A DNA stretch of 64,000 bases from Bacilli bacterium (lineage in GTDB: Bacteria > Bacillota_I > Bacilli_A > RFN20 > CAG-826), in assembly GCA_045631885.1 (NCBI GenBank), contig JAZQVN010000015.1, positions 2,452 to 66,451 on the forward strand. Direction: 5' to 3'. The notes beneath the pieces are model-generated. The model saw nothing but the letters and a program-made list of their open reading frames with translations, was not told where the DNA came from and made no database searches. Positions 1 through 64,000 of the stretch are shown here, piece by piece (positions within the stretch are counted from its first letter, which is position 1; each line of letters begins with the position of its first letter). Both the position numbers and the translations under genes were made by a program.

Positions 1-579
1 TTTTACATCTTCATCAGAGAATGTTTTATTTCTTTCCGGATGCCACATTGTGCCATATATTTGATACCTTTTATGTTTAATTGCTTCTATCACACCATCT
101 GTAGAAATCATTAATGGAACAAGTTCATCTCCAATCAATTTTACGCACGCTAAATTGTGATAACTGTTAACCATCCTATTTTTATATACACCACATATTT
201 CGTGATCTTTTCTCACGTGATTTTTAACATCGATTAGAGTTTCTCCAAAAAAATCTAAAATTGATTGCATACCTCTACATATTCCATAAAGTGGCAAATT
301 ATTATCAATGGCGTATTTAATTAAATATCTATCTAATTCATCTTTTTCTGGAGCATTGCCACCATATTTAACTAAACTATTACCTCCAGTCAGAACAATG
401 CCTTTCGGTTTTAATTTGTCAACTATCTCTTTTGCAATATAACAATTATTTGGCAAAGCAATCGGTATAAATCCACATTCAAAAAAAAGTTTACCAATCA
501 TTTGATCAGCGCAATCTCTTCTTTCGTTATATGATTCGACTATCTCTACGCGTTGGGTATATAAGATGATTTTATTCAT
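1..579 (-). CDS. Class I glutamine amidotransferase-like / peptidase C26 hydrolase (Cj1417-like gamma-glutamyl-CDP-amidate hydrolase), runs off the left edge
   Basis: Not in the ORF track. Manual translation from ATG 579: MNKIILYTQRVEIVESYNERRDCADQ...GIVLTGGN...GICRGMQ...MWHPE (Cys-His-Glu triad motifs). Confidence 0.85.
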   Translation of the reverse strand, partial: MNKIILYTQRVEIVESYNERRDCADQMIGKLFFECGFIPIALPNNCYIAKEIVDKLKPKGIVLTGGNSLVKYGGNAPEKDELDRYLIKYAIDNNLPLYGICRGMQSILDFFGETLIDVKNHVRKDHEICGVYKNRMVNSYHNLACVKLIGDELVPLMISTDGVIEAIKHKRYQIYGTMWHPERNKTFSDEDVK

Positions 580-582
580 ATT

Positions 583-3378
583 TTATTTAAGCCTTATGAT
601 TTTTTCTTTCTTACAATCAATAAACAGTTCTTTTGATGAACACACATAATCAAAAATAGCTGAGCCACATCCGATAGCGGCAGGTATTTTAAATTCAGCA
701 CATCTAATCGCCATATGTGATGCCGCTCCACCATATTTGGTTATTAACCCAATAATATGCTTCGAGAAAATCCAATCGTATCCTGGATCCGCACTTTCAA
801 TAACAACGATCTTATCAGCAACATTTTTCGGGTCTGTTTTTTCATCTAACAAAATGATTTGTCCGGTTGCTTTATTATTGGTTATGTAATTGGGTCTAGA
901 TTTCAATGTCTCAATGTAATCAAAATCTTTCTCCTCACAAACAACAGAAGGAAGAATGAGCAATGATCTAACTTTAAACAATTCTTTTCTTTTTTCGATT
1001 AATATATTCCACATTTCTTTTATTTCATGCACATCTGAATAATTTAAAGCTGAATAAATGTCTGGAACTTCAAGATAAGATAAATCCTTAACCGATACAC
1101 CAATTAAATTTCCTAAATATTTCATTAGTTCAATTGCATAGCTTAAACTCTTTGTAAATATGAACTTGAAATATTCGCGTTGTTCAATTGATGTTTTTAC
1201 AAAAAATACAAAAGTCGATGAGTCAAAATCTTGTAAATTAACATCAACAGCAGCCCTCTCAAACGCTTCACAAATCTTTTTTTCTAAGTCGTTGTTGCAA
1301 GAAAAAGAAGTCGCTGAGTTAATGTTTGTATAGTTTATTAAATTATCCATTTGATCATATCTTGGACTTCTAATATCATAAGTGCCCGCTCGCAAATGAC
1401 CATATTTGTTTCTATATTCTCTTTCACTCAATTCTCTGGCTAATACTCTTTGGTAATCGTTATAGTATTCAACTGCAACGGTATTGATGCTCGAAAAGAA
1501 CTCATCCAAATTATGTTGTTCTATATAATTTTTCGTACATAACGATTTGCAGATAGATTTTGCAATAAATGCGCATCTAGCCTGTCGAGAGAATTGGGGG
1601 GTGCCATATTTTGAAATAGAAATCAATAATTCTTTAATTGAGTTAGCAATTAATTTGGAATCGTTGTTGTTGTTTTGAATTTTTCTTTCAACTTTTTTTC
1701 TCACCACTTCAAGTTGATTTAATTCAATTAAATCATTAGATAATGTGGTTTTATAATTTTTTATTATGTTAAATGTTAAAGATGCTAACGATTTTTCTAT
1801 GTTTTCAATTTCGTTTTCATCAAAATGATTTCTTATTTCTAATAATCTGTCATGCAATGCAAAGTCAAAACAATTGTGAGATATTTCAAATTCTATTTTA
1901 TCATGCGATGATAAGTCTTTTTTTAATTCGGTTATATAATAATCTCTTAATTTAATAACAAGATCATCATTAAAGTTGTTTGGCATTAAAGCTTCAAAAG
2001 ATTTTTCTAAATTAATATAAGGTTTATTTCCAAACCTATACATCAAATCTCCCTCAACTTTTCTATATCCGAGTCTTAGCAAACCATCGTTCCATGCTTT
2101 TTTGGTAATAATCTCTCTATATAGAGAATAGTCTAAAAATCTCGGATTATCTCCGATTATTTCAGCAGGATTCCAAAACGCCATATCTGAAAAGCAAGTA
2201 AGTCCGCAACCTAACAATTGTTTGTATTGTTCAATCGATTCTTTTTTCTCTTTATCAATTTCATAATCATGACTATTCCTATCATATTTATATGCCGCGG
2301 CAAGAGGTCTAACTTGGAAAATAACAACCTCTTTTGTTTTTGTTATTGCAAATTCTATATCTAAATAAATACCAGGTAAAATATTTACGATTTCATATAC
2401 AGAATTCATGAGCTTTTTCCATTTGTCAGGAATGTTCTTTTTGTTAAGAGAATATGAAAACCAAACGGTTTCACTACATAATCCAGAAGTCACAGAATTA
2501 GTGCTACCGCCTTCGTCAAAATTTATAACATAGTAAGGCCTGTTTTTTTGTATATCTCTTGTAAAAACAACACCAGAAATCTCAACATCATCCGTTTGTT
2601 TTTGTATTAGTACTTGCTCATTATCATCTATGCTTTCTCCGTATGAATTAAACACATTGTTGATTGCTCGCATAATTTCTTGTTCATCCGAACCATCAAC
2701 ATTTAAAACACTAGAAAAATGGCCGGCATTAGATTCATTAAATGCATCTTCATGTTTAGATGAGCTTCTAACAATGATTTTGTTCCTATCGAATAATTTA
2801 GTCACGCATTTAGCGACTATTTCTGGTTCTTTAAAATATTCAGCAAAAGTTATTATGTGGATTTTTTCTATTTTTGATCGTTTTAATTTTTGGGAAAGAG
2901 ATAATAATGTATTTGCTTTAGTTGATATTAGATTTCCATCAATTATTTGTTTCTTTTCTTCCCCGTTTTTAAAAAACTCAAATATTTTTTGAGGAGACAT
3001 TTTATCGTAATATTCAGTTTTAACTACTGATCCACCAATGGATTCTACATACTCTCTAGCAGAAGCGAACCCCCACTCATTGCTGTGATAAAGAGTAATA
3101 ATTGCATTCGGATATTTTTCGTGTATCATTTTTAAATTATCAAGCGGGTCAAATGTTTGTTGGGGGATTATTTCATCGATGAACTTAATTCCTTTCAATA
3201 CTTCAAGCCTTTCCTCTTCATTAGAAATGTGAGAACCAAACCAGGATTCAGATGCACTATCACTAACCAAACCAAAAATAAGCCAATCGGCATTTTCTTT
3301 TGCTTTTTTCAAAGCGCGAATGTGCCCATAATGGACCAAATCCATCATTCCATAACTATATGCTATTCTTTTTTTCAT
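583..3378 (-). CDS. Fusion of an HxGH cytidylyltransferase and a PPDK/PEP-synthase-like L-glutamine kinase (Cj1418-like)
   Basis: N-terminal GMMDLVHYGH; ATP-grasp motifs IVRSS...ED, SGVVFT, DIEFA...QVRP; C-terminal phospho-His motif ADPGYDW...GGAASHMAIRCAE. Confidence 0.85.
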   Translation of the reverse strand: MKKRIAYSYGMMDLVHYGHIRALKKAKENADWLIFGLVSDSASESWFGSHISNEEERLEVLKGIKFIDEIIPQQTFDPLDNLKMIHEKYPNAIITLYHSNEWGFASAREYVESIGGSVVKTEYYDKMSPQKIFEFFKNGEEKKQIIDGNLISTKANTLLSLSQKLKRSKIEKIHIITFAEYFKEPEIVAKCVTKLFDRNKIIVRSSSKHEDAFNESNAGHFSSVLNVDGSDEQEIMRAINNVFNSYGESIDDNEQVLIQKQTDDVEISGVVFTRDIQKNRPYYVINFDEGGSTNSVTSGLCSETVWFSYSLNKKNIPDKWKKLMNSVYEIVNILPGIYLDIEFAITKTKEVVIFQVRPLAAAYKYDRNSHDYEIDKEKKESIEQYKQLLGCGLTCFSDMAFWNPAEIIGDNPRFLDYSLYREIITKKAWNDGLLRLGYRKVEGDLMYRFGNKPYINLEKSFEALMPNNFNDDLVIKLRDYYITELKKDLSSHDKIEFEISHNCFDFALHDRLLEIRNHFDENEIENIEKSLASLTFNIIKNYKTTLSNDLIELNQLEVVRKKVERKIQNNNNDSKLIANSIKELLISISKYGTPQFSRQARCAFIAKSICKSLCTKNYIEQHNLDEFFSSINTVAVEYYNDYQRVLARELSEREYRNKYGHLRAGTYDIRSPRYDQMDNLINYTNINSATSFSCNNDLEKKICEAFERAAVDVNLQDFDSSTFVFFVKTSIEQREYFKFIFTKSLSYAIELMKYLGNLIGVSVKDLSYLEVPDIYSALNYSDVHEIKEMWNILIEKRKELFKVRSLLILPSVVCEEKDFDYIETLKSRPNYITNNKATGQIILLDEKTDPKNVADKIVVIESADPGYDWIFSKHIIGLITKYGGAASHMAIRCAEFKIPAAIGCGSAIFDYVCSSKELFIDCKKEKIIRLK

Positions 3379-4576
3379 TTTTATTTTCGTTCATTATTAT
3401 ATCACATACAGATTTACAGTTATTACAACCATATTCACCAAGTAGCATTTTTTTAATTCTTCTTCTTTCAGCAGCCCAACTATCTTTATTTTGATCGACA
3501 TTAGCTAAAAAAAATTTAAATTCGTCAAAGGTTTTCAATTTTGGGCCAGGCATTATCGATTCAATATTGTCAATGGTAAAACCTCTATTTTTTCTGTATA
3601 TTTCTTCATCGCTAAGCAAAAACCCTATCATTCTATCTAACTCAAGATAGGAAATATAAGCGGAGGAATAGTCCGTTATCATTGCATCGATAAGAGGATA
3701 AATTCCATGCAACAACAATCCATTTTTTTGCATAAAATTATTATCCAAAAACACAATTCTTTTTATATTGTTCGGTAAAGTGTTGTCTGTTTTTTGAGCG
3801 TGATGAGTTTTAATAATCAATAACTCATTATTTTTAATTAATTCATTATCCATTTCTATCAATTGTTCTTCGTCTAGCGAAAGAGGAAATTCATCTCTAA
3901 AAAAGATAGCATCACTTTTATATGCATTTCTAAAAGTGCACATGCACAAAAGAATTTTGATATCATTATTTTCTTGATGGTATTTTATGGTTTTTAAAAA
4001 TTCTTCTTTCGACAAATTATTTAAAAACATTTCGTCATTTCTCGGCATGCCTGCAATTATTATGTTTTGTTTGGCTAAAATGTCATACTTTTTCATCATC
4101 AAATTCGCACATTCAGTAGTTGACTCCGTAACATATACTTTTGGCAAGTCCCCAGTGAATAATCCATTATAATAATTCTCACCATTTTTTAATAAAAATT
4201 CATAGTGTTTGAGATATATTATTTTTGTTTGCGAATTCAATTTGGTGCCTTTGAAATAATGGCAAAAATAAGAAAAAAATATATATTTTGTGAGTGGCAA
4301 ATAAAAATGATATAAGAGAAATTTGTCAATCTTTCTTTCTATGAATATAGATTCCTTTTTTTCAATATAATAATGTCTACAATCATATTGTTTTTGATTG
4401 CTAATTATATACTTAATCCTGAAATTTGGGTGGTTCTTTTTTAAATATTTATAAAGAGAAAGCGTATTATCATAAAAATAATTAGCGGATTCCAAAATTA
4501 TGTAATTGTGTTTTTGAAACAGCAAAGCTATTTTTATTGCAGCAGAAATCATCCACTTCACTATTTTTTTCATCAA
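3356..4576 (-). CDS. CDP-glycerol:glycerophosphotransferase family (TagF/TarF-like)
   Basis: GMPRND, TFR, KxH and DAMITDYSS motifs. Confidence 0.8.
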   Translation of the reverse strand: MMKKIVKWMISAAIKIALLFQKHNYIILESANYFYDNTLSLYKYLKKNHPNFRIKYIISNQKQYDCRHYYIEKKESIFIERKIDKFLLYHFYLPLTKYIFFSYFCHYFKGTKLNSQTKIIYLKHYEFLLKNGENYYNGLFTGDLPKVYVTESTTECANLMMKKYDILAKQNIIIAGMPRNDEMFLNNLSKEEFLKTIKYHQENNDIKILLCMCTFRNAYKSDAIFFRDEFPLSLDEEQLIEMDNELIKNNELLIIKTHHAQKTDNTLPNNIKRIVFLDNNFMQKNGLLLHGIYPLIDAMITDYSSAYISYLELDRMIGFLLSDEEIYRKNRGFTIDNIESIMPGPKLKTFDEFKFFLANVDQNKDSWAAERRRIKKMLLGEYGCNNCKSVCDIIMNENKNEKKNSI

Positions 4577-7179
4577 ACCACCTTCCTTTTTATAATATTT
4601 CTATAAAAATCTAATAATATTTTTTTCTTAAAAACAAAAAGCAATCCAAGATATACAACTAAAAAGGAAAAACCTTGAATTATAATCATTAGGATATTGG
4701 AAATCTGCATATGGGAATTTATCAAGAATTTCAATCCATAGCTTGCGCCAATTCCTACTGACGCAATCGCAATATAGAAAAGTAAATTAATAAAATAATG
4801 TCCGATAGGCAATTTTATAATTTTTTTATTATAAATGTTTAAAGCTATCCAATTGCCAAGCACAACGCTTATAATGGTCCCTCCCGTTACTGCCCATACA
4901 GCGTGTTGTTTAGGGAGAAGATGCACAAATAAAATTGATAAACTAATATTAACTATGGCAAACGTTATATAAATGATTGCTCTAAACTTATGTTTATTCA
5001 TTGCTCTTTGAATTGATACGCATAATGTCCCGGTCAATGTAACGATATCCAACAACAAAAAAGGAATTGCATGATAAAAAACCATGATTCTCGATTCGCC
5101 TAACCAAGCAGACACAAATGGTAGCCCACAAGATAAAAATCCTCCGACAAACAGCAGAACAATAATCATTTGAGCGCTCGAGACTCTTAAAAACAATTCG
5201 TTAATATCACTTTGTCTATCATTCATTACCAATTCATTTATTTTTGGTACAAAAGTGCCAGATATGGCTGTTGCCATACTTAATAAATAAGTATTAAATG
5301 TCTTTGAAAGAGTGTAAGTGGTTACTGATTCGGAGTTCACCATAATCCCAAGAATGGTTTTATCAACATTGTTGTTTATTTGATCTACAATTGTATTTAA
5401 AAGTATGAAACTAGAAAAAACAAATAAATCTATATATATTTTTTTATCTTGTTTACTTATTTTTTCAAATTTTATTTTAAGTCGTTTGCAACAATATAAA
5501 AGATTGAGAAAATTAATAATTATGGAAAGAGAGAGCGAAACGATTGCAATAGCAAGTGGGGAATGCGTAAGAACAACAAACAATAAGCTTAATAAAGGGT
5601 TGAGGAACGACAACAATAGACTTAGTGTATTTTGAAAAATAAACTCTTTTTTATAAGTAATAAAAAAGGTAAAAACAGAAAAAACCATTCCAACACTTAC
5701 ATTTAATCCAGAAATAAAAATCAAATAAACGATAATTCTATTTTCTTCATAGGTGTAGTTGTTAAGCTTAAAATTGCCAAGCGAACCAGCTATTAAAAAA
5801 ATCAACGACGATAAAAGAACAATAAATGAAAGGAAAAGGAATAAACTAAAATAAACTGAGTTGATTTTTGATGTTTTATTTTCTTCTTTTTGTTCTTTTG
5901 AAGCAAAGCGAACATAAGATGCCGCTAGAGCAGATGAAATGATTGTTAACCACGAAGTAATTGAACTAGCAAAAGAAACCAAACCATAATTCGCATCCCC
6001 AAGATAATTGAGAATGCGTGGAGTGATGAATAATGACATAAATATAGATGTTCCAAGAGTGATGTATGTTATTGTTATTCCGAGATGAACATTGCTCTTT
6101 TCACTAACCTTTCCTTTGTTGAAAGAAATTGAGCGCCATATTTTGTTAAACACAAATCCAATCAACCCGGATGCACACAAAGTAGCGAACAAAACAACAG
6201 AAAAGTATAAATATTCGTTTGATGATATGAATGTCATTCTTTGAAAAATCATCATAAATATCTCTTGAGTCATGTATATCCAAAAACAATTCTTTCCTAA
6301 GAAAATAAGAAATCTGTTTTTTATTTGAACTATGTATGAAAGAGAAACCAAAGATGAGACAAAAAACAATATCGCCAAGGAATATATTAACTGATTTGAA
6401 ACAAGATACTTTGGAATGAAATAATTAAATACGAGAAAGGATAAAAGGCTGAAGACAAAAACAATTAAGGGAATTAATTTTCCTTTATTAAAAAGGTAGA
6501 CAATTCTTCTTTTATATAGAGAAAACGCAACACCAAAAAAATAAGCTGGAATTGTGTTCCACCAATACGATTCCAAATCCAACCTCTTTAGACAAAAATA
6601 TAAAAATAAGCAAAGAATAAGATGAAGTAAAACAATGTATGATCGCTTGTGATTAAAGCCAACAATTCTAAATGATATGTAAGAAATCAAATATAGAAGA
6701 ATAATAACCACAACATACCATTGAGGGTTTCCAATATTTGAGAAGCCAACAAAAGACAATAAATACGAAGATATCGGATATTTTATTTTTAAAGCAAAGC
6801 TCAACATTAAAAAGAATAAAACGCCAATAAAAAAGGATAAATATACCTTTAGAACTCTATTTTTAAGCATGCTTTTTGTATAAGAATCACCATTTTTTTC
6901 AAATGATTCCATTACTCCAAAACCACTATAAAATAAAAATGGGGTTACCATCATTTGCCCCAAAAAAGTAATAATATATGTTGCCAATTTGTTTAAAAAA
7001 GATGGGGAATCCGTATATGGAAAAAAACCGCGAAAATGACTAATCATTATGATAATGGCAAAAATACCACTGATAGATAATGTTACATCTCTATGTAAAA
7101 AAGTATTTGAAGCGTTCTTTGGTTGCGGTTTTATTTTTATTAGCGCCACAATAAACAAAATAATAAAGAAAATAATCAT
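4573..7179 (-). CDS. Fusion of an acyltransferase-3 (O-acetyltransferase) and a Wzx-type flippase
   Basis: N-half multi-TM with ISH, FLFYSGFG, QWYV; C-half FITPRILNYLG...YG and IVDQINNNVDKTILG flippase motifs. Confidence 0.8.
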   Translation of the reverse strand: MIIFFIILFIVALIKIKPQPKNASNTFLHRDVTLSISGIFAIIIMISHFRGFFPYTDSPSFLNKLATYIITFLGQMMVTPFLFYSGFGVMESFEKNGDSYTKSMLKNRVLKVYLSFFIGVLFFLMLSFALKIKYPISSYLLSFVGFSNIGNPQWYVVVIILLYLISYISFRIVGFNHKRSYIVLLHLILCLFLYFCLKRLDLESYWWNTIPAYFFGVAFSLYKRRIVYLFNKGKLIPLIVFVFSLLSFLVFNYFIPKYLVSNQLIYSLAILFFVSSLVSLSYIVQIKNRFLIFLGKNCFWIYMTQEIFMMIFQRMTFISSNEYLYFSVVLFATLCASGLIGFVFNKIWRSISFNKGKVSEKSNVHLGITITYITLGTSIFMSLFITPRILNYLGDANYGLVSFASSITSWLTIISSALAASYVRFASKEQKEENKTSKINSVYFSLFLFLSFIVLLSSLIFLIAGSLGNFKLNNYTYEENRIIVYLIFISGLNVSVGMVFSVFTFFITYKKEFIFQNTLSLLLSFLNPLLSLLFVVLTHSPLAIAIVSLSLSIIINFLNLLYCCKRLKIKFEKISKQDKKIYIDLFVFSSFILLNTIVDQINNNVDKTILGIMVNSESVTTYTLSKTFNTYLLSMATAISGTFVPKINELVMNDRQSDINELFLRVSSAQMIIVLLFVGGFLSCGLPFVSAWLGESRIMVFYHAIPFLLLDIVTLTGTLCVSIQRAMNKHKFRAIIYITFAIVNISLSILFVHLLPKQHAVWAVTGGTIISVVLGNWIALNIYNKKIIKLPIGHYFINLLFYIAIASVGIGASYGLKFLINSHMQISNILMIIIQGFSFLVVYLGLLFVFKKKILLDFYRNIIKRKVV

Positions 7180-7223
7180 ATTAATTATTTTATTGCAAAT
7201 TAAAATCTTTTAAAATAAAAAAT

Positions 7224-8270
7224 ATGTCAACAAATCCATTGGTAAGTATTATGATTCCAGTATTTCAAGGCGAGGACTACATTTCTCGTTGTCTTGAATC
7301 AGTTTTGAATCAAACATATAAAAATATAGAAGCGATAGTAGTTAACGATGGTTCGACCGATAAAACAGAAGATATTGTTAAATCATTTATCAATATATTC
7401 GAATCGAGAGAAATGAAATTAATATACAAACGCAAATGCAACGGAGGACAATCATCGGCTATAAATGAAGCGTTAAAACTAGTGAGCGGGGAATATGTCG
7501 CTTGGTTTGATTCAGATGATATGCTCCATCCACAATTTGTAGAACGGCTTCTAACCGCTTTAAAAGAGCAAAACACATTTTTTTCTTTTTCCAAGATTGG
7601 ATTTGTTAAAGAAAAAAAACTTGATAAATATATATTTATCGCTGGAAGAGAAAAGCCAGCAAAAGAAGACTATTTTTTCGAAGATTTAATATTAGAGAAA
7701 AACATAATTTATGGAAGCGGAAGTTGTTTGGTAAAAACATCACATTTATTTGAAAGGCTTCAAAAAAAATCCATTTTTGATTCAAAGGAAGGACAAAATT
7801 GGCAACTTATGCTTCCGATCGTTTACAAAACACGGTGTGCCTATGTCGATGAGGTTCTTTGCAAAATAGTAATTAGGAAGAATAGTCATTCTAGAAAACC
7901 ACGTAATAAAAATGAGCAAATTGAAAGAAATAATAATTTTATTATATTACTAGAAAACACCATCGACAGAATTGATGCGATTCCGATAAGCGAAAAACAA
8001 CACTTTCATTCAATAATAAAAAATAAATATTTGGTTAGGAATTTTGAAATCGGTTATAAGTATGGTGATAAAAAAATAGTTAATTTTTACTATAAAGCGA
8101 TTAAAGAAAAAAACATATCTACCGAAACTATAGAAAAAAAATATAAAATTTTATGCAAAAGTCGAACGAAAATACCATATTATATTAACAAAATTAATGT
8201 TTTTATATGTGTTTTTATAAACAAAGCAAGAGGAAAAATAAAATGCAAAACCCAAAAGCGTACGCAATAA
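7224..8270 (+). CDS. Glycosyltransferase family 2
   Basis: PLVSIMIP...NQTY...NDGSTD...FDSDD. Confidence 0.9.
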   Translation: MSTNPLVSIMIPVFQGEDYISRCLESVLNQTYKNIEAIVVNDGSTDKTEDIVKSFINIFESREMKLIYKRKCNGGQSSAINEALKLVSGEYVAWFDSDDMLHPQFVERLLTALKEQNTFFSFSKIGFVKEKKLDKYIFIAGREKPAKEDYFFEDLILEKNIIYGSGSCLVKTSHLFERLQKKSIFDSKEGQNWQLMLPIVYKTRCAYVDEVLCKIVIRKNSHSRKPRNKNEQIERNNNFIILLENTIDRIDAIPISEKQHFHSIIKNKYLVRNFEIGYKYGDKKIVNFYYKAIKEKNISTETIEKKYKILCKSRTKIPYYINKINVFICVFINKARGKIKCKTQKRTQ

Positions 8271-10234
8271 CAAGCAAAGACGAAAAAGTATTAATGAAGT
8301 CCTCTAGCGGCGGGGTTTTTTATCATGTTGCTTCATATTATTTAAACAATTTGCATGGTGTAGTTTTTGGGGCAACAATTGATAATGGTGTCGTTTACCA
8401 CAAAAGAATTGACACAACTCAATATTTAGATCCGTTGTTGAAATCAAAATATGTTAAAAGTGATTTAAGGTTTACATTCAAAGAGTGTGCGACCGATTTG
8501 CAAAATGGTTTAAATGTTTTTTACATCGGTACACCTTGTCAAATTGGTGCTTTGAAAAACTACTTATCACTTAAAAACATAAACACCGATAAATTGTTAA
8601 CGGCAGATATAATTTGTCACGGTGTTCCTTCACCATTTTTTTGGGATATGTATAAACGAGAGATTTCTGGCAAAGAAACAGTTAAAAACATTGATTTCAG
8701 AAATAAAAAGAGGTGTTGGGAAGAGTTTATGTTCTCTTACGATACCGAAAAAAAGAGCATAAGCCAAATGTATAATAGAAATCCTTATATGGTTGCTTTT
8801 TTAAAAAATTACATCCTAATGGAGTCATGTTTCAATTGCGCTTTTAAAGGAGAAAATAGAAAATCTGATTTTACAATCGGAGATTTTTGGGGCGTGGAAA
8901 AATATTACCCTGAATTGTATAACAAAAAAGGGGTGTCTCTTATTGTCATCAGGAACAAGGTAGATTATTTGCTTAATATTTTAAACGAAGAAACACAGGT
9001 TTTTGAGGTGAAATATTCAGTAATATTAGATATAAACCCACCATATTTTCAAAGTGCACAAAAATGCGATGATCATGAATTCGTTATTAAAAAAATAAAT
9101 GAAAGAGGCATACTAAATGTTTTTAAGTATAGAAAAAACAAATCAATTAAACAAACTATAAAGCAGCTAATTAAGTCTTTCTTCATTATATTATTAAAAG
9201 ATAGGAAAAAAGTTAATTTGTCAAAAAAAACTGTAATAATAACGGATTATGGTTTTAATAACTATGGCAATAGATTGCAAAACTATGCTCTTAGACAAGT
9301 TTTAAAAAGTATTAATATAGATTCAGTAAATTTGTATTTTGCAAAGAACGCTTATCTATTTCCTCCCGCGTTAAGATTGAAGGCAAACAACTCTTCAACA
9401 TTCAAAAACTTTAGAAGAAATTACAATATTTACAAAGCAAGCAAAAAATCGCACGACATAGAAATATGTTATAATTATTCGCCATACATAAAAAAGCAGA
9501 TAAAAACTGTAAATAATGTAATTGTTGGGAGCGATCAAATTTGGAACTGGACTTATCACACCAACGATTTGCCTTTTTGTTTAGCTATATTTTGCGCAAA
9601 CGAAAAGGTTAACAAAATTTCATATGCTGCTTCAATCGGCACAAATCACATCGACAATAATCATTTATTTTCATTTAAAGAAGGTTTAAAAGATTATAAT
9701 GCGGTTGGCGTTAGAGAAAGCAACGCAATTGACATTCTTTCATGTTTAAAACTCAAACCAGTGCATTTGTTGGATCCTACTCTATTATTAAACGCAAAAG
9801 AATGGGAAGAAGCGGTGAAAAAATATAAAACAAAAAACGTTCCTGCAGAACGATATATATTAAAATATTGCCTCAAATGTGATAATGAAACAACGATAAC
9901 AAAATGTTTTAAAGAATATCCCATTATTGATATATTAGATTCGGAAAATTCTTTTTTCACATGTAATCAATTTGATTTTATCAATCTTATCTCTCATTCA
10001 TCGCTGGTAATATCAGATTCTTTTCACGCTTTTGTTTTTTCATTAATATTCAAAAAGAAAATTGTTTTATTTTTTAGAAATGAAATGTTAACTAGATTTC
10101 AGTCGATTTTCGATTTGTTGGGAATAAATTTTTGTGAAAACTCCATTATTGATTTAAGCACAGCGGATACATCAAAAATACAGTTCATGATAGAAAAGTC
10201 TATATTGTTTTTGAAGAACAATCTTAAACGCTAA
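8243..10234 (+). CDS. Fusion of an F420-hydrogenase beta-subunit-like Fe-S domain and a polysaccharide pyruvyl transferase
   Basis: SSSGG, GTPCQ, CHGVPS, SCFNC, DFTIGDFWG, then NYGNRLQNYAL, VGSDQIWN, VRE, DPTLL, DSFHA. Start moved to ATG 8243, which follows AGAGGA. Confidence 0.8.
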   Translation: MQNPKAYAITSKDEKVLMKSSSGGVFYHVASYYLNNLHGVVFGATIDNGVVYHKRIDTTQYLDPLLKSKYVKSDLRFTFKECATDLQNGLNVFYIGTPCQIGALKNYLSLKNINTDKLLTADIICHGVPSPFFWDMYKREISGKETVKNIDFRNKKRCWEEFMFSYDTEKKSISQMYNRNPYMVAFLKNYILMESCFNCAFKGENRKSDFTIGDFWGVEKYYPELYNKKGVSLIVIRNKVDYLLNILNEETQVFEVKYSVILDINPPYFQSAQKCDDHEFVIKKINERGILNVFKYRKNKSIKQTIKQLIKSFFIILLKDRKKVNLSKKTVIITDYGFNNYGNRLQNYALRQVLKSINIDSVNLYFAKNAYLFPPALRLKANNSSTFKNFRRNYNIYKASKKSHDIEICYNYSPYIKKQIKTVNNVIVGSDQIWNWTYHTNDLPFCLAIFCANEKVNKISYAASIGTNHIDNNHLFSFKEGLKDYNAVGVRESNAIDILSCLKLKPVHLLDPTLLLNAKEWEEAVKKYKTKNVPAERYILKYCLKCDNETTITKCFKEYPIIDILDSENSFFTCNQFDFINLISHSSLVISDSFHAFVFSLIFKKKIVLFFRNEMLTRFQSIFDLLGINFCENSIIDLSTADTSKIQFMIEKSILFLKNNLKR

Positions 10235-10350
10235 TTAAACACGACTAAATGATTCTTTGCTTATTAACGAGAGTGGCAAACAATTCAGTTTTATTAAAAT
10301 ATTACTATTTTTTCTTTTTTACAGATAGAAAAAAAGATAAAATATTATCC

Positions 10351-11064
10351 ATGAAAGGTTTCAATTTAAAACACTTCTTTACAAAAAGAGAATTCTTTGT
10401 TTTGACATTATCTTTAGTAATATCTATTTTATTGGCATCAGCATCATTCATTTTTCACGCAATCAAAAATCAAAAAAACGATTACTACTCTTTTTATAAA
10501 GATCGCATTTTTTATGTTTCCTTAGATACTAAGGATAATAATGAGTCACAATACAATAACCCCTTTCTTTATATAAATGCAACATTCTACGGAGATGGAG
10601 TAGAACCAAAAACCATTGCTTTAAACCGTTTCTATTATTTAGGAGGCGCAACTTCTCATCTGTATTATTGTTTTTGCAACCCTGCTTATTCCATGTGTAC
10701 CTTCTCCATTAAAGACAATTTGAACGTGCAATGGCTTAGCTCTTCCTATTTTACTAAAATTGATAATTTTAAAATGTACAAAATTACACTAACAAGCAAT
10801 GGCAAATACGATACTCAAAATACAGGTTGGATGTCACCCGATTTAACTGTTAGTCAATTTGCTGATATCTTTATAGGCCACCACAACAGCAATATCGAAA
10901 ATTACTTTTTCGGCATAAACTGCTATCCAAATTTAGTTTGCAGCTTTGGGTCATTGCTTGATAAAGAAGAATTGACAAGATGTCCAAAAATAGGTCAAGT
11001 CGCAGGAAACAATGCTTTTGAACAACTTGAAACAATAAAAAGAGAATTTTCAGAAGGTTTATAA
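10351..11064 (+). CDS. Hypothetical exported or membrane-anchored protein
   Basis: N-terminal TM after MKGFNLKHFF; no recognised family. Confidence 0.55.
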   Translation: MKGFNLKHFFTKREFFVLTLSLVISILLASASFIFHAIKNQKNDYYSFYKDRIFYVSLDTKDNNESQYNNPFLYINATFYGDGVEPKTIALNRFYYLGGATSHLYYCFCNPAYSMCTFSIKDNLNVQWLSSSYFTKIDNFKMYKITLTSNGKYDTQNTGWMSPDLTVSQFADIFIGHHNSNIENYFFGINCYPNLVCSFGSLLDKEELTRCPKIGQVAGNNAFEQLETIKREFSEGL

Positions 11065-11067
11065 AAT

Positions 11068-12189
11068 ATGAATATTCATTTGATTACGAATTGTCATCTT
11101 GAAAAAGATTTTTCTCCGAGATTAGGCGGTCTAGATGTTTATATAGACGATTTAGTCGAATTGTTTTCTTCAAATGGATACAATGTTTATGTCCATGACG
11201 CATCTCCTTTTTCTGATTATGCGATAGATAGAAATAATTATCATCTATTCGGGTATTTTTTTGGAAAAAAAGCAAAAAAATATTCCAAAAAAAACAATCG
11301 AAAATTAATGAAATTGGTTAGAAAATCTAGTTGCTACAAAAACGAAGATTTGGTCATATTTTCTACAGATTACCTCGCTTACGGCAATATTTTTAAAAAT
11401 AGTATTGCTATTCAACACGGAATCGCATGGGATGTTCCGTTTAATAAAAAAACCTTCTTAAAATTTTTAAAACCAATTTTGCTAACTATTAGGAAAATTA
11501 AGATTTTGCGCTCCGTCGATAAAATGATTTGTGTTGATTATAATTATTTGAATTGGTTGAAAGGCAACTACCCATTTAATAATGATATTTCAAAAATAAC
11601 AACAATACCTAATTATTCAAGAGTTTCTAATTGCAAAATATCTATCAACAAAGAGAAAAAAATAGTTTTTGCTAGGAGGTTTTGGAAACCGAGAGGAACA
11701 GATATTTTGATTGACGCCATAAAAAGACTTTCTAATACAAAACAATTTTCAGATATGGTTTTTTTCATAGCTGGTGAGGGGGAGGAAGAAACCAAACTCA
11801 AAAATGAGCTATCATCATTCGAAAATGTTCGTTTTGAAAAATATTGTTCAGGTCAAGGTGTCGAATATCATATCGATAAGGATATCGCCCTAATCCCCAC
11901 TTCCGGATCTGAAGGAACATCGCTTTCCGCTTTGGAAGCAATGTCTGCTGGATGCGCAGTTATTTGCACATCTGTTGGTGGTCTTTCAAATATAGTGATA
12001 GACAACTACAATGGATTATTAATCAAACCAAACGGAAAAGAACTCGCAGAAGCAATTTTGAAAATTATGGATAGCGATGAACTTTTGTTAAGATTGAAGC
12101 AAGCATCAATTCAAACCATAAAATATGGTTTTAGCAAGGAGCTGTGGAACAAAAGATGGCTCGATACTATTGAAGATAAAAGAATATGA
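11068..12189 (+). CDS. Glycosyltransferase family 4
   Basis: SEGTSLSALEAMSAGC (Ex7E) and VGGL. Confidence 0.9.
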   Translation: MNIHLITNCHLEKDFSPRLGGLDVYIDDLVELFSSNGYNVYVHDASPFSDYAIDRNNYHLFGYFFGKKAKKYSKKNNRKLMKLVRKSSCYKNEDLVIFSTDYLAYGNIFKNSIAIQHGIAWDVPFNKKTFLKFLKPILLTIRKIKILRSVDKMICVDYNYLNWLKGNYPFNNDISKITTIPNYSRVSNCKISINKEKKIVFARRFWKPRGTDILIDAIKRLSNTKQFSDMVFFIAGEGEEETKLKNELSSFENVRFEKYCSGQGVEYHIDKDIALIPTSGSEGTSLSALEAMSAGCAVICTSVGGLSNIVIDNYNGLLIKPNGKELAEAILKIMDSDELLLRLKQASIQTIKYGFSKELWNKRWLDTIEDKRI

Positions 12190-13592
12190 AACAATTTGCA
12201 ATACGCGATAGATTAAAAGATTTAAGGAACAATAAAAAAGCAATCATATCATTTTTTGCTAATTGCTTTTTTTATTGTTTTGTTTTTTCTATTCCTTTGA
12301 CTTATTTGGATTTTGGTGGTGTTCATTCATACACTTATATTATTCCTTTTTTTGTTTCGCTTGTTGGTATTCCTATTGCCACAATATACTCAATATTCAT
12401 CGACAAAAATCATTTAATATCAAAAGATATAGTCTTGTTTTTTTTAGCAATCGTTTATCTCGTTATCCAATCCTTAATTAGTTCAGTCATTTCAAACATA
12501 ACTTTGGGCGTTTTTTATGGAAATCACCCCTTACTAACAGGTGCAAAGGAAACGCTTTATATTTTTCACGCTCTCATTTTAATAGTATATAGCAGAATAA
12601 TGATCAAAATTGCCGATCCAACAAAAATTCTTATTTCTTTTATTGGCGGCTTTTCTATATTTTTATTTTTTGGTTATGTGCAAATTTGTTTTACGTATGG
12701 ACTTAAATTTCTTGGCTCGCTGATTGATTTTTTAAGCAAACTAAAACTATCACACAGCTCTGCATATTTCGACACATATAATAAAATATGTGCCACAACA
12801 CCTGAAGCGGCCCACATGACACAGATAATAATATGTTTTTTTCTTCCTACATCGCTGTGCTTTATTTCTAAATACAAAAAAACGAAAGCATCAGTGCTAT
12901 TGGTTGTGTTTTTGCTTCTTTTAATCCCGATCATTATTGCCTCTCACAGCACAGAATTAATATTAACCATTGGATTTGTTTTATCCGGAGTCGTTGTATT
13001 CTTTATTGTTAAGATGTTTAAAAGAAAAGATTTCCTTCCTGCGATTATAGTCATTTTCATTTTGATTTCGTCATTTTTGATTTTGTTTTTTACCGATTAT
13101 TTTCAAACATATGTTATGAATAAGATTTTTGGCAATTTTGCTTATTCAGCGCAAAAAAGGTTTTCACATATTTATAACTCTTTGGTTGTTTTTATTAAAA
13201 ATCCAGGCTTTGGAGTCGGAAGTGGAATTGGTGGTTATTTTTATCAAGAAAATATCGTAGATACATGGTTCATCAACTCTTCGGAAGTAAGATATTTTGT
13301 TATTGGTACGAACGGGATACCAACTGCAGCTCCATTTGTTTTTTATTTCTTGTCGAGTTATGGCTTGTTTGGGTGTTCTGTTTTTTGCATCGGAATAGCT
13401 CATTTTATGAAACCTATTAATAAATCTTTAAATAAGAGATATTTTCTTTTTTTCCTAATAGGTATTTGCGGTTTTGTTTTTATCAGTCTTTTTGTCGAAA
13501 ACATAATTGGGAGTTATTATTTAAGTTTTTTATTATCGCTTCCATTGCTTTTTAACAAAAAATATAGTTGTTATTTGGAGGTAACTATTTAA
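12186..13592 (+). CDS. Wzy-like polysaccharide polymerase / O-antigen ligase family
   Basis: About 11 hydrophobic segments, PE in an external loop, S..R...NPGFGVG motif, position within the polysaccharide locus. Confidence 0.7.
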   Translation: MKQFAIRDRLKDLRNNKKAIISFFANCFFYCFVFSIPLTYLDFGGVHSYTYIIPFFVSLVGIPIATIYSIFIDKNHLISKDIVLFFLAIVYLVIQSLISSVISNITLGVFYGNHPLLTGAKETLYIFHALILIVYSRIMIKIADPTKILISFIGGFSIFLFFGYVQICFTYGLKFLGSLIDFLSKLKLSHSSAYFDTYNKICATTPEAAHMTQIIICFFLPTSLCFISKYKKTKASVLLVVFLLLLIPIIIASHSTELILTIGFVLSGVVVFFIVKMFKRKDFLPAIIVIFILISSFLILFFTDYFQTYVMNKIFGNFAYSAQKRFSHIYNSLVVFIKNPGFGVGSGIGGYFYQENIVDTWFINSSEVRYFVIGTNGIPTAAPFVFYFLSSYGLFGCSVFCIGIAHFMKPINKSLNKRYFLFFLIGICGFVFISLFVENIIGSYYLSFLLSLPLLFNKKYSCYLEVTI

Positions 13593-14710
13593 TGAAGATT
13601 GTTGTTATTTCGGATTATCTAACACATCATCAATCGTACATTTGCGAAGAGCTCATTAATCTAGGAAACGACGTTCATTTTATTGCTTGCAAAAAAACAC
13701 CGGAATATAGAATTGCAACTGGATTTGATGATATGTCAAACAAAACATATGTGTTGCACAGTTTTGATAAATCAAAAGCAAAGAAAGAGTTGACCTCACT
13801 AATAGACAATGCTGATTTTGTTATAATAGGCACAGGAGACAATTCATTAATAAAAAACAGAATTAAAAAAGATCATATGGTCTTTCGTTTTAGTGAGCAT
13901 TTGTCAAAATCCAATAACCACTTTATTAATTTTTTAAGAATACTAAAGTGGAAATTCCTCTTGCGAAAAGAGATCAAAAATAAAAATTGTTTTTTGCTTT
14001 GTTCAAGTTTTTATGCTTCAAAAGATTATAAAAAGGTTGGGATAAGCACCAGTAAAATGCTTAAATGGGGGTATTTCCCTGTTGTAGAAAAGAAAGGACT
14101 TTGCCAAATAAACGAAGCCAACCAAATAAATAATTTTGTCTGGGCTGGTAGACTAATTGATTGGAAACATCCGGAAATATGTGTCGATGTTTATGATTAT
14201 TGTAAAAATAACAATTTTCCATTTGATATTAAAATTTATGGTGACGGTTTGTTTAAAGACAAGCTAAAACTTGCTATTGGTCAAAGAAACATTCCTGTTT
14301 ATTCTCCAGTTAAAAGAAATGACATTTCAAACATTATTAAACCCGGTTCCATTTTTCTATTCTCTAGCGACAATGGTGAAGGGTGGGGCGCCATTTTAAA
14401 TGAAGCGTTAGCATTAGGCGCAATATGCATTTGTAACGGACTTGCTGGTAGCACTAAATTTTTAATCAATGATTCTGAAAACGGTTTTATTTATGAAACA
14501 AAAGAAGACTTATATTCTGTTTTAAATCGCTTGATAAATATGACTGGCGAAGAAAAAAAACAGATGTCTCTTAAAGCTTGTGAAACCATAGAAAAAGTTT
14601 GGTCAGCAAAATGTGCAGCAAGCAATCTGATGAAACAAATAACATATTATAAACAAAATGGCAAATTTCTCAGAAATATAAAAGGACCTGGTTCAAAAAT
14701 TCAAGATTAG
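13592..14710 (+). CDS. Glycosyltransferase family 4
   Basis: WAGRLIDWKHP and EGWGAILNEAL. Start at ATG 13592 after GGAGG. Confidence 0.85.
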   Translation: MKIVVISDYLTHHQSYICEELINLGNDVHFIACKKTPEYRIATGFDDMSNKTYVLHSFDKSKAKKELTSLIDNADFVIIGTGDNSLIKNRIKKDHMVFRFSEHLSKSNNHFINFLRILKWKFLLRKEIKNKNCFLLCSSFYASKDYKKVGISTSKMLKWGYFPVVEKKGLCQINEANQINNFVWAGRLIDWKHPEICVDVYDYCKNNNFPFDIKIYGDGLFKDKLKLAIGQRNIPVYSPVKRNDISNIIKPGSIFLFSSDNGEGWGAILNEALALGAICICNGLAGSTKFLINDSENGFIYETKEDLYSVLNRLINMTGEEKKQMSLKACETIEKVWSAKCAASNLMKQITYYKQNGKFLRNIKGPGSKIQD

Positions 14711-15690
14711 TCTTTTATTATCTTTCTTTTTATTGTTTTTAAGTGTCGTATCATCAACCACTTGATTTGAATCAAATGACTATGGTGTTTGTATTTTGTG
14801 ATTTCAATAGCGTCTTTTTTTTCACAATATTTAACATAAGGATAAAAAGTGGCGAAGCAGTTTTTCAAATATAAGATTGTTTTTTTATTTAAAGTACTTT
14901 TTTCAAAATAATGTTCTTTTAATAGAGCATAATAATTGAAAAGACAATATGCATTTATTTTATTACTGAGTTCAGGAAAATGTGTTTTCCCTAAAGAAAT
15001 AGCCAGACTGCAGGAAGATAAAGTGGCCATTTTTTTAAAAGACATTTTTGATCTTTCCGTACTCTCAGACCTAATGTATCTAAAATACTCAGATTCATTA
15101 GAACACACTATGTTATTAACAGTGGAGAACAAAAGAAGATTAAAATATTCATCCTCTCTAGCTCTAAAAGGAGGGAACCTCAATTCGCCAATAACATCAC
15201 GCCTGATTAACTTGCACCATGGTGCCGGAGCAATTTTCCGATTCAAATATAAATTAAAAATGGTTTTTTTTGAAGAGAATGAATCACAATCATCGAATAA
15301 GCGAATAGGTATTTTTTTGCCTCTCAAAATAATAGTATAATTGCAGCAGACGATTTCGGTATTTGGTTTTATAGATTTTACAAGATTTTCCACAAAGGTT
15401 GTGCCCATAGAATCATCACTATCTAGAAACAACACCCACTCTCCTTGTGCCTTTGCCAAAGCTAAATTTCTGGCCACTCCTTGCCCGGAATTTTTTTGTC
15501 TAAATAAACGAACTGTCTTGTATTTTTTTGCAAACATTTCTGTTTTTTGATATTCATCTTCTGATGATCCGTCGTCAACAAGAATTGTTTCTATATTTTT
15601 ATATGTTTGATTAAATATACTATCTAAACATCGCCCCAAATAATCGGAGCTGTTATAAGAAGGTATAATGATAGAAACCAAAGGATTCAT
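14707..15690 (-). CDS. Glycosyltransferase family 2
   Basis: PLVSIIIP, DDGS, ARN, FLDSDD. Confidence 0.9.
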   Translation of the reverse strand: MNPLVSIIIPSYNSSDYLGRCLDSIFNQTYKNIETILVDDGSSEDEYQKTEMFAKKYKTVRLFRQKNSGQGVARNLALAKAQGEWVLFLDSDDSMGTTFVENLVKSIKPNTEIVCCNYTIILRGKKIPIRLFDDCDSFSSKKTIFNLYLNRKIAPAPWCKLIRRDVIGELRFPPFRAREDEYFNLLLFSTVNNIVCSNESEYFRYIRSESTERSKMSFKKMATLSSCSLAISLGKTHFPELSNKINAYCLFNYYALLKEHYFEKSTLNKKTILYLKNCFATFYPYVKYCEKKDAIEITKYKHHSHLIQIKWLMIRHLKTIKRKIIKD

Positions 15691-15706
15691 AGTTATTTCA
15701 GCACCT

Positions 15707-16810
15707 CTATTTTGTAAAATAATTTTCTATAATATCAGCGATTTTTACGCAAGCAAATCCATCACCATAAGGATTTGAGGATTTTGACATTTTTTCATAT
15801 TGGTCCTTATTATCAAGGAGATTTTTGAATTCTTTATAAATCCGCTCTTCGGAGGTACCAACTAATTTTAAGGTACCTGCGTCTATTCCTTCTGGTCTTT
15901 CAGTAGTATCCCTCATCACTAGAACTGGTTTACCCAAAGAAGGAGCTTCTTCTTGAATACCACCACTATCGGTTAAAATCAAATAGCTTCTCGCCATAAA
16001 ATTGTGAAAATCCAAAACATCCAACGGATCAATGAGTCTAATTCTTTCGTTATTTCCCAATTCCTCATCGGCAGCTTTTCTAACAACCGGATTTAGATGA
16101 ATTGGATATAAGACCTTAACATCGGGATACTCTTCGACTATTCTCCTTATTGCTCTGAACATTCTATGCATCGGTTGACCAAGATTTTCTCTTCGGTGAG
16201 CAGTAAGCAATATCAATCTATAACCCCTTGCCCATTCAAGATGATCATTAAAATAGTTGCTTTTCACGGTTGTTTTCAATGCATCGATTGCAGTGTTCCC
16301 GGTAACGAAAATGGTTTTTTCATCTTTTCCCTCATTAATAAGGTTTTGTTTGGATAAATTGGTTGGTGCAAAATTAAATCTTGCAATAATACTGACCGCC
16401 TCGCGATTAAACTCTTCTGGATAGGGAGAATAAATGTTGTAGGTTCTCAACCCAGCTTCAACATGGCCTACGGGTATTTGCAAATAATAACAAGCTAGAG
16501 CCACGGTGAACGTGGTTGATGTGTCTCCATGCACTAAAACGATATCTGGTTTTTCATTTTCAAGAACATCTTTAATTTTATTAAGAATGTTGGCTGTGAT
16601 ATCGAATAAAGTTTGGCCACTTTTCATAATTGATAAATCGTATTCAGGCACCACGCCAAATGTAGATAAAACCTGATCCAACATTTGTCTATGTTGACCC
16701 GTCACGCAAACAATCGTTTTAATATTGGTCCTTGATCTTAATTCATTAACTAGCGGACACATTTTTATAGCTTCTGGTCTTGTTCCAAAGGCAACCAATA
16801 CTTTTTTCAT
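15707..16810 (-). CDS. wecB: UDP-N-acetylglucosamine 2-epimerase (non-hydrolysing)
   Basis: FGTRPEAIKM, HGDT, HVEAGLRT, TDSGGIQEEAP, TERPE, NPYGDG. Confidence 0.95.
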   Translation of the reverse strand: MKKVLVAFGTRPEAIKMCPLVNELRSRTNIKTIVCVTGQHRQMLDQVLSTFGVVPEYDLSIMKSGQTLFDITANILNKIKDVLENEKPDIVLVHGDTSTTFTVALACYYLQIPVGHVEAGLRTYNIYSPYPEEFNREAVSIIARFNFAPTNLSKQNLINEGKDEKTIFVTGNTAIDALKTTVKSNYFNDHLEWARGYRLILLTAHRRENLGQPMHRMFRAIRRIVEEYPDVKVLYPIHLNPVVRKAADEELGNNERIRLIDPLDVLDFHNFMARSYLILTDSGGIQEEAPSLGKPVLVMRDTTERPEGIDAGTLKLVGTSEERIYKEFKNLLDNKDQYEKMSKSSNPYGDGFACVKIADIIENYFTK

Positions 16811-16811
16811 A

Positions 16812-17411
16812 TTATCTCCCCTTTGCAGCTCCAAAAGCTTTTAGAAATGTATATGCAAAAATTTTGATATCCCACCACAAAGAAAAGTGGTCTAAATAGA
16901 TTTTATCGTACATGGCTTTTGTTTCAGGATCTAGCTCACCGCGTTTATGTATTTGAGCGTATCCGCTTAATCCGGGTCTTAATGCTATTGAGCCATTTTC
17001 TTTACGTAAATTTATTGTTATAACATCATAATCGTTAACATCAATAAGTGGTCTAGGACCAATAAACGCCATTTGACCGACAAAAATATTAAAAAGTTGT
17101 AATGTTTCATCGATAGAAGTGACTCTTAAAAATTTACCAAATCCAGTAACGTGTTCTTGAACACCTTTATCTTGGCTTGACATATGCGGATCAGCATCTA
17201 GTTTCATGGTTCTAAATTTTAAACAGATGAAAGCTTTTCCATTCCTGCCAATTCTATGTCTATTAAAGAAAGGGTGACCTTTAGTAACAATAGCATTAAC
17301 CGGTAAAACCCACCACCAGAGTAAAGCAAAACAAACAATGATTCCAATAATAGAACCAAGTATTCCTATCAATCTTTTAAATGGAAGATATATCTTTTGG
17401 CTTGTTCTCAT
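16812..17411 (-). CDS. Priming sugar transferase (phosphoglycosyl transferase)
   Basis: KFRTM, GKFLRxTSIDE, IGPRP, RPGLSGYAQ. Confidence 0.9.
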   Translation of the reverse strand: MRTSQKIYLPFKRLIGILGSIIGIIVCFALLWWWVLPVNAIVTKGHPFFNRHRIGRNGKAFICLKFRTMKLDADPHMSSQDKGVQEHVTGFGKFLRVTSIDETLQLFNIFVGQMAFIGPRPLIDVNDYDVITINLRKENGSIALRPGLSGYAQIHKRGELDPETKAMYDKIYLDHFSLWWDIKIFAYTFLKAFGAAKGR

Positions 17412-17530
17412 AATTTGATTTTACTATACACAGTCTTATAAATATATTTATTAAGACTATGCGGGAAATATACCACAATAAAAAGGATAAGTAAAAGAAA
17501 AAGATTATATTCATTCTGTCTCAAAATAAA

Positions 17531-17562
17531 AATAATGTATACTTACAAAAGTATACATTATT
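17531..17562 (-). terminator. Hairpin terminating the tRNA operon
   Basis: AATAATGTATACTT-acaa-AAGTATACATTATT, a 14-bp perfect inverted repeat, followed by a T-tract on the minus strand. Confidence 0.7.
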
Positions 17563-17646
17563 GGTGCGCCTAGCAGGAATCGAACCTGTACTCCTCTCGG
17601 AACTAGATCCTAAGTCTAGCGCGTCTGCCAGTTCCGCCATAGGCGC
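17562..17646 (-). tRNA. tRNA-Leu(TAG)
   Basis: Cloverleaf with long variable arm; anticodon arm CTAGA-CTTAGGA-TCTAG; GGTTCGATTCC; encoded CCA. Confidence 0.97.
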
Positions 17647-17689
17647 AATTTAAAAGGGACCGATTTCTCGATCCCTTAATAATTCCTTC

Positions 17690-17765
17690 TGGTGCCGTCT
17701 ATCGGAATCGAACCAACAACCTATCGATTACAAATCGATTGCTCTGCCAATTGAGCTAAGACGGC
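17690..17765 (-). tRNA. tRNA-Thr(TGT)
   Basis: Anticodon arm ATCGA-TTTGTAA-TCGAT; encoded CCA. Confidence 0.97.
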
Positions 17766-17768
17766 CTG

Positions 17769-17843
17769 TGGTGGACACTACAGGGATCGAACCTGTGACC
17801 TCTTCCGTGTGAAGGAAGCGTTCTCCCGCTGAACTAAGTGTCC
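17769..17843 (-). tRNA. tRNA-Val(CAC)
   Basis: Anticodon arm CTTCC-TTCACAC-GGAAG; encoded CCA. Confidence 0.95.
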
Positions 17844-18008
17844 AGAAGTGGACGCTAAAAAATAATATCAAAGTAGTATTTTGTTTTCAATAGAAAATAA
17901 TAAGACTTAAATCTTTGCCACATCAATGTACAAATGAGGCGAGAGAACATCAACTTTTTAATAACTGTATTTTTTACTATTAGCGAAAAAAGATATCCAA
18001 AAAAGAAA

Positions 18009-18692
18009 TTATTTATCTTTTGAGTTCAAAAACTTAATGAAATCAAAATTGTTTAGAATTTTTCTCCAAGTAATTACTTTCCCAGGACTATAAAGTAACC
18101 AAGCGTATTCCTTGCATTGAATTGGCTTATCAATTATTTGCTCATTTTCAAATCCGTATTTTTTATCAACAAGGATTACCTTTTTATATTCAATAGAATT
18201 CCAATCATTAACCAGCTCATTCGTTAATGTGGAAGTCTCTATTGGGTAGCAAAAAGTTGATACCACGAATAAATTATCCCAGTTTATCCTCGACTTTCTT
18301 TCTTCCCACTTTGTGGCTGCATCTTTAAATGTTTTATAATGCATAAAGTTGATTCTTATTGGTCTACAATAGCATCCATCAGTAGATGGATAAAGAAGGC
18401 CGACTGGATAATTTGTGTTTGCATCAATCATCTCAACTAGATTCCCTTTTAAGTAGTCGTGTAAATGCAAACAAAATTGATTAAAATCGTCCGGTGTAAA
18501 AAACAGATTGATTGTGGGTGTGAGAAATTTTAATTTTAATTGATTATATATTATTCCTCCAACACAATCTCTTGAAATAATCGTAAAGTTTTTGTTGTTA
18601 TTCCGGATTCTATAGAAAAATCTACTTACGGCATTGATACTTTTTTTAAAAGCCATAACTGTTTTATTTATAATTATTTTTATGAGTTTCAT
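18009..18692 (-). CDS. DUF1919-family protein (exopolysaccharide-associated)
   Basis: FTIISxxCxGG, PTINL, FMHY...A..KW..R..RINW. Confidence 0.8.
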   Translation of the reverse strand: MKLIKIIINKTVMAFKKSINAVSRFFYRIRNNNKNFTIISRDCVGGIIYNQLKLKFLTPTINLFFTPDDFNQFCLHLHDYLKGNLVEMIDANTNYPVGLLYPSTDGCYCRPIRINFMHYKTFKDAATKWEERKSRINWDNLFVVSTFCYPIETSTLTNELVNDWNSIEYKKVILVDKKYGFENEQIIDKPIQCKEYAWLLYSPGKVITWRKILNNFDFIKFLNSKDK

Positions 18693-18757
18693 ATCTCTAA
18701 TCTAATAATAAAAATATGGATAATCAAGCATTCTTTAAATAAAATAACTGTATCGAA

Positions 18758-20419
18758 TTAAACCTTTGTTTTTTTGACGTTCGCATAGGAAGCAAATGTA
18801 TCATTATCTTCCCCAGCGTAAGATATATCAATACTTGGAGCGATACCTTCGAATTGTTTTGTAAATAAATCAAATCTAGTCGTATCTAAGTATTTATTCG
18901 CATATTCAATACAATATTGATGGAATTGATCTTTACATGGTTGATAGACAGTGTATGAGTTATTACTCCCACCAGTGAGGAATCTTAACACTAATGGGCA
19001 TTTATTAAAGCCGTCATAACCCATGCCGTAAGGGTCATCCCAACCGACATTCTTTAAATCTTTATCCCAACTATTTCTAATACCTAAACATCTATCGTTG
19101 TCATATGGTAAGAACAAGGCTTTGCCTTCGTTATTAAAATATAGATAATAATTGTTCGCATTATTTCTTAAATCATCTGGTAAACCAAATACCCAGCATA
19201 ACGCAGAATACTTTAAGAAATTATCAATATCCATATAATTCAACATATTGTTGTAATACATTTCTGGTGTATATCCATCTTGATTCTGTTTTAATTTCAC
19301 ATTATTAATAAATGTTTTAATCACGGACATATCGGATTTCTTCTCATTAGTTTTTAATCCATATGTTGGACGGAAGTTCACTCCCTCAACACCTAGATTA
19401 TCTATATTAGTTAAATCCGCGGGAGTGTTTTGATATAAGCATTTATATAAATCACCAGAATCATCATCCGGTAAGACTTTCTTTATTAATTGTTTATCTA
19501 CAGATTCATATACTTCATAGATCATCTTACGAGAATCTACTTCACTCTTAAGAGTGACTTCAACTAGATTTGAATGCTGGGCTAAAACACCTTCATTCCT
19601 AAAAGCGTCAAGCACATATAATTCTTTAGTAAATGTTCCATCACAGTTTCGATTCCATTTGAAATCTAATTTCTTCATCTTGCCAAACTTACGGTCATCT
19701 CTATCCGCTTTCTTATCTTTATTAGTCCAAGATTTAACATAATAGTCATTATCTTCTACATCATCAAAAGTTTGACCAAAGTTAAGTTTAAAATGGAAAT
19801 TCTCTCCAGGATTAAAATAGCCATTACTATTAATAAAGTTAGTGTTACGAGAAGTATTACCTCTCATTCTCGCGCCTACTTCATAATATGTCGCTTCTTT
19901 ACCATCGATATTAATTTTCATCGTGCAAGGATGATACATTTCATTTTTTACATAATTGCTATTGTTCCATCCTGGATCACCATATTCAGCGAGTTTTAAT
20001 AAAGATTGATTAGAAAAACTTAATTCAATAGATATCTTCTTACCATAGGTAAAGAAAGCGTTAAATAATTTATTTCCTGATGGGAAACCTTCATCAATTA
20101 CATCATCTAAATGGTTTTGATCAGGTGTCTCATCTTTAGATGGCTCTGGTTCAGGGTCAGTATTACCTGGATCAACCGGATCATTTTGCCCTGGATCTGG
20201 ATCTACAGGATCAGTTGGTTCTGTTGGATCTTCTGGATCAGCAGGGTCTACAGGGTCAGAAGGCTCGGTTGGATCTCCTGGTTCTGCAGGTTCTGTTGGG
20301 TCGTTGCCACTACCACCAGAATTATTTCCGTTATTATTGTTATTATTTGGGCTAAAACTAATATCACACGCGGTGATAAATGGTATTAAAGTTAGAAGAG
20401 TTAATAATTTCTTTTTCAT
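18758..20419 (-). CDS. CotH kinase family lipoprotein with a Pro/Asp/Glu-rich linker
   Basis: Lipobox FITAC; DPTEP-type repeats; RGNTSR; DD...NNYYLY; LPYDND. Confidence 0.8.
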   Translation of the reverse strand: MKKKLLTLLTLIPFITACDISFSPNNNNNNGNNSGGSGNDPTEPAEPGDPTEPSDPVDPADPEDPTEPTDPVDPDPGQNDPVDPGNTDPEPEPSKDETPDQNHLDDVIDEGFPSGNKLFNAFFTYGKKISIELSFSNQSLLKLAEYGDPGWNNSNYVKNEMYHPCTMKINIDGKEATYYEVGARMRGNTSRNTNFINSNGYFNPGENFHFKLNFGQTFDDVEDNDYYVKSWTNKDKKADRDDRKFGKMKKLDFKWNRNCDGTFTKELYVLDAFRNEGVLAQHSNLVEVTLKSEVDSRKMIYEVYESVDKQLIKKVLPDDDSGDLYKCLYQNTPADLTNIDNLGVEGVNFRPTYGLKTNEKKSDMSVIKTFINNVKLKQNQDGYTPEMYYNNMLNYMDIDNFLKYSALCWVFGLPDDLRNNANNYYLYFNNEGKALFLPYDNDRCLGIRNSWDKDLKNVGWDDPYGMGYDGFNKCPLVLRFLTGGSNNSYTVYQPCKDQFHQYCIEYANKYLDTTRFDLFTKQFEGIAPSIDISYAGEDNDTFASYANVKKTKV

Positions 20420-20441
20420 AATGATATCATTATATCAAGAT

Positions 20442-21128
20442 ATGAAGAACTCAGTGAAAAAAGGTGATAAAGGTGAACAAGCAGTAATCGATACTTTAAA
20501 TTTATTTAAAGACGATTATTTCTTAATCAATAACTTGATTCTAATTGGGGATAATAATGTCTCACATCAATTTGACCATATCTTAATTAGACCTAATGGA
20601 GTCTTTATTATCGAAACAAAAAACTACTTCGGAAAGATAACTGGAAAATTAGAAGATACAATGTGGAATAAGACTTATCCAAGAAAAGGTAAGATTGTAT
20701 CTGAAAAGTTCATGAATCCAGTGAAACAAAATAACGCGCACGTGCGATATATTAAAAAGATTATAGGGAAAGATATTTCTCTAGTTAACATCGTGGTATT
20801 TGTGAACAACGATGTATCTCATTTAGGGATATACACTGTGGTCAATTTAGAACAACTATATAACCGTATCTATTTATGGGAAAATGATAAGCCATTATCA
20901 CATAATCAAATGGTCAATATTTATAACCTATTATTATCCTTAGAAGCGGATATCCAAAGTGAAGATCATGTCTCAAATATCAAAGAGTTAAAGAAGTTAC
21001 AAAGAGAAAAAAGACAAGATATGATTCTAGTCATTGAAAAAGGACTATGTCCTATCTGTGGGAACAAAGTTAAAATGAATAAAAACATCTATACTTGTCC
21101 AGTATGTAAATACACATTAAAAGTCTAA
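20442..21128 (+). CDS. NERD-domain protein with a C-terminal zinc ribbon
   Basis: GE, QFDHILI...GVFIIETKN, NPVKQN..H; CPICG...CPVC. Start moved to ATG 20442 to avoid overlap with the CotH gene. Confidence 0.85.
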   Translation: MKNSVKKGDKGEQAVIDTLNLFKDDYFLINNLILIGDNNVSHQFDHILIRPNGVFIIETKNYFGKITGKLEDTMWNKTYPRKGKIVSEKFMNPVKQNNAHVRYIKKIIGKDISLVNIVVFVNNDVSHLGIYTVVNLEQLYNRIYLWENDKPLSHNQMVNIYNLLLSLEADIQSEDHVSNIKELKKLQREKRQDMILVIEKGLCPICGNKVKMNKNIYTCPVCKYTLKV

Positions 21129-21148
21129 CCCACTTTGATAAGATAGTT

Positions 21149-21177
21149 AAAAGGTGAGAGTAATTCTCACTTTTTTG
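21149..21177 (+). terminator. Intrinsic terminator
   Basis: AAAAGGTGAGA-gtaat-TCTCACTTTTTT. Confidence 0.7.
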
Positions 21178-21245
21178 TCATATATAGGCTTATTTTGTAA
21201 ATATTTGTTTACAAAGAAGTAAATATGTATAAAATATAAGGCATT

Positions 21246-22439
21246 ATGAATTTTATTTTTATTTCACCAAACTTTCCTACGATATATTCCCACTTCATTA
21301 AAGCTTTAAAAGATAGAGGTGTTACAGTCATCGGTATCGGTGATGAACACTTCGAAGTCTTAAACTCAGAATTAAAAGAGAATTTAACTGAATATTGTTT
21401 CTGTTCTGATATTGGTAATCTTCAATGGATGAAAAACACTGTTGATTATATCAAAGCTAAATATGGACCAATTTCTTATTTAGAGAGTAACAATGAATTC
21501 TGGCTAGAAAGCGATGCGAAGTTAAGGGAATACGCTGACGTGATTAACGGATTAAGACCATCCGACATGGAAGCGATTAAATATAAGAGCAAAATGAAGG
21601 AAAACTTCATTAATGCCGGTTGTAAAGTCGCGAGATATATCCTTGTCGACACAATCGAAAACTCTGAAGCCTTTATTGCAAAAGTCGGTTATCCAGTCTT
21701 TGCTAAACCAGATAATGGCGTGGGCGCTGCAGAAACTTATAAAATCACTAATCACGATGAATTAGTGAACTTCCATAACACTAAACCAAACACTATCTAC
21801 ATTATGGAAGAATATATCAATGGTTATATTTCATCTTTTGATGGAATATGTGATGACCAAAGTAATGTTGTTATCTGCTTCAATGAAATATTCCCAGATC
21901 CAATCGCTGAAGTGTTACATAAACAAACAGATGTCTATTACTACGCTAATACTGAAATGCCTGATGATTTTAGAGAAATGGGCAAAAGAGTGGTCAAAGC
22001 CTTTGGCATTAGAAAAAGATGCTTCCATATTGAATTCTTTGTTTTAAGACAAGATAAAGAAGGACTAGGTAAAAAAGGTGATGTCATTGCCTTAGAAGTC
22101 AATATGCGTTCACCAGGAGGAAACACCCCAGACTTACTCTGCATGGCGTTAAATGATAATTACTATGGAGTCTACGCTGATGTGATTGTCAATAACTCCA
22201 CTTCTATCGATATGAATAGAAAGAGAAGCATCGCTATCTCTGTCGCAAGAAGAAATAAGTTCACTTATCAAAAGAGTGATTCAGAAATTTTTTCTGAATA
22301 CGCACCATATATCGAACACTTTGGTAACTATAACAAAGAGATTTCCGGAGCGATGGGAAATCGTTACTTCTTCGCTAAATTTGATACAGTGGAAGAAGCA
22401 TTACGCTTCAAAGATGTTGTTCTTACCTATAAAGAATAA
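21246..22439 (+). CDS. ATP-grasp domain protein
   Basis: GYPVFAKPDNGVGA, MEEYI, HIEFF, LEVNMR. Confidence 0.85.
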   Translation: MNFIFISPNFPTIYSHFIKALKDRGVTVIGIGDEHFEVLNSELKENLTEYCFCSDIGNLQWMKNTVDYIKAKYGPISYLESNNEFWLESDAKLREYADVINGLRPSDMEAIKYKSKMKENFINAGCKVARYILVDTIENSEAFIAKVGYPVFAKPDNGVGAAETYKITNHDELVNFHNTKPNTIYIMEEYINGYISSFDGICDDQSNVVICFNEIFPDPIAEVLHKQTDVYYYANTEMPDDFREMGKRVVKAFGIRKRCFHIEFFVLRQDKEGLGKKGDVIALEVNMRSPGGNTPDLLCMALNDNYYGVYADVIVNNSTSIDMNRKRSIAISVARRNKFTYQKSDSEIFSEYAPYIEHFGNYNKEISGAMGNRYFFAKFDTVEEALRFKDVVLTYKE

Positions 22440-22511
22440 AATGGGATGCCACTTAATAAGTGGTTTTCTTTTTTTAATTTAATAGTATACTAATCACAGG
22501 AGGGTATTATT

Positions 22512-23822
22512 ATGAAAAATACAAAATTATTAGTTCTTACTGCATTTACCGCGTTAACTTTAACAGGCTGTGGAAATACAGGTAGCCCAGCCGCATTACC
22601 AGGTGGCGGTCAAGAAGTTAATGTCAAAACCGAAGAAGGCAAAGCGACAATGAAAGCTCGCCTTGAAGGTATGGCAGAAACTTATGAAACGTTCGATTTA
22701 ACCGCTTTAGGTTTAAAAGTTGAATCAAAAGATATCAACTTCAACGCGAACGGCAAACTCGAATCTAACTTTGGTAACTTCGAAGGTAAATTAGGCTTAG
22801 AAAACTTCGGTGGCAATTTAGAAGTCGCTTTAGGCGAAGCTCCAGTAGATGAAATGCCATATCTCGGTGCCAGAATTACATTAGGCCAAACAACTGGTAA
22901 AGTCGCTTTAGACGGCAAAGTTCAATTAGCTGGTTCTGAAGACAATAACCCAGTTAAACAATCAATCGATTTATCCGGTGCATTAATGAATGCTTATCTC
23001 TATGGAGATAAATTCTATATCGATGGCAGTGACGCAAGTGTCTTATCTATCGTTGATAGAGCATCTGGATTTGCTAACGGCATCGTCAGTGATTTAGATC
23101 TCAACTTAGTGGAAATCGCCGCGCTAGCCAAAATGCTCGGTTATGATTTATCCGCGATCTTCTCAAAAGACCAAAAGAGTTTTGATTTCAAAAACGCTTA
23201 TGAAACATACACTAATGGTGGCAAAGGATATATCAAAAGCTCATTAACAGTTCCATGGATGATGGTCCCACCAATCGTTAAAGCTCTTGTCGGCTCATTA
23301 AAAAAAGTTAATGAAGAATCAGGTAAATCCCCAATTGATGAATTCGTCACAGGATACACCATGTTAGATGAGAAGATCTCTGGATTACAATTCAAAACAT
23401 ATGGTGAAAAAGGATTTGGTTTCCAATTCGATTTATCTAAAGAAGGCTTAACCACTGCGATTACCGCATTCGCTGAAGAAAACGGAGATGAAGAAGATAA
23501 AGCTAACGCTCAAAAAGCTGTTGAAGACATCAATAAATTCTTCAACAAAATGGATCTTTGCTCTTCCATCTATATTAATGAACAAGGCTTATTAGAAACA
23601 ATTGCAACATATATTAATGTTGAAGCCAACATCAAATTAGGTGAAGAAGATTTAGCGGAATCTCCATTAAGTTCTGTTGATTTTGTTCTCACTGCGAAAG
23701 AAAACACAAAGATTTCTGTCTGTTATAACGATGCAGTTGAACTCAAAATCCCAAGCGCTGAACAATTAGCGACTTATAAAGAAATCGTTCTTCCTGGCCA
23801 AAATAACGAAGGCGAAGAATAA
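22512..23822 (+). CDS. Lipoprotein of unknown function
   Basis: Lipobox LTLTGC; SD GGAGG. Confidence 0.75.
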   Translation: MKNTKLLVLTAFTALTLTGCGNTGSPAALPGGGQEVNVKTEEGKATMKARLEGMAETYETFDLTALGLKVESKDINFNANGKLESNFGNFEGKLGLENFGGNLEVALGEAPVDEMPYLGARITLGQTTGKVALDGKVQLAGSEDNNPVKQSIDLSGALMNAYLYGDKFYIDGSDASVLSIVDRASGFANGIVSDLDLNLVEIAALAKMLGYDLSAIFSKDQKSFDFKNAYETYTNGGKGYIKSSLTVPWMMVPPIVKALVGSLKKVNEESGKSPIDEFVTGYTMLDEKISGLQFKTYGEKGFGFQFDLSKEGLTTAITAFAEENGDEEDKANAQKAVEDINKFFNKMDLCSSIYINEQGLLETIATYINVEANIKLGEEDLAESPLSSVDFVLTAKENTKISVCYNDAVELKIPSAEQLATYKEIVLPGQNNEGEE

Positions 23823-23939
23823 TTCTTATCTAAAACAAAAGTAATTCCCTATGGTTATCCATGGGGTTTTATTTTTGAAGCATATTCATAGTAATTGCTT
23901 CAAATTATGATAAAATACCTACGGAAAAGAGGTGTAAAT

Positions 23940-25226
23940 ATGGCTTTTAAAACTGTCCCAATTACATTAATTACCGGTTATTTAGGAAGCGGTAAAACTA
24001 CATTAATCAATCACATATTATTGAACTCTAAGAATCACAAGATGGCGGTTATCGTCAATGACTTAGGGGAAGTGAATATCGACGCTGAGTTAATTCAAAA
24101 AGGTGGCGTTGTATCATCTAAAGATGATAATTTAGTCTCATTACAAAATGGTTGTATCTGCTGTACATTAAAGAAAGACTTAATCAATCAACTCGCTGAT
24201 TTAGTCAATATGAATAGGTTTGACCATATCCTTATTGAAGCAAGCGGTATTTGTGAACCAGTCCCAATCGCTCAAACAATCGCCTATATGGAAGAGGAAT
24301 TCAAAAGACAAAATCTTCCTCAATTCTACACACTAGATGCGATTATCTCTGTTACTGATGCATTAAGACTAGTTGATGAATTCGGCTGTGGAGATGCCTT
24401 AAAAGAGGCCACAAGAGGGGAAGAAGACTTAGAGAACTTAGTTATTCAACAAATCGAATTCTGCGATGTTATTTTATTAAATAAAGTTGATGAAATTAGC
24501 AAAGAAGAATTAAGAAAAGTTCATATCGCGATTAAAGCGATTCAACCAGAAGCTAAGATTATCGAAACAAATTACTGTGATGTCGATTTAGATGAATTAA
24601 TTGATACTCATTTATTTGACTTTGAAAGAGCTTCAACTTCCGCGGCATGGATTAGAGAATTTGAAGACTGGGGTAATGAAATCGACGCTGATGAAGATCA
24701 TCACCATCATCATGATGATGACGATGACGACGAAGATGAAGAACATGAACACGAACATCATCACCACGACCATGATGAAGATGAACACGAAGAACACCAC
24801 CATCACCATCATCACCACCATCACGAACATGGAGTGGGTGAAAACGATGATGAAGGCACCGCAGATGAATATAATGTCAATACATTCGTCTACTATCGTA
24901 GAAGAGCCTTTGATAAAGATAAATTCCTTAATTGGATAGAAAACAATGGAAGAAATATTATCAGGGCTAAAGGTATCTTATATTTCACTAGTGAACAATA
25001 TAACGCTTATGTTTATGAATCCTGTGGAAGACAAAGAAAATTATCCGTCTCTGGTCAATGGTATTCAGAAACATTAAGTAAACGTCAAATTAAATACTTA
25101 ATTAATAATGACGAGAACTTCGCTCATGACTGGGATGAAAAATATGGAGACAAACTTATTAAGTTAGTCTTCATTGGACAAAACCTTGATAAAGAAGGCA
25201 TCAAAGAAGAATTAGATTTAATCTAA
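23940..25226 (+). CDS. COG0523/CobW-family GTPase metallochaperone with a His/Asp-rich insert
   Basis: GYLGSGKT, GCICC, IEASG, NKVD, RAKG, LVFIG. Confidence 0.92.
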   Translation: MAFKTVPITLITGYLGSGKTTLINHILLNSKNHKMAVIVNDLGEVNIDAELIQKGGVVSSKDDNLVSLQNGCICCTLKKDLINQLADLVNMNRFDHILIEASGICEPVPIAQTIAYMEEEFKRQNLPQFYTLDAIISVTDALRLVDEFGCGDALKEATRGEEDLENLVIQQIEFCDVILLNKVDEISKEELRKVHIAIKAIQPEAKIIETNYCDVDLDELIDTHLFDFERASTSAAWIREFEDWGNEIDADEDHHHHHDDDDDDEDEEHEHEHHHHDHDEDEHEEHHHHHHHHHHEHGVGENDDEGTADEYNVNTFVYYRRRAFDKDKFLNWIENNGRNIIRAKGILYFTSEQYNAYVYESCGRQRKLSVSGQWYSETLSKRQIKYLINNDENFAHDWDEKYGDKLIKLVFIGQNLDKEGIKEELDLI

Positions 25227-25273
25227 TTAACTCAATATAAAAAGAATAGATATCAGATGATATCTATTTTTTA

Positions 25274-25729
25274 TTACCCGATCCTTATTTTATCTTCGTC
25301 TAGTTCTCTTTTGAAACGATCATCCATTCTAGATCCGATAAAAACAATGTCGACTTCTTTTCCAAGAGCCTCTTCCAGTTCATCTTCTAAAAATCCCTGC
25401 TGGATAAATGTTTTAATATCTCCCGCTTCGCAATAGATATCAATATCACTATCGTTATTAGCTTCTCCTCTAGCGTAACTGCCAAATAGATAAACTTCGT
25501 TAATGCCGTGTTTAGCTAAAACGGGAAGCATTCTTTCTTTAATCTGTTTGATTGTTAAAACGCTATTGTTGATATCTTTTTCAATCAAAGAATTAATGTA
25601 TCCATTAATACTGGGAACAGAATGTAATTTCTCGATGGCATTAATGTTATCTCTTCTCACACGAAAAGGAAACATCTTATAAGTGCTTTTGTTATATCCA
25701 TCAATGTATTCTTTTTGATTGAACGCCAT
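25274..25729 (-). CDS. Minimal nucleotidyltransferase (MntA-like) with an N-terminal RHH-like segment
   Basis: YLFGSYARGE...SDIDI...VDIV. Start at ATG 25729 after GAGG. Confidence 0.8.
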   Translation of the reverse strand: MAFNQKEYIDGYNKSTYKMFPFRVRRDNINAIEKLHSVPSINGYINSLIEKDINNSVLTIKQIKERMLPVLAKHGINEVYLFGSYARGEANNDSDIDIYCEAGDIKTFIQQGFLEDELEEALGKEVDIVFIGSRMDDRFKRELDEDKIRIG

Positions 25730-25804
25730 AGCTATTTCCTCGAGCATATGATAGCATATGTAATTATATAAAACAACAAAACAAAAAGATAAAAAGGGGG
25801 GTCT

Positions 25805-28201
25805 TTAATTTATTAGCGTCTTTTTGAATTCTTCTGATTTTGATAAATCATCTTGAAATGTTTTATTCGAAGGATTGCGTTCTACTAACTTCTTATAAAT
25901 CGAGATAGCTTTATCAATGTAATACATTTTATCGTCTACAGGGATATAAGATGTTTGAGCGTATATTCTAGCGGCGATTTTTAAGTCTCTGTCAGTAAGA
26001 ACCTTTTCATTTACTAAAGCGGTGTCCACTAATTCAACAGCTTTCAATAAATATGTTTTAATTTCTTCACGGTATTGATCGTTGTTAGAGAAAAAATAGT
26101 AAATCGAGTAGAAGAAATAACAATCCGCAAGACGGATTTGAGAACGAGCTAATTCTTCATATTTTCCAGTCATGATGTCATTACAAAACAAAATACACTT
26201 ATCAATGTATTCTTTTGCCGTGGAATATTGTTTTAAACGCAAAAAGGCTGAGTGGGCTTTCAATAAAACATCATACGTTACTGTTAACCAATCATTAAAG
26301 AAATCACCATCAGCAAAATCACGATATTTCATACAATGTGAGCAGGCTCTTTCAATTGCGAATGAAGCACTAGATAAGTCATTAAGTTGAGTTAAAGCTC
26401 TATATTTTAATTCATATAGTTTTGCCATTTGAAGGTTATAATGTGCATCATCCGGATATTTAGACAAGAAGCTTATTCTTTCATTGACAATCGATAAAGC
26501 AATATCATATTTATTTTCTATAATTATAAGTCGGTTCAAATAGTCAACATAAACATTGATCTTGTCATATAAAAGAATTTTATTAAATTTGTCATCTTCA
26601 CAAATTTTAAACATTTTATCCGTAATTTGAGGCGGAAAATTAAGTATTTGACATGCATCATGATAATAAATTAGAAGGAGTGAAGGATTGATACTATCTT
26701 TTTCCAATTCTGCACTTTGCAAACATTTATTAATGAAGAAACTAGCTAATTTCATGTTGTTTGTTCTGTAGTAAAATAGTTTAGCTAAATGATAATATGG
26801 TGGATGTGTTGAATATAATAATGAATCTATTTTTTCTTTTACTTTAAGGTTAAAATCGTATACAATTCTCAGAGCTTTTAAATACGACTCTTTTGCTTTT
26901 AAAAAATCTCTTTTTTCGGCGTAAGCGTGTCCGATTGCGATATAGTCATCTCGAACAGATCGCATTTTTATAAACGGAATTGTGTTTTGGCTTTTTGTTC
27001 TTCCAATCAACTTTTCTCTGAGTTTGATTGCTTTGTCGTTTTCACCAACTTGACGATACAGATTGGATAATTCTTCATATTCCTTCTCATTGGTAATACT
27101 TAGTTCAGTTCTTTTGAAATATTCCTCATACCAATGAATAGCTTTATAACGATTCTTCTCAACTTTTAAACCTTTTTGATATCTCTTGGCTAGTTCAAGC
27201 ATCGCGCCAGCGCAACCTTGTTCTGCGGATTTCAAAAGTAGCTTTTCTCCTAATTCAATATTCACTTCTGCTCCAATGCCTTCTAAATAGCATATTCCAG
27301 CATCATAATCTTTCCATTTATCTTGTTCATGTGGCTCTATTCCTAAAGACTTGATCAAAACATCCTTTAAAGACTTATCATCTAATGCAAAAACATTTTT
27401 CAATCCTTTAAATACACGTTTTGTTTTAAAGTTAGAGACATCTTCTAATTTGACCGCGACTATTTCTTTCTTTTTATCAATTGAATAAGGGAACTCTTTA
27501 TTAATAATATAGTTATTAGATTCAAAACAATTTTCAGTCAAAGTAAGTAATACCAAATCAGATTCATCAATATTCTTTTCTATTTCTTTATGAAAATCTT
27601 CTCCAGGGGTTAAAAAATAATCAAACCAAAATGAAACATATTTAAACTCTTCAAATCGATGGATATATTTCATCGCTTCCACAACTTTAGGGAAATCTTT
27701 TTTACGATATGAAATAAAAATCTTCTTTTCAAAGATGAATTCCAGTCTATTTAGGTTTGCTGATCTTTTGAACTGTTCAAAATAATTGTTAATTTTCTTT
27801 GGATATAAAGAACTATTGTAAATAAGATATTCAATATCACCAAATAAGTCTTGATACTTATCAATTATTTTTTCATCCACTATAAGTGGAAGCATTCTCA
27901 AGTGCTCTTTCTCAATGATAGGTAGTAATGATGTTCTAAACTCGCTATTGTCTAAAAATAGTTCTTCGTTAACTAAAACAATAATGACAGACATATTGGA
28001 AATGGCTACGACATCTTCCTCAGAAAAGCTTTTATCGTAATCTTGTTTACCATATATGCCAAGAGTGTGTTTATTACTTTCAATTGAATCGATAATAAAT
28101 GGAATAAGATTATTAGTGGTCTTGCTCCCGTAGATAAATACACGACATAAAGAAGAGGCGTTCGATAATTTCTCCTTACTTAACTGAACAACGTTAGACA
28201 T
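25805..28201 (-). CDS. TIR-domain protein with SEL1 and TPR-like repeats
   Basis: KIFISYRKKD, FWFDYFLTPGEDF, KE.PY; SEL1 motifs YLEGIG, SAEQG, YQKG; helical repeats to the C-terminus. Confidence 0.8.
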   Translation of the reverse strand: MSNVVQLSKEKLSNASSLCRVFIYGSKTTNNLIPFIIDSIESNKHTLGIYGKQDYDKSFSEEDVVAISNMSVIIVLVNEELFLDNSEFRTSLLPIIEKEHLRMLPLIVDEKIIDKYQDLFGDIEYLIYNSSLYPKKINNYFEQFKRSANLNRLEFIFEKKIFISYRKKDFPKVVEAMKYIHRFEEFKYVSFWFDYFLTPGEDFHKEIEKNIDESDLVLLTLTENCFESNNYIINKEFPYSIDKKKEIVAVKLEDVSNFKTKRVFKGLKNVFALDDKSLKDVLIKSLGIEPHEQDKWKDYDAGICYLEGIGAEVNIELGEKLLLKSAEQGCAGAMLELAKRYQKGLKVEKNRYKAIHWYEEYFKRTELSITNEKEYEELSNLYRQVGENDKAIKLREKLIGRTKSQNTIPFIKMRSVRDDYIAIGHAYAEKRDFLKAKESYLKALRIVYDFNLKVKEKIDSLLYSTHPPYYHLAKLFYYRTNNMKLASFFINKCLQSAELEKDSINPSLLLIYYHDACQILNFPPQITDKMFKICEDDKFNKILLYDKINVYVDYLNRLIIIENKYDIALSIVNERISFLSKYPDDAHYNLQMAKLYELKYRALTQLNDLSSASFAIERACSHCMKYRDFADGDFFNDWLTVTYDVLLKAHSAFLRLKQYSTAKEYIDKCILFCNDIMTGKYEELARSQIRLADCYFFYSIYYFFSNNDQYREEIKTYLLKAVELVDTALVNEKVLTDRDLKIAARIYAQTSYIPVDDKMYYIDKAISIYKKLVERNPSNKTFQDDLSKSEEFKKTLIN

Positions 28202-28269
28202 ATTTCAATTATAAACTGCACACAAAAAGAGGAAAATATACACTTTCCTCTTTCTATGTTTATTAGTAA

Positions 28270-28590
28270 TTATTTCTTACTCTTAATTCTACCCTTGCTT
28301 GCGCCTTTGGAATTATGAACAAGCATTTTACCACCTTGGTTATCCGCCATAACTTTTGTATATTCAATGGCTTCTTTTTGGGTGTTAAATAATTTGATAG
28401 CTTTTTGTCCACCGGCGTATTTTACTTCCCATTTACCATCCGCTCTTTTGACGACATGGTAGTTACGGTAATTGACTTCTTTAACTTCTTCTTTGACCGC
28501 TTTCTTCGGGGCTTCTTTCTTACCGGCTGGTTTCTTTTCAACTGGTTTTTTCTCCGCAGGTTTTTTCGCTGCTGGTTTTTTTGCTGGCAT
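28270..28590 (-). CDS. DUF2188-family protein with a Pro/Ala/Lys-rich N-terminal tail
   Basis: PAKKPAAKKPAEKK repeats; YHVV...GKWEVK...FNTQKEAI...VH...G.I. Confidence 0.75.
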   Translation of the reverse strand: MPAKKPAAKKPAEKKPVEKKPAGKKEAPKKAVKEEVKEVNYRNYHVVKRADGKWEVKYAGGQKAIKLFNTQKEAIEYTKVMADNQGGKMLVHNSKGASKGRIKSKK

Positions 28591-28622
28591 AATATTTTCT
28601 TCCTTCTTCCTTAATTAATAAG

Positions 28623-29150
28623 TTATACCAATTCGTCTTCTTTTTCTATATCGGAAGTTTTCTTTCCTTTAAAAAATATAATCGCGCTTATGATAATTAA
28701 TGGGATAATATAGCCTCCAAAATCGATCATCACATCTTTAAATTCACCACTTCTTCCAGGGACAAATAATTGTATGATTTCTGTCAAAATCGCTAAAAAG
28801 AGGCCGGAACTAGCGGAAATAATGAGAAAAATCCAACATTTCTTAGTTAAATCATAATAGATAAATTTAATTGATAAAGTAGTAAAAATTCCACTTATCA
28901 AAAACAAACCAAAGTGGCCAACTAGTTTTCTAATAACTGATGAAAACTCTGAATAATTTTCTTCATTAATCGTACCGGGTTTTATCCCGTTTAAGATATT
29001 GGATAATAGATCCACGATGAATCCGCTTTCATGAGATGATTGATGAGCGTTCATACAAGAATTGACAATGATGAAAACATTTATCGCGACTGATAAAACG
29101 ATAATTAACAACTGCCACCACTGATAGAGATAAATAAACTTTTTCATCAT
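28623..29150 (-). CDS. VanZ family membrane protein
   Basis: IRKLVGHF, EIIQLFVPGRSG...DVMID. Start chosen downstream of the dfx terminator hairpin (29164-29186). Confidence 0.85.
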   Translation of the reverse strand: MMKKFIYLYQWWQLLIIVLSVAINVFIIVNSCMNAHQSSHESGFIVDLLSNILNGIKPGTINEENYSEFSSVIRKLVGHFGLFLISGIFTTLSIKFIYYDLTKKCWIFLIISASSGLFLAILTEIIQLFVPGRSGEFKDVMIDFGGYIIPLIIISAIIFFKGKKTSDIEKEDELV

Positions 29151-29204
29151 AAAAATGATAAAGAAAAAAGGTGGAAAATTCCACCTCATTAATATTGATA
29201 TAAA

Positions 29205-29576
29205 TTATTCAGCTTTATATAATCCGTGTAAGTTGCAGTATTCATAAACCGCGACAACTTTTTCACCTTCTAATAAAGCGAATTGAGCTTCTGGGGCTTG
29301 TCCTGGTTTTAAGATTTTTCTTTGATTACCAAGATTTGTTTCTAAAACAACCCATTGAATGTAGTGAGCGTCTAACATTGGGTGAGCAACTTCACCGACT
29401 TTAACGCTGACGATTTGATCTTTAACTTCAAAGACTGGTAAGTGTTTTTCATGCGCACCATCTTGGGTGTTCACCGGTAATTCTTCCATTGGTCTACCAC
29501 AGCAAATGGTTGGAACCGCTCTTTCTTCGACCATAGCAATAATTTTTCCACAGACTGGACATTTATAGAATTTCAT
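29205..29576 (-). CDS. dfx: Desulfoferrodoxin (superoxide reductase)
   Basis: CPVCG...CCG, EKHLP, HPM...HYI, YCNLHG. Confidence 0.93.
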   Translation of the reverse strand: MKFYKCPVCGKIIAMVEERAVPTICCGRPMEELPVNTQDGAHEKHLPVFEVKDQIVSVKVGEVAHPMLDAHYIQWVVLETNLGNQRKILKPGQAPEAQFALLEGEKVVAVYEYCNLHGLYKAE

Positions 29577-29660
29577 ATGTATTCTCCTTCTCTACTTTCA
29601 TCATAGGCAAAAAATAAGTTTCTCACAATACATAATATTTTCTATATAATATTATTTGCT

Positions 29661-30623
29661 ATGATTAAGTTTATTTGTCTCGAAAAAGAACCATTAGCAT
29701 TCGAAAGTAACATTAATCTCATCCAAAAGAATGTCTCTCCATTTAAGGAGATATTAAAAAAGAATGATTACACATCATATTCTTTTGTTAAAGATGAAGA
29801 TGAGGCGAATGGCTTTTCTTTTACTAATGTTTTTCAATTACAAGTAAATGTCAAAGGTGTTGGAGAATTCCATATCTTACTCAATAGAGAAAATTTAGAT
29901 AAAGATAATCTTATTAATGGAATCGCATCCTTAAAAGAAATAATCGTTAATGATGAAGAAAGCGCGAAATATAAGTTAAGTGAATTATTTAATCTTGTGA
30001 AAGACTATAATCCTCTATTTATTATTTCTTCTTTATTTAAGAATTCTTTAATTAATAACGAGTCATTGCTTTCTTTATATCAATTAGATGTTCCATTATT
30101 TTATGTTGATGAACCAAAAGAGGCAATTGAAGAAAAAGTCATTGAGCCAACATCAATAGAAAAAGAGAAAACACATACTGGCTTTAAACATATCGGTCAA
30201 GTCATTGTCAAAAATAAATACCATCTTTTGTTATTGCTCGTCGCTTCACTATTAATTGAATCCACGATTCCATTAGGTATCCTAAATGTCTATTCACAAA
30301 ACGGTCTTGCTGTATTCTTATTCATCTGCGCGGTCATTGGTATGGCGATGAACGGATACACATATTGGGACTATTTCAAGAAGAGAGGATTCAAGGATCC
30401 ATTATTCTTATTAAGTATCATCAGTGACCTCATCGGCTTCGGTGGAGGTATTGGAGGATTTGTCATTTTCTATAACATTTCCACGAAACCAGAAAACGAC
30501 ATTGGTTTAGGCAAATACATACTCATCGGTGGGCTTGCCTGCCTAGGAATATGCCTTCTCACAATTGTCATTTGTTACTTCTTACCAAAGCTCATTAATA
30601 AACTCAAAAAGAAAGAAAAATAA
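29661..30623 (+). CDS. Hypothetical membrane protein (soluble N-half, 4 C-terminal TMs)
   Basis: Long ORF with hydrophobic helices, followed by a terminator at about 30628-30658. Confidence 0.6.
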   Translation: MIKFICLEKEPLAFESNINLIQKNVSPFKEILKKNDYTSYSFVKDEDEANGFSFTNVFQLQVNVKGVGEFHILLNRENLDKDNLINGIASLKEIIVNDEESAKYKLSELFNLVKDYNPLFIISSLFKNSLINNESLLSLYQLDVPLFYVDEPKEAIEEKVIEPTSIEKEKTHTGFKHIGQVIVKNKYHLLLLLVASLLIESTIPLGILNVYSQNGLAVFLFICAVIGMAMNGYTYWDYFKKRGFKDPLFLLSIISDLIGFGGGIGGFVIFYNISTKPENDIGLGKYILIGGLACLGICLLTIVICYFLPKLINKLKKKEK

Positions 30624-30823
30624 AGGTCCAATTATTCATCGGTAATTGGATTTTTTTATTAGTTAAAAACACAAAAAGAGAAAATTTATAAAAATATTTT
30701 TCATTTTAATTTTCCTAGCAAAAACCAATTATTTTGCTGCAAAAACCCGTTTTTTTGAAATTTTTGCCCTTTTTCGCGATTTTTAATATTTGATTTTTAT
30801 ACTCTACTATGCTACTATTTCTA

Positions 30824-31030
30824 TGCTCGATAAAACATATTAGATATGAACACGAGTCGTTTGTGATGAGTGTAATAGCGAAATTCTCTATCGAGCACAA
30901 CATAAAGGGTTCACTAATGGTTATTGAAGATCGGAAACGATAACCGCCCTAGTGTCCCGCATAAATAGTTTGTTTGACTTAAAGTCCTTCCATACTAACC
31001 CTTATTCGCAAGAGTAAGGGCTTTTATTTT
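30824..31030 (+). ncRNA. Candidate structured ncRNA of about 200 nt, family not recognised
   Basis: Promoter TTGATT(30790)-17-TACTAT(30813); 9-bp stem TGCTCGATA/TATCGAGCA; second arm GGG..CACTA...TAGTG.CCC; terminator CCCTTATTC-gcaa-GAGTAAGGG followed by a T-tract. Confidence 0.5.
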
Positions 31031-31076
31031 ATTACCATGATTGTATAATGACTAATGGATACTCGGGGGTTATATT

Positions 31077-31997
31077 ATGAGTTCGTTTAAAGATTTAAGA
31101 ATTGTCGATAACTTCTATCAGACAAGTGCATTTTTCCCAATGCCCACTATTTTGATTTCTACCTTAGATGAAGAAGGTAACACAACATTAGGAGCCTACT
31201 CCTTATGCTTCCCTTATTACATCGCTGGTAAGAGTTATTATGCGATGATATTAGAATGTCGTAATTCATCTAACACCGCGCAGAATATCTTAAGAACAGG
31301 TAAGTGCGCGTTAAATTTCTTAGAAGATGATAGAAAAGATTTTGCCACTACTGTTAAATTAGGTTTCCCAGGTGAAACACCAAAAGAGAAGATGGCTAAA
31401 TCTAATTTTGTTTTAGAGAAAGGACAAGCTGAGGGAGAAAGACCTTTAGTCATCCAAAAAGCTTACCAGGTCTTTGAATGTACTTGGGATGATACTTTAG
31501 AGGATGCATATGAAGACAAGACTAAAATCGGCCAATTAGAAGGTATTGAAGGACCATATCGTAACTTCAATGGTGTTACTTCTAAATTCGGATGCCACTT
31601 CATCTTAAAAATCGATAAGATCCTCATGAAAGAGAAATTCTATAACGCGATTATTAACGGAGTCAAAGCTAATAACTTCCCAAAAGTTCCTGTTGATTAT
31701 GGTTATAGAGATTCCACATATTTCTGGTATACAAGATTTAAATCTAAACCAATTAAAGAACCTATTCCCGCGGGAAAAGAAGCAAGTGTTGATTCAGTCA
31801 TGTACGCGGCTAATAGAATTGATGACAAGATTAAATTCACTAAAGAAGCTTGCCAGATGATTGTGAAGATTCCTCGTGTCTTCTTAAAAGCGGCTTTAAC
31901 TCAAATGGTCAATTATGCAAGAGAAAAAGGTTGGACATTAATTGATGTCGAACAGATGAAAGAAATTCGCGATAAAAGAAGCAAAGAAAAGAAATAA
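31077..31997 (+). CDS. Flavin-reductase-like (DIM6/NTAB) protein with a C-terminal PCP_red-like helical domain
   Basis: FFPMP, SSNTAQNILRTGKCALNF; C-terminus FTKEA...KIPRVFLK...YAREKG. Confidence 0.7.
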   Translation: MSSFKDLRIVDNFYQTSAFFPMPTILISTLDEEGNTTLGAYSLCFPYYIAGKSYYAMILECRNSSNTAQNILRTGKCALNFLEDDRKDFATTVKLGFPGETPKEKMAKSNFVLEKGQAEGERPLVIQKAYQVFECTWDDTLEDAYEDKTKIGQLEGIEGPYRNFNGVTSKFGCHFILKIDKILMKEKFYNAIINGVKANNFPKVPVDYGYRDSTYFWYTRFKSKPIKEPIPAGKEASVDSVMYAANRIDDKIKFTKEACQMIVKIPRVFLKAALTQMVNYAREKGWTLIDVEQMKEIRDKRSKEKK

Positions 31998-32184
31998 TTC
32001 AAAATTTTAACTAGATTAAGACCTTTAAGGTCTTTTTCTTTTTGCCAAAAAATTTTTTAAAGAAATTTACGATTTTTTGCGACAAAATGACCATTTTTTT
32101 TCGCATTAGTATATGGAGGCTTAAAATAGTGTTTCAACATTATAGGCAGCTTTCGTCCGTCCTCTCGGAAGGGAGGATTAATAC

Positions 32185-32268
32185 TTGCTAGGACTCTTGG
32201 CCAGGAGAGTAGCAATACTTCTTCTGGTAATTGTGTTGGTTCTATTATTTGCCGGCTTGTCCGCCTAG
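32185..32268 (+). CDS. 27-aa hydrophobic peptide, candidate type I toxin (MLGLLARRVAILLLVIVLVLLFAGLSA)
   Basis: TTG start 8 nt after GGAGG (32172-32176); SD sequestered in hairpin TCCTCTC-ggaa-GGGAGGA; RR followed by one TM helix. Confidence 0.65.
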   Translation: MLGLLARRVAILLLVIVLVLLFAGLSA

Positions 32269-32276
32269 GTAGAATT

Positions 32277-32338
32277 GAAAAAAGGCTCCCGAGGGAGTCT
32301 TCCATAACGAGAGGTTGACGTTAACAACCTCCCCACAC
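32277..32338 (-). ncRNA. Small RNA copy 1 (about 62 nt), candidate antitoxin or sRNA
   Basis: Promoter TTGAAA(32373-32368)-17-TAAAAT(32350-32345); hairpin GAGGTTG-TTAACGT-CAACCTC; terminator with U6. Confidence 0.65.
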
Positions 32339-32432
32339 AATTTTATTTTAACGATAACAGGAGCGCATTTCAAGTAGGACGGGGCTCCCGCCTCCTAGAA
32401 CACTCGTTTTGGCAATAGCGCTTAGGTAGAAT

Positions 32433-32498
32433 CAAAAAAGAGATCCCGTGAAGGATCTCCAACTACCGAGAGGTTGACGTTAACAACCTCCCCACAAC
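32433..32498 (-). ncRNA. Small RNA copy 2 (about 65 nt)
   Basis: Promoter TAGAAA(32533-32528)-17-TACAAT(32510-32505); same 30-nt core as copy 1; different terminator GAGATCC-ttcacg-GGATCTC followed by a T-tract. Confidence 0.65.
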
Positions 32499-32536
32499 AA
32501 TTATATTGTAACGATAACAGGAGCGTATTTCTAGCG

Positions 32537-35500
32537 TTACTTGTTCTTTCTTAACTCTTCGATTAACTTGTATTCGTCTAATGGTTTATAGAAGTGATAA
32601 CCTTGACAGTTGCATCTCTTATCCATGTCTCTTAATAAAACGTATTGGTCAGAGTTTTCAACACCGACGAATGTAATCTTTAAGTCATGTTCTTGAGATA
32701 ACTTGTCTAAGGAAGTAATTTCCGCTAAATGCTTTGGATTAACTTCGATATCACCAACTAAAGAACGGCCAATCTTGATTTCGGTAAATCCTAATGATTT
32801 AACTTGTTCTAATGATAAGTATTCACCAGAATATTGGTCGACAATCAAAGCAATATGGTGATTTAAGATACCTCTAGCGATACCTTTAAATTGATCCATG
32901 TGAGAATAGATTTCTTTTTCCGTAATTTCAAATCCTAAGAAGTCTCTTGGTAAATGATAATTATTGAATAAGTCGAAGATACTTTGGAAGAAACCGGGAT
33001 CATCGAAATATGAGAAGTCTGTGTTCATTGTTAAACGAGTGAAACCAAAGACTTTAAAGATGGTTAAACCATGTTGTTGATATAATTCACCTATGTAATT
33101 AATTAAGGCGTTAGAAATGAGAGAGATCTTGCCGTTTTTCGCGGCGACTTTGATTAACTCGTCGGCATTAAAGACACTATTACGATAGTTATCGGAAAGA
33201 CGGATAAGAATTTCAGCGCCATAGATTGATTTATCATTAGCCCTCACCATTGGTTGAAGAGCAACGGAGAATGTTTTATTACCGAATTGTTCTTCGATGA
33301 CGGATAACATAAATTCATTTCTACTCGCGCTTCTGACATAGTCGCTGTCTGGGAAGTCAATCTTATCTTCATTGATAACAAAGTCCATACTGTTGAAGTG
33401 ACGTAAGGTGTATTTTAAGAAGTCTTCCGCGTTCGCATATTGTTGAGGGAAGGAGTATGGGAGATATGTTCCTTTGAAGGAATAATTTACCCCATTATAT
33501 TGATAATACTTCTTACTGACGTCATAGATCTTTTCAATGAAGTTAACAATATCGATTTGACCAGTTTCTGGTAATAAAATCGCTATTGATTCCGGGCTAA
33601 AATAGAAGATATTCGCATTTTGTTGACGAATTCCTTTGATTTCTTTAATGAATTGTCTAACTAAATATAAATAACCTTCAGAGCCAGCTTCTGCGAGAAT
33701 CGCATCGTGGTTATCGATACGTAAAACTAATAAGTATCCTCTCGCGTTAACTGTGTATAAATTTTCAATTGCTAACTTTAATGAATAATAGGAATTGATG
33801 AGCAAGTCGTTATCAAAACGGTTCGTGGTTTCTTCGCCTTTTTGTAAACGACGGACAAACATTCTGATTAACTTTTGTTTAGAATCATTTAACGTTAAAG
33901 CGGTCTCAAACATGTCGTGCGCGGTCTCACTAATCATCTTCTTATTTGTCTTAAGAGGGCAATTTTGACAAACGCCATCTAAGCCATATAACGCTTTAAA
34001 ACATTTCTCTCCAACTTTGGCTTTTGGGAAGAACGCATTAAAGTGTTGAGAGAAGCTCGTTAAGTCATATGTATTACGATCAATACGATATAAAGCGTAG
34101 TTACTTGTCATCATCACGCTATTGATTTCGCGATACGCTTCACTAATCTTTGAGGCATCATCAGAAAGCATGAAGAAGTCACCAATACGATAAGAAAGGA
34201 TGAACATCGCTTCTCTGATATATGAGTCGATGAATAAGTCTTTATTCTTGTTGAAGAAATAGATGACTGCGACGACGTTTCCTTGGTTATGGACTAAATA
34301 ATAGAAACCACCAGAAACGTTAATCTTATCGAGGAATTTCGCTAACTTATAACCCGCGTGTTTTCTGCTTGCGAAATAGCAGGAATCATCTGGGTCTTTT
34401 GTTTCTTCCATCGCTAAGACGAAGTTCTTATCAATCATCGCGCCTTCTTTAAAGACTTCTTCTTTATCTTTTGAGATATAAAGTAAGGAATAATAAGAAT
34501 CATTAACATCATCTAAAGTAATAACACCGCCAAAATCGATATCGAGATAGGTGATTAAATCTTTAAATGTATTTCTCATTGAATTCAAAGACGCTTCTCT
34601 TTCAGAAGAAGAAACTTTTAATTCCGGTAATTGTCCTAAAATACGGGACATGTTATTTAAGTTCAAAGAATTTTGTAAGATTAAGTTTTCTGATAAGGCT
34701 GTTAAACGATTTGGTAAATAAAGGTTCATTAATTGGCCTTGTCTTTTCGCGTACTGTAAATCTGGGAATAATTCATCGATGTTACTATATGGATAACAGA
34801 CAATAGAGAATCTCGCGTTTATTGTAGATAAACCATCGAATGTCTTCTTCGCGATTGATAAATCTTTCATCGCCGCGGTTAATCTTTCTTGAATATGAGA
34901 GAAAGAATTAATTCTTGGTAAGAAAACATAAAAACCAGTTTGGTTGTCATTTGGAATAAATAAGATATTTGGATATTCTTCAAAATTAAGCGTTAATGTT
35001 GAAATAATGCGTTTAGATTCTTCTTCATTAATCGTATCTTCATCTAAATCATAGAAGACTTCGATAATGACATTTCTAAAGTTTTGGGAACAATAAATTA
35101 AAGAACGAAGTTCACTTTTAAATGATTCCAAAGTAACTAATTTATCTTCTAAAGAGATGTAGTTAAGTGGAATATAAGCTTTAGAAATATCATTAGATAT
35201 CATCGTCGCATTAGAAACGATGGTATTAAAGTTATCTAAATCGGCGTTTAATTTATCAAATTCATCAATTCTGGTGTTGGTTGGGAAGCTCGCTCTAGTT
35301 GGAATGTTGTTAGAGAAGTTTCTTAACATAATTGATGTTGTTTTATATAGACCATCAACATAAGTTTCTTTTAAACGGAAATAAATGATGATTGAAATAA
35401 CGCCATACGCTAAAGATAAAACGAGAACATAAATTCCTGCGATTGTTAAAAATATATCGTTTCCTGTGGAGATATGAAGGTAGCCAAAAATGACAAATCC

Positions 35501-35590
35501 CACGAGGATAAGGATAAGAGCCACTCCTGGAATTAAGAAAGAGAGGAAGAAGCTCGCGGACATTGAGATTTTTTTATTCTTTTTTGCCAT
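32537..35590 (-). CDS. Membrane protein with degenerate GGDEF, GAF-like and degenerate EAL domains (probable c-di-GMP receptor)
   Basis: 2 N-terminal TMs; C-terminal LQP..GAEILIR, FEITE, DQYSGEY (in place of DDFGTGY), VGVE, QGYHFYKP. Start MAKKNKK at 35590. Confidence 0.8.
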   Translation of the reverse strand: MAKKNKKISMSASFFLSFLIPGVALILILVGFVIFGYLHISTGNDIFLTIAGIYVLVLSLAYGVISIIIYFRLKETYVDGLYKTTSIMLRNFSNNIPTRASFPTNTRIDEFDKLNADLDNFNTIVSNATMISNDISKAYIPLNYISLEDKLVTLESFKSELRSLIYCSQNFRNVIIEVFYDLDEDTINEEESKRIISTLTLNFEEYPNILFIPNDNQTGFYVFLPRINSFSHIQERLTAAMKDLSIAKKTFDGLSTINARFSIVCYPYSNIDELFPDLQYAKRQGQLMNLYLPNRLTALSENLILQNSLNLNNMSRILGQLPELKVSSSEREASLNSMRNTFKDLITYLDIDFGGVITLDDVNDSYYSLLYISKDKEEVFKEGAMIDKNFVLAMEETKDPDDSCYFASRKHAGYKLAKFLDKINVSGGFYYLVHNQGNVVAVIYFFNKNKDLFIDSYIREAMFILSYRIGDFFMLSDDASKISEAYREINSVMMTSNYALYRIDRNTYDLTSFSQHFNAFFPKAKVGEKCFKALYGLDGVCQNCPLKTNKKMISETAHDMFETALTLNDSKQKLIRMFVRRLQKGEETTNRFDNDLLINSYYSLKLAIENLYTVNARGYLLVLRIDNHDAILAEAGSEGYLYLVRQFIKEIKGIRQQNANIFYFSPESIAILLPETGQIDIVNFIEKIYDVSKKYYQYNGVNYSFKGTYLPYSFPQQYANAEDFLKYTLRHFNSMDFVINEDKIDFPDSDYVRSASRNEFMLSVIEEQFGNKTFSVALQPMVRANDKSIYGAEILIRLSDNYRNSVFNADELIKVAAKNGKISLISNALINYIGELYQQHGLTIFKVFGFTRLTMNTDFSYFDDPGFFQSIFDLFNNYHLPRDFLGFEITEKEIYSHMDQFKGIARGILNHHIALIVDQYSGEYLSLEQVKSLGFTEIKIGRSLVGDIEVNPKHLAEITSLDKLSQEHDLKITFVGVENSDQYVLLRDMDKRCNCQGYHFYKPLDEYKLIEELRKNK

Positions 35591-35594
35591 ACTC

Positions 35595-36329
35595 TTACTC
35601 CCTAATAATGTCATTACGACCAATATCACCGATACAGGTAACAATCGCTCTACCGACCGCGGAATATTGTTTTAAAACATTGATATAACTATCCGCGTTA
35701 GATGGTTGGTCAATTTGATATTCGACAACTTTCACCGCGATAACCGGAATCGAGTGAATTGTCGCCGCTAAGAAGGCTCCACCACTTGTGCAATCGAAAA
35801 CGACATTAGTCTTATGTCCTAAGACATAATCGTTCATGATAAGCGGCATAATCTTATTAGTTTTATCTAAAATACCATTCGCTGAAATATATGTCGCGAC
35901 TTCGTATCTTGAGAAGCTTCTCTTTTCAAGTGCCGCGGAAATATAACCGATAACTTCATCTTGAGATTCTAATGATCTTGGTAAATGAGGTAATTGACCT
36001 AATTTCACATTAGCCTCTTTAACTTGGTCAACATCCCCTAAAATAACTCTACGAGAAATAACAATATCTCCTGGAAGAGTGTCTTTAGAATAAGAGACAC
36101 ATTTACCAACGACAAAGACTAACACGACGAAGTATTTTTGAATAATGTAATTAGTCACTAAAGAAGAAAGGTAAGAGGTGTATAAATCGTAAACTAAAGC
36201 AACTTCTTGGTTGAAGATGGAACCGTATTCCACTTTCACAAAACCAAAAATCGTATCATCTTTACGGTTAGTCATGACACTTTCGTAATACAAGATGTCA
36301 TCGTGTTTGGATCCGAGAATTAAGATCAT
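35595..36329 (-). CDS. MTA/SAH-nucleosidase-fold (PNP_UDP) protein with degenerate active-site motifs
   Basis: Length and pattern match MTAN (PGDIVIS...D, G..P), but the DME and ISD motifs are replaced by DCT and VVE. Confidence 0.6.
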   Translation of the reverse strand: MILILGSKHDDILYYESVMTNRKDDTIFGFVKVEYGSIFNQEVALVYDLYTSYLSSLVTNYIIQKYFVVLVFVVGKCVSYSKDTLPGDIVISRRVILGDVDQVKEANVKLGQLPHLPRSLESQDEVIGYISAALEKRSFSRYEVATYISANGILDKTNKIMPLIMNDYVLGHKTNVVFDCTSGGAFLAATIHSIPVIAVKVVEYQIDQPSNADSYINVLKQYSAVGRAIVTCIGDIGRNDIIRE

Positions 36330-37876
36330 TTTTCACCAGTCTCCTTTCTTTCAAATTGGTTACTGATAAGGAATTTTTCATATTCTTTATATGGCAAAGC
36401 CTGCGAATAGTAGAACCCTTGAATCGTATTACATTTTAATTTTCTTAAGATATCGACTTGTTCTTTGTTATCGACACCTTCAGCGATAACTTCTAGGTCG
36501 TTAGCGAGACATAATTCGATTAAGAATTTAACAATCGCTCTACTCTTTAAGTCAGTGACGATATCATCGATAAATGATTTATCAATCTTAACCGCGTCAA
36601 AAGGAATCTTTCTTAAGTTACCGATATTAGAGAAGCCAACACCGAAGTCATCCATTAAAACCCTGATACCTCTTTCTCTTAATTTCTTAATAATAGAAAT
36701 AGAGGTAAAGGCATTCGCTCTACTCGTCGCTTCAGTAATTTCAATTTCAATAAATGAAGGGTTGATATGATATGTATCTAAGATTTCCATGATGGAATTC
36801 AAGAATTCTGAAGAATAGAACTCATATAATGAGAAATTAATAGAAACTGGAATAATTCTTCTACCTTTTCTCTTCGCTTCGTTTAAGTCTTCACAAACTC
36901 GTTTAAAAACGAATGTATCGATTTCGTGAATTAAACCTGCGGTTTCAACGATTGGAATAAATTTAGAAGGAGGTAATAAACCATGTTTCTTACTATCCCA
37001 TCTAACTAAAGCTTCCGCGGAAATAAATCTACGGCTTTGTAAATTGAATTTTGGTTGATAGAAAACAACGAATTCGTTATTCTCTAACGCTTGAGTAATT
37101 TCATCGATATCTTCTTTGGAAGATCTTCTTCTGAATGATTCGTGATAATAAGTTAAAGTTTCGAAGTTTCTTTCAGAAACGTTTCTTGCGATACCAGCGT
37201 TTTCAATCGCCTCTAATAATGGGAGATCATCTCTCATTTCCGCGACACCAAAGAATGGTTGAACATAAATATGAATTTGATGTTTTTCTGCGATTTGGAA
37301 AATATTAGAGGAAATCTCATCGACTAATTTTCTAATATCGTGTTCATCATCAGTAAAGACATAAAGAAGGAACGCTCCACGATTGAAACAAGCGACACGG
37401 TCACTTCTTCTTCTCCTCTTCTTTTTATCAGTGTAATGGAGAATTTCTTTTAAATAAGAAGCGATTCTCGCATTTAATAATGTAATCGAGTCATCTCTAT
37501 TCGCGTTCTGCATTGTCACTAAGTTTGCCGCGGTTAAGGCGATGACATATTGTTTCTTTTTATTTAAACGTCTATTTTTCTTTAAAGCGAAAACTCTCGC
37601 AGAGAAAGCAGGAATACCAAAGAACGCGGTATTCTCACCTAAGTTATATAAGTTTTCACTTCTTAATGATTTAATTGATGTTGCGATGGATAAATATCTT
37701 GAGAAGAAATAGACATACAAGATAGATGTTCCAGGAATTAAGCTTAATAAAATAAAGTTAATGAAAATTGGCACATCAAGGCCAAGGGCTAAAATCAAAA
37801 TCAAAGCGACAAAGCTAGAAACGAAAATCGCACCTGAAATAATTGATAATATCAAATACACTCTTTTGTTTGGCAT
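36326..37876 (-). CDS. Membrane-bound degenerate-GGDEF / intact-EAL c-di-GMP phosphodiesterase
   Basis: YQPK, AEALVRW, EITE, DDFGVGFS, KIDKSF, AEGVD, QGFYYS. Confidence 0.9.
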   Translation of the reverse strand: MPNKRVYLILSIISGAIFVSSFVALILILALGLDVPIFINFILLSLIPGTSILYVYFFSRYLSIATSIKSLRSENLYNLGENTAFFGIPAFSARVFALKKNRRLNKKKQYVIALTAANLVTMQNANRDDSITLLNARIASYLKEILHYTDKKKRRRRSDRVACFNRGAFLLYVFTDDEHDIRKLVDEISSNIFQIAEKHQIHIYVQPFFGVAEMRDDLPLLEAIENAGIARNVSERNFETLTYYHESFRRRSSKEDIDEITQALENNEFVVFYQPKFNLQSRRFISAEALVRWDSKKHGLLPPSKFIPIVETAGLIHEIDTFVFKRVCEDLNEAKRKGRRIIPVSINFSLYEFYSSEFLNSIMEILDTYHINPSFIEIEITEATSRANAFTSISIIKKLRERGIRVLMDDFGVGFSNIGNLRKIPFDAVKIDKSFIDDIVTDLKSRAIVKFLIELCLANDLEVIAEGVDNKEQVDILRKLKCNTIQGFYYSQALPYKEYEKFLISNQFERKETGEK

Positions 37877-38811
37877 TATTTCTTTCCTTTCCGATTCATC
37901 ATCTCTTCTAACATCTCGCGTTTTAATCTCTCTTTATCCGCTTCGCTGAGTCCATCTAAAGAGCCACCAGAGGAACCACTTGAATTTCCTCCATTACTAT
38001 TATTATCACTCGTTGATGAATTTTCTTCATCAGGTTCTTTAATAGCTTTGAAAATATCTAAGACACTGGTGATAACTAAATAGAAGGCTGGGACTAATAA
38101 AAATACTAACAAACCCCATGGAGAAGAAATAAACCCAAAGAAGCCACCTAAGACATTACTTTTGATTTTAACAACCCCTAATAGCTCTTTTTCTGTAAAG
38201 GCTTGGTATTGACCAAATTGGGATTGGTGTTCACTGGCTCTATTGATACCAGCGACGATGAAGATGTATCTTCCGCTTCCTTCTTCTTTTTCTGGGTGAT
38301 ATTGAATTTCTTGAAGTCTGTGGGTAATGACTTGATTGATATTCATCGTTCTTTCATAGTAATCATGATTTTGTGGAGCGTCCGCTTGTCCGGAATAGCA
38401 ATCCATAAATGTCATATCAATCTTATTACCTTGTAAATAGGAATTATAAATGTCCGCTGGATTATCTTTATGGGTGATAATCGCAATACCAATTGGATAA
38501 GAATCGCTTTCATCAGTGACATTGACCATGGAGTCTGTTTGAATCACGAAACTACCATAGTTATAAGTGAATGTATGACCATAATTCTTATCTTTATCAA
38601 TCATGCCCATTACTTGGCCGATAGCGACGAAAAGGAAAAGCGCGGTGAAAAGACCAGTGATTGTCCATTCAAGAATAATACGAACTTTGCTCTTCTTTTT
38701 CTTTTTTGGTTCTTCACTAGTTGGTTTAACTTCTTGGGCTACTTCGGTTTCTTGACCGCTTAATCCAGGAACTTCTTCACTAACGACTTCTTTTTCTTCT
38801 TCTAACATCAT
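37876..38811 (-). CDS. SipW-like (ER-type Ser/His) signal peptidase I
   Basis: TM, then FVIQTDSM (Ser), VITHRL (His), LLGVV...LGGFFGFISSPWG, second TM. Confidence 0.75.
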   Translation of the reverse strand: MMLEEEKEVVSEEVPGLSGQETEVAQEVKPTSEEPKKKKKSKVRIILEWTITGLFTALFLFVAIGQVMGMIDKDKNYGHTFTYNYGSFVIQTDSMVNVTDESDSYPIGIAIITHKDNPADIYNSYLQGNKIDMTFMDCYSGQADAPQNHDYYERTMNINQVITHRLQEIQYHPEKEEGSGRYIFIVAGINRASEHQSQFGQYQAFTEKELLGVVKIKSNVLGGFFGFISSPWGLLVFLLVPAFYLVITSVLDIFKAIKEPDEENSSTSDNNSNGGNSSGSSGGSLDGLSEADKERLKREMLEEMMNRKGKK

Positions 38812-41717
38812 AATTTCACTACTTTACCACCAAATTGTTTTTTGATTTGATTTGCTTCGTTAAAATCATCGAATATATGAGCGTCATGTTTGGAATGAGA
38901 GTAATTTTCATTACCGACATAATATCCCATATTGGTTTTAACGATAAATTTACCAGGTATCTTTTCTAATACTTCTTCCTCTTCTTGAGGAACTGGCTCT
39001 TGAACTGGTTTTTTCTTTCTACCAGCGCCTGAACGAGCGCCACCCCAATTCTTCTTATTCGCGGATTCAGATTCTTCTACATCCGCTTTCTTTTTACGAC
39101 CAGCGCCTGCGCGGGAACCACCCCAATTCTTTCTAACAGGATGTTCTTCGTCTTGTTGATCGTTATCAGTTTCTTCGATTACTTTTTTCTTACGACCTGC
39201 ACCAGCGCGAGATCCTCCCCAGGACTTCTTCACTGGTTCAGCGTTATCTTCTTCTGGTTGTTCTTCAGAAACTTCCTCTATTGGTTCTTCTATATCTTGA
39301 GGTTCTTCCTCTATTGGTTCTTCCTCGATTGGAGCCTCTTCGATAACTGGCTCTTCTTCAATTGGGGTTTCCTCAATAATCGGTTGTTCTTCTACTGGTT
39401 GAACCTCCTCGATGATAGGTTCTTGTTCTTCGACGACTTCTTCATTTACAGGTTCTTCATCAGAAACTTTCTTCTTTCTACCCGCACCTGCACGAGAACC
39501 GCCCCAAGACTTCTTGACTGGTTGTTCTTCGTTAGATTCCTCTTGGGCCACTTTCTTTTTACGGCCTGCGCCTGAACGTGCGCCACCCCATGATTTCTTC
39601 ACAGGTTCGACTTCGTTATTTTCTTCAGCAGGAACTTCTTCAACTGGAGTTTCTTCTAGTTCTTGAGATTCTTCAACCGCTGGTTCTTCTTCGCTAACAA
39701 CTTCTTCTTCAACAGGAGATTCTTCCGCAGGAATTTCTTCTTCTACTGGTGGAATATCTTCCGCTATTTCAGGTTGTTCTTCTTCATTATTTTCAATAAT
39801 TGATGGGGTTTCTGCTGGAATTTCTTCGTTTTCTACAGGATTTTCGTCAATTTGTTCTTCTTGAATTGCGTCTTCGATTAACGCTCTTCTCGCTGCCTCT
39901 AGTTCATCTTCATTAGAAGGTTCTTCTTGAGGAGCTTCTTCAACTTCTTCAGAAGGTTGCTCGTCAACGATTTCTTCAACTGGTGATTCTTCTTCCGTTA
40001 GAGACTCTTCGATGGTTTCAGGTTCTTCAACTTGAGCCTCTTCGACTGGGTGAACTTCTTCTTCGATAGGAGCTTCCTCTACTTGTTGAGGTTCTTCAAC
40101 GGCAGGTTGTTCTTCCTCGACTGGAGCTTCTTGAACTTCTTCAACAGGGGTTTCTTCTACACCTTCCTCAACTGGTGATTCTTCTATTTCTTCGCTAACT
40201 TGTCCTTCTGAAATAGTTTCTTCAACCACTTCTTCTTGAGGTTGTTCTTCAGAGATTTCTTCCTCTTCAATTGGAAGTTCTTCGTTATATTCGGCTTCGT
40301 AATAATCATCAATAGTTGGGAGATCTTCTACCTCTGGTCTACTAACTGGAGATAATTCTTCAACTGGGTGATTAGATAAAGCTTCTTCGATGAGTTGTCT
40401 TCTAACATCATCAATTCTTCTTTCTTCAGCGAGTCGAATAGCTTCTTGTTCTCTAGCGATTCTTTCCGCTTCTTCTCTTTCTCTTTGAGCGATAATTGCT
40501 CTTGCTCTTTTATCAAATTCCGCTTTATCTTTTCTCTTGCGTTTTTCTAACTTATCTAACGCGGCTTTTTCCACTTTACGGATATTCTTTTCTTCGATTT
40601 CTTCTTCGTAATATTCTTTCTCAATCTTAGTTGGGTGAGGTGGAATATCTTTCTTTAATTGAGAATCGAGATAATCTTGATATCCTTGGTCAATACGTAA
40701 AAATTCGATTGGACCTTTTAATAAGTCACCATAGATAAATTCCTCATCATCAAGTGAGGTAAGTATTCTTGGTTTATATGTACGAGAAAATCCCTTCGTG
40801 GTGACGGATTTGCTCTTACCTTTTAAGGCTAAATAGTTTGTGAACATCACTGTGTTGAGTTCATTTAATTCTTCATCAGTGAAAATAGAGGCATCTTCAT
40901 CAATCTTGAAAGACACACCTAAATGGTCATATCTTTCTAAGAATTTATATAAACGATAACAGTGGTTATATTTTGGGTTCTTTCTTAGGATGTTAGTCAT
41001 GACGATTGGATTACGGACATCTCTTTCTGTCTTTAATTCCTTCATGAACTTAGAACCATAAAAATACATAACGTATTCTCTAATCTTTAAAATACGTTCA
41101 ACCGCTTTATTGGACATATCCGCGGCTTTCGTGTCGGATGGAGATTTGACTTTGATCTTAGTTTCAATTTCAACTTCCGCGCCTTCCACCATCGCTTTGG
41201 TTTTATAATATAAAATTTCTTCATCGTGTAAGATGGAGAAGTTTTTGACGAATTCATATCTCTTTTGAATGAATAAAACTAATCTTCTTACTAAAGTAGC
41301 AATAAATCTATTTTCATAAGTATGAATATCTTCTTCACTACCGATATTTAAGATTTTATTAGGAACGACGTCTCCGTCTTCTTTAACTTCTTTGATGTAT
41401 TGGGTGTGGCTTGCTAAATGTTGAACAGATTCAGCACCTGTTTTTCTCGCTAATTCGACAGGGACAATATTTGTCACTGTTTTTGTAGTTTCTCTCGGAT
41501 TAGCGATAATTTCACCTAAATCATAAATACAATCTTCAATCTCTTTAATCCATGAGAAATCGAAGTTAGAGTTTTCTAATCGGTCAATTCTCATGTAAGA
41601 GTTTTTGCCACTAGAAAGAGACGCGAAAATCTCGGAGGCTCTTTTCTCCTTTTTAATGGAGTCCATCTTTCCGAGATATTTTTTAAATAACGCTGCGTTC
41701 TTTCTGTTATCGGCCAT
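38808..41717 (-). CDS. DUF2357 (McrC-type N-terminal) protein with a coiled coil and an acidic disordered tail carrying 5 WGGxRxGAGRKKK repeats
   Basis: IIxNPR, SVQHLASH, TYENRF, TNILRKNPKY..CY.LY.FL; no PD-(D/E)xK nuclease domain recognisable. Confidence 0.75.
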   Translation of the reverse strand: MADNRKNAALFKKYLGKMDSIKKEKRASEIFASLSSGKNSYMRIDRLENSNFDFSWIKEIEDCIYDLGEIIANPRETTKTVTNIVPVELARKTGAESVQHLASHTQYIKEVKEDGDVVPNKILNIGSEEDIHTYENRFIATLVRRLVLFIQKRYEFVKNFSILHDEEILYYKTKAMVEGAEVEIETKIKVKSPSDTKAADMSNKAVERILKIREYVMYFYGSKFMKELKTERDVRNPIVMTNILRKNPKYNHCYRLYKFLERYDHLGVSFKIDEDASIFTDEELNELNTVMFTNYLALKGKSKSVTTKGFSRTYKPRILTSLDDEEFIYGDLLKGPIEFLRIDQGYQDYLDSQLKKDIPPHPTKIEKEYYEEEIEEKNIRKVEKAALDKLEKRKRKDKAEFDKRARAIIAQREREEAERIAREQEAIRLAEERRIDDVRRQLIEEALSNHPVEELSPVSRPEVEDLPTIDDYYEAEYNEELPIEEEEISEEQPQEEVVEETISEGQVSEEIEESPVEEGVEETPVEEVQEAPVEEEQPAVEEPQQVEEAPIEEEVHPVEEAQVEEPETIEESLTEEESPVEEIVDEQPSEEVEEAPQEEPSNEDELEAARRALIEDAIQEEQIDENPVENEEIPAETPSIIENNEEEQPEIAEDIPPVEEEIPAEESPVEEEVVSEEEPAVEESQELEETPVEEVPAEENNEVEPVKKSWGGARSGAGRKKKVAQEESNEEQPVKKSWGGSRAGAGRKKKVSDEEPVNEEVVEEQEPIIEEVQPVEEQPIIEETPIEEEPVIEEAPIEEEPIEEEPQDIEEPIEEVSEEQPEEDNAEPVKKSWGGSRAGAGRKKKVIEETDNDQQDEEHPVRKNWGGSRAGAGRKKKADVEESESANKKNWGGARSGAGRKKKPVQEPVPQEEEEVLEKIPGKFIVKTNMGYYVGNENYSHSKHDAHIFDDFNEANQIKKQFGGKVVKL
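39008..39602 (-). repeat. Five intragenic repeats encoding (K/R)K(S/N)WGG(A/S)R(S/A)GAGRKKK
   Basis: Visible directly in the translation of 38808..41717. Confidence 0.9.
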
Positions 41718-41722
41718 AAATA

Positions 41723-43240
41723 TTAGTTATTCTTAATCAAATCTTCGATATATCTATGCGCCATTGGGAAAGTATTCTTTCCGTATAATTTATCTAATTG
41801 GCCAGATAATTCTTTTAATTCATCTTTGAAGAAGGCGATGTTTAAAGATTCAAATTTCTTTAAAATCTTGTTTGTAAAGATGAAGTCGAAACCATCACTT
41901 TCTTTACCACCACAGGCGACAAAGACAGGGATGAATGATTCTAATTGTTTTAAAATACGGTTACCAAAGGCTAACTTGAATTTCTTAATGACGAAGTTAT
42001 CTAATTGTGAGAATTTGTCTAACATATTGTCACTAATTGGGAATTGGTTAATCGCTTCATCATATAAGCTCTTAAGTTGAGCGTATGGAACTTGTAAAGC
42101 TTCTTGTCTTTCACTTTCAAATGGACGACCTTTATCGTCAAAGAATAATGAAATAGCACGGTCATAGACCTTATCAGAGATGGTGAATGTACTATCATCG
42201 TTATTGGCTGTGCCGAAGAAGATGACGTTTTGAGGAATTAATAATTTACCATCTTTTAATTGTTGAGGGTCACCGTTTTGCATCGCCGGAATTAAGTCGA
42301 TTAACCAGTCGGCGACATCTCTCATTTCCATGACGGATAAGAATTCCGCGAAATAGTATTCGATACGGGCTAAGTTCATTTCATCGAGGACGATGACATC
42401 TAATTCTTTACGATATGTGGTTGTGTATAACGCTCTTAAGAATTCAGATTCATTGAATTTCTTAGTAAATTCATTGTAGTAACCTAATAATTCAGATCTA
42501 TCTTTCCATGATGGTTGAACTGGAATAATTGCTGAGTCAAAAGCGAAGAATTTACCTAAAGCATACGCCATAGAGGTTTTACCTGTACCGGAGATACCTT
42601 CTAAGATAATTAACTTAGAGGTAGCCATACCGGCGAATAATTGTCTAATGGTTTCAATCTTGTAATACAAGTTATATTGGCTTGCAGCAAAGTTTCTAAA
42701 GGCATTACATAGTTCTTCTAAAGAGAGGTTTTCTTTATAAGGAATTGATAAGTCAACACCTCTATATTGGTTGTCCACTTTGACGAGTTTTGGGAATCTT
42801 GAAGAGATTTCTTCGATAACTTCTTTATCTTCTTTCTTCATCTCATCTGGGGAGATACCCATATAAGCTGTTTTTAAATTTAAAATCTTGTCTTTTTCCG
42901 CGATGGCTTGGAATAATTCGTAATTTAATCTTTCAACTTGTTCTCTTAATTCATCTTTGTCTAATTCTTTTCTGACAAATCTGATGTATTTTCTGATGAA
43001 CAAGACTAATAAAAAGATAATTCCACCTATCGCACCGACAAGTAATAGAGCAAATAAAACAAAGAAGAACCAACCGAGGAAACCAAATTGGCCAGAGTTT
43101 TCAGAAAGGAAAGAATTGTATGCTTCAAAATTACCTGGAACATCCGCCCAAGGTTGAGCCCAAGCTTTATTTAAAAATGTGCCGATATCAGCAAAAATTC
43201 TTGTGACTAATTCTCGTAAATATTCGAAATATGCATTCAT
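41723..43240 (-). CDS. Membrane-anchored McrB-like AAA+ NTPase
   Basis: N-terminal TM and coiled coil; Walker A GISGTGKT; VQPSW.D; Walker B LDEMNLARIEYYF; GTANNDDST; KVYDRA. Confidence 0.85.
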   Translation of the reverse strand: MNAYFEYLRELVTRIFADIGTFLNKAWAQPWADVPGNFEAYNSFLSENSGQFGFLGWFFFVLFALLLVGAIGGIIFLLVLFIRKYIRFVRKELDKDELREQVERLNYELFQAIAEKDKILNLKTAYMGISPDEMKKEDKEVIEEISSRFPKLVKVDNQYRGVDLSIPYKENLSLEELCNAFRNFAASQYNLYYKIETIRQLFAGMATSKLIILEGISGTGKTSMAYALGKFFAFDSAIIPVQPSWKDRSELLGYYNEFTKKFNESEFLRALYTTTYRKELDVIVLDEMNLARIEYYFAEFLSVMEMRDVADWLIDLIPAMQNGDPQQLKDGKLLIPQNVIFFGTANNDDSTFTISDKVYDRAISLFFDDKGRPFESERQEALQVPYAQLKSLYDEAINQFPISDNMLDKFSQLDNFVIKKFKLAFGNRILKQLESFIPVFVACGGKESDGFDFIFTNKILKKFESLNIAFFKDELKELSGQLDKLYGKNTFPMAHRYIEDLIKNN

Positions 43241-43260
43241 AATTTTGTTTCTTCCTTTCT

Positions 43261-44382
43261 TTATTGACCAGTGTGCTCAGCAATCTTGAAGTTGAGTCTC
43301 ATATCGAAGCTTCCACCCATGTGGGAGTTGATACAATCCATATCCCAACCTTCCATATAAATCGCTAAGACGAATTCTTTCATTTCTCCACCTTTGACTT
43401 GAAGGCTGAACTTATCTTCAACCTCTGCTCTTGCTAATGAATCTTCTTTTTTAATCTCTAAGCCGTTTTCTAAAGATTCATCAAGTAAGAATGGGTGGAC
43501 ACCCGCTTTGGTTTTCGCGGCGAATGAAGTATATTCTTTTGGAGCCTCGCTATCAGTATCACTGGCTTCGCCATATACCGCGAGGTTTCTATCATTTACT
43601 TCACCATATATTACTTCGTAATACTCATCATCAGTATCATTTCGATATGAATCATAATATGTCGTTGAAAACAAATCTTCTCTTCCTCCAAGGAGTGTTT
43701 CTTTATCCTTGTAAGGATCAATTACTGTGAATTGATATGTTTCTTCATCCGGATCTAATATTGCAATACGCATACAATTGGTTAAGTTGTTTAATTGTTT
43801 AATTACATCTTCAACGATTTCTTCGTGAGTGTATTCCGGATGTTCAACTGCGTATTTTTCTTTGATACCTTCAGTATCCGCGAGCATCCTCGCTCTTTGT
43901 TCATTTAATCTTCTAATTGGAGAGATGAATAAGTTTTCTTCGGATGCATCGAGAGTAACTTTTGTATCGGCATTACAATATAAATATAAATGCTGGGTGT
44001 AATAACCCCAGTTTGACACACGCTCCCTAGGCGCGCGCGTTAAAGAATCAACTAGTGCGGAATCGTATTCATAGAATACTGGGTCACTAGCTTTCTCGTC
44101 TATCCATTTTGATTTAAACATCGTACTTATCGGTTTAAATAAATCTGTTCCCGGTAGTTGCGATTCTGGATCGTCGAAGTTGAATTTAAGTGTTTCCGTT
44201 AATGCACTATACTCATTTGTGGTCGCAATTCTTAATTCACGAGACCCAGAAACATTAATAACTAATGTATCAATGTATAAATTCTCAGAGGAATTATACC
44301 AAGCAAAAGACAAAGATAAGCTCAACGCCGCTAAGCCAATTGAGCCTACTAAACTTGTAGTAATGAGTCTTTTAAAGTTCAT
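43261..44382 (-). CDS. SipW-type signal peptide fibre subunit (TasA/CalY-like)
   Basis: Signal peptide ending LSFA/WYN; CMRIAI; C-terminal IYMEGWD. Confidence 0.7.
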   Translation of the reverse strand: MNFKRLITTSLVGSIGLAALSLSLSFAWYNSSENLYIDTLVINVSGSRELRIATTNEYSALTETLKFNFDDPESQLPGTDLFKPISTMFKSKWIDEKASDPVFYEYDSALVDSLTRAPRERVSNWGYYTQHLYLYCNADTKVTLDASEENLFISPIRRLNEQRARMLADTEGIKEKYAVEHPEYTHEEIVEDVIKQLNNLTNCMRIAILDPDEETYQFTVIDPYKDKETLLGGREDLFSTTYYDSYRNDTDDEYYEVIYGEVNDRNLAVYGEASDTDSEAPKEYTSFAAKTKAGVHPFLLDESLENGLEIKKEDSLARAEVEDKFSLQVKGGEMKEFVLAIYMEGWDMDCINSHMGGSFDMRLNFKIAEHTGQ

Positions 44383-44387
44383 AATTC

Positions 44388-45569
44388 CTAACTGACTAAG
44401 TTAATCTGGAATTGTAGTCCTAAGTTAAAACCGTGCGATAATTCTTCGTCGATAACAGTATGATCCCAACCTTCGAGCCAAATCACGGCATCGAGTTCCG
44501 CTAAAGCGTTAGTGTCTTCCGCGGTAACACACACAGGTGTACCACCACTTAATCTACCATTAACGTCATTTGGAGCGATTGTTTTCAATGTTTTATATTG
44601 AGCTGTGCCTAAAGTAAGGCCAGTATAGTCTTCATAACATGTATTGCCTCTACCATGCTTTGCATAAAATGTAGAGTGTTCGGTTGATTTGGCGATAACG
44701 CCATCAAAAACAACACCATTGATGTTTTCTAAACCACTATCACTAGATGGGTTTTGTGTAAAAGTATTAGTTCCAGAACCAGTGTAATCACCATAAATGA
44801 TTTCTTGATGTTCATCATCAAAATCATAAAGTTCATCTCTGTTTAAATCTAAACAGCCAGCAACTGTGGTAACACCATCGATATTACCGGTATCGCTTGG
44901 ATTTAAAATGAATTTATTTGCTGTGCTAGAACTTGAGAAATAAACTCTAATTCCCTTATAAACTTGAGAATCAACATTAGTAGAGCTAGCGGCAACATCA
45001 ACATCACTTAACCATAAGTTTTGTCCACCGACATATTCCTTAGTTGAGCCAGATGTTGGCTTGATGATTCTAAATACAAATGGAATTGAAACATATTTAA
45101 ATGTTTCAGCATCATTTTCATTAACTCTACTTCCCGCAACTAATGTGTTATAAAGATTGAAATTATTAGCACCAGTCACATAAGTGCGACTTGTAACAGG
45201 ACACAATTCAGTTGTCGCATAAGTACCTTCTTGAGCAAGATATGTAGAAATCGCATTGGCTGGTAATCCACCGCCTGGCTCAGCAAAATAATATCTGATT
45301 GTCTTGCCATCTTCGACTTTGGTTAAGTTATTGTCGATTGTTAATCCAACACCGGTTAGTGCTGCCATTTGATCACTATCGAAGTCGGTAGTTTTCAAAC
45401 CGATTTGTAATTGAGCACTTGTGGTAACGGATGTACCTTGGTAAGACACAGAGACTCTTGTTGAATAAGCCCACCAAGCCATAGAACCGCTAATTGAACC
45501 CACAAAAGCTGCGAGTGTAACTAAGCCAATTCCGACTGGTAATAAACGCCATTTCATATTGGTCTTCAT
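44388..45569 (-). CDS. SipW-type signal peptide fibre subunit
   Basis: SISGSMA/WWAYSTR; LCPVTS; GIRVYF; IWLEGWD. Start MKTNMK at 45569. Confidence 0.75.
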   Translation of the reverse strand: MKTNMKWRLLPVGIGLVTLAAFVGSISGSMAWWAYSTRVSVSYQGTSVTTSAQLQIGLKTTDFDSDQMAALTGVGLTIDNNLTKVEDGKTIRYYFAEPGGGLPANAISTYLAQEGTYATTELCPVTSRTYVTGANNFNLYNTLVAGSRVNENDAETFKYVSIPFVFRIIKPTSGSTKEYVGGQNLWLSDVDVAASSTNVDSQVYKGIRVYFSSSSTANKFILNPSDTGNIDGVTTVAGCLDLNRDELYDFDDEHQEIIYGDYTGSGTNTFTQNPSSDSGLENINGVVFDGVIAKSTEHSTFYAKHGRGNTCYEDYTGLTLGTAQYKTLKTIAPNDVNGRLSGGTPVCVTAEDTNALAELDAVIWLEGWDHTVIDEELSHGFNLGLQFQINLVS

Positions 45570-45609
45570 GCGTGTTTCCTTTCTTTTTATTTTTTTAATA
45601 GATTTTTTT

Positions 45610-45650
45610 GCCAAGGGCAAAGTCGCGCTTACGCGATATTGCCCTTAGCA
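45610..45650 (-). terminator. Intergenic hairpin (attenuator or mRNA stabiliser) after the 45683 subunit
   Basis: AAGGGCAA-aGTCGCG-ctta-CGCGAT-ATTGCCCTT inverted repeat. Confidence 0.5.
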
Positions 45651-45682
45651 TTGTCGTATCTATTTTTTGTGTTTACTAAAGA

Positions 45683-46816
45683 TTAATGATTTTCGTGAGC
45701 TTCAGCTGAGAATCTGATGCCAACGTTGAATTGAGCACCAATTGTGCTATCTGTAGTGTTGGAAGAATTCCATAAAGCACTACCACCGAGTTGTTGCCAA
45801 CCTTCGAGATAAATAACTAAGTCGACTTTTAAAGTATTGGAAGCAGTAGCTGTACCAATTGCAGTACCGGTAATGTCATATGGATCACTGTCATCAGCAA
45901 CACCGAGAACATCACTTGTAACTGGTGTAATAGCGGTTGATTCTGCGACTGGAATTTCATATTCTTCCCAAGAAGAACCATTGTATTGATAGAACTTGTC
46001 ACCTGTGACGTAAGCGATATCATCAGCAGCGGCTTCTAAAGCATTTCTGGCTTCTTCGTTAGCGACTTCAACGAATGATTCGCTTGTACCATAAAGAATT
46101 TGTTTGCCAGATTGCCAACTGAATGTATTTGTTTTGTCCATTTGGCTGTCATTATTTAAGTCTAAAGCACCAGCAACTTCAACATCATCACCTGTTTTGG
46201 AGAATGTTGCGTATTGTGTTAATGCGTTTGCATCTGTTCCTGCGCTAACGCCTAAACGTAAAGCGTTGGAAACATCAGCTCTAGCTGGGTTTGTGGTTTC
46301 TGCTTCTAAAGCAACTGCGGAAACATAAATGTCCTTTTCTAACATAGTGACATTTGCTCCACCATCGACGTCTTTAACACGGAGTTCTAATGGAATGACA
46401 ACATAATCTTCAGTGGCTGTTGCTGCACCCCATGTAGATTGAGCACCGTATTGATAAATTGGGTTTCTGTAAAATGTGGATGCGACTTCGCCTTCAGCTA
46501 ATTCACCAGAAGTAACTGGATGTAAATCAGTTGCGTTGTTACGTTCTGCACCACCGCTAGCGATTTCTGTTGTTAAATAAGATGCGATTACGCTAGCTGG
46601 TAAATCACTTCTCCAACCAAATGTGGCTTCATCACTACTTCTAACTCTAATTTCTAAAGCTTCTGTACAGTGTGCGGCTGTACCAGTGAATTCAGCTGTT
46701 GCACGTGTGGAATATTGATACCACGCGACAGATCCTGAGATTGATCCTGCTAAAGCAGCACCCATCGCAAGAGCTAATGTCGAAACTATAATTTTCTTTT
46801 TATTACTTGTTTTCAT
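45683..46816 (-). CDS. SipW-type signal peptide fibre subunit
   Basis: SISGSVA/WYQYSTR; LHPVTSG; ALRLGV; IYLEGWQ. Confidence 0.75.
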   Translation of the reverse strand: MKTSNKKKIIVSTLALAMGAALAGSISGSVAWYQYSTRATAEFTGTAAHCTEALEIRVRSSDEATFGWRSDLPASVIASYLTTEIASGGAERNNATDLHPVTSGELAEGEVASTFYRNPIYQYGAQSTWGAATATEDYVVIPLELRVKDVDGGANVTMLEKDIYVSAVALEAETTNPARADVSNALRLGVSAGTDANALTQYATFSKTGDDVEVAGALDLNNDSQMDKTNTFSWQSGKQILYGTSESFVEVANEEARNALEAAADDIAYVTGDKFYQYNGSSWEEYEIPVAESTAITPVTSDVLGVADDSDPYDITGTAIGTATASNTLKVDLVIYLEGWQQLGGSALWNSSNTTDSTIGAQFNVGIRFSAEAHENH

Positions 46817-47621
46817 AAGCGTTAATTGTAACTCCTAATTTTAGATTTGCACCTTCAGGTGCTTCACCTTGTGCTTGAGGATCATTACCCTCGAGCCAAG
46901 CGACTATTGTGTATCTTTTAGATTCACCTGGTAAGAAAGTTGGATCTGGAATTGTCGCAACTACTTCTGGACTTTCGAATGGTTCCGCAAACGCTGGGAA
47001 TGGATTTGTCGCAGAATCGAACCCATAAGACAGGTATTCTTTATACGTTGTGTCTCCATAACCGGTTTGATTTGGGGTTTCACTCTTTTTCGCGTACACA
47101 GTGTACTTGTGTTCGTCTATAGTTGGATCATTCTGATAAACCATAACTCTGAGAATTTGATCTAGGTATCTGATACCGTATCTGTCAGAGATAGCTGGTT
47201 CATTCTTCGTGATGTTGACTTTTACTTCGTAATTAGCTGGTATTGAACCATCATTTTTAATGAAGAATGTGTACTTGAAGTATTTCATTACTTCATTACC
47301 GAAGCTGTCTTTTTCAACTCCGTAATCCACACCATGTTTATCATTATCGATGTTCTCGCTTGATGGAAGCCTTTCGTAGGTTTCTAAATCAAATGGCGGT
47401 AAGGTATCGATTTTGATGTAGGATGTTGGATCTTCGAATTGAGAAGTCTTATAAAGTGATAATTTAACGGATCCGGTATTTAACGCGACTGTAAATGTGC
47501 CTGTGTACTTACCAAGAAATGCTACCAGGACAAACATTCCAATACCTGCAGATGCAACTGCTGTAAGGATTCCTGCTAGTTTTTTTCTTTTCCGTTTTTT
47601 TACATACTCCAATTCGACCAT
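46803..47621 (-). CDS. Fibre-subunit paralogue with an N-terminal membrane anchor
   Basis: KKRKRKK followed by a TM; YTFFIKNDG; ILRVMV; IVAWLEGNDP. Lacks the A/W cleavage signature. Confidence 0.65.
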   Translation of the reverse strand: MVELEYVKKRKRKKLAGILTAVASAGIGMFVLVAFLGKYTGTFTVALNTGSVKLSLYKTSQFEDPTSYIKIDTLPPFDLETYERLPSSENIDNDKHGVDYGVEKDSFGNEVMKYFKYTFFIKNDGSIPANYEVKVNITKNEPAISDRYGIRYLDQILRVMVYQNDPTIDEHKYTVYAKKSETPNQTGYGDTTYKEYLSYGFDSATNPFPAFAEPFESPEVVATIPDPTFLPGESKRYTIVAWLEGNDPQAQGEAPEGANLKLGVTINAYENK

Positions 47622-47680
47622 AGATGAATTTTTTGCCCTAAAAGATCAAAGGGCGATAATTTGTCCCATGGAACTGATAC

Positions 47681-47809
47681 AAAAAGCCAGTGCCTATCAT
47701 CCAATACATTGGCGGGATTGTTCAGTCCCTAAGGCAACTGGCTATCTTATTATAATAAGACCCTTTAGTTTTGCGACCTCATATTGCTATGAGTGTGCTT
47801 TTTTCTCGC
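47681..47809 (-). promoter_or_regulatory. Cyclic-dinucleotide riboswitch class I (GEMM-I), A20 variant, with terminator expression platform
   Basis: GCGA...AAAAAAGCACACTCATA-GCAA-TATGAGGTCGCAAAACTAAAGGGTCTTA...TAAGATAGCCAGTTGC. The aptamer 3' end can pair with AGGCACTGGCT, which is followed by TTTT. Confidence 0.85.
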
Positions 47810-47813
47810 ATAC

Positions 47814-47843
47814 ATCCTAACACAACTAGTCAAATCGTGTCAA
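47814..47843 (-). promoter_or_regulatory. Sigma-A promoter of the fibre operon
   Basis: TTGACA-18-TAGGAT with TG extension, immediately upstream of the aptamer. Confidence 0.7.
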
Positions 47844-47959
47844 CCCCTTCTTTTTTTATTATAAAAAAACATAAATTAGTCATTTCAAAATATTTAGAAC
47901 GAATCAATAAAAAACCACTTTTTGTGGTAAAAGGTAAAAAAATAACAACCAATCGGTCG

Positions 47960-48328
47960 CTATTCTTTTTTATCTCCAGGATTTGATCCGTTTTGTAGAT
48001 CTCTTAATAATTCTTGTCTTAAGGCTTCTTTTTGTTCATCTGATAAGTCATTGACTTTAACAGGACCTTTTTGAGCGGTCTTCTTAACGTAGATAACTAA
48101 TCCAATAATATTAGCCGCGAGTAATACGAATAATGGAAGAACGAAACCTAAACCATAAACCATTGGGTTTTTCATTAAGAAACCAATGAAACCTTCAGCG
48201 TTTTCAATATCCGCTGCGCTCTTACCTGCCGTATTCGCGAGCATGATAATACTTAATACGAATAAAAACACTGTGATAGCGACATCAAGTGCGATAAGGG
48301 TAATAAATAGTGGTTTTTTATTTTTCAT
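47960..48328 (-). CDS. Small 2-TM membrane protein
   Basis: Two TMs; C-terminal LSDEQKEALRQELL helix resembling the tail of the signal peptidase. Confidence 0.7.
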   Translation of the reverse strand: MKNKKPLFITLIALDVAITVFLFVLSIIMLANTAGKSAADIENAEGFIGFLMKNPMVYGLGFVLPLFVLLAANIIGLVIYVKKTAQKGPVKVNDLSDEQKEALRQELLRDLQNGSNPGDKKE

Positions 48329-48500
48329 AGGTTCGTTTTTTTCGCTTGTAGTATATATTATATCATCAAATCAACTTTGAAAATGATTTTTTTAAAGACT
48401 TTGTCTTAATTTTCTAGCGATATGACTCTTATATAATAAAGGCTTAAAAAAATAAATCAAATAAAAATATTTTTCGTAGGGCAAAAAGTTAACAAAGTGT

Positions 48501-48531
48501 AAAAAAACACCCCGGTTTCCCGAGGTGTATT
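48501..48531 (-). terminator. Intrinsic terminator of the 48550 subunit gene
   Basis: ACACCTCGG-gaaa-CCGGGTGT followed by a T-tract on the minus strand. Confidence 0.7.
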
Positions 48532-48549
48532 TGTTTGTTTATTGTTTAA

Positions 48550-49527
48550 TTATGCAGTAACAGCAGCACCTGTTCTTGCGTAGAATTTCATAGATCCTTC
48601 AATTTCGTAAATATCATTTGTTGAAAGAACGTTTTCATCAGAACCTTCTAACCAAGCAACAATTGTAACTGTTAATGTAACTTGATCACTTGCGTTTTTG
48701 TTCTTATAAAGAACAGTGCCTAAGTAATCAGCACGATCATCAGCTGTTGAAGTGGCTAAGCCATCAACGGCTAAACCACTAGTGAGTGTTGAGTTGTTTG
48801 TAGCATAATCGTTAGCGATTAAAACGGAATCTGAATAAGTTGAATATGTAGATGCTCCACCAGCATATCCTTCACATTTTGCTTCTGTTTCCATTGGAGC
48901 CCAAACTTTTTTGGCGGTTGGAGAAGCGGCAGGAGCAAGCATAGCGAATCTCATACCTTTAGAAACGCTTGCGGTTCCAGAGTTGTCTGTAAGTTTATCG
49001 CCATCAGCCATTGTGGAATTAACTTCATCAAAGAAGATATGGACATCGTGGTCGTCACCACCGAATGTGTATGTAATTTGAACATCCCATGTAACTGCAT
49101 AATAATATGCGTTTGTAGCAGTTGAACTAACTTTATAGTTAGCAGAAGTGCGAGATCCGTCTGTGCCTACTGCAACGAAAGATGTTTTATTAACGCCAGA
49201 AGCAGCTTCACTAACTGCAGCGTTGTCTGTGTATAAAACATCATTAACATGATCATATGAAGCATCTGTTAAGATAGCTTTATCTGAACTGCCAGCATTC
49301 CAGAATTGAATCATATCATTTGTGTTGGTCTTTGTGCCGGCCTTTGTACCAATGCCAGCGACACAAACTGCAGATAAGTTACCATCAACAGAGCCAACTG
49401 TGAATTTATCAACAAATGTATTGTATGTTCTATTCGCGGTGAACCATGCAACGGTACCGGAGACTGAAGCAGCGGTTGATAAGAGCAATAAGCCAAGAGC
49501 AGGAACTATAATTTTTGATTTTTTCAT
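48550..49527 (-). CDS. SipW-type signal peptide fibre subunit (probable major subunit)
   Basis: SVSGTVA/WFT (GTxAWF signature); GMRFAM; IVAWLEGSD; strong SD AAGGAG; own promoter and terminator. Confidence 0.8.
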   Translation of the reverse strand: MKKSKIIVPALGLLLLSTAASVSGTVAWFTANRTYNTFVDKFTVGSVDGNLSAVCVAGIGTKAGTKTNTNDMIQFWNAGSSDKAILTDASYDHVNDVLYTDNAAVSEAASGVNKTSFVAVGTDGSRTSANYKVSSTATNAYYYAVTWDVQITYTFGGDDHDVHIFFDEVNSTMADGDKLTDNSGTASVSKGMRFAMLAPAASPTAKKVWAPMETEAKCEGYAGGASTYSTYSDSVLIANDYATNNSTLTSGLAVDGLATSTADDRADYLGTVLYKNKNASDQVTLTVTIVAWLEGSDENVLSTNDIYEIEGSMKFYARTGAAVTA

Positions 49528-49701
49528 AATTTTTTAAAGTTCTCCTTAGTATAAACGACAAAAATCATCCAATTAAATTCTCTTTATTTAACTGAATGGA
49601 TGATAGATACTTTTGCATCGCATGTCGCCAATAAGGATGGGACTTCCTGATCGCTTTCGCTTTGCATAATTATTTTAATCTTATTTTTATTTTTTAAGCA
49701 A
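49528..49701 (-). promoter_or_regulatory. Promoter and structured ~135-nt 5' leader
   Basis: TTGCTT-18-TAAAAT; GC-richer leader; hairpin at 49564-49604 followed by TTTT. Confidence 0.5.
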
Positions 49702-49806
49702 GAAAAATCTTAATGTTCTTTAGAACAAAAAATAATTTGAAAGCACGCAACAGTGATCTTTTGTTGTTACTTAAACAAAAAATATCCCTTTACGGAATAT
49801 CTTTTT

Positions 49807-49943
49807 TTGCCAAGCAGGCCAGCCTGTTTACGGAAGCGACTAATCGTCCCAGGTCATGAGTTAGCTTCCCCCTGCATCGCTGATAATTCCACCCTATGGC
49901 TAGAGTGCGCCGTGGTCGCCAGCTGATTTTCCACCTTTGGCAA
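49807..49943 (-). ncRNA. Structured ncRNA of about 137 nt with its own promoter and terminator
   Basis: Closing stem TTGCCAA/TTGGCAA; internal stem GGAAGC/GCTTCC; GC-rich island; promoter TTGAAA(49977-49972)-18-TAAAAT(49953-49948); terminator at 49777-49801. Confidence 0.7.
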
Positions 49944-49966
49944 TTCTATTTTAAGTAGAACCATGT

Positions 49967-50374
49967 TTACTTTTCAACGATTTTCTTTAATAGATATATA
50001 CTTGTTATCACTTCTTTTTCATCACCACAACTTCTCGTGACAATCTTAATATATTTCATTTTATCATTCTTTTTTGTTCTTCTTCCAATATAGTTTCTAA
50101 AAACCTTTTTCTTTTTATCATTTTGAAGAGAATTCTTGTCTTTTAATATTTTAGGTATCTCGTTTATATCTGAAATACGCAGCCTGTGTTTCTTATTTGC
50201 AATATGTTCAAATATACTTTCCTTTCTTTTATTTTCTTCGAAATAAATGAGTTTTCCATCAAAAGCTAATAAAGGAATTGGTAAATTTTTAAGGGCGCTA
50301 ACAATGTTTTCATCAATTACCTCTCGTAACCACAACAAGATAATCGCGAAGTCTAACGATATCTTCTCTTTCAA
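49967..50374 (-). CDS. Small basic protein, possible BECR/PBECR-fold RNase
   Basis: EHI...H near the N-terminus, beta-rich YIKIV...VITSIY C-terminus, Lys-rich. Start uncertain. Confidence 0.5.
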   Translation of the reverse strand: MKEKISLDFAIILLWLREVIDENIVSALKNLPIPLLAFDGKLIYFEENKRKESIFEHIANKKHRLRISDINEIPKILKDKNSLQNDKKKKVFRNYIGRRTKKNDKMKYIKIVTRSCGDEKEVITSIYLLKKIVEK

Positions 50375-50750
50375 AAGTTGTTGAAAAATAATTGTCAGTC
50401 AATCCACCATCCCATAAACGCACATGGAGATCTAGCGATATATCTTCGCAGCATGGACCATTTTCGACCTTGGTGTCATGTCTTGGATGAAAAACAAATT
50501 CAAAATCAGGTTCAAAGAAAGACAATATTTTTGTCTTTTTCATCTTTTCATCAATGAGATTGTCGAGATATTCCACAAGAAGATCTACACACTCAGGCGT
50601 GAAAAGCTCTTCTCCATCTCTTTTATAATATATGATGTCTTTGAAGTTAAAACGAAATGAGGTTTTTATCCACCCAACTTCTTTGCTGTAGCCCCAACAT
50701 TTTAATTTGAAAACCATTCCTTGCAATTTGAAAGTAATCCAGTTCATCAT
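50313..50750 (-). CDS. Hypothetical protein (possibly WapI-like)
   Basis: F.EPDFEF..HP and W..GLT.NY pattern; weak recognition only. Confidence 0.45.
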   Translation of the reverse strand: MMNWITFKLQGMVFKLKCWGYSKEVGWIKTSFRFNFKDIIYYKRDGEELFTPECVDLLVEYLDNLIDEKMKKTKILSFFEPDFEFVFHPRHDTKVENGPCCEDISLDLHVRLWDGGLTDNYFSTTFEREDIVRLRDYLVVVTRGN

Positions 50751-51016
50751 AACGATGACATTTTTATATATTTTGTAGGTACAATCAATACTTATTTTAG
50801 GTGGATACTTTTATCCCTATATTTATATTTAGTTAGATACTTTGTATTTAATTAAATAGAAATATTAATATAAATATTGGGATACTTTTTTCGCGTTTTT
50901 TACTATAGTATTTTTGCGAAAACATTTCATGCCAAAATTAGAAAACGGATCCACCAGGACAGACCAAGCCCACGACTCTTTTTTATTGAATTTAAAAAGC
51001 GAACATCGCTGCTCAC

Positions 51017-52105
51017 TTAATCATCTTTGAATACGATGCAATTTTTGCCTTTGCCTTTAGCCCTGATGGCTTGCATATCGGCTTCGTTGAATATCTTTTC
51101 AAAGTCAAAATCTTTATCAACAGTGTAATAAGCTAGACCAATGGAGATTGTCACGCCATTTTTAATTCCGGCAACACTTGTTAATAAGTAATTAGCCTTT
51201 GCGACTAGTTCATCTCTAGTGAGATTTCTTTCAACAATTGCGAATTCATCCCCACCCCATCTCGCACATAAGGCGTGTGGGATTTCATTTAACTTCTTTG
51301 CGACCTCAATTAAGATTTCATTTCCGACTGTATGACCATATTTATCGTTATAAATCTTAAAATCATCAATATCGATAAACATTAGCCCAATAGTTTCACC
51401 TTCTTGAACTGTTAGATTGAGATTATTCACATAACTTAAATAATAAGCTTGGTTTTTTAAACCCGTGACGCTATCGGTGTTTGCATCTTGATAGTAGATG
51501 TCTTTAATTTTTTCTAATTTCTTAACAATCGTGCCATTAATTAAAGATAATAAATAACCAATAAGCGTGCACATTGAGTAATACAAAACTAATAATGCTT
51601 TCTTGACCCAGTCGTTTTCACTACCTGCCGCTCCTCTAGTTAAATTGCTAATCGGAGGAACAGCAAAAATGAGAACCATTATTGCTAATAAAGTAAGTGA
51701 TGCGATTAGTCCTTTCTTATGTCCAAAGAATAAACACAAGAAAATAGGGGCAATATTAATCCAGAATAAATAGATGGTATATGATGGAGCAAAGAAGACA
51801 TATAAAATCGATAAGGACATTATCAACAGCGTAGTGATGACTTCAAAAACGATTGTTTTGGAAACCTTGTTTTTTCTGAACATCACTATCTCCACGATTA
51901 ATAAAGCAATAAAGGCCACTAGATAAGAGGCGGCGATAATACCTAATTCAATTTCGTTATTGATGAAGTTAATAATCGTACAACCAGTACCGATAAGGGA
52001 AAAGATAATTGAAGTTAAAACCAAAAAAGTCTTAGTCCTACTGTTATGATCAATAAGGTTAAGCGTGGCGTTATTCCATTTTTCACTGATTTTACTTTTT
52101 CCCAT
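51017..52105 (-). CDS. Multi-TM diguanylate cyclase (GGDEF)
   Basis: TDSVTGL, DIDDFK.YNDKYGH, RWGGDEF, TISIG, AD...AK..GKN. Confidence 0.92.
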   Translation of the reverse strand: MGKSKISEKWNNATLNLIDHNSRTKTFLVLTSIIFSLIGTGCTIINFINNEIELGIIAASYLVAFIALLIVEIVMFRKNKVSKTIVFEVITTLLIMSLSILYVFFAPSYTIYLFWINIAPIFLCLFFGHKKGLIASLTLLAIMVLIFAVPPISNLTRGAAGSENDWVKKALLVLYYSMCTLIGYLLSLINGTIVKKLEKIKDIYYQDANTDSVTGLKNQAYYLSYVNNLNLTVQEGETIGLMFIDIDDFKIYNDKYGHTVGNEILIEVAKKLNEIPHALCARWGGDEFAIVERNLTRDELVAKANYLLTSVAGIKNGVTISIGLAYYTVDKDFDFEKIFNEADMQAIRAKGKGKNCIVFKDD

Positions 52106-52195
52106 AATGTAGACAATTATAATACTAATTTTATAAAAATTAATAGGAAAAAATAAATCAAAACTTGATTTTTTGAATTTGAAAAAACAATTTGA

Positions 52196-52873
52196 TTATT
52201 TATCTTCTTTTGGAGAAAGGGCTTTAACTAGTAAAACTCCAAAGACTGGACCAATGGAATTAAATAAGATACATAACACCATATTGATCGCAGCTTCTCC
52301 TCCCCATGCATTAGCGAATGAGAAGTAGAACATATTAGCGATACAGTGTTGGAAACCCGAATAAACAAAGATAAAAACAAATAGAACTAATAAGCCAGTT
52401 CCGAGTATAGAAATACGTTTATAGGCAAAGCATTTCACCGCGAGATAAACACAGATTCCACATAAAGTGGACTTAATAATACAAGATAAGAAATCATTAA
52501 AAGAATTAAATGATAACCTGACCGCCGCAGCGCCCATCGAGGTGTTCATAATATCTAAATCCTTAAATATTGCAAAACATAAATATCCTAAACCCACCGC
52601 GCCTATCGCATTACCGATTAACATGATTGGTAAAGAGATATAAAACGCTTTTGATTGTTTCTTCTCATAAATGAGACCAATCTTTCCTGTATATAAGGAT
52701 AAATAAAATGTACAAACAGTGAATAAACCCACCGCGAATAATAACGAGCCTAATACTTTTCCTAATTCTCCTTCAACAAGGAAGGTCATTAAAATATATA
52801 AAAAGCCTCCTACACCGATAGATAATCCAGCGAGGATACCTTTTAAGAAAGAAAATAGTAATTCTTTTTTCAT
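52196..52873 (-). CDS. Formate/nitrite transporter family
   Basis: GILAG, LYTG, GN..G, FQHCIANM. Confidence 0.88.
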   Translation of the reverse strand: MKKELLFSFLKGILAGLSIGVGGFLYILMTFLVEGELGKVLGSLLFAVGLFTVCTFYLSLYTGKIGLIYEKKQSKAFYISLPIMLIGNAIGAVGLGYLCFAIFKDLDIMNTSMGAAAVRLSFNSFNDFLSCIIKSTLCGICVYLAVKCFAYKRISILGTGLLVLFVFIFVYSGFQHCIANMFYFSFANAWGGEAAINMVLCILFNSIGPVFGVLLVKALSPKEDK

Positions 52874-53347
52874 ATTCGACTCCAATCTAGCTATTTGCAG
52901 TTTCCAATTGTTGTTCATTTCCTCTTAATAAGAAAATAGATTTATTTCTATCATTATATTCTTTTGATAATAAATGAATTAGACAAATTTCAATTCCAGC
53001 GAATATCGCCACACTTCCAAAGACATATAAATAGATATCATAAATAAGATGGATATTACCGATGAAGGTATATGGGAAGAGGAATATCGCCGCACTCATG
53101 CACTTATTCGCGTATGTGTGTAACGCTGAAAACTTCTTATATTTAATCGCGCAGATAATGTAGCCCACTAATTGGAAAACAATAGGAACAATGATCATTA
53201 TCCAGTTAGCAATCGATAAATTCTCGATGAAGATTGGAAGCATTTTGAAACCCATTACACCGAGAAAAATGAGGTCAGTTGCACTATCAAGGATAGCGCC
53301 AACCTTACTAGAGAGATGGAACTTTCTAGCGATAAATCCATGTGAAC

Positions 53348-54793
53348 TCACTCGGCAATTGAATTACCGAGCATCTGGGTTGCATATTGGTTGATGATAT
53401 CTTCCAATATATATCCATCTGGGTAGTTCCTACCCGATATCCCTACGTTACCAGCCTTACCATTCCAATTTTGGTAATCTTCATTTAAAAACTGGTCTGT
53501 TACAGGAATATATTCTCTTCTTGGGTTAGATAATCCTTTAATAGGCGTATCAAAATCTAGAGAGAAGTTTTGTCGATATAATCTCATGATGTTAAATGCC
53601 CCGACTGCATCTGCATTATAGATATCGTTACCATCCATAAATAAACCACGATGTTTTCTTTTCGATTTATCATAATAATCTTTTGATACTGTTAATGATT
53701 TAGGAGAACATCCAGAAGAATATGCTTCATCGATGATAATTAGTTCAACTCCTTCTTTTTTGAGCTTATAGGAAAGATATTCATAGATTCTAGCAAAGCA
53801 TATAGCTCTCATATTCTGGTTATATCTGTGCTTATCTTTGTTAGAATTAAACTCTTTCTTTTGATGAAGGATACCCGTGACATCTCCAATGATCACTTTA
53901 GAGATATCATGATTGTTACAGTAGTTAACAATATATCTAGAGGCACGATGGAGGATGAGATTAATCCTTTTATTCTTAAGTTCATATAAATGTTTAATCT
54001 TATTAGTAGAGACTCCTTTCTTATGGTTAGGAAAACACTTATCATATATCGACTGATAATAAGCAATTCTTTTAGAGAAATAATAAGAAGTGTTTTGGAT
54101 TGAAGCTCCTGAGACAATAAATGAATATCCGTTATTGTCATAGACTGTTAACAGGTTCTTACTTCCAATATCAATGCTTATATAATGCTTATTATCTTCT
54201 TTTAATGATTTAACTTCTTCTTCATAGATGATATAGACTTTATATCTATTCTTATCCATATACACGAATTCCACTTGTTTAATAATAGAGAAAGTTCTTT
54301 TTAGAGGAATATAGAAGAAATCTTTTTCGATATTATATTTTTCTTTTAGATGCTGTTTAAGCCTACTAGGAATAGAAAAGCGGATTTGATTACTAGTAAC
54401 CTTAATAGAATTTTGAAGGTATTTAAAAGAAGTATGGGAGCCATCTTTCTTATAATAAGGGGAGTGTGGTTCTCCTTCATATTCTTTTAAATGTCCTTTT
54501 TCTTTCCTATATTCATATCTACTCTTAAGAGCGAAATAACTCTTCCAAGCTTCACTTAGCCTAGCAAGGACATCTTGACTGGTTTGGGCAGGTAAAGATT
54601 TATACCAGATATTATCCTTTAATCTTTTCTTTTGATCATACCAGTCTGGAATAGAGACAAATCCAAGACTTTTATATTCTTTTCTTTCATAATTACCAAC
54701 GTTGAATAATTTAGACGCTGCATAAGAAAGATGTCCAAGAATGATGGACAATTTCTCGTCTACTTTCAATTCAAATTGGTAAGTTAGTAGCAT
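53348..54793 (-). CDS. tnpB: RNA-guided endonuclease TnpB
   Basis: Helical N-terminus (LPAQTSQ..L...AWKSY); RuvC motifs ISIDIG, IIGD / IDEAYSS, NADAVGAFNI. Confidence 0.9.
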   Translation of the reverse strand: MLLTYQFELKVDEKLSIILGHLSYAASKLFNVGNYERKEYKSLGFVSIPDWYDQKKRLKDNIWYKSLPAQTSQDVLARLSEAWKSYFALKSRYEYRKEKGHLKEYEGEPHSPYYKKDGSHTSFKYLQNSIKVTSNQIRFSIPSRLKQHLKEKYNIEKDFFYIPLKRTFSIIKQVEFVYMDKNRYKVYIIYEEEVKSLKEDNKHYISIDIGSKNLLTVYDNNGYSFIVSGASIQNTSYYFSKRIAYYQSIYDKCFPNHKKGVSTNKIKHLYELKNKRINLILHRASRYIVNYCNNHDISKVIIGDVTGILHQKKEFNSNKDKHRYNQNMRAICFARIYEYLSYKLKKEGVELIIIDEAYSSGCSPKSLTVSKDYYDKSKRKHRGLFMDGNDIYNADAVGAFNIMRLYRQNFSLDFDTPIKGLSNPRREYIPVTDQFLNEDYQNWNGKAGNVGISGRNYPDGYILEDIINQYATQMLGNSIAE

Positions 54794-54794
54794 A

Positions 54795-54958
54795 TTACTC
54801 CTTTTCTTGCTTTTGGATATATTGTCTTATCGCCTCTTCTGATGTGGAACCAATCGTTTCTATCTTTGAAGTCAAAACCTTCCTTCGACATTTAGTGGAT
54901 CAAACAATATGATAATTAATATTAAAAAGCATGTTCGTCCATGCCTTAGTTCACCCAT
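54795..54958 (-). pseudogene. tnpA: Internally deleted, frameshifted IS200 Y1 transposase remnant
   Basis: MGELRHGRTC / NINYHIV*STKCRRKVL fused directly to ETIGSTSEEAIRQYIQKQ; the HUH core is missing. Confidence 0.85.
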
Positions 54959-55264
54959 ATCCAATTCCTCTACATATAGTATATCAAAAAAGTGGTAATT
55001 TTACCACTTAATATTCATACTATTTCAACATATTTACATCACATATGGTGAGGGTGGTGTTCTTATTGATTAAGGCTCATTTTCATCTCGGCAGTTGAAC
55101 AACTGAGGATTCCCATTCGGTATCCTAAAAAGATGATGATAATCGCACCAATAAGACGAATAGAGGTAATGATATTCGGGATGGCTATCGCATACTTTTT
55201 CATATTGGAAAATATTATAATTATTTTTTAAAAAGTTGTTAAGAACTTATCGGTGAGAAAAATA

Positions 55265-55313
55265 AAAAAAGCCGTGTTTTGCATTGATTTTCCTGCAAAA
55301 ACGCGGTTTTTTG
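55265..55313 (-). terminator. Terminator after the ZIP transporter gene
   Basis: AAAAAAGCCGTGTTTTGCA...TGCAAAAACGCGGTTTTTT inverted repeat. Confidence 0.7.
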
Positions 55314-55334
55314 TTTAAATTTAATATTTTGTTA

Positions 55335-56132
55335 TTATCCTAATGCGATGTCTAAAACCATCATTAGAACAAAGCCAGCGACGAATGACCAAACACCAAA
55401 GTGATGGATGGAATCGCCCTTCATATCAGGCACCATTTCTTCGATGATGACATAGAGCATACAACCTGCGGCAAAGGCAAGAGCCCAAGGCATGATAACT
55501 TGTACTTGCATTGCGAAGAATAAGCCAATCACCGCGGCGACTGGTTCAACTGCACCAGAGAGTGAACCGAATAAGAATGACTTCTTTGCACTATTACCAG
55601 CGCTTTGCATTGTTAAGGCAACAGCCGCACCTTCTGGAACATTTTGAATGCCCATACCAATGGCTAACATTAACGCACCCATAAGTAAGGTTGGATCTTC
55701 ATGACTCCATGTTGCAAGAGCGACACCATAAGCAATACCAACAGATAAACCTTCTGGGATGTTGTGGATGGTCACGGATAAAAACATTTTCGCGTTCCTA
55801 CTTAATCTAGTTGTCTTAATACCTTCTTCGTTGTTTTCTTGGTGAATATGAGGGACGAGTTTATCAATTCCCCAAATGAATAAAGCACCTACAACAATAG
55901 ATATGGCAACAACTAACCACGATGGCATATATTCAATTGGTTCTTTTGTTGCAGGAACGATAAGAGAAAAGATGGACGCTGCAAGCATAATGCCTGAAGC
56001 AAATCCAATAAATATTTGATTAATAGTTTGGGATATCTTTTTATTTCTAAAGAAGAAAACTAATGCAGAGCCTAATGCGGTGCATATAAAAGTAAGAGAT
56101 ATACCAATAATCGCGTTTACTACTGGTGGCAT
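55335..56132 (-). CDS. ZIP family metal transporter (ZupT/GufA-like)
   Basis: HNIPEGL, IQNVPEG, SGAVEP, AAGxMLYV. Confidence 0.92.
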   Translation of the reverse strand: MPPVVNAIIGISLTFICTALGSALVFFFRNKKISQTINQIFIGFASGIMLAASIFSLIVPATKEPIEYMPSWLVVAISIVVGALFIWGIDKLVPHIHQENNEEGIKTTRLSRNAKMFLSVTIHNIPEGLSVGIAYGVALATWSHEDPTLLMGALMLAIGMGIQNVPEGAAVALTMQSAGNSAKKSFLFGSLSGAVEPVAAVIGLFFAMQVQVIMPWALAFAAGCMLYVIIEEMVPDMKGDSIHHFGVWSFVAGFVLMMVLDIALG

Positions 56133-57727
56133 TATTTATTTCCGCCCATTAATTCTTGAATATATGGAACCTCAATTGAGGCATCTAATCTTGGGAACAA
56201 TTGTTCGCCTTTATTAACGAGTTGTCCACCTAAATATGATAAATCATATACTTGGTCATATTTGACTTCTTCTGGATTTAATCCTAATTGGGCAAATAAC
56301 TTATCAGAAGCGGTCACTAAGACTGGTTTTAATAAATTTCCAGCGACAAATAAGGCTGTCGCTAAGTGATTCATGACACTCGCTAAATCTTTTTGTTTAG
56401 ATTCATCCTTAGCTAAAGCCCATGGAGTGGTTTCATCAATATATTTATTCGCTCTATTAACGATATCCATCGCACATGTAATAGCTTCAGTAATCTTTAA
56501 ATCATCTAAAAGATTCTCATATTGTTTAACTGATGCGTTAATAACGCTTTCAAGTTCTCCATCAAATGGAGTAACTTTGCCTTGATAAGATGGGATATTT
56601 CCTTGGAAATATTTATTAATCATAGAAACAGTTCTATTTAATAAATTACCTAAGGAGTTAGCTAAGTCGGTATTAGTTCTTTCCACGAATTGTTCTGGAG
56701 TAAACGAGCCATCTTGACCAAAGGTCACTTCTCTAGTTAAGTAATATCTAACTGCATCAACACCATATCTTTCCACGAGTGGGTATGGGTCAACAACATT
56801 ACCTTTAGATTTACTCATCTTGCTATCTCTCATCATTAATAAACCATGGATTAATTCTCTATCTGGTTTTCTGACATTGATAGATTCAAGGAACATTGGC
56901 CAATAAATCGCGTGGAATCTCGTGATATCCGCGCCTAAAATGTGAATAATTTCACATTCTGGATCTTCCCAGAACTTCTTAAATAATTCTTCGTTATCAC
57001 TTCCGTATCCTAACGCGGAGATGTAATTGGTTAGAGCATCTAACCAAACATAGATGACGTGTTTTGGATTTTCTTTAATTTGAATGCCCCAAGTGAAGCT
57101 TGTTCTAGAAACGCATAAATCATCTAATCCTGGTTTGATAAATGTGTTGATCATTTCATTCTTTCTAGATTCTGGTAATAAGAATTTTGGATTCTCATCA
57201 TAGAATTTTAATAAACTATCAACATATTTACTGGTTTTGAAGAAATAAGCTTCTTCTTCCGCTTCATGAACTGGTCTACCGCAGTCAGGGCAAACGTGTT
57301 CTGGTCCAACTTGAGTGTCAGTCCAGAAAGATTCACAAGGTGTGCAATACCATCCTTTATATTTACCAAGGTAAATATCTTCATGTTCTAACATATGAGA
57401 GAAGATCTTTTGGACGGTTTTAATATGTCTATCTTGTGTAGTTCTAATAAAGTCATCATTAGAAATATGAAGTAATTCCCATAATTTATGGAAACCTTCG
57501 ACGATGTTATCGACAAATTCTTGAGGAGTAACGCCTGCTTTCTTCGCGTTCTCTTCTATTTTTTGTCCGTGTTCATCCGCGCCTGTTAAAAAATAACATT
57601 CAAAACCTCTCATTCGTTTATAACGGGCAAAAACATCAGTTAAGGTTGTGCAGTACGCATGACCGATGTGTAATTTTGCACTTGGGTAATAAATTGGGGT
57701 AGTAATATAGAATCTTTTCTTTTCCAT
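56132..57727 (-). CDS. metG: Methionine--tRNA ligase (short form without the C-terminal OB domain)
   Basis: ITTPIYY, HIGH, zinc knuckle, YVWLDAL, KMSKS. Confidence 0.97.
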   Translation of the reverse strand: MEKKRFYITTPIYYPSAKLHIGHAYCTTLTDVFARYKRMRGFECYFLTGADEHGQKIEENAKKAGVTPQEFVDNIVEGFHKLWELLHISNDDFIRTTQDRHIKTVQKIFSHMLEHEDIYLGKYKGWYCTPCESFWTDTQVGPEHVCPDCGRPVHEAEEEAYFFKTSKYVDSLLKFYDENPKFLLPESRKNEMINTFIKPGLDDLCVSRTSFTWGIQIKENPKHVIYVWLDALTNYISALGYGSDNEELFKKFWEDPECEIIHILGADITRFHAIYWPMFLESINVRKPDRELIHGLLMMRDSKMSKSKGNVVDPYPLVERYGVDAVRYYLTREVTFGQDGSFTPEQFVERTNTDLANSLGNLLNRTVSMINKYFQGNIPSYQGKVTPFDGELESVINASVKQYENLLDDLKITEAITCAMDIVNRANKYIDETTPWALAKDESKQKDLASVMNHLATALFVAGNLLKPVLVTASDKLFAQLGLNPEEVKYDQVYDLSYLGGQLVNKGEQLFPRLDASIEVPYIQELMGGNK

Positions 57728-57798
57728 GGCGAATGAGCCTCCTTTAATAATATTAAAATAGTGAAGAAAACCGGATTTCTCCGGTAACTTTCTTTTTC

Positions 57799-58002
57799 TT
57801 ATTTAAGACCGTATTTACGATTGAAGCGGTCGACACGACCATCACTTTGTACGAATCTTTGTTTGCCAGTATAGAATGGGTGGCAATTTGAGCATGTATC
57901 AACTTTGATTTCCTTTAAAACGGAACCTGTTTCGAATGTGGTACCGCAGGAAACGCAGGTGACTGTGCAACGATTGTAATTTGGGTGAATACCTTTTTTC
58001 AT
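57799..58002 (-). CDS. rpmE: 50S ribosomal protein L31 (Zn-binding type)
   Basis: [30 protein letters not shown]. Confidence 0.97.
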
Positions 58003-58050
58003 AATTTCTCCTTCCGCCTGGAACAGTAACTTCGTCCAAGAAAGTTTGCG
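58003..58050 (-). promoter_or_regulatory. Probable L31 autoregulatory leader
   Basis: CTTGGAC...GTTCCAGG-CGGAAGGAG stem abutting the SD; resembles Firmicutes rpmE leaders. Confidence 0.45.
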
Positions 58051-58108
58051 ATATACACTTTATCAAATCATGGTATTAATAGTCAAAATATTTTTAAATA
58101 AAATTATT

Positions 58109-58483
58109 TTATTGAGCCCCGGGGTCTTCAAGAGCACATGTTCCATCGTCCCTCCCGTCTTCAAATGAGTCATGCAATACACCAGAATAATTCATTTTAC
58201 AATATAGGACTCTAACAATTTCAACTGTGTTTGTTTCTTCATGTATCAAATAAAAAGCATTGTAATTGCTTTCTTTAACTCTACGATATTGATTTCCACT
58301 TTCTCCGATAAACACAACAGGGTTTCTATTTGGCATCGTTTTAAGATTATCACATTTTAAGTAAATATTTTTCACGATATAGTCAGCAGCTTTTACTAAC
58401 TGAAAAGTTGTTACAATATAAAATTTAATAGAATCTAAATCCAAAACACTTTCTCTAGAAAAATGGACTTTGTATTTTTTCAT
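58109..58483 (-). CDS. RelE/ParE family toxin
   Basis: YKVHFS...DL..I..YI, L.TMP.R, YRR....Y..FY, V.IVRVLY. Confidence 0.85.
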   Translation of the reverse strand: MKKYKVHFSRESVLDLDSIKFYIVTTFQLVKAADYIVKNIYLKCDNLKTMPNRNPVVFIGESGNQYRRVKESNYNAFYLIHEETNTVEIVRVLYCKMNYSGVLHDSFEDGRDDGTCALEDPGAQ

Positions 58484-58788
58484 CTTTTTCTGCCTTTACC
58501 AAACAACATCTCTTTAACTTCTTCTGAGGTGTAGTAGTTTCCATTTTCATAATCTTTGTGAGTTTTTTCTAAACTTTCAATTAGTTCTTCATCAGTGTAA
58601 TCTTCAATAAAAATAGATTGCTTTGGTAATTTCAATTCAAAAGGAAGACCTTTGTTCATGATTATTTGCTTATAAAACATTTGAACCGCACCAGAAGCAC
58701 TAACACCAAGTTGATCTAAAATAGCTTCTGCTTCTCTTTTTAAATCAGCGTCCATTCTAACGTAAACAATACCATTTTCTTTTGCCAT
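58480..58788 (-). CDS. RelB/DinJ family antitoxin
   Basis: VRMDADLKREAEAIL..LG.S.S.A..MFYKQI....GLPF; 4-bp overlap with the toxin gene. Confidence 0.9.
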   Translation of the reverse strand: MAKENGIVYVRMDADLKREAEAILDQLGVSASGAVQMFYKQIIMNKGLPFELKLPKQSIFIEDYTDEELIESLEKTHKDYENGNYYTSEEVKEMLFGKGRKR

Positions 58789-58977
58789 AATCGTAAAATC
58801 TCCTCGCTTGTATTTTACTATACTTTTGCAATCTTTTGCAATAATAAAATTATTTATTATTTTTTGTATCCTCTTATGCTAACAATGTTAAACAATTGTT
58901 AAAAAAATAATAAAAAGTAATGCAAAACACGAATATTTTAAAGATTTTTGCGTAAATAGAGTCTATAATTGTTTTGC

Positions 58978-59176
58978 ATGAAAAAACATAAGTTTGAAAT
59001 CACACAAAAAGATATAGTCACGAATGGATTAATCGCAGCGACTTACGCTGTTTTAACATATATTAGTGCACCTATCAGTTATGGTGGTTAGTTATATCAT
59101 CTTCATATTTATGAAAAGAAATAAAAGGTTCTTTGAAGCCATTAGGGCAAATCGCAATATCGACTTTAAGTTTTGA
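58978..59176 (+). pseudogene. Internally deleted QueT-family transporter remnant
   Basis: MKKHKFEITQKDIVTNGLIAATYAVLTYISAPISYGG*, then in another frame a C-terminus-like SYIIFIFMKRNKRFFEAIRANRNIDFKF*. Confidence 0.65.
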
Positions 59177-59204
59177 TTGTGCAAAAATGAATTAGGTACC
59201 GAAT

Positions 59205-60227
59205 ATGAAAGTTTTACTTTATTTTGAAAAACAAGAGAAAATCCAAAAGTCTGGAATCGGACGTGCTTTAAGACACCAAATCGCCGCGTTAACTAGCGCA
59301 GGAATTGAATATACGCTTGATCCAAAAGACACATACGATATCGCGCATATCAATACTTATTTTCCAGATAGCAAAAGATTATTAAAAAGATTAAAGAAAA
59401 AAGGAATTCCAGTTATTGTCCATGGTCATTCCACGAAAGAAGACTTTAGAAACTCTTTTAGAGGATGGAAAGCAATGGCGTTATGGTTTAATCCTAATTT
59501 AATGTGGTTTTATAAAAACGCTGATTATATTATTACTCCTACGGAGTATTCTAAAAGATGTATCGATGCGTACAACTTAGGTACAGAAGTAATTTATGTC
59601 TCTAACGGTATTGATCCAAAAGAATACGCGAGAGACGAAAAGAAAATAGAAGACTTCAAAAATCATTTCCATATCAAAGAAAATGAAAAGGTCGTCATGG
59701 GTGTTGGATTCCCATTTAATAGAAAAGGCATCAAGGACTTCTTTGAAGTCGCAAAGAGTTTTCCAGATGTCAGATTTATCTGGTTTGGTGCCTTACAAAG
59801 AATCTTAACTCAACCAAATGTTTTGAAAGCAATTAAGAAGAGACCATCTAATGTTGAAATGCCTGGTTATATTGATAATGCAATTATTAAAGGTGCATAT
59901 AGATACGCTGAATGTTTATTCTTCCCATCATATGAAGAAACAGAAGGTATTGTCGTATTAGAATCTTTAGCATCATCTTGCCCAGTCTTAATTAGAGACA
60001 TCGGTGTCTATTCTGATTGGTTAGAAGATGGAAGAGATTGCTATAAAGGTAAAAACAATCGAGAATTCGTAGAGAAGATTGCTTATTTAATGAGTCATGA
60101 TAACTCCAAGATTATTCAAGAAGGACTTAAGAGAGTCAAAGAAAGAGAAATCATTGAAGTTGGTCAAGAACTCAAAAGAGCTTACGAATATTTATTAGAC
60201 AAATTCAATAAACAAAAACATGAGTAG
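59205..60227 (+). CDS. GT4 glycosyltransferase (glycolipid synthase-like)
   Basis: SGIGRA, HGHST.EDF.NSF, RKG, FPSYEETEGIVVLE. Confidence 0.88.
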   Translation: MKVLLYFEKQEKIQKSGIGRALRHQIAALTSAGIEYTLDPKDTYDIAHINTYFPDSKRLLKRLKKKGIPVIVHGHSTKEDFRNSFRGWKAMALWFNPNLMWFYKNADYIITPTEYSKRCIDAYNLGTEVIYVSNGIDPKEYARDEKKIEDFKNHFHIKENEKVVMGVGFPFNRKGIKDFFEVAKSFPDVRFIWFGALQRILTQPNVLKAIKKRPSNVEMPGYIDNAIIKGAYRYAECLFFPSYEETEGIVVLESLASSCPVLIRDIGVYSDWLEDGRDCYKGKNNREFVEKIAYLMSHDNSKIIQEGLKRVKEREIIEVGQELKRAYEYLLDKFNKQKHE

Positions 60228-61143
60228 ATATGTTATTTCCCTCGGTGGAAACGCGTTAGGAAATAACGCAGAAGAACAAAAAGAATTACTAAAGAAAGTC
60301 GCTGTCCCAATTGTTGAATTAATTCAGAATTGGCACGAAGTAATTATAGTCCACGGTAATGGTCCACAGGTTGGTATGATTAACCTCGCTTTTACTAATG
60401 ACAATGTTCCAGATATGCCATTCCCAGAATGTGGAGCGATGTCAGAAGGATATATCGGTTTTCATATCCAAAACGCGATTGATAATCGTTTACATGAACT
60501 AGGTATTCATCGCCCAGTCACGACGATTGTTTCTCAAGTTGTCGTCGATAAAGATGACCCTGGTTTTTCTAATCCCACAAAACCAATTGGAAAATTCTAT
60601 TCTGAAGCAGAAAGTAGAGAAATCGCTGCAAAAACGGGATATATTTTTAAAGAAGATGCTGGAAGAGGATATCGAAGAGTAGTTCCTTCACCACTACCAA
60701 TTGATATCGTTGAAAAAGAATCTATTAAAACATTAGTGGATAACAAACATGTCGTTATTTGTGCAGGTGGAGGCGGCATTCCCGTCATCAGAAATGAGGA
60801 TGGATCTCTAACTGGAGTAGCTGCGGTTATCGATAAAGATTTTGCCAGTGCGAAAGTCGCAGAACTAACCCACGCTGATTATTTGGTGATACTCACCGCA
60901 GTAGATAATGTTTGTATCAATTTCAATAAACCAAATCAAAAGAAATTAGAAGAAGTTTCAACAACCGAACTAGATGAATATATTGCTCAAGGTCACTTTG
61001 CCAAAGGTAGTATGTTACCAAAAGTTCAAGCTTGTTTAATGTTCTTGAAAGCTTGCCCAAATGGCGTGGCTATTATTTCATCATTAGAAAAAGCCACTTC
61101 TGCAATAAAAGAAGAAACCGGGACAATTATTAGAAGTAATTAA
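60220..61143 (+). CDS. arcC: Carbamate kinase
   Basis: LGGNAL, HGNGPQVG, PTKPIG, RRVVPSP, GGGGIPV, VIDKD, GSMLPKV. Confidence 0.96.
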   Translation: MSRYVISLGGNALGNNAEEQKELLKKVAVPIVELIQNWHEVIIVHGNGPQVGMINLAFTNDNVPDMPFPECGAMSEGYIGFHIQNAIDNRLHELGIHRPVTTIVSQVVVDKDDPGFSNPTKPIGKFYSEAESREIAAKTGYIFKEDAGRGYRRVVPSPLPIDIVEKESIKTLVDNKHVVICAGGGGIPVIRNEDGSLTGVAAVIDKDFASAKVAELTHADYLVILTAVDNVCINFNKPNQKKLEEVSTTELDEYIAQGHFAKGSMLPKVQACLMFLKACPNGVAIISSLEKATSAIKEETGTIIRSN

Positions 61144-61145
61144 AT

Positions 61146-63071
61146 ATGAAAGTATTAGTAGTAATGGATGCACTTGACGGGGAAAATTATGGAACCGTTT
61201 TTGATTGCATGAATATTATTAGATATCTACACTCAAGCGGAGATGATGTTCGTTTGTTATCTCCTAATGTGGAAAAGAATTCTGGTAATCTAGTTAATTA
61301 CTACTTAGTTAAAAAGATTGATAGCGCAGACTCAATTGACCCTATTTCTAAACTCAATAGTGCGATTTTAAATAACGCAAATAATAAATTCTTAAAAGAA
61401 ATTATTAATGACGCTGATGTTGTTCACATCATGATGCCTTTTGGTTTGGGTTATAAAGTCGCGAAAATCGCTAAAAAACTAGGTGTACCAATTACTACAA
61501 GTTTCCACGCACAAGCGGAAAGCGTTACTTCTCAATATAAGTTGATGAATGTTCGCTTTGCGAACAACACTATTTATAAATACTATTTTAAACATTTATA
61601 TAGTCTTGCTAACGCTGTTCAATATCCAACTGAATTTACAAAGATGATTTTTGAAGGCTCAGTTAAAAGAAGAACTAATTCATATATCATCTCTAGCGGT
61701 GTTGATGATGTTTATCAAAGAAGAGATGTTCAAAGAGATTCAACTTACTCAAAACACTTCAATATCTTGTTTATCGGAAGATTTGCTAAAGAAAAGAACC
61801 ACGAAGCCCTTATAAAAGCGGTCGCTAAAAGTAAACATAAAGACAATATTCAATTAGTATTTGCGGGACAAGGTTCTTATAAAGAAGAAATTGTTAAATT
61901 AGCAAAAGATCTAGGAGTTATTCCTCCAATCACACTATTTGTTTCTCGTGAATCCTTAGTGGATATCATTAATTCTTGTGATTTATATGTCCATCCTGCG
62001 GATGCGGAAAATGAAGGTATATCCTGTTTAGAGGCTATTAGCTGTGGATTAGTCCCAATTATATGCGATTCTAAGAAAAGCGCGATTAAATCAGTCGCAT
62101 TAAGCGAAAAGAACCTCTTTAGAGAACATTCAATCGAAGATTTAACCGATAAAATCGATTATTGGATTGAACATCCTAAAGAAAAGAAAGAATGTTCTGA
62201 ACAATATTTAGGATTCACTAAATCATACAGTCGAGAAATCTGCTTAGAAAAAGTAAGAAAAATGATTTTGACTTACTCTGATCCGATAAATCGTAATAAA
62301 TTAGTGAAATATTATTATTCAGATGAATTAAATGATGACTTTGCTTTTAGCAAAATTGAAGTCAAAAAGAGTAAAAAACCATTTAAATATATTCACAAGA
62401 ATCCTATTTGGAGATTCTTTGAATTCATCATTTATAACATTATTGCTAGACCACTAGTGTACTTAATTAATCAAGGCTTCTTCCATCAAAGGATTAAAAA
62501 CAAGGCTTTGTTAAAAAGATGCAAACACACAGGATATTTTGTTTATAGTAACCACACACACGGTATGGCGGATGCGTTTACGCCTAATATTCTTTCGCCA
62601 AAAAGAAATTATATTGTCGTAGGAAGAGAAGCTGTATCAATCAAGGGCTTAAAAGGTATTGTCACTATGTTAGGGGCAATTCCTTTATACACCTCGATTG
62701 ATGAGGTTGGACCATTTAATGAATGTATCAAAACAAGAGTTAATGCGAAGAAAAGAGCAATCACCATTTATCCAGAAGCACACATTTGGCCATACTACAC
62801 AAAGATTAGACCATTTAGAAAAGATTCATTCCGTTTTCCTGTTGATAATAAGAAACCAGTTTATGTTTTGACCCATACCTGGCAAAAGAGAAAATTATCA
62901 AAAAGACCAAGACTAATTAGTTATTTATCAGGTCCACTATTCCCGAACGAAGAACTCTCAAGAGTGGAAGCAATGGAAGATTTAAGAGAAAGAGTTTATC
63001 ACGAAATGCTAAGAGTAAGTAACTCTATTGAGCAAGTCGAAAAGATAAAATACATCAAAGTAGAGAAATGA
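61146..63071 (+). CDS. Fusion of a GT4 glycosyltransferase and a PlsC-like acyltransferase
   Basis: GRFAKEKNH, ENEGISCLEA; C-terminal SNHT...D and IYPEAH. Confidence 0.8.
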   Translation: MKVLVVMDALDGENYGTVFDCMNIIRYLHSSGDDVRLLSPNVEKNSGNLVNYYLVKKIDSADSIDPISKLNSAILNNANNKFLKEIINDADVVHIMMPFGLGYKVAKIAKKLGVPITTSFHAQAESVTSQYKLMNVRFANNTIYKYYFKHLYSLANAVQYPTEFTKMIFEGSVKRRTNSYIISSGVDDVYQRRDVQRDSTYSKHFNILFIGRFAKEKNHEALIKAVAKSKHKDNIQLVFAGQGSYKEEIVKLAKDLGVIPPITLFVSRESLVDIINSCDLYVHPADAENEGISCLEAISCGLVPIICDSKKSAIKSVALSEKNLFREHSIEDLTDKIDYWIEHPKEKKECSEQYLGFTKSYSREICLEKVRKMILTYSDPINRNKLVKYYYSDELNDDFAFSKIEVKKSKKPFKYIHKNPIWRFFEFIIYNIIARPLVYLINQGFFHQRIKNKALLKRCKHTGYFVYSNHTHGMADAFTPNILSPKRNYIVVGREAVSIKGLKGIVTMLGAIPLYTSIDEVGPFNECIKTRVNAKKRAITIYPEAHIWPYYTKIRPFRKDSFRFPVDNKKPVYVLTHTWQKRKLSKRPRLISYLSGPLFPNEELSRVEAMEDLRERVYHEMLRVSNSIEQVEKIKYIKVEK

Positions 63072-63086
63072 TTTTAAGGATAAGTT

Positions 63087-63113
63087 TACCGGAGCAATTC
63101 CGGTTTTCTTTTT
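63087..63113 (+). terminator. Intrinsic terminator
   Basis: ACCGGA-gcaat-TCCGGT followed by TTTCTTTTT. Confidence 0.7.
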
Positions 63114-63398
63114 GTTTATGTGAAAATACAAAATATCTAGGTTTTAAAATAAATTCGCCGCAAAACACTTGTTATTTTTTGAATAATCGGTGAATACACG
63201 GATTATTTTATTACTGTAATGCTGCACCATTTATACAATATGTTGTAGGTTATTGAAAATTCCTTGTTTACCTCTTGTATTCTTAAAACATTTTTGTCTC
63301 AATCTATATCTCAGATAACTTTGCTATGCATAGTTATTGCGATATTTTATCGTGTTGTGTTATTCTTTTTTCATTCATAAACAAGGAGGTGTTTAAGA

Positions 63399-64000
63399 AT
63401 GATTAGTAAAAAACTTGCTATTGAAGTTTTAAACGAAGCCCTTGCTACCGGTGCGGATTACGCTGAAATCTTTTTCGAAGATTCTCACTCATCTGGTTTA
63501 TCAATTGAAAACGGTAAAGTAGAGACAGCCAGCAGTAATTCCATGTGTGGTGTTGGTTTACGTTTATTAAAAGAAAATCAATGTGTTTACGGTTACACAA
63601 ATGATTTATCCAAAAAAGGTTTATTAAAACTAGCGGGTTCATTAAACAAGTCCTTCCACAGTGAAAGACTTATTACTGTCGAGAAACTCGATATGATTAG
63701 AACAAAGAATAGAAATCCTATTACTAACTCATATGATAACGTTTCTTTACAAGACAAAATCGATTTAGTGAGAGAAGGTATTGATGAAATCCAATCAATG
63801 AATGATCCAAGAATTGTCAGAACAGTTGGCTCATTCAGTGCAAATCATAGATTTGTAGCTATCTTCAATTCCAAAGGCAAATGGTTCAAACGCGATACTG
63901 AATTCGGTAGATTAGCTTTTATGGTTATCGTCGCTGATCAAAACGGATTTGAAACAGGCTTTGAAGGTCCAGGTGCTCAAGGTGATATCTCTTATTTCAG
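63399..64000 (+). CDS. tldD: TldD/PmbA family protein, runs off the right edge
   Basis: SD AAGGAGG; MISKKLAIEVLNEALATGADYAEIFFED...GVGLRL...YGYTND. Confidence 0.8.
   Translation, partial: MISKKLAIEVLNEALATGADYAEIFFEDSHSSGLSIENGKVETASSNSMCGVGLRLLKENQCVYGYTNDLSKKGLLKLAGSLNKSFHSERLITVEKLDMIRTKNRNPITNSYDNVSLQDKIDLVREGIDEIQSMNDPRIVRTVGSFSANHRFVAIFNSKGKWFKRDTEFGRLAFMVIVADQNGFETGFEGPGAQGDISYF

What the first reader, a model, noticed from the sequence alone, without database searches (positions are those of the whole stretch)
32150..32301. Unannotated 27-aa hydrophobic peptide with a sequestered SD: candidate type I toxin
Seen: below the ORF-track cut-off. TTG start, GGAGG locked in a 7-bp hairpin, a second hairpin covering the start codon, RR plus about 17 hydrophobic residues, and a stop just before a hairpin shared with a convergent sRNA. 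Known: Ibs- and Fst-type toxins are short TM peptides translationally silenced by mRNA structure. Inference: a type I TA locus, family unassigned.
Basis: partly seen in the sequence, partly recalled or inferred. Interest (0 to 1): 0.7.

Follow-up and report, generated by a model that had tools for sequence, protein, structure and literature searches.

The report
Tiny toxin gene with antisense RNA
A 27-codon gene for a greasy membrane peptide faces a tiny RNA gene, one of about seven such pairs in this uncultured gut or rumen bacterium; it is most likely a toxin-antitoxin module of an uncatalogued family, which makes it an ordinary kind of system in a new form.

Summary
At 32185-32268 (+) there is a TTG-started 27-codon ORF (MLGLLARRVAILLLVIVLVLLFAGLSA). 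Its GGGAGG is locked in an 8-bp hairpin. A convergent, roughly 61-nt minus-strand sRNA gene follows, with promoter TTGAAA-17-TAAAAT, two hairpins and a U6 tail.

The same genome holds six more ORF-bearing loci with the same order of parts, plus one orphan second sRNA copy in the window (32419-32534). A second genus of the same family, G005, holds seven more.

In the main sequence type the ORF is clearly coding:
- It is always open, at 24-26 codons.
- Second codon positions are conserved.
- Arg and Leu codons are switched synonymously between genera.
- Indels are in frame.

The sRNA promoter hexamers are kept, and the terminator stems covary.

No Rfam, Pfam or NCBIfam family matches. I found no relatives elsewhere and no paper.

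Two caveats apply. The window's own peptide is a sequence singleton, tied to the family only by architecture and flank DNA. There are no expression or toxicity data.

Best reading (about 0.65): a new type I toxin-antitoxin family with the Gram-positive 3'-side antitoxin layout. In this genome it may also have a mok-like leader ORF whose stop overlaps the toxin start. It is a new member of a known kind, of moderate interest.

The parts
32018..32044 (+). Intrinsic terminator (hairpin 32018-32034 plus T-run) that closes the upstream flavin-reductase-like gene and stands at the head of the module
   Evidence: Terminator scan. A hairpin plus TTTTCTTTT stands at the same place in the C13 and C28 copies and in G005 type-a copies, with different stem sequences. 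Neighbour identified by Pfam Flavin_Reduct, E 3.4e-5, below the curated cut-off.
32039..32128 (+). AT-rich promoter/RBS cassette ending in GGAGG (32115-32119). It is a repeated element that also precedes many ordinary genes in this genome
   Evidence: blastn and motif scans of the genome. In front of ordinary long ORFs, including a RecA-like one, the same GGAGG lies 5-9 nt before the ATG. The exact TSS is unknown. A TTCGCA-16-TAAAAT match (9 of 12) at 32100..32127 is an alternative -10 reading.
32129..32191 (+). Candidate leader ORF: GTG start, 20 codons (MFQHYRQLSSVLSEGRINTC). It runs through the SD hairpin, and its TAG (32189-32191) overlaps the toxin start (TTGCTAG)
   Evidence: Read. The equivalent 18-codon leader ORFs in C13, C20, C22 and C9 end in ATGA on the toxin start. 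In C9 the SD and ATG are kept although the TAAAAT is lost. In G005 the leader ORF is only 1-2 codons long, so coupling is not universal.
32159..32178 (+). Hairpin sequestering the toxin's Shine-Dalgarno: anti-SD 32161-32166, GGAA loop, GGGAGG 32171-32176
   Evidence: MFE and centroid fold. The equivalent hairpin in C13-type copies (CCCAUCCUU-GACG-AAGGGUGGG) carries a compensatory U-A to A-U change.
32185..32268 (+). Candidate toxin ORF, 27 aa (TTG start), one predicted transmembrane helix. The alternative start TTG at 32197 gives 23 aa
   Evidence: ORFs at the same position in the paralogous modules are 24-26 codons long with GRAVY 1.7-2.4.
32278..32301 (.). A6 run plus hairpin. It is the terminator of the minus-strand sRNA, and the same hairpin lies in the toxin transcript 14 nt after its stop
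   Evidence: Every copy has a hairpin here with a different stem sequence. In G005, 98.4% of cells pair, 3 pairs carry compensatory changes, and 0 of 500 shuffles reach the covariation score.
32277..32338 (-). Predicted antitoxin sRNA, about 61 nt: 5-nt tail, 9-bp hairpin with loop UUAACGU, linker, terminator hairpin, U6
   Evidence: Promoter position, derived sequence and fold. It does not overlap the ORF.
32345..32373 (-). sRNA promoter: -35 TTGAAA (32373..32368), 17-nt spacer, -10 TAAAAT (32350..32345)
   Evidence: 10 of 12 matches. The region is 84-85% identical over 57-61 nt to the C13 and C19 copies, E about 1e-8. TTGAAA-17/18-TA[A/T/G]AAT is kept in all five G000 copies that could be assessed.
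32375..32397 (+). GC-rich element (TAGGA..CGGGGCUCCCG..UCCUA, contains CCUCC) just beyond the sRNA promoter. Possibly the 3' stem-loop or fold-back element of the toxin mRNA
   Evidence: Present after the sRNA -35 box in W1, C13, C19, C20 and C9. Predicted folds are inconsistent in G000. In G005 a stem that encloses the sRNA -35 box is predicted on the plus strand in 5 of 7 copies. Function is inferred.
32419..32534 (-). Tandem second copy of the sRNA unit (orphan antitoxin candidate) with only about 25 nt of a toxin-ORF 3' remnant: promoter TAGAAA-17-TACAAT (32533..32505), terminator 32460..32439
   Evidence: Direct repeats D1-D3, 80-97% identical, spacing 157-160 nt. Promoter and terminator scan. 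Alignment.

Best explanation
The locus is a chromosomal type I toxin-antitoxin module of a family not yet catalogued.

The plus strand encodes a 27-residue (or 23-residue) single-helix membrane peptide. Its ribosome-binding site is locked in a hairpin.

The minus strand encodes a convergent RNA of about 61 nt, with its own sigma-A-type promoter and terminator. This RNA lies on the 3' side of the toxin gene without touching the ORF.

Proposed mechanism (inferred, not shown):
1. The toxin transcript has no U-tract after the shared hairpin, so it reads on across the sRNA gene.
2. The sRNA is then perfectly complementary to the toxin 3' UTR.
3. The duplex is cut by RNase III, which both host genomes encode, and the toxin mRNA decays. 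This is how the Bacillus subtilis 3'-overlap systems work. Head-on transcription may add interference.
4. In this genome, toxin translation probably needs a short leader ORF. That ORF starts at a strong SD, runs through the SD hairpin, and stops on the toxin start codon, giving mok/hok-like coupling.

The second, ORF-less sRNA copy downstream would supply extra antitoxin, or it is the relic of a unit that lost its toxin.
For: 1. The anatomy in the window is as described.

2. The module recurs. In G000, five loci carry one closely related ORF type. They lie on C13, C9, C20, the C22 end and the C19 start, and two of them are cut by contig ends. There is also the window copy and a divergent copy at C28:65477-65830. 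G005, a different genus of the same family, has seven copies.

3. The main ORF type is coding.
- All 12 copies are open, at 24-26 codons, and start with ATG.
- The G000 type and the G005 type differ at 32 of 72 nt, split 13/4/15 over codon positions. The changes include CGC to AGA (Arg) and TTG to CTA (Leu).
- The one length change within G005 is an in-frame 6-nt gap.
- The ORF is far better kept than its flanks: 1 of 75 nt differs between C9 and C13, while leader and terminator stems are rewritten. In G005 the ORF is identical behind two unrelated leaders.

4. The sRNA gene is conserved.
- The -35 and -10 hexamers are kept at 17-18 nt spacing in 5 of 5 assessable G000 copies and 7 of 7 G005 copies.
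- The terminator stems all differ but all pair, and the U-run is on the minus strand only.
- Covariation in G005 exceeds all 500 shuffles.

5. An orphan sRNA copy without a toxin is what toxin loss under selection would leave behind.

6. No conserved protein neighbour exists. The flanking genes of six loci are unrelated housekeeping types.

7. RNase III is encoded in G000 and G005, above the curated cut-off.

8. The layout matches published Gram-positive families, in which the antisense RNA sits on the 3' side of the toxin mRNA and, in Fst/RNAII and SprA1/SprA1as, does not overlap the ORF (PMC8594479, passages read). The RNase III mechanism is from PMC6562991 (passages) and PMC3834814 (abstract).
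Against: - There is no evidence of transcription, translation or toxicity.
- The window's peptide is a sequence singleton. A profile built without it does not find it (E 50, rank 102). Searched alone, it finds only itself in 61 genomes. Its membership rests on architecture and on non-coding flank similarity.
- The 3' end of the toxin mRNA is unknown. If the mRNA stopped at the shared hairpin, complementarity would be limited to that hairpin.
- No separate trans-pairing region exists between the sRNA and the toxin's 5' region or start. Duplex energies are not better than shuffles in any locus.
- The G005 sRNAs would be only about 34-39 nt, little more than a terminator hairpin.
- pN/pS is about 0.45-0.5 between genera, but a frame-shifted control gives a similar ratio. 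Within genomes pN exceeds pS on very few changes.
- The leader ORF is not universal. It is 1-2 codons in G005, and it lies out of frame across the whole toxin ORF in the C28 copy. A -10-like TAAAAT between its SD and start could mean it is not transcribed.
- The family was found in only 2 genomes, so wide comparative tests are impossible.
Confidence: 0.65

Rival explanations
1. A harmless small membrane protein gene, for example an accessory subunit or membrane modulator, whose expression is tuned by a cis-antisense sRNA. There would be no toxin-antitoxin behaviour.
For: Everything shown is anatomy and conservation, and toxicity is not tested. Many bacterial small membrane proteins of 20-30 aa are not toxic (my own knowledge). 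The peptides lack a charged tail.
Against: There are seven copies per 1.2-1.5 Mb genome, each with its own dedicated convergent sRNA gene. Three peptide sequence types sit in the same scaffold. An extra ORF-less sRNA copy exists. There is no conserved protein partner. The SD is sequestered in a hairpin. Together these are the signature of selfish or toxic type I modules rather than of a housekeeping subunit.
Confidence: 0.17
2. The window copy is a decayed or silent relic. The 27-codon frame is not translated, and only the sRNA units (one or both) are functional, or nothing is.
For: The start is TTG rather than ATG, whereas all 12 copies of the main type start with ATG. The peptide has no detectable sequence relative. 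There is a partial tandem duplication.
Against: All parts are intact:
- an SD at ideal spacing inside a conserved type of hairpin;
- a frame open for 27 codons, with a length and hydrophobicity like the paralogues;
- the stop 9 nt before the A-run;
- an sRNA promoter at 10 of 12 matches;
- leader-ORF stop/start overlap preserved.
Confidence: 0.08
3. A secreted short hydrophobic signalling pro-peptide, of the SHP/pheromone kind, whose production is controlled by convergent antisense transcription.
For: The size and composition resemble short hydrophobic pheromone precursors: an N-terminal charge followed by a hydrophobic stretch. Convergent antisense control is known for enterococcal pheromone-inhibitor genes. 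Both points are my own knowledge.
Against: No regulator gene of any kind lies next to any of the six G000 loci whose neighbours were scanned. The copies are scattered among unrelated housekeeping genes. Peptide C-termini differ completely between sequence types.
Confidence: 0.05
4. A purely non-coding structured RNA element, in which the open frame is incidental.
For: The region is strongly structured (z -2.96) and richer in G+C than its surroundings.
Against: In the main type the frame is kept open in 12 of 12 copies across 44% nucleotide divergence. Second codon positions are conserved, codon switches are synonymous, and the indel is in frame. No Rfam family matches at E up to 10. No gene lies downstream on that strand to be regulated.
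Confidence: 0.03

Closest known systems
Bacillus subtilis 3'-overlap type I systems (txpA/RatA, bsrG/SR4, bsrE/SR5, yonT/SR6)
   Same: These are chromosomal Firmicute modules. The toxin is a small hydrophobic peptide. The antitoxin RNA is transcribed convergently from the 3' side. The SD is partly sequestered in the toxin mRNA. The antitoxin acts through the 3' duplex and RNase III, and for SR4 also by tightening the SD helix (PMC6562991 passages; PMC3834814 abstract). RNase III is present here.
   Different: In those families the antisense RNA also overlaps the ORF (PMC8594479 passage). Here it ends at least 9 nt after the stop. The sRNAs here are much shorter (about 35-61 nt). Here there is no match to any family in the Rfam and Pfam/NCBIfam libraries held. 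The peptides are shorter, at 24-27 aa. Whether the toxin mRNA really extends over the sRNA gene is unknown.
Fst/RNAII (par of pAD1) and SprA1/SprA1as
   Same: These are Gram-positive families in which the antisense RNA lies on the 3' side and does not overlap the ORF (PMC8594479 passage). The convergent genes meet at a shared hairpin. The toxin SD is sequestered by mRNA structure.
   Different: In both families the functional pairing lies outside the overlap, at the 5' or RBS region (same passage). I tested for that here, and it is no better than shuffled controls. The shared hairpin has a U-run on one side only. No toxin-family model in Pfam-A or NCBIfam scores at E up to 10. That Pfam holds an Fst model is recalled, not checked.
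hok/mok/Sok and ldrD/RdlD (leader-peptide-coupled type I systems of Gram-negatives)
   Same: A leader ORF overlaps the toxin start, so toxin translation would be coupled to leader translation. Coupling in hok/Sok and ldrD/RdlD is stated in PMC6562991 (passage). Leader ORFs are annotated only for these two families in T1TAdb. Here the overlaps are ATGA or TTGCTAG.
   Different: There the antisense RNA binds the leader's start region at the 5' side. Here the sRNA lies at the far 3' end and shows no complementarity to the leader start. There is no sequence relation. The leader ORF is not kept in G005.
Ibs/Sib and ShoB/OhsC of enterobacteria
   Same: The toxins are very short and almost purely hydrophobic, and the loci are multi-copy (sizes recalled from my own knowledge).
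   Different: The gene layout differs. Sib spans the whole ibs ORF, and OhsC lies 5' without overlap (PMC8594479 passage). The phylum differs. There is no profile match.

Membership tests
Type I toxin-antitoxin systems (the kind, not a sequence family) | Small (under 60 aa) hydrophobic peptide ORF with a predicted transmembrane helix | tested here: met
   27 aa, GRAVY 2.41. Paralogues are 24-26 aa with GRAVY 1.7-2.4. The definition is as in PMC6562991 (passage).
Type I toxin-antitoxin systems (the kind, not a sequence family) | A dedicated antisense RNA gene at the locus | tested here: met
   Met in silico only. There is a minus-strand promoter and terminator 30-60 nt apart. The promoter hexamers are conserved in 12 of 12 copies assessed with tools, and the stems covary. 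No RNA data exist.
Type I toxin-antitoxin systems (the kind, not a sequence family) | Base-pairing between antitoxin RNA and toxin mRNA | tested here: inconclusive
   Complementarity is perfect if the toxin mRNA reads past the shared hairpin, and no U-tract follows that hairpin on the plus strand. The mRNA 3' end is unknown. No trans-pairing exceeds shuffled controls.
Type I toxin-antitoxin systems (the kind, not a sequence family) | Toxicity of the peptide and neutralisation by the RNA | not testable with these tools
   Needs expression experiments.
Fst/RNAII | Toxin matches the Fst family profile | tested here: not met
   No Pfam-A or NCBIfam family scores at E up to 10 for three G000 peptides, or at E up to 0.01 (Pfam only) for two G005 peptides. 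Presence of an Fst model in those libraries is recalled.
Fst/RNAII | Complementary repeats pairing the 5' ends of the two RNAs, outside the overlap | tested here: not met
   Duplex energies of the sRNA 5' part against the start region fall within the shuffle distribution in all 9 loci that gave a result (fraction of shuffles at least as good: 0.13-0.83). One locus (G5_C15) gave no 5' part, and the script stopped before the eleventh. Also.
Fst/RNAII | Antitoxin matches the Rfam model of the family | tested here: not met
   No Rfam match at E up to 10 in 31000-33500, or at E up to 1 in seven paralogous loci.
TxpA/RatA and BsrG/E/H type | Antisense RNA overlaps the 3' part of the toxin ORF | tested here: not met
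   The predicted sRNA 3' end (about 32277) lies 9 nt beyond the stop at 32268. The same holds in all copies. The feature is as stated in PMC8594479.
hok/mok/Sok | Leader ORF translationally coupled to the toxin ORF | tested here: inconclusive
   Stop/start overlap is present in the window, C13, C20, C22 and C9. It is absent in G005 and in the C28 copy. Translation is untested.
hok/mok/Sok | Antisense RNA pairs with the leader's translation start region | tested here: not met
   The sRNA gene lies 3' of the toxin ORF. There is no complementarity above chance to the 5' region.
SHP/Rgg-type pheromone loci | Adjacent cytoplasmic receptor or regulator gene | tested here: not met
   Pfam on the flanking genes of six G000 loci found flavin-reductase-like, EAL, KTI12/AAA_33, Branch glycosyltransferase, serpin, deaminase, choline kinase, inositol monophosphatase and Ala_racemase_N-like domains, plus one protein with no hit. 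No regulator was found.

The most novel reading that the evidence does not exclude
The toxin-sRNA unit may be a self-contained plug-in of about 210-250 bp that is gained or lost inside the leader of a standard promoter/RBS cassette. Short direct repeats that look like anti-SD sequences would bound it. This is seen as a clean 210-bp presence/absence between C28 and a paralogous leader in C14.

Once inserted, the unit would be expressed only by ribosomes that translate the host leader ORF, melt the SD hairpin and re-initiate on the toxin start, while a minimal 35-61-nt antisense RNA at the far 3' end triggers decay.

That would combine hok/mok-type coupling with Bacillus-type 3' antisense control in one Gram-positive module. 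It would also show type I toxin cassettes behaving as tiny insertion units.
Probability: 0.15. Interest if true: 0.7.

Novelty: new member of a known kind. Interest (0 to 1): 0.5.

Why it matters
Type I toxin-antitoxin systems have been catalogued almost entirely from cultured Proteobacteria, Bacillus, staphylococci, enterococci and clostridia. T1TAdb lists 24 families from 218 species, and a text search of that paper for Erysipelo- or Tenericutes found nothing. This locus would extend the kind to a large uncultured gut and rumen lineage with small genomes, where seven copies per 1.2-1.5 Mb is a heavy load.

The family offers a compact natural series for studying how such modules are silenced. 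It has three unrelated peptide sequences in one scaffold, two unrelated leaders in front of one ORF, sRNAs shrunk to about 35-40 nt, and an orphan antitoxin.

If the leader-ORF coupling is real, it would, as far as I found, be the first such case outside the Gram-negative hok and ldr families.

The locus is not a new kind of system, and nothing here is experimentally shown.

Tried and rejected
**Known families**
- Rfam: nothing relevant at E up to 10 in 31000-33500, or at E up to 1 in seven paralogous loci. Only a neighbouring tRNA and an SRP RNA matched.
- Pfam and NCBIfam on the peptides: no family.

**DNA searches for relatives**
- The window locus against 151 family genomes gave matches in 3, counting G000. 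The two foreign ones are 27-nt matches in unrelated sequence without the layout.
- The C20 locus against 401 family genomes gave matches in 45, counting G000. The foreign ones are 19-71 nt, E 4e-4 to 1e-2, mostly to the AT-rich parts of the query. I did not inspect them one by one.
- Exact pattern scans found nothing: genome contigs 0 and 0, metagenome contigs 0 and 0.
- tblastn of the 24-aa peptide against plasmids and phages gave no match. The low-complexity filter may hide it.

**Peptide-profile six-frame searches (the genome samples overlap)**
- 61 relatives: 8 with E up to 10.
- 401 of the family: 20 with E up to 1.
- 401 of the order: 8 with E up to 0.05.
- 100 relatives of G005: 1, G005 itself.
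- 400 of the class scored: 3 with E up to 0.005; one genome was not scored.
- Only G000 and G005 hold true members.
- I inspected 4 of 6, 15 of 19 and 4 of 7 foreign rows. All were false.
- The rows I did not inspect lie in open frames of 47 to 831 aa, except one 17-aa frame (G411).
- I did not inspect the two foreign hits (G614 in a 43-aa frame, G598 in a 630-aa frame).
- The window peptide alone found only itself in 61 genomes.

**Searches that could not be run**
- The search for related loci and the search for homologous proteins do not accept queries this short. The large protein collections were therefore not searched.

**Expression**
- No RNA holder was listed.
- Laying the three same-study metatranscriptome runs placed only two 19-22-nt AT-rich pieces of one unrelated contig.

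**Pairing and selection tests**
- Trans-pairing of the sRNA with the toxin 5' region is not above shuffled controls. One search stopped with a script error after 10 of 11 loci, and one of those 10 (G5_C15) gave no usable 5' part.
- pN/pS does not discriminate against a frame-shifted control.

**Homology of the window peptide**
- Profiles built without the window peptide do not recover it. I therefore dropped the claim of peptide homology for the window copy.

**The third GC-rich element**
- No consistent fold emerged in G000.

**Literature**
- 'type I toxin-antitoxin' plus 'Erysipelotrich': 2 papers, both irrelevant by their listing.
- Four peptide motifs searched as text: 0 papers.

**Earlier notes of this scan**
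- Nothing was recorded on this locus or on look-alikes.
Full report
**What is in the window**

Between a flavin-reductase-like gene on the plus strand (31077-31997; Pfam Flavin_Reduct E 3.4e-5, below cut-off) and a convergent 1035-aa EAL-domain gene (32537-35644, minus strand) lies a 540-nt gene-free stretch. It holds these parts in order:
- A terminator of the upstream gene: hairpin 32018-32034 plus a T-run.
- An AT-rich promoter-like stretch ending in GGAGG (32115-32119).
- A GTG at 32129 that opens a 20-codon frame.
- An 8-bp hairpin (32159-32178, GGAA loop) that pairs GGGAGG (32171-32176) with an upstream CCUCUC.
- The flagged ORF, TTG 32185 to TAG 32268: MLGLLARRVAILLLVIVLVLLFAGLSA.
- An A6 run and a hairpin (32278-32301).
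- A second hairpin (32309-32333).
- On the minus strand, a promoter TTGAAA-17-TAAAAT (32373..32345; 10 of 12 consensus matches).
- A GC-rich element (32375-32397).
- A second copy of the hairpin-hairpin-promoter unit (32419-32534). It is 80-97% identical in three blocks at 157-160 nt spacing and has its own promoter (TAGAAA-17-TACAAT) and terminator.

The plus-strand stretch 32150-32301 folds with z = -2.96. The predicted minus-strand RNA 32338..32277 folds into two hairpins followed by U6, with z = -2.52.

The SD stem is 8 bp including two wobbles. The first TTG is only partly paired in the MFE. A second in-frame TTG at 32197 is an alternative start.

**Known families**

Rfam gives nothing relevant at E up to 10. 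Pfam-A and NCBIfam give nothing for the peptide at E up to 10.

**Paralogues**

The window lies in a 1.5-Mb, 35% G+C draft genome of 40 contigs. Earlier notes of this scan call it an uncultured gut or rumen Erysipelotrichaceae-like bacterium; I did not test that label.

A DNA search of this genome with the locus found the sRNA-promoter region again on C13 and C19, at 84-85% identity over 57-61 nt, E about 1e-8. Reading those places and following contig ends and further BLAST hits gave five loci with one closely related ORF:
- C13: MKDILVLIMKIILIVVMVILTLAR.
- C9 and the C22 end: the same peptide with one V-to-I change.
- C20 and the C19 start: MNKFLVKVMIIILIIVMVILTLAR.

The C22 and C19 copies are cut by contig ends.

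A further, divergent copy lies at C28:65477-65830 (MGKPVCLVIKILLVVCLCLLILAS, GTG start).

All complete copies show the same order of parts as the window: upstream terminator, AT-rich cassette with GGAGG and a start codon, structured leader with an SD-sequestering hairpin, a 24-codon hydrophobic ORF, A-run plus hairpin, a second hairpin, and a minus-strand promoter.

**A second genome**

DNA searches of 151 and 401 genomes of the same family found no true relatives. Exact pattern scans of the genome and metagenome collections found none either.

Six-frame searches with a peptide profile did find one other host. G005, a different genus of the same family, has seven copies. Examples are MRRRLLLVMKLVLILILVLWTLARFV and MRRRLLLILKLVLVVILAIWILAN.

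Every other hit that I inspected lay inside unrelated longer frames. Samples of the order (401) and the class (400 scored) added nothing convincing. The samples overlap, so I can only say the family was found in 2 of the genomes searched, not that it is absent elsewhere.

The G005 loci have the same layout:
- An upstream terminator and AT-rich stretch.
- GGAGG plus ATG, followed after 1-2 codons by a stop in five of the seven copies; in C1b and C3b the ATG lies 11-12 nt from GGAGG and opens a longer frame.
- An 80-nt leader of two unrelated sequence types.
- The ORF.
- An A-run plus hairpin.
- A minus-strand promoter TTGTAA-17-TAATAT.

The predicted sRNA there is only about 34-39 nt.

**Is the ORF a gene?**

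For the main type, yes.
- All 12 copies start with ATG and are open for 24-26 codons. One of the other frames is full of stops.
- The G000 and G005 versions differ at 32 of 72 nt, distributed 13/4/15 over codon positions. The hydrophobic second-position T is kept.
- Arg is CGC in one genome and AGA in the other, and Leu changes from TTG to CTA.
- The only length change within G005 is an in-frame 6-nt gap.
- The ORF is much better conserved than its flanks. C9 and C13 differ at 1 of 75 ORF positions, while their leaders and terminator stems are rewritten. In G005 an identical ORF sits behind two unrelated leaders.
- pN/pS (about 0.45-0.5 between genera) is not informative, because a frame-shifted control gives a similar value.

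For the window copy itself the evidence is indirect. A profile built without it does not recover it (E 50, rank 102 of the six-frame segments). Searched alone, it finds only itself in 61 genomes.

The window copy, and likewise the C28 copy, therefore belongs to the group by architecture and by non-coding flank similarity, not by peptide sequence. What is conserved is a 24-27-codon frame with GRAVY 1.7-2.4 at the same position.

**Is the sRNA a gene?**
- The -35 and -10 hexamers and their 17-18-nt spacing are kept in five of five assessable G000 copies. The -10 varies only at its third position: TAAAAT, TATAAT, TAGAAT. The orphan copy has TACAAT. They are also kept in seven of seven G005 copies, although the spacers differ.
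- The terminator stems have different sequences in nearly every copy, yet all pair. Examples are GGCUCCC/GGGAGUC, GCUCGUC/GACGAGC, GGUCAC/GUGACC with a UUCG loop, and a GCAA-loop version.
- On the G005 alignment, 98.4% of cells pair and three pairs show changes on both sides. None of 500 shuffles reaches the covariation score, and slid controls collapse to 21-54% paired.
- The U-run is always on the minus strand. On the plus strand no U-tract follows the hairpin.

The hairpin is therefore the terminator of the small RNA. The toxin transcript should read on into the sRNA gene.

**How it probably works**

No part of the sRNA outside the overlap is complementary to the toxin's leader or start beyond what shuffled sequences give. 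[quoted passage not shown]

The remaining target is the toxin 3' UTR, to which the sRNA is perfectly complementary if the mRNA extends that far. This is the logic of the B. subtilis systems: 3'-3' duplexes are cut by RNase III, and in one case the duplex also tightens the SD helix (PMC6562991 passages; PMC3834814 abstract).

Both genomes encode RNase III above the curated cut-off.

Beyond the sRNA promoter, all copies carry a GC-rich element. In five of seven G005 copies it is predicted to form a stem that encloses the sRNA -35 box, partly through G-U pairs that exist only on the plus strand. In G000 the predicted folds are inconsistent. I read it as the 3' structure of the toxin mRNA, but this is inference.

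**The leader**

The AT-rich cassette that ends in GGAGG is not special to these loci. Near-identical copies stand in front of many ordinary genes of this genome, including a RecA-like one. There the GGAGG lies 5-9 nt before the ATG and is evidently the ribosome-binding site.

By homology, the GGAGG plus start codon at the head of the toxin loci should also be on the mRNA and recruit ribosomes.

In the window this opens a 20-codon frame that runs through the SD hairpin and stops at TAG 32189-32191, inside TTGCTAG. In C13, C20, C22 and C9 an 18-codon frame ends in ATGA on the toxin start. In C9 the SD and ATG are kept even though the -10-like TAAAAT between them is lost.

This is the arrangement of mok/hok-type translational coupling, which the literature read here reports only for hok and ldr.

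Three points count against it as a family rule:
- G005 has only 1-2-codon mini-ORFs.
- In the C28 copy the leader frame runs out of frame over the whole toxin ORF.
- In every copy the 5' GGAGG is itself predicted to pair in a 5' hairpin.

I give the coupling about even odds for this genome.

**Context**

The flanking genes of six G000 loci are unrelated housekeeping types. No regulator, transposase or phage gene stands beside them. A tRNA gene and the SRP RNA gene flank two copies.

One comparison suggests how copies come and go. A leader in C14 is about 90% identical to the first 100 nt of the C28 locus, and again to about 48 nt at its end. It lacks the 210 bp in between, which in C28 hold the toxin ORF, terminator, sRNA and promoter. 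Those 210 bp are bounded by GGGCATCCTC and GCCCATCCTC.

**Verdict**

It is a new family of a well-known kind of system, so I rate it as a new member of a known kind with moderate interest.

The main weaknesses are the complete lack of expression and toxicity data, the singleton status of the window's own peptide, and the unknown ends of the toxin mRNA. No RNA holder was listed, and laying three metatranscriptome runs gave nothing usable.

Noticed in passing
window 32039-32128; also G000 C28:49941-50044, C28:86335-86407, C32:32346-32415, C29:5433-5487, C10:96036-96108, C9:21234-21287, C9:29844-29894, C23:19435-19480, C1:26790-26859, C27:30331-30372, C14 about 23247-23340: A highly similar promoter/RBS cassette of about 70-100 nt (TTTTGC[A/G]ACAAAAT ... 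T-rich ... TATAT-AGGAGG-TTTTTTT-ATG) is repeated more than a dozen times in this 1.5-Mb genome. It often sits just after a terminator and stands in front of unrelated genes: a RecA-like gene, a C39-peptidase-domain gene after dnaJ, and others. The distance from the TTGC[A/G]A box to the TATAT box (19-24 nt) does not fit a standard sigma-A spacing, so what reads it is unclear.
   Followed up: partly
G000 C28:65570-65789 versus C14:23340-23380: There is a clean 210-bp presence/absence. The C28 toxin-sRNA cassette lies between two near-identical 10-bp direct repeats (GGGCATCCTC and GCCCATCCTC). A paralogous leader in C14 has a single copy of the repeat and no cassette. In C14 the leader encodes a 15-aa ORF (MVFRKNGHPPKHYSN) ahead of a gene with its own SD. 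This is either an insertion with a target duplication or a deletion between the repeats.
   Followed up: partly
window 32419-32534: An orphan tandem copy of the sRNA unit, with a weakened -35 box (TAGAAA) and only about 25 nt of a toxin-ORF 3' remnant upstream. It abuts the stop of the convergent EAL gene.
   Followed up: partly
L091/L102 (G005 C1:130858-131290): Two complete toxin-sRNA modules stand in tandem 361 nt apart in G005, with different leader types (a and b) and different peptide variants.
   Followed up: no
G000 C9:10431-10502 and C20:27116-27200: A tRNA gene lies directly beside the C9 module. The small SRP RNA gene lies about 200 nt from the C20 module.
   Followed up: no
window 32537-35644 (-): A 1035-aa membrane protein in which only a C-terminal EAL domain is recognised by Pfam (E 2.2e-33). 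About 780 N-terminal residues have no family match at E up to 0.01.
   Followed up: no
window 32108-32137 (-): A minus-strand promoter-like site TTGAAA-18-TATACT (10 of 12 matches) points away from the toxin gene into the AT-rich cassette. By eye it is not conserved in the C13-type copies, so it is probably a chance match.
   Followed up: no
G000 C20:25279-26580: A 433-aa serpin-family protein (Pfam Serpin, E 6.5e-40) is encoded next to the C20 module.
   Followed up: no

Follow-up and report, generated by a model that had tools for sequence, protein, structure and literature searches.

An operon that joins genes for fiber-like subunits, a SipW-type signal peptidase, and an McrBC-like protein pair is real and widely conserved in small-genome gut and rumen Bacillota. 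It occupies positions 47621-32537 on the minus strand of the window, the 64,000-nucleotide stretch of DNA analyzed here. We read the locus, with a probability of about 0.6, as a system of the CoCoPALM type (Bell et al., eLife 2024), in which a c-di-GMP-induced, SipW-processed, TasA-like fiber is served by an McrBC-derived GTPase acting in assembly or membrane anchoring.

The unit consists of ten closely packed ORFs downstream of a promoter-like site and a c-di-GMP-I aptamer; these and all other features located below are on the minus strand. Adjacent ORFs overlap by 14, 4, 1, and 4 nt or are separated by 5, 20, and 5 nt. The sole long gap, 62 nt between the second and third genes, holds a 30-nt hairpin (45644-45615; RNAfold) that extends over the TTG called as the start of subunit 3 and is not followed by a U-run. 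At the last junction, a TTG-started ORF (35644-32537) overlaps the preceding gene by 50 nt; an internal Met 18 codons downstream is a better fit to the orthologue-consensus N terminus and would leave a gap of 4 nt. A terminator-like hairpin with a 9-bp stem and a T-run (32460-32439) lies at the operon end. Contigs from an RNA library covered parts of seven operon genes and bridged no junction. The ORF layout bears out an earlier sequence-only reading of this DNA, which had proposed a ten-gene minus-strand operon at these positions, and the gene labels in that reading all held, apart from "GGDEF" in the label of the tenth gene.

The same reading had placed a GEMM-I riboswitch at the head of the operon, and the Rfam search agreed: the aptamer (47809-47730) matched RF01051 over the full model (1-87; 63.4 bits; gathering score, 35; E = 4.7e-10). 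The host genome contains three c-di-GMP-I aptamers including this one, and the remaining two are at the head of genes with the same signal type as the subunits. The sigma-70-like promoter (47843-47814; TTGACA-18-TAGGAT and an upstream TG) was identified by its match to the consensus alone, and promoter-like sites across the region showed no excess over shuffled sequences; this match is favored because it lies 5 nt upstream of the aptamer. The predicted expression platform (47743-47680) is a terminator hairpin with U5, of about -23 kcal/mol by RNAfold of the leader. Since the 5′ arm of the terminator (47743-47733) is within the aptamer, a layout seen in 23 of 29 related leaders, we infer that the leader is a c-di-GMP ON switch.

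Five subunits, four of them encoded in the operon, have in common a C-terminal W/Y-L/M-E-G-x-D motif. Subunit 2 (377 aa; 46816-45683) has a SipW-type signal with GSVAWYQY and a C-terminal YLEGW motif, subunit 3 (410 aa; 45620-44388) has a GSMAWWAY signal and WLEGWD, and subunit 4 (373 aa; 44382-43261), whose gene always adjoins the GTPase gene within the host's clade, has SFAWYNS and YMEGWD. Subunits 2 and 3 matched an HMM of the subunit 5 family at 7e-6 and 1e-8, respectively (12-sequence database). Subunit 5 (325 aa; 49527-48550) is encoded upstream of the operon, outside the riboswitch unit, and a strong terminator-like hairpin (48528-48507) lies directly 3′ of its gene; it is a candidate for the major subunit, and its family comprises 563 cluster representatives at E ≤ 1e-3. 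Subunit 1 (272 aa; 47621-46803), whose family heads the operon in most related loci, has a basic N terminus, a long transmembrane (TM) helix, and then a beta-sandwich, and lacks the A-W-F/Y site. Sixteen of 130 subunit family members matched the SipW-type signal model TIGR04088. Unlike TasA-type proteins, no subunit matched the Peptidase_M73/TasA sequence model, or any other Pfam family.

Structural models were obtained for two subunits, and the TasA fiber was the best PDB match for both. The subunit 5 model (AF2 pLDDT, 85.7) matched 8aur_A with a Foldseek E value of 1.5e-3, and its top five structural neighbors were all donor-strand filaments. In the subunit 1 model (pLDDT, 92.5), the long TM helix (residues 5 to 39) is continuous with the first strand. 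The TasA matches had Z scores of 7.4 for subunit 5 (VIA; rmsd of 4.8 over 165 aa) and 6.7 for subunit 1, where unrelated beta-sandwiches were effectively tied at 6.2 to 6.3, and both scores are under the structure tool's own caution line of 8. The TasA-like fold proposed from sequence is thus the top match in each case, with modest Z scores and a near tie for subunit 1.

The operon peptidase (38811-37876), a signal peptidase I of the SipW/Sec11 type, carries a C-terminal TM helix as well as a charged tail that is conserved. The protein in the window matched NF046067 weakly (5.9e-5); of 19 family members, 18 matched the SipW model and 16 the archaeal-type SPase I model, and the family found SEC11A in the PDB at 2.7e-10. 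The protein in the window retains the Ser (TDSM) and His (THR) boxes, and its GDN box reads G-I-N, with loss of the Asp. The host genome encodes a separate bacterial-type SPase I elsewhere, and the operon peptidase is therefore an extra, dedicated copy. A small two-TM protein (48328-47960), conserved in related loci as an upstream partner, matched the full SipW HMM at 1.3e-7 (12-sequence database), and at its C terminus it has a tail similar to that of SipW (SipW-tail HMM, 0.0033; rank 2 among 2797 ORFs of its own genome). This protein and subunit 5 are the two additional upstream components noted previously; both are present, and a separate terminator-like hairpin follows each gene.

Between the subunit and peptidase genes lie those for the McrBC-like pair. 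The McrB-like AAA+ protein (43240-41723; Pfam AAA_5) has an acidic N-terminal segment of ~55 aa, one TM helix in the place of the McrB DNA reader, and a coiled coil. In the PDB, all three matches to its profile were E. coli McrB (E = 2e-7). The motifs of Walker A (GISGTGKTS) and Walker B (VLDEMNLAR), as well as N-x-D-D, were invariant in 21 sequences. The protein is probably a GTPase and has more than 8000 relatives. Its partner (41717-38808) has a Pfam DUF2357 N-domain (E = 1e-5), matched by 19 of 21 orthologues, and, beyond it, a long acidic/charged tail in which WGGxRxGAGRKKK repeats occur, as well as a small C-terminal domain; a PDB sequence profile of this protein did not recover McrC. 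The repeats, which resemble AT-hooks, occur in five copies (regular expression) in the DUF2357 protein of this genome. Pfam and sequence comparison found no nuclease or DNA-binding domain in the pair.

The three genes that complete the operon encode proteins with links to c-di-GMP or to small ligands. The TM-anchored EAL phosphodiesterase (37876-36326; Pfam EAL, 1.5e-69) retains, as read off the sequence, EAL, N, ExxE, DDFG, KxD, EGV, and QG, which we take to be the motif set of intact EAL enzymes. The next protein (36329-35595) has an MTA/SAH-nucleosidase (PNP/MTA-like) fold, its profile matching PDB 4qez_B at 3.4e-30; the catalytic Asp position is not conserved, the enzyme's "SD" aligning to "EY." The last, a 1035-aa membrane protein (35644-32537), has a degenerate C-terminal EAL (residues 784 to 1021; Pfam, 2.2e-33) in which, as read off the sequence, two metal-binding Asp residues are missing (DDFG to DQYS and KID to KIG); it is a candidate c-di-GMP receptor. 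It had been labeled a degenerate GGDEF-EAL protein; the degenerate EAL stands, and no GGDEF was detected by Pfam, by PDB profile (EAL domains only), or in a genome-wide GGDEF search. A MASE6-GGDEF diguanylate cyclase (52105-51017; Pfam GGDEF, 2.4e-30; MASE6, 8.8e-6) is encoded 3.4 kb upstream and is a possible local source of c-di-GMP and putative system member. The host genome (95% complete) yielded no PBP transpeptidase and a single Mur-ligase-like match, and its sequence gave no indication of penicillin-binding proteins or of a peptidoglycan wall.

The gene order is conserved well beyond this genome. In 20 of 20 same-order loci, the DUF2357 gene was directly 3′ of the TM-McrB-like gene; the SipW-type gene followed at position +2 in 17, the EAL gene at +3 in 16, and the nucleosidase-like gene at +4 in 12, while a subunit 1 homologue lay upstream in 15 and an aptamer match was directly ahead of the first operon gene in 13. 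Across 49 loci from the wider Bacillota, DUF2357 was within two genes of the GTPase in 43; a SipW gene lay downstream in 40 and another directly upstream in 28, and the subunit 1 family was present in 39 and EAL in 26. Some loci were without one or more parts. In cultured Ruminococcus sp. FC2018, for example, GTPase, McrC-like, and SipW genes are present, with no subunit 1 family gene within seven genes. Aptamer matches numbered 42 in 32 of 51 wider loci, every one on the GTPase strand, and in 18 of the 51 the aptamer was directly ahead of the subunit 1 gene. A custom aptamer model gave nine matches in seven distant loci, all nine Rfam-confirmed at 51 to 66 bits, and tandem aptamers occur among related loci (e.g., L084). 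The host genome itself carries a second, paralogous, riboswitch-free copy of the locus. The conserved set in small-genome Bacilli and Clostridia thus comprises the subunit 1 family, further subunits, the TM-McrB-like protein, the nuclease-less McrC-like protein, and SipW-type peptidases, in one-peptidase and two-peptidase variants. The linkage of the GTPase/DUF2357 pair to the fiber genes is not chance. Almost all related loci inspected had the pair between subunit and SipW genes, so that it was not absent from homologous fiber loci; this supports the earlier claim that these genes form one system, as opposed to a fiber operon with a stray restriction module.

On our reading, ligand-bound aptamer would sequester the terminator 5′ arm at high c-di-GMP, allowing read-through into the operon. 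Subunits 2 to 5 would be exported by Sec, tethered by the SipW-type signal anchor, and cut by the dedicated ER-type peptidase just ahead of the invariant W-F/Y, freeing an N-terminal strand for donor-strand polymerization of the TasA and BsaA kind. Subunit 5, which would be transcribed from a promoter of its own and has a separate terminator, would be the likely bulk subunit, and subunits 2 to 4 minor, tip, or adaptor subunits. From the sequences, we infer that subunit 1 stays uncleaved, perhaps anchoring or terminating the fiber at the membrane, that the McrB-like ring has its N terminus outside, one TM helix, and a cytoplasmic coiled coil and GTPase domain, and that the peptidase and the small TM protein probably contact this motor by way of their cytoplasmic tails, which are charged and conserved. 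The ring and its McrC-like activator may form a membrane platform in which GTP hydrolysis is coupled to the transfer of subunits, to the action of the peptidase, or to fiber anchoring. The intact EAL enzyme would lower c-di-GMP, giving negative feedback, and the degenerate EAL and nucleosidase proteins could be ligand sensors that tune the machine.

The subunits might instead be a processed surface coat or monomeric adhesins, with the McrBC-like pair a nucleotide-gated regulator rather than a mechanical assembly motor; it would respond to GTP, or via partner proteins to c-di-GMP, and so permit SipW cleavage or release. The only moderate TasA fold match would allow this, as would the three putative ligand-sensing or ligand-turnover proteins in the operon and the finding that the McrC N-domain in McrBC plugs the ring and mainly sets the GTPase rate, as described by Bell et al. 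(2024). We consider it rather unlikely, given five paralogous subunits with a common N-terminal strand-plus-cleavage motif and a common C-terminal motif, one separately transcribed and four in the operon, much like major/minor pilin sets, and given the donor-strand filaments nearest to subunit 5.

Two further alternatives draw on the ancestry of the pair. A DNA-handling machine (an uptake, extracellular-DNA-binding, or competence-like fiber), the motor still acting on nucleic acid, was among the options raised from sequence, and descent of the motor from a DNA translocase and the basic, AT-hook-like repeats in the McrC-like protein would suit it. We regard it as very improbable: the repeats are missing from all 21 other DUF2357 proteins checked (0 by regular expression), a TM segment replaces the DNA reader, the conserved parts include no nuclease or other DNA-binding domain, and a T2SSE-type ATPase encoded separately in the host genome could serve a competence pilus. 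Still harder to credit is an independent defense module that merely sits inside a fiber operon. Only family ancestry speaks for it, against an anchored GTPase, a pair devoid of nuclease and DNA-binding domains, genes 5 to 20 nt from their neighbors in a riboswitch-headed unit, and a subunit-to-peptidase position kept in 20/20 and 43/49 loci and in the paralogous second locus.

A fiber-assembly reading invites comparison with tapA-sipW-tasA of Bacillus subtilis, sipW-tasA-calY of Bacillus cereus, and sipW-bsaA-bsaB-bsaC of Clostridium perfringens (PMC11580942), which likewise have an ER-type peptidase beside paralogous secreted subunits, a signal ending at a G-T-x-A/aromatic site, and a sandwich fold of the TasA type that donates its N-terminal strand. 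As described in the accessible text, those operons, unlike this one, encode no NTPase and are not under riboswitch control. For BsaA, it has been proposed that strands are exchanged while the monomer is still held by its signal anchor, ahead of cleavage by SipW, and oligomer secretion is reduced in pilus-ATPase mutants, being partly dependent on type IV pilus genes elsewhere (PMC11580942, accessible text). The AAA_5 GTPase, with McrB-like Walker B (DExN-x-A-R), sensor motif, and a DUF2357 partner immediately downstream, resembles McrBC type IV restriction; the pair here differs in lacking the DNA-reading N-domain and PD-(D/E)xK nuclease, in its membrane anchor, and in its non-defense neighborhood. 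One major and four minor subunits, a leader peptidase, a cytoplasmic NTPase at a membrane platform, and induction as a unit are analogous to type IV/Com pili; however, the protein families are unrelated, there is no PilC-like platform protein here, and this peptidase would cut at the outer face, past the hydrophobic segment rather than ahead of it.

Riboswitches for c-di-GMP precede surface adhesin and pilus genes in the Clostridioides difficile regulon (PMC6200980), and a tandem one precedes cap in Bacillus thuringiensis (PMC4759541); the effector genes differ, and the accessible text of these reports describes no McrBC-like or SipW component. The 1035-aa protein is like LapD-type receptors in being a membrane protein whose C-terminal EAL has lost metal-binding Asp residues, and aligned weakly to a LapD model (residues 633 to 1008). 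Unlike LapD, it has no periplasmic domain, its two TM helices being joined by a 7-residue loop, and its ~680-aa cytoplasmic middle contains no recognized domain; c-di-GMP binding is putative.

The closest match is CoCoPALM itself. The sequence-only reading took the gene combination to be undescribed, but it is already in print under this name, which a literature search returned only from Bell et al. (2024) and its preprint. There, in one paragraph that gives no function and defers analysis, an NxD-type McrB-like GTPase (N-x-D-D at our locus) is fused to an N-terminal TM segment and coiled coil, a nuclease-less McrC homologue has DUF2357 and a coiled-coil/charged tail, and signal-peptidase-family genes adjoin; the GTPase clade is linked to pilus assembly. 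"TasA" and "c-di-GMP" have no occurrence in the main text of that paper. Beyond the published paragraph, the present analysis adds the TasA-like subunit families, the conserved c-di-GMP-I leader of apparent ON type, the EAL/nucleosidase-like/degenerate-EAL module, and the distinction between two-peptidase and one-peptidase variants.

The ten minus-strand genes of the operon run from 47621 to 32537 and encode, in order, subunits 1 to 4 (subunit 1 at 46803-47621 and subunit 4 at 43261-44382), a McrB-like AAA+ GTPase (41723-43240), a McrC-like DUF2357 protein (38808-41717), a SipW-type peptidase (37876-38811), an EAL protein, a nucleosidase-like protein and a 1035-aa protein. Their junctions are overlaps of 1 to 14 nt or gaps of 5 to 20 nt, with one exception: genes 2 and 3 lie 62 nt apart, and a 30-nt hairpin in between (45644-45615) overlaps the TTG called as the start of gene 3. 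A promoter-like site (TTGACA-18-TAGGAT plus upstream TG) is placed 5 nt upstream of a c-di-GMP-I aptamer; it matches the consensus, and the frequency of such matches in the region is no higher than in shuffled sequence. The operon is closed by a hairpin and T-run at 32460-32439. Upstream lie the genes for subunit 5 (49527-48550) and for a small two-TM protein (48328-47960), each followed by its own terminator-like hairpin. The gene anatomy put forward in the sequence-only reading, including ORFs, aptamer and the upstream subunit and small TM genes, is thus as found. Between subunit 5 and a diguanylate cyclase gene, two overlapping putative ORFs of 135 and 145 aa (49967-50750, minus strand) had no Pfam match, and three tRNA genes are clustered at 17565-17843 on the minus strand.

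In a bovine-gut metatranscriptome (X1), contigs of 140 to 340 nt with 90 to 99% identity covered pieces of seven operon genes, possibly through DNA carry-over, and none of the X1 contigs on the operon bridged a junction. Matches in runs X2 to X4 were only 20 to 35 nt long and fell mostly within a low-complexity acidic repeat.

Relatives of the GTPase number more than 8000 in a large protein database, many at 73 to 91% identity. Within the host's order, 130 of 201 sampled genomes matched at an E value of ≤1e-10, often more than once. Stretches of about 20 kb around the GTPase match were taken from 20 genomes in six families, with ORFs called anew and labelled by blastp. The DUF2357 gene directly followed the GTPase gene in all 20; a SipW-type gene stood at +2 in 17, an EAL gene at +3 in 16 and a nucleosidase-like gene at +4 in 12, and a subunit-1 homologue lay upstream in 15. 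Species-representative genomes of the wider Bacillota gave at least 575 matching stretches, from rumen and gut Bacilli and Erysipelotrichaceae MAGs, Candidatus Enteromonas, Acholeplasmataceae, Izemoplasmatales and Anaeroplasmataceae, and also from Ruminococcus (including isolate FC2018), Oscillospiraceae, Lachnospiraceae and other Clostridia. From these, 80 loci were kept, 51 of them of at least 12 kb and 49 with a called GTPase ORF, and were labelled with our own HMMs. DUF2357 lay no more than two genes downstream of the GTPase in 43 of the 49, and a SipW-type gene of more than 170 aa no more than five genes downstream in 40. Subunit-1 family genes were found within seven genes in 39/49 loci; an EAL protein was present in 26/49 and a nucleosidase-like protein in 12/49, counts that describe conservation and are not a statistic, as the two locus samples come from overlapping genome collections (L034 and L069 are apparently the same locus) and the relatives are not independent.

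The gene-neighbourhood check proposed in the sequence-only reading therefore came out in its favor: linkage of the AAA+/DUF2357 pair to SipW-type and subunit-1 family genes was kept in most of the 20 same-order and 49 wider loci. In a phylum-wide sample, the GTPase was present (E ≤ 1e-40) in 86 of 399 genomes, which represent 46 of 172 genera and range in size from 0.8 to 2.4 Mb; three large families gave 0/54, 0/89 and 0/48. With high confidence, the window locus is one conserved, c-di-GMP-linked system of the kind named CoCoPALM by Bell et al. (eLife 2024).

The host genome carries a second locus with the same order, on the minus strand of contig C13 (C13:75736-85871, fetched as L135:1737-11872). 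It encodes a small TM protein, a subunit-1-like protein of 299 aa, a subunit-4-like protein of 375 aa, a McrB-like protein of 514 aa (49% identical), a DUF2357 protein of 460 aa without acidic repeats, a SipW-like protein of 280 aa, an 820-aa membrane protein and a TasA-like subunit of 294 aa. There was no c-di-GMP-I aptamer at this locus, and four of its proteins had no Pfam matches.

All five subunits of the window have a basic N terminus followed by a hydrophobic helix and share a [WYF]-[LMI]-[ED]-G-x-D motif about 30 residues from the C terminus. Subunits 2 to 5 carry an A-W-F/Y site directly after the helix, and in the subunit 5 family A27-W28-F29 is invariant in 130 sequences; subunit 1 has no A-W site. 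No Pfam or NCBIfam family matched the five subunits, and Peptidase_M73 was found in 0 of 130 subunit-5 relatives. The SipW-dependent signal model TIGR04088 matched 16 of these 130 weakly (best, 0.0049) and did not match the window protein itself. An AlphaFold2 model of subunit 5 from a 130-row alignment (pLDDT 85.7, pTM 0.82) consists of a disordered signal region, an extended N-terminal segment and then a beta-sandwich. Its best PDB match was the TasA fibre 8aur_A (Foldseek E value of 1.5e-3; VIA Z 7.4, rmsd 4.8 over 165 residues), followed by the Sulfolobus 0406 filament, TLP-1a/b, Pyrobaculum bundling pili and CanA, all donor-strand filaments. For subunit 1 (81 rows, pLDDT 92.5), the helix at residues 5 to 39 runs straight into a strand at 41 to 48, and the top match was again 8aur_A (Z 6.7, rmsd 3.5, 141 residues), effectively tied with unrelated sandwiches. 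Since all subunit Z values fall below the caution line of 8 used for this comparison, we regard a TasA-like fold, as modelled, as likely and not settled. When profiles of the subunit-5 and subunit-1 families were compared, only a 38-column C-terminal motif aligned, with a probability of 58%.

The peptidase (311 aa) is a diverged signal peptidase of the ER/archaeal type, and the window copy reached just 5.9e-5 with the SipW model NF046067. Of its 19 neighbours in position, 18 matched NF046067 and 16 matched the archaeal-type model TIGR02228, with SEC11A as the best PDB match (2.7e-10); the single non-SipW case (1/19) is an ABC ATPase at a divergent locus. A TIGR02228 search of the host genome gave no match at E ≤ 0.01, and the window peptidase is therefore too diverged for that model. 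The Ser (TDSM) and His (THR) boxes are near-invariant across the alignment. The Asp of the GDN box is important in SipW; the box reads G-I/T-N in the window peptidase and its seven closest relatives and GDN in more distant ones. A role as the cell's general signal peptidase was considered and dropped, because a separate bacterial-type SPase I is encoded elsewhere in the host genome; the SipW-type enzyme is therefore an extra, dedicated copy.

In 28 of the 49 wider loci (Clostridia and Acholeplasmatales-type; L076, L085, L097, L105, L110, L118 and L126 among others), a second, genuine SipW-type gene lies directly upstream, and two such genes flank the McrB/McrC-like pair. Seven upstream and six downstream copies were read, and all have the Ser, the His, a G-D-N/A box and a charged tail of the EE-I-K-R-R-A-I/V-EEYL type. 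In the window's clade only the downstream gene is present, and its GDN Asp is lost. The cytoplasmic tail of the small TM protein (..LSDEQKEALRQELLRDL..) resembles that of the peptidase (..LSEADKERLKREMLEEM..). With an HMM of the SipW tail, the small TM protein scored 0.0033, second best of 2797 ORFs of its own genome, the tail being of low complexity; the full SipW HMM gave 1.3e-7 in a 12-sequence database. This small protein has no match in Pfam or NCBIfam. As a lead only, the tail common to the two proteins may be a shared docking motif or contact surface.

The GTPase (505 aa) belongs to Pfam AAA_5, and a profile of 21 orthologues searched against PDB sequences matched E. coli McrB alone (3/3, E value of 2e-7). 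The 21 sequences show no variation in Walker A (GISGTGKTS), in a McrB-like Walker B (VLDEMNLAR) or in N-x-D-D, and HMMER aligned the string GTANNDDST to MNTAD of E. coli McrB. The protein begins with about 55 net-acidic residues; then come a single long hydrophobic helix, six clustered basic residues and a charged stretch with a heptad-like pattern. The TM helix and the heptad-like segment are conserved in the alignment. By the positive-inside rule, the N terminus is predicted to lie outside and the GTPase domain inside. No FtsB/DivIC family was detected by hmmscan in the N-terminal 150 to 161 aa of five members, a search less sensitive than the method of Bell et al.

In the McrC-like protein (969 aa), DUF2357 is the sole Pfam domain, and it was matched by 19 of 21 orthologues; no nuclease family was detected with Pfam. 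McrC was absent from the PDB matches of a profile built on the DUF2357 N-domain alignment, which returned chance-level rows only. The tail is acidic and of low complexity, and such charged tails vary across the proteins, which span 459 to 2247 aa overall. At about residues 700 to 900, amid acidic repeats rich in E, P and V, the window protein has KKSWGGxRxGAGRKKK repeats, six by eye and five by regex; a regex search found WGGxRxGAGRKKK repeats in 0 of 21 other DUF2357 proteins examined. In our view, these repeats resemble AT-hooks. A small C-terminal domain of the same protein (GKFIVKT..GYYVG..) recurs in L042, a related locus.

The aptamer (c-di-GMP-I, RF01051; 47809-47730 on the operon strand) scored 63.4 bits in Rfam against a gathering score of 35 and covers model positions 1 to 87. 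In the minimum-energy fold of the leader, AGCCAGUUGCC (47743-47733), which lies within the aptamer, pairs with GGCACUGGCU (47694-47685), followed by U5. A terminator overlapping the aptamer 3′ end in this manner, with a hairpin and U-run whose 5′ arm starts in the aptamer, was found in 23 of 29 related leaders, one of them doubtful; of the other six, three carry a hairpin at a greater distance downstream and three lack one. In the usual build of an ON switch, bound ligand denies the 5′ arm to the terminator. Because this arm sits inside the aptamer, the window leader is predicted to be an ON switch for c-di-GMP.

Applied to the first 20 loci, a custom covariance model built from the three aptamers of the host genome gave 19 matches, and in 13 of these loci a match immediately precedes the leading gene of the operon. 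In the wider loci, 42 matches were found in 32 of 51, all on the GTPase strand and in 18 loci directly before a subunit-1 family gene. Rfam confirmed 9 of 9 of the matches checked, from seven distant loci, at 51 to 66 bits. Tandem c-di-GMP-I aptamers precede system genes at L084:6018-6203 (63.6 and 59.8 bits in Rfam), L077:1909-2146, L111:20750-20972 and L133:5312-5518.

The other two aptamers of the host genome lie on contig C28 (C28:86894-98407, locus L134; 69.2 and 67.4 bits). Each heads a gene pair encoding a protein of about 355 to 378 aa and one of about 1444 to 1490 aa, and all four proteins have a signal of the G-T-F-A/S-W-F type; none has a Pfam family. They are probably giant adhesins cut by the same peptidases. 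As these pairs share the signal type, all three c-di-GMP riboswitches of the genome head predicted SipW-type exported proteins.

GGDEF matches number 12 in the 1.5-Mb host genome. One of them, a MASE6-GGDEF diguanylate cyclase whose GGDEF motif is intact, is encoded 3.4 kb upstream of the operon (51017-52105, minus strand). Within the operon, the 516-aa protein has an EAL domain (Pfam, 1.5e-69) with the full set of what we take to be the catalytic motifs, read from its sequence. A 13-sequence profile places the 244-aa protein in the MTA/SAH nucleosidase fold family (3.4e-30). Since the column presumed to hold the catalytic Asp (..SD.. motif) is not conserved, with Y, T, N or other residues in the 13 orthologues, enzymatic activity of this protein is doubtful. 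The C-terminal EAL domain of the 1035-aa protein is missing two metal-binding Asp residues. The sequence-only reading had labelled it GGDEF-EAL; the GGDEF part was left unconfirmed, as none was found by Pfam, by PDB profile or among the genome's 12 GGDEF matches. At about residue 560, inside a cytoplasmic region of about 680 aa without a recognised domain, eight orthologues share a C-x10-C-x2-C motif (consensus GxxCxKxLYGxDxPCxNCPLKTG), which may be a metal site.

No PBP transpeptidase was matched in the host genome, a 95% complete draft of 1.5 Mb, and there was a single Mur-ligase-like match. Together these results suggest, without amounting to proof in a draft genome, that the host is probably a wall-less, Mollicutes-like cell. 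Such a cell would offer a fibre no peptidoglycan to attach to, so that a membrane anchor becomes an attractive idea. One T2SSE-type ATPase is encoded on contig C1 of this genome.

These observations, taken together with work on BsaA of C. perfringens (described below), can be combined into a working model. High c-di-GMP would open the operon. Subunits 2 to 5 would be exported, polymerise through the N-terminal strand and be cut before W-F/Y, and subunit 1, lacking a cleavage site, would stay in the membrane as fibre anchor or terminator. The TM-anchored McrB-like ring and the McrC-like activator would form a platform that ties GTP hydrolysis to subunit hand-over, to cleavage or to anchoring. 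Contact might be made through the conserved charged tail that follows the last TM helix in the peptidases and the similar tail on the small TM protein. The intact EAL enzyme would supply negative feedback, and the degenerate EAL and nucleosidase proteins are candidate sensors. Our confidence is moderate that the product is a TasA-like polymer and low to moderate for the precise role of the motor. The most far-reaching reading, to which we give a probability of roughly 0.3, is that the McrB ring and McrC activator have been rebuilt as a membrane GTP engine that assembles and anchors TasA-like donor-strand fibres, a third kind of Gram-positive filament. This engine would work hand in hand with ER-type signal peptidases via coiled-coil tails, replace sortase and cell-wall anchoring in wall-less Bacillota, and give c-di-GMP a direct output through an ON riboswitch with a phosphodiesterase brake.

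The current view is that TasA-type fibres assemble by themselves outside the cell and need no energy source; a conserved NTPase wired into TasA-like fibre loci would change that view. The system would also offer a clear example of a motor from defence being put to work at the cell surface. Because the GTPase is common, both in the phylum sample and in Ruminococcus, Oscillospiraceae and Lachnospiraceae, the system probably influences how many uncultured gut and rumen bacteria adhere and form biofilms. Its link to a riboswitch offers a simple experimental handle and a defined regulon of three aptamers in a 1.5-Mb genome with a dozen GGDEF matches. The finding is real, conserved and biologically interesting.

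The claim of the sequence-only reading that the combination had not been described is wrong: Bell et al. (2024) named it CoCoPALM and deferred detailed treatment to a later paper. Among relevant matches, a literature search for "CoCoPALM" returned that paper and its preprint only. The terms "TasA" and "c-di-GMP" are absent from its main text, and its supplementary tables may list neighbouring genes. No functional study of a system of the window type, combining SipW, TasA-like and McrB-like proteins with a c-di-GMP riboswitch, was found in the literature searched. Three of the four features stated for CoCoPALM are present in the window locus; FtsB homology was not reproduced with hmmscan. CoCoPALM GTPases have a shortened NxD signature, in many cases with a D or E after it. 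The N-x-D-D of the window GTPase fits this signature, an assignment based on motif pattern, not on a tree, for a string that also fits NxxD. They are fused to an FtsB-like TM segment and coiled coil, where the window GTPase has a TM helix and a heptad-like charged segment. The McrC homologue is described there as DUF2357 plus a coiled coil without an active nuclease; the window protein has DUF2357 and no detected nuclease. The reported association with the signal peptidase family is likewise seen here, downstream (17/20 and 40/49 loci) and also directly upstream (28/49).

Canonical McrBC, in contrast, has a DNA-recognition N-domain on McrB and a PD-(D/E)xK nuclease on McrC. The window pair lacks both, and a TM segment takes the place of the DNA-recognition domain. 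With SipW and ER-type signal peptidase I, the window peptidase shares the Ser and His boxes but not the GDN Asp. The subunits fall outside the sequence family model of TasA/CalY (Peptidase_M73), and the best structural match of the two that were modelled is the TasA fibre, at Z < 8. For the TasA-like BsaA of C. perfringens (PMC11580942), it has been proposed that a newly exported monomer, still held by its signal anchor, exchanges strands with the oligomer as this grows, and that SipW cuts it free afterwards; oligomer secretion is reported to fall in type IV pilus ATPase mutants. In the window system the NTPase is built into the locus. The window locus is a well-preserved member of the CoCoPALM class and not a new kind of system. 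To the published description this analysis adds the subunit families with their modest TasA-like fold signal, a c-di-GMP-I leader of conserved ON type, the c-di-GMP module attached to the locus, and a host that is likely wall-less.

Follow-up and report, generated by a model that had tools for sequence, protein, structure and literature searches.

The window analyzed here, a stretch of 64,000 nucleotides from an uncultured member of the Bacilli, carries a GEMM-I riboswitch aptamer (47809–47730) followed by an operon of at least eight genes that probably builds a surface fiber. All features described below lie on the minus strand.

Genes of the Operon

The first four genes (43261–47621) are paralogues encoding putative TasA-like fiber subunits (46803–47621, 45683–46816, 44388–45620, and 43261–44382). 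Each protein has an N-terminal membrane or signal segment that closes with G-x-x-A-W-Y-like residues, and a W/Y-(L/M)-E-G-x-D motif in its C-terminal part. None of the four falls into a Pfam or NCBIfam family, and the Peptidase_M73 family of Pfam is not matched. The predicted model of the first gene's protein (pLDDT 88.6) has the TasA fiber 8aur_A as its best match in VIA (Z 7.3, rmsd 3.4 Å, 140 aligned), a Z that falls in the range the tool calls common, under the value of 8 that it calls distinctive. Foldseek relates the same model to FimA, 7ueg, and 8aur at E-values of about 1e-3 to 6e-3. For the second gene's protein, an atlas search returned unnamed clusters only, the nearest named one being Peptidase_M73 at 0.78, below the level of a lead. 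A fifth paralogue with a GTVAWF signal and a WLEGSD motif is located upstream of the riboswitch (48550–49527) and has a terminator-like hairpin of its own at 48528–48507.

Profile searches and inspection of the sequences assign the remaining four genes (36326–43240) to an AAA_5 ATPase (41723–43240; 27.3 bits), a 969-aa protein (38808–41717), a SipW-like signal peptidase candidate (37876–38811), and a membrane protein whose EAL domain is intact (36326–37876; 234 bits). A weak Pfam match to DUF2357 accompanies AAA_5 in the operon. A reading of this pair as a McrBC-like restriction module was dropped because both genes hold their place within the fiber operon in four relatives. The SipW candidate matches NF046067 with an E-value of 5.9e-05 and 22.7 bits against a cut-off of 190, and lacks a Pfam match; it contains, as judged by eye, the motifs DSM and THR, which we take to be the Ser and His motifs of a signal peptidase. 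The EAL protein retains the catalytic motifs EAL, DDFGVG, EGVD, and QGF. Its gene overlaps the preceding one by 1 base and closes the series of tightly coupled genes under control of the riboswitch. The gene order of the operon is identical in four relatives, and the genomes G002 and G024 encode a protein at the place of the EAL gene that was matched by length alone. A pattern scan with a loop limit of 8 detected no strong minus-strand terminator from 47681 to 32460.

The GEMM-I Aptamer

The aptamer is a real member of the known c-di-GMP riboswitch class GEMM-I. An Infernal search with the c-di-GMP-I model, which the preliminary description had named as a check, gave a match to RF01051 of 63.4 bits (E 4.7e-10; Rfam cmscan, gathering mode) against a gathering score of 35 bits, spanning model positions 1–87 of 87. 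The sister model RF03167 reaches 57.7 bits, under its cut-off of 59, in the E-value mode of Rfam over 47560–47860. The same search yielded no credible family besides the aptamer, and the downstream part has no family match. By sequence comparison, the element also precedes an orthologous gene at 36 further loci, which places it beyond chance.

The first hairpin of the aptamer carries a GYRA-type loop, the tetraloop GCAA at 47787–47784, and is followed by a short second hairpin. The unpaired base preceding the G-C that opens the first hairpin is an A (47799), which corresponds to model position 11 and, counting along the RF01051 consensus, to the ligand-contacting G20 of Vc2. Both the GCAA loop and the A in place of G had been described before from the sequence, and the RF01051 alignment bears them out. 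The same alignment places an A at the position of Vc2 A47 (47772, after the closing GC of the first hairpin) and retains the 3' GCC (47735–47733) containing the position of C92. Of the contact nucleotides G20, A47, and C92, two are therefore kept, and the A at position 20 is a known natural variant. The element resembles Vc2 and RF01051 in its full-length model match, its two hairpins, its GNRA loop, and the A47 and C92 positions. Unlike Vc2, it has A20, a GCAA loop, and a terminator-based wiring as a putative ON switch, and its second hairpin lacks the tetraloop-receptor positions of the model (alignment gaps). Such an aptamer belongs to the "type 2" form.

Terminator Overlap and Wiring

The 3' strand of the aptamer, AGCCAGUUGCCU (t5, 47743–47732), is at the same time the 5' strand of a predicted terminator. 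It is complementary, save one bulged U, to AGGCACUGGC (t3, 47695–47686), which is directly followed by UUUUU (47685–47681), and 12 nucleotides (47743–47732) are common to the aptamer and the terminator stem. The pairing of the aptamer 3' strand with a downstream strand had been proposed in the preliminary description and stands, while the tail of four U given there has to be corrected to five. Folded alone, 47745–47681 forms the t5:t3 helix at −22.8 kcal/mol, with none of 200 dinucleotide shuffles as good, and the minimum free energy fold of the whole leader (−56 kcal/mol, z −2.57) includes it. The stem encloses two small hairpins (47729–47714 and 47712–47701). The simple terminator scan missed this stem because its loop limit was 8. 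A branched insert of 36 nt within the stem is unusual for intrinsic terminators.

An orthologous first gene is encoded at 37 loci, and the 37 leaders compared here comprise that of the window and those of 36 loci, without L113. The order t5, t3, U-rich tract, segment E, and motif F (see below) could be parsed in 34 of the 37, and t5 is nearly invariant in these 34. Helices were judged from anchored segments and duplex energies; a MAFFT alignment misaligned the variable arms and was set aside. Among the 30 distinct leaders, the t5:t3 duplex has a mean energy of −17.6 kcal/mol, and a leader's own t5:t3 partner beats the partners of other leaders (0 of 5000 permutations as good). A compensatory change from U-A to C-G, with a C in t5 facing a G in t3, is seen by eye in five leaders (L078, L083, L087, L088, and L107). 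The shared strand, the stem in 34 of 37 leaders, and the compensatory change agree with the earlier proposal of a transcriptional ON switch, and this wiring is well supported by anatomy and orthologue comparison; read-through would then depend on the ligand.

A promoter-like site (47843–47814; 10 of 12 matches) precedes the aptamer. It consists of TTGACA (47843–47838), an 18-nt spacer, and a TG-extended TAGGAT (47819–47814), and predicts a start at about 47808–47806, at the 5' edge of the aptamer. The promoter scan returned three sites against 2.7 expected in shuffles and alone is no better than chance; a similar −35/−10 pair was found by eye at equal distance in six of six orthologous leaders.

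A Second Helix Downstream of the Terminator

Segment B (GGGACUGAACA, 47729–47719) lies directly 3' of the aptamer and can pair alternatively with UCCC in the first of the enclosed hairpins (47717–47714) or with segment E (UGUAUCAGUUCC, 47681–47670), which is complementary to B and starts with the last U of the U tract. The B:E helix requires RNA that reads through the terminator, and topologically it crosses the terminator helix. In the 30 distinct leaders, the duplex of B with its own partner has a mean of −10.6 kcal/mol versus −5.5 kcal/mol with the partners of other leaders (0 of 10000 permutations as good). The fold of 47731–47660 reaches −21.3 kcal/mol, which 4 of 200 shuffles equal. Covariation thus supports a helix past the terminator for which standard riboswitch models offer no explanation. 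Our best guess is that B:E holds the RNA in the anti-terminated fold.

The helix is followed by motif F (UGGGACA, 47668–47662), and all 34 of the parsed leaders from orthologues contain GGGA(C/U)A. Genome-wide, TGGGACA is not enriched (102 found versus about 97 expected). A CsrA-linked site was considered and rejected, as no CsrA gene was found in the genome (94.85% complete). By eye, no conserved small ORF begins at the motif, and neither a sigma-70 nor a sigma-54 promoter reading fits. Folding predicts a third hairpin (GCCCU...AGGGC, 47654–47635) in the stretch from motif F to the start codon; most orthologues have a hairpin of other sequence at this site, as judged by eye. A pairing of CAUGGG with the region of the start codon is predicted in the window and is not retained in other leaders (by eye). 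There is no obvious Shine-Dalgarno sequence before the ATG at 47621 and no purine-rich site within 15 nt of it. Tests of E, B, and t3 against the region up to the start codon gave no covariation (999, 3524, and 2124 of 5000 permutations as good, respectively).

Identity of the Ligand

Published A20 aptamers bind two dinucleotides or prefer one. According to PMC6140456, A20 alone leads to bispecific binding both in Vc2 G20A (c-di-GMP 53 nM, cGAMP 120 nM) and in the natural A20 aptamer Cbe 1-2 of Clostridium beijerinckii (30 and 463 nM, respectively). The earlier suggestion that the ligand here may not be only c-di-GMP is compatible with this bispecificity. Cbe 1-2 is, like the present element, a Firmicute A20 GEMM-I aptamer, with other controlled genes and another host. 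Likened to the present element by A20 and Firmicute host rather than by sequence, it is the best available proxy for the behavior expected here. The Geobacter GEMM-Ib riboswitches (Gs1761 before pgcA; Gm0970) share with our element A20, a terminator competing with the aptamer, and the ON wiring that we propose. In these, A20 is required for cGAMP recognition and A20G reverses selectivity, one A/G exchange sufficing to switch the preference of a Geobacter aptamer from one of the two ligands, cGAMP and c-di-GMP, to the other (PMC6456294), and Gm0970 is about 1600-fold selective for cGAMP (PMC8835794). Unlike them, the present riboswitch belongs to an uncultured Bacilli lineage from gut and rumen, labeled Erysipelotrichaceae, and its own genome gave no Ser/Thr Hypr GGDEF and no SMODS match; its orthologues alternate between A and G, and its operon contains an EAL gene.

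Among the 36 orthologous leaders, position 20 is A in 32 (7 of these calls made by eye), G in 3, and not assessable in 1. The three G copies nest in a clade of six beside A copies at short distances, and the tree needs three changes. In this lineage the riboswitch usually carries A20, which is therefore not a rare specificity change here. The genome of the window has one A20 and two G20 copies of GEMM-I, which precede different surface-protein genes, and the copies in 41 related genomes, among the 30 matches listed, comprise 16 with A, 13 with G, and 1 unclear. A20 riboswitches make up about half of the GEMM-I copies in the lineage.

The census of cyclases bears on a possible second ligand. 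At the guanine-reading position (D344 in PleD, S348 in GacA), the nine intact GGDEF domains of this genome have seven Asp, one Asn, and one Cys. The Ser/Thr Hypr signature is present in none of the nine, and the genome, 94.85% complete, has no match to PF18144 (SMODS). By this census of GGDEF and SMODS domains, the known types of cGAMP synthase (Ser/Thr Hypr GGDEF or DncV/CD-NTase) have no counterpart in the host, where SMODS is one model only for CD-NTases and the genomes are incomplete MAGs. The Asn-type enzyme is a MASE6-GGDEF protein encoded 3.2 kb upstream of the riboswitch (51017–52105); its GGDEF motif is intact, and the guanine-reading position holds Asn (GHTVGN). The Asn is retained in positional counterparts at L078 (53% identical), L080 (26%), and L087 (22%). 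A full-text literature search found no report of Asn-type GGDEF variants among the matches listed. A second variant family with Cys or Ala at this position occurs in G000, G016, and G024. A20 copies are also found in five genomes whose intact GGDEFs are all of the Asp type, G022 (98% complete), G036 (99%), G026 (95%), G006, and G001, none of which has a SMODS match. Non-Asp intact GGDEFs occur in 4 of the 9 A20-bearing genomes read versus 0 of the 4 with G20 copies only, a trend from small numbers of related genomes whose direction is against c-di-GMP. Asn-type enzymes neighbor 4 of the 37 leaders, and all four of these adjoin A20 copies; an association of Asn-type GGDEF with A20 can nevertheless not be claimed because 32 of 36 leaders have A20 anyway and other A20 loci have Asp-type neighbors.

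The alternation of A and G, the relatives with Asp-only GGDEFs, the census of this genome, and the EAL gene each lean toward c-di-GMP, which from this context is most likely the physiological ligand. Outside Geobacter, position 20 of GEMM-I appears to be an unreliable predictor of the ligand because A is in the majority, alternates with G in close relatives, and occurs where only Asp-type GGDEFs were found.

Proposed Mechanism and Alternatives

Taken together, we consider it probable that the element is a GEMM-I cyclic-dinucleotide riboswitch acting as a transcriptional ON switch for the fiber operon, with c-di-GMP the most likely ligand. Transcription would begin at about 47807. Without ligand, 47743–47732 would pair with 47695–47686 and RNA polymerase would stop at the U5 tract (47685–47681). 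With ligand, the aptamer would hold the shared strand 47743–47732, so that the terminator could not form and polymerase would enter the operon of at least eight genes. In the read-through RNA, the B:E helix (47729–47719 with 47681–47670) would form beside the aptamer. The predicted products are four TasA-like secreted fiber proteins together with the AAA+ ATPase, the 969-aa protein, the SipW-like signal peptidase, and an EAL phosphodiesterase of the membrane. This last enzyme, encoded at the end of the operon, would exert negative feedback on the inducer. A20 is expected to bind c-di-GMP still, by way of the protonated adenine shown for other A20 aptamers; the affinity for c-di-GMP may be lower, and cGAMP may cross-bind in vitro.

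An unlikely alternative is that the riboswitch senses a second signal, 3',3'-cGAMP or a mixture of c-di-GMP and cGAMP, produced by the neighboring Asn-type GGDEF as a Hypr-like enzyme, while the G20 copies read c-di-GMP. The Geobacter riboswitches described above provide the precedent, the MASE6-GGDEF of the window is intact apart from the exchange of the guanine-reading Asp for Asn, and the retention of this Asn down to 22% identity argues for selection. An amide side chain could, by chemical inference, hydrogen-bond the Watson-Crick edge of adenine or guanine, and the coexistence of one A20 and two G20 copies before different surface-protein genes would fit two signals. However, Hypr enzymes are known by a Ser or Thr at this position rather than an Asn (PMC6456294), the Asn-type neighbor is confined to 4 of 37 leaders with Asp types at other A20 loci, and A20 persists in the relatives with Asp-only GGDEFs and no SMODS match. 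G002 can be read both ways: it has two A20 and two G20 copies, and the sole intact GGDEF found there is of the Asn type. A promiscuous enzyme could feed both, yet the enzyme must make c-di-GMP if both G20 riboswitches are served. The alternation of A and G among near-identical leaders and the EAL domain in the operon also speak against a second signal; to our knowledge, the characterized cGAMP phosphodiesterases are HD-GYP proteins (V-cGAPs). A broader form of the idea seems to us quite improbable: a Hypr-like pathway outside Proteobacteria, in which Asn (or Ala/Cys) GGDEFs of gut and rumen Bacilli would make 3',3'-cGAMP or a c-di-GMP/cGAMP mixture read by A20 riboswitches for the assembly of TasA-like fibers, with G20 reading c-di-GMP and the B:E helix and GGGACA forming a new post-termination layer of the platform.

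It is very improbable that the aptamer is real and transcription is not terminated, the t5:t3 and B:E helices instead governing RNA processing, stability, or translation of the first gene. Such a role could account for the branched insert in place of a small loop, for the B:E helix, the near-invariant GGGACA, and the further hairpin after the U tract, none of which a pure terminator switch needs, and for the ATG at 47621 having no purine-rich ribosome-binding site within 15 nt. Against it, a G+C-rich stem base followed by a U-rich tract, the defining anatomy of intrinsic terminators, is present in 34 of 37 leaders, E, B, and t3 do not covary with the region up to the start codon, and the downstream part matches no Rfam family. 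Decay of the copy, with position 20 drifting unconstrained, is scarcely credible. The toggling of A and G among close relatives would fit drift, but the full-length score is far over the cut-off, and position 20 is a purine in all 35 assessable orthologues (A or G). Moreover, leaders whose first genes are only 31–55% identical share all the remaining pocket positions, the two helices, and the terminator.

Comparison With the TasA System and Host Lineage

The operon can be compared with tapA-sipW-tasA, the biofilm fiber operon of Bacillus subtilis: it likewise encodes a SipW-like candidate alongside secreted proteins, one of them with the TasA fiber as the best match of its model. The likeness is weak, with 22.7 bits against the cut-off of 190 for SipW and a Z of 7.3 for TasA. 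Unlike tapA-sipW-tasA, the present locus has four to five paralogous subunits, an AAA+ ATPase, the 969-aa protein, an EAL enzyme, and control by a riboswitch in place of the repressor SinR that acts on the Bacillus operon. A literature search for a c-di-GMP riboswitch before SipW or TasA genes gave none among the matches listed, which is not proof that none is in print.

Through this analysis a conserved operon almost without family annotation gains a regulator and a likely signal, and the analysis singles out two objects for work at the bench, the Asn-type GGDEF and the helix downstream of the terminator. The host lineage is uncultured, has small genomes, and is common in ruminant guts. In four RNA runs from bovine gut (two studies), short contigs lie on the leader and the first gene. 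One contig of 105 nt ends at 47682 within the U tract, where contigs cannot show RNA ends and an origin from DNA is possible. The contigs are mostly 90–95% alike to the window and therefore derive from relatives.

Aptamer and transcription unit

The minus-strand segment 47809-47730 matches the c-di-GMP-I model RF01051 over its full length with 63.4 bits (E 4.7e-10; Rfam) against a gathering score of 35, and the sister model c-di-GMP-I-GGC stays below its own cut-off (57.7 vs. 59). An A (47799) stands unpaired before the opening G-C of the first hairpin. In the Rfam alignment it occupies model position 11, which, counted along the consensus, is G20 of Vc2. The loop of the first hairpin is GCAA (47787-47784), and both the adenine following the closing GC (47772) and the 3' GCC (47735-47733) are kept. 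By score and architecture, this is a GEMM-I aptamer; the covariance-model check thus agrees with a preliminary description from sequence alone, which had already named the class, the A20 and the GCAA loop.

A pattern scan finds a promoter-like site (TTGACA-18-TGnTAGGAT; 47843-47814, minus strand) and a terminator-like hairpin ending the upstream gene (47928-47914). Alone, such a site is at chance level (3 found, 2.7 expected); six orthologous leaders have a similar promoter-like pair at equal distance, as judged by eye. The promoter-like pair and the hairpin of the upstream gene suggest that the riboswitch heads a separate transcription unit.

A predicted terminator competing with the aptamer

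Except for one bulged U, AGCCAGUUGCCU in the aptamer 3' strand (47743-47732) and AGGCACUGGC (47695-47686) are complementary, and UUUUU (47685-47681) comes directly after the latter. Folded alone, the segment spanning aptamer 3' strand and terminator forms this helix at -22.8 kcal/mol, a value equaled by 0 of 200 shuffles, and the minimum free energy structure of the entire leader contains it as well. Of the terminator described previously, the pairing therefore stands, while the proposed U4 tract is in fact U5.

An alignment of five first-gene orthologs, used as query, retrieved 37 loci (L numbers) from a species-representative genome collection; L113 was left out because it contains only the last 114 bases of the gene. 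Among the window and the 36 other loci, 34 leaders could be parsed into one common order: the 3' strand of the aptamer, a variable insert, an anchor of the GAUGAUAGG type, the 3' strand of the terminator, a U-rich tract, a further segment (E) and GGGA(C/U)A. L095, L097, and L109 fall outside the parsing patterns, with the AGGC...U-run element still seen by eye. The duplex between aptamer 3' strand and partner has a mean of -17.6 kcal/mol, and strands fit their own partner better than those of other leaders (-17.57 vs. -16.80 kcal/mol; 0 of 5000 permutations). By eye, the single position at which the aptamer strand varies (U or C) is matched by A or G, respectively, in L078, L083, L087, L088, and L107 and is bulged in L079, L080, and L101. 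Given this anatomy, ligand binding should permit read-through, and the shared strand together with the order common to 34 leaders argues for the transcriptional ON switch proposed earlier.

A helix and a motif beyond the terminator

Immediately 3' of the aptamer, the 11-nt segment B (GGGACUGAACA; 47729-47719, minus strand) is complementary to the 12-nt segment E (UGUAUCAGUUCC; 47681-47670, minus strand), which begins at the final U of the tract; this pairing was absent from the preliminary description. B and E differ widely in sequence among 30 distinct leaders, yet each B matches the E of its own leader, with a mean duplex energy of -10.6 kcal/mol, compared with -5.5 for the E of other leaders and -4.95 for shuffled E; 0 of 10000 permutations of these leaders reached this mean. 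Alternatively, B pairs with UCCC (47717-47714) in a small hairpin inside the terminator loop (0 of 5000 permutations). As E is transcribed past the termination point, B:E would be possible only in read-through RNA. The helix topologically crosses the terminator helix and abuts the weak P1 of the aptamer. Our best guess is that B:E would stabilize the anti-terminated fold and hold the full-length RNA in it.

UGGGACA (47668-47662, minus strand) lies 3' of E, and GGGA(C/U)A occurs in 34 of 34 parsed leaders. Between UGGGACA and the ATG of the first gene is a hairpin (47654-47635, minus strand) that varies in sequence among leaders, and the ATG has no visible Shine-Dalgarno sequence. The layout of GGGACA and variable hairpin resembles a protein-binding site made of a linear box and a hairpin; no partner was found. 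UGGGACA is not enriched genome-wide, a search of the genome (94.85% complete) found no CsrA gene, and the leader comparison revealed no partner for GGGACA.

The controlled operon

The operon opens with four closely spaced paralogous genes (47621-43261). Their products share two features, a membrane segment at the N-terminus that closes with ...G-S-x-A-W-Y... and a (W/Y)(L/M)EGxD motif at the C-terminus, and none of the four matches a Pfam or NCBIfam family. Downstream are genes for an AAA_5 ATPase, for a protein of 969 aa that hits DUF2357 weakly and for a 311-aa protein whose match to the SipW signal-peptidase model is weak (22.7 bits vs. a cut-off of 190; E 5.9e-05). The last gene encodes a membrane protein of 516 aa, which matches EAL strongly (234 bits) and has all of the EAL, DDFGVG, EGVD, and QGF motifs. 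Read by eye, the DSM and THR motifs of the 311-aa protein sit at the Ser and His sites of SipW-type enzymes. Every gene is encoded on the minus strand, gaps and overlaps are small, and four related genomes (G001, G002, G016, and G024) share the gene order.

A model of the first protein built from 33 orthologs has a pLDDT of 88.6. With Foldseek, donor-strand pilins, archaeal bundling pili and TasA come up at E-values of only about 1e-3; an independent search has the TasA fiber 8aur_A as top match (Z 7.3, within the tool's common range; rmsd 3.4 Å over 140 residues). Tentatively, the operon might encode a TasA-like, SipW-dependent fiber system with extra parts.

A gene for a protein of 1035 aa whose C-terminus holds an EAL domain (32537-35644, minus strand) and a PNP_UDP_1 phosphorylase-family gene (35595-36329, minus strand) follow the operon. 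As no strong minus-strand terminator pattern occurs between the riboswitch and 32460-32439, both may share the operon transcript.

The ligand

EAL is a c-di-GMP phosphodiesterase domain, although Pfam's own description of the family reads "EAL domain" and nothing more. If c-di-GMP is the inducer, the terminal EAL enzyme would degrade it under the inducer's own riboswitch, a simple feedback loop. Published affinities point in the same direction: the Vc2 G20A mutant binds c-di-GMP at 53 nM and cGAMP at 120 nM, and Cbe 1-2, a natural A20 aptamer of Clostridium beijerinckii, at 30 and 463 nM, respectively; strong cGAMP selectivity is reported there only for Geobacter aptamers (PMC6140456). Position 20 in 36 orthologous leaders is A in 32 (seven called by eye), G in three and cut off in one; the ortholog of G026, from a different family, has G20. 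In the first-gene tree, the three G copies fall within a clade of six with A copies at short distances, requiring three changes. Among 30 GEMM-I matches listed across 41 related genomes, 16 read A, 13 G and one is unclear (by eye), and homologous adhesin-type genes of G002 carry G20 in some cases but A20 in one. Such easy exchange is expected where both states serve one signal.

The base-contacting residue was further read in all GGDEF domains found across 13 genomes that carry a riboswitch. A20 copies are present in G022 (98% complete), G036 (99%), G026 (95%), G006, and G001, although every intact GGDEF of these five genomes is Asp-type, and SMODS had no match in them. The genome of the window encodes nine intact GGDEFs (seven Asp, one Asn, one Cys, no Ser/Thr), six EAL and two DAC domains, and no SMODS match was obtained at its 94.85% completeness. 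Affinities, A/G exchange, cyclase census and EAL gene together make c-di-GMP the likely physiological ligand.

A cGAMP or dual signal, which we consider improbable, would find its source in variant cyclases. A MASE6-GGDEF gene 3.2 kb upstream (51017-52105, minus strand) reads GHTVGN in place of the canonical G-D, with the GGDEF motif intact. The Asn is retained in its positional counterparts in L078 (about 3023-4099; 53% identical), L080 and L087 (both about 3800; 26 and 22%), which speaks against a random lesion; this family (GH..GN) is in every case found a few kb ahead of the putative fiber operon and has an intact motif (AGDEF in L080). cGAMP-making Hypr GGDEFs deviate at the same residue, but to Ser or Thr rather than Asn (PMC6456294). 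The sole intact GGDEF found in G002 (92% complete) is Asn-type, and the riboswitches there are two G20 and two A20, which suggests at least c-di-GMP as its output. A second variant family has Cys or Ala at the base-reading residue (YGHR(F/Y)G(C/A)HL, (H)xGGDEF motif intact) and occurs in the genome of the window (C35:92653-93108, minus strand), G016 (C4:126157-126606) and G024 (C79:25669-26115). Non-Asp intact GGDEFs occur in four of nine A20-bearing genomes read vs. none of four G20-only genomes, small numbers from kindred genomes. Testing whether the Asn-type cyclase is associated with A20 gave no significant result. The riboswitch shares A20 and ON-terminator logic with Geobacter GEMM-Ib; in contrast to the latter, no cGAMP synthase signature of known type was found in the host. 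With c-di-GMP as the probable ligand, what goes beyond a routine GEMM-I is the controlled operon, the predicted built-in EAL feedback, and the covarying post-terminator helix with its GGGACA motif.

Other GEMM-I copies and neighboring features

The genome (1.51 Mb, 40 contigs, 35% G+C, 94.85% estimated completeness) has three GEMM-I matches. Two near-identical G20 riboswitches on C28 (98327-98407 and 92298-92375, minus strand), each with a competing terminator, precede gene pairs encoding a 355-378-aa and a 1444-1488-aa protein, both with a G-T-F-A-W-F N-terminal (SipW-like) signal of the same kind. Records that contain the orthologous operon are labeled as MAGs of uncultured Bacilli, Erysipelotrichaceae or Mollicutes, and most derive from the rumen or gut.

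In L086 (about 5760-5960), L096, L099, L100, L093, and L028 (G023), the first element is a full aptamer plus a small terminator of its own (GCCAGCAACCUCAAUUG...CAGUUGAGGUUUU); after it come a duplicate of the aptamer 3' strand alone (AGAUAGCCAGUUGCC) and the common branched terminator. L093 carries two entire aptamers in tandem. Three relatives with a GEMM-I match (G012, G014, and G020) yield no GGDEF domain at E <= 1e-5, and their riboswitches may be orphan or decaying; in G020 (96% complete), the aptamer has GACUCAAAAC where others read GACGCAAAAC. In the window, a 481-aa ORF with OrfB_IS605 and Cas12f1-like TNB domains (TnpB-like transposon protein; 53348-54793, minus strand) lies just upstream of the GGDEF gene neighborhood, and three consecutive tRNA genes occupy 17565-17843 (minus strand; RF00005, 52.6-70.4 bits, Rfam).
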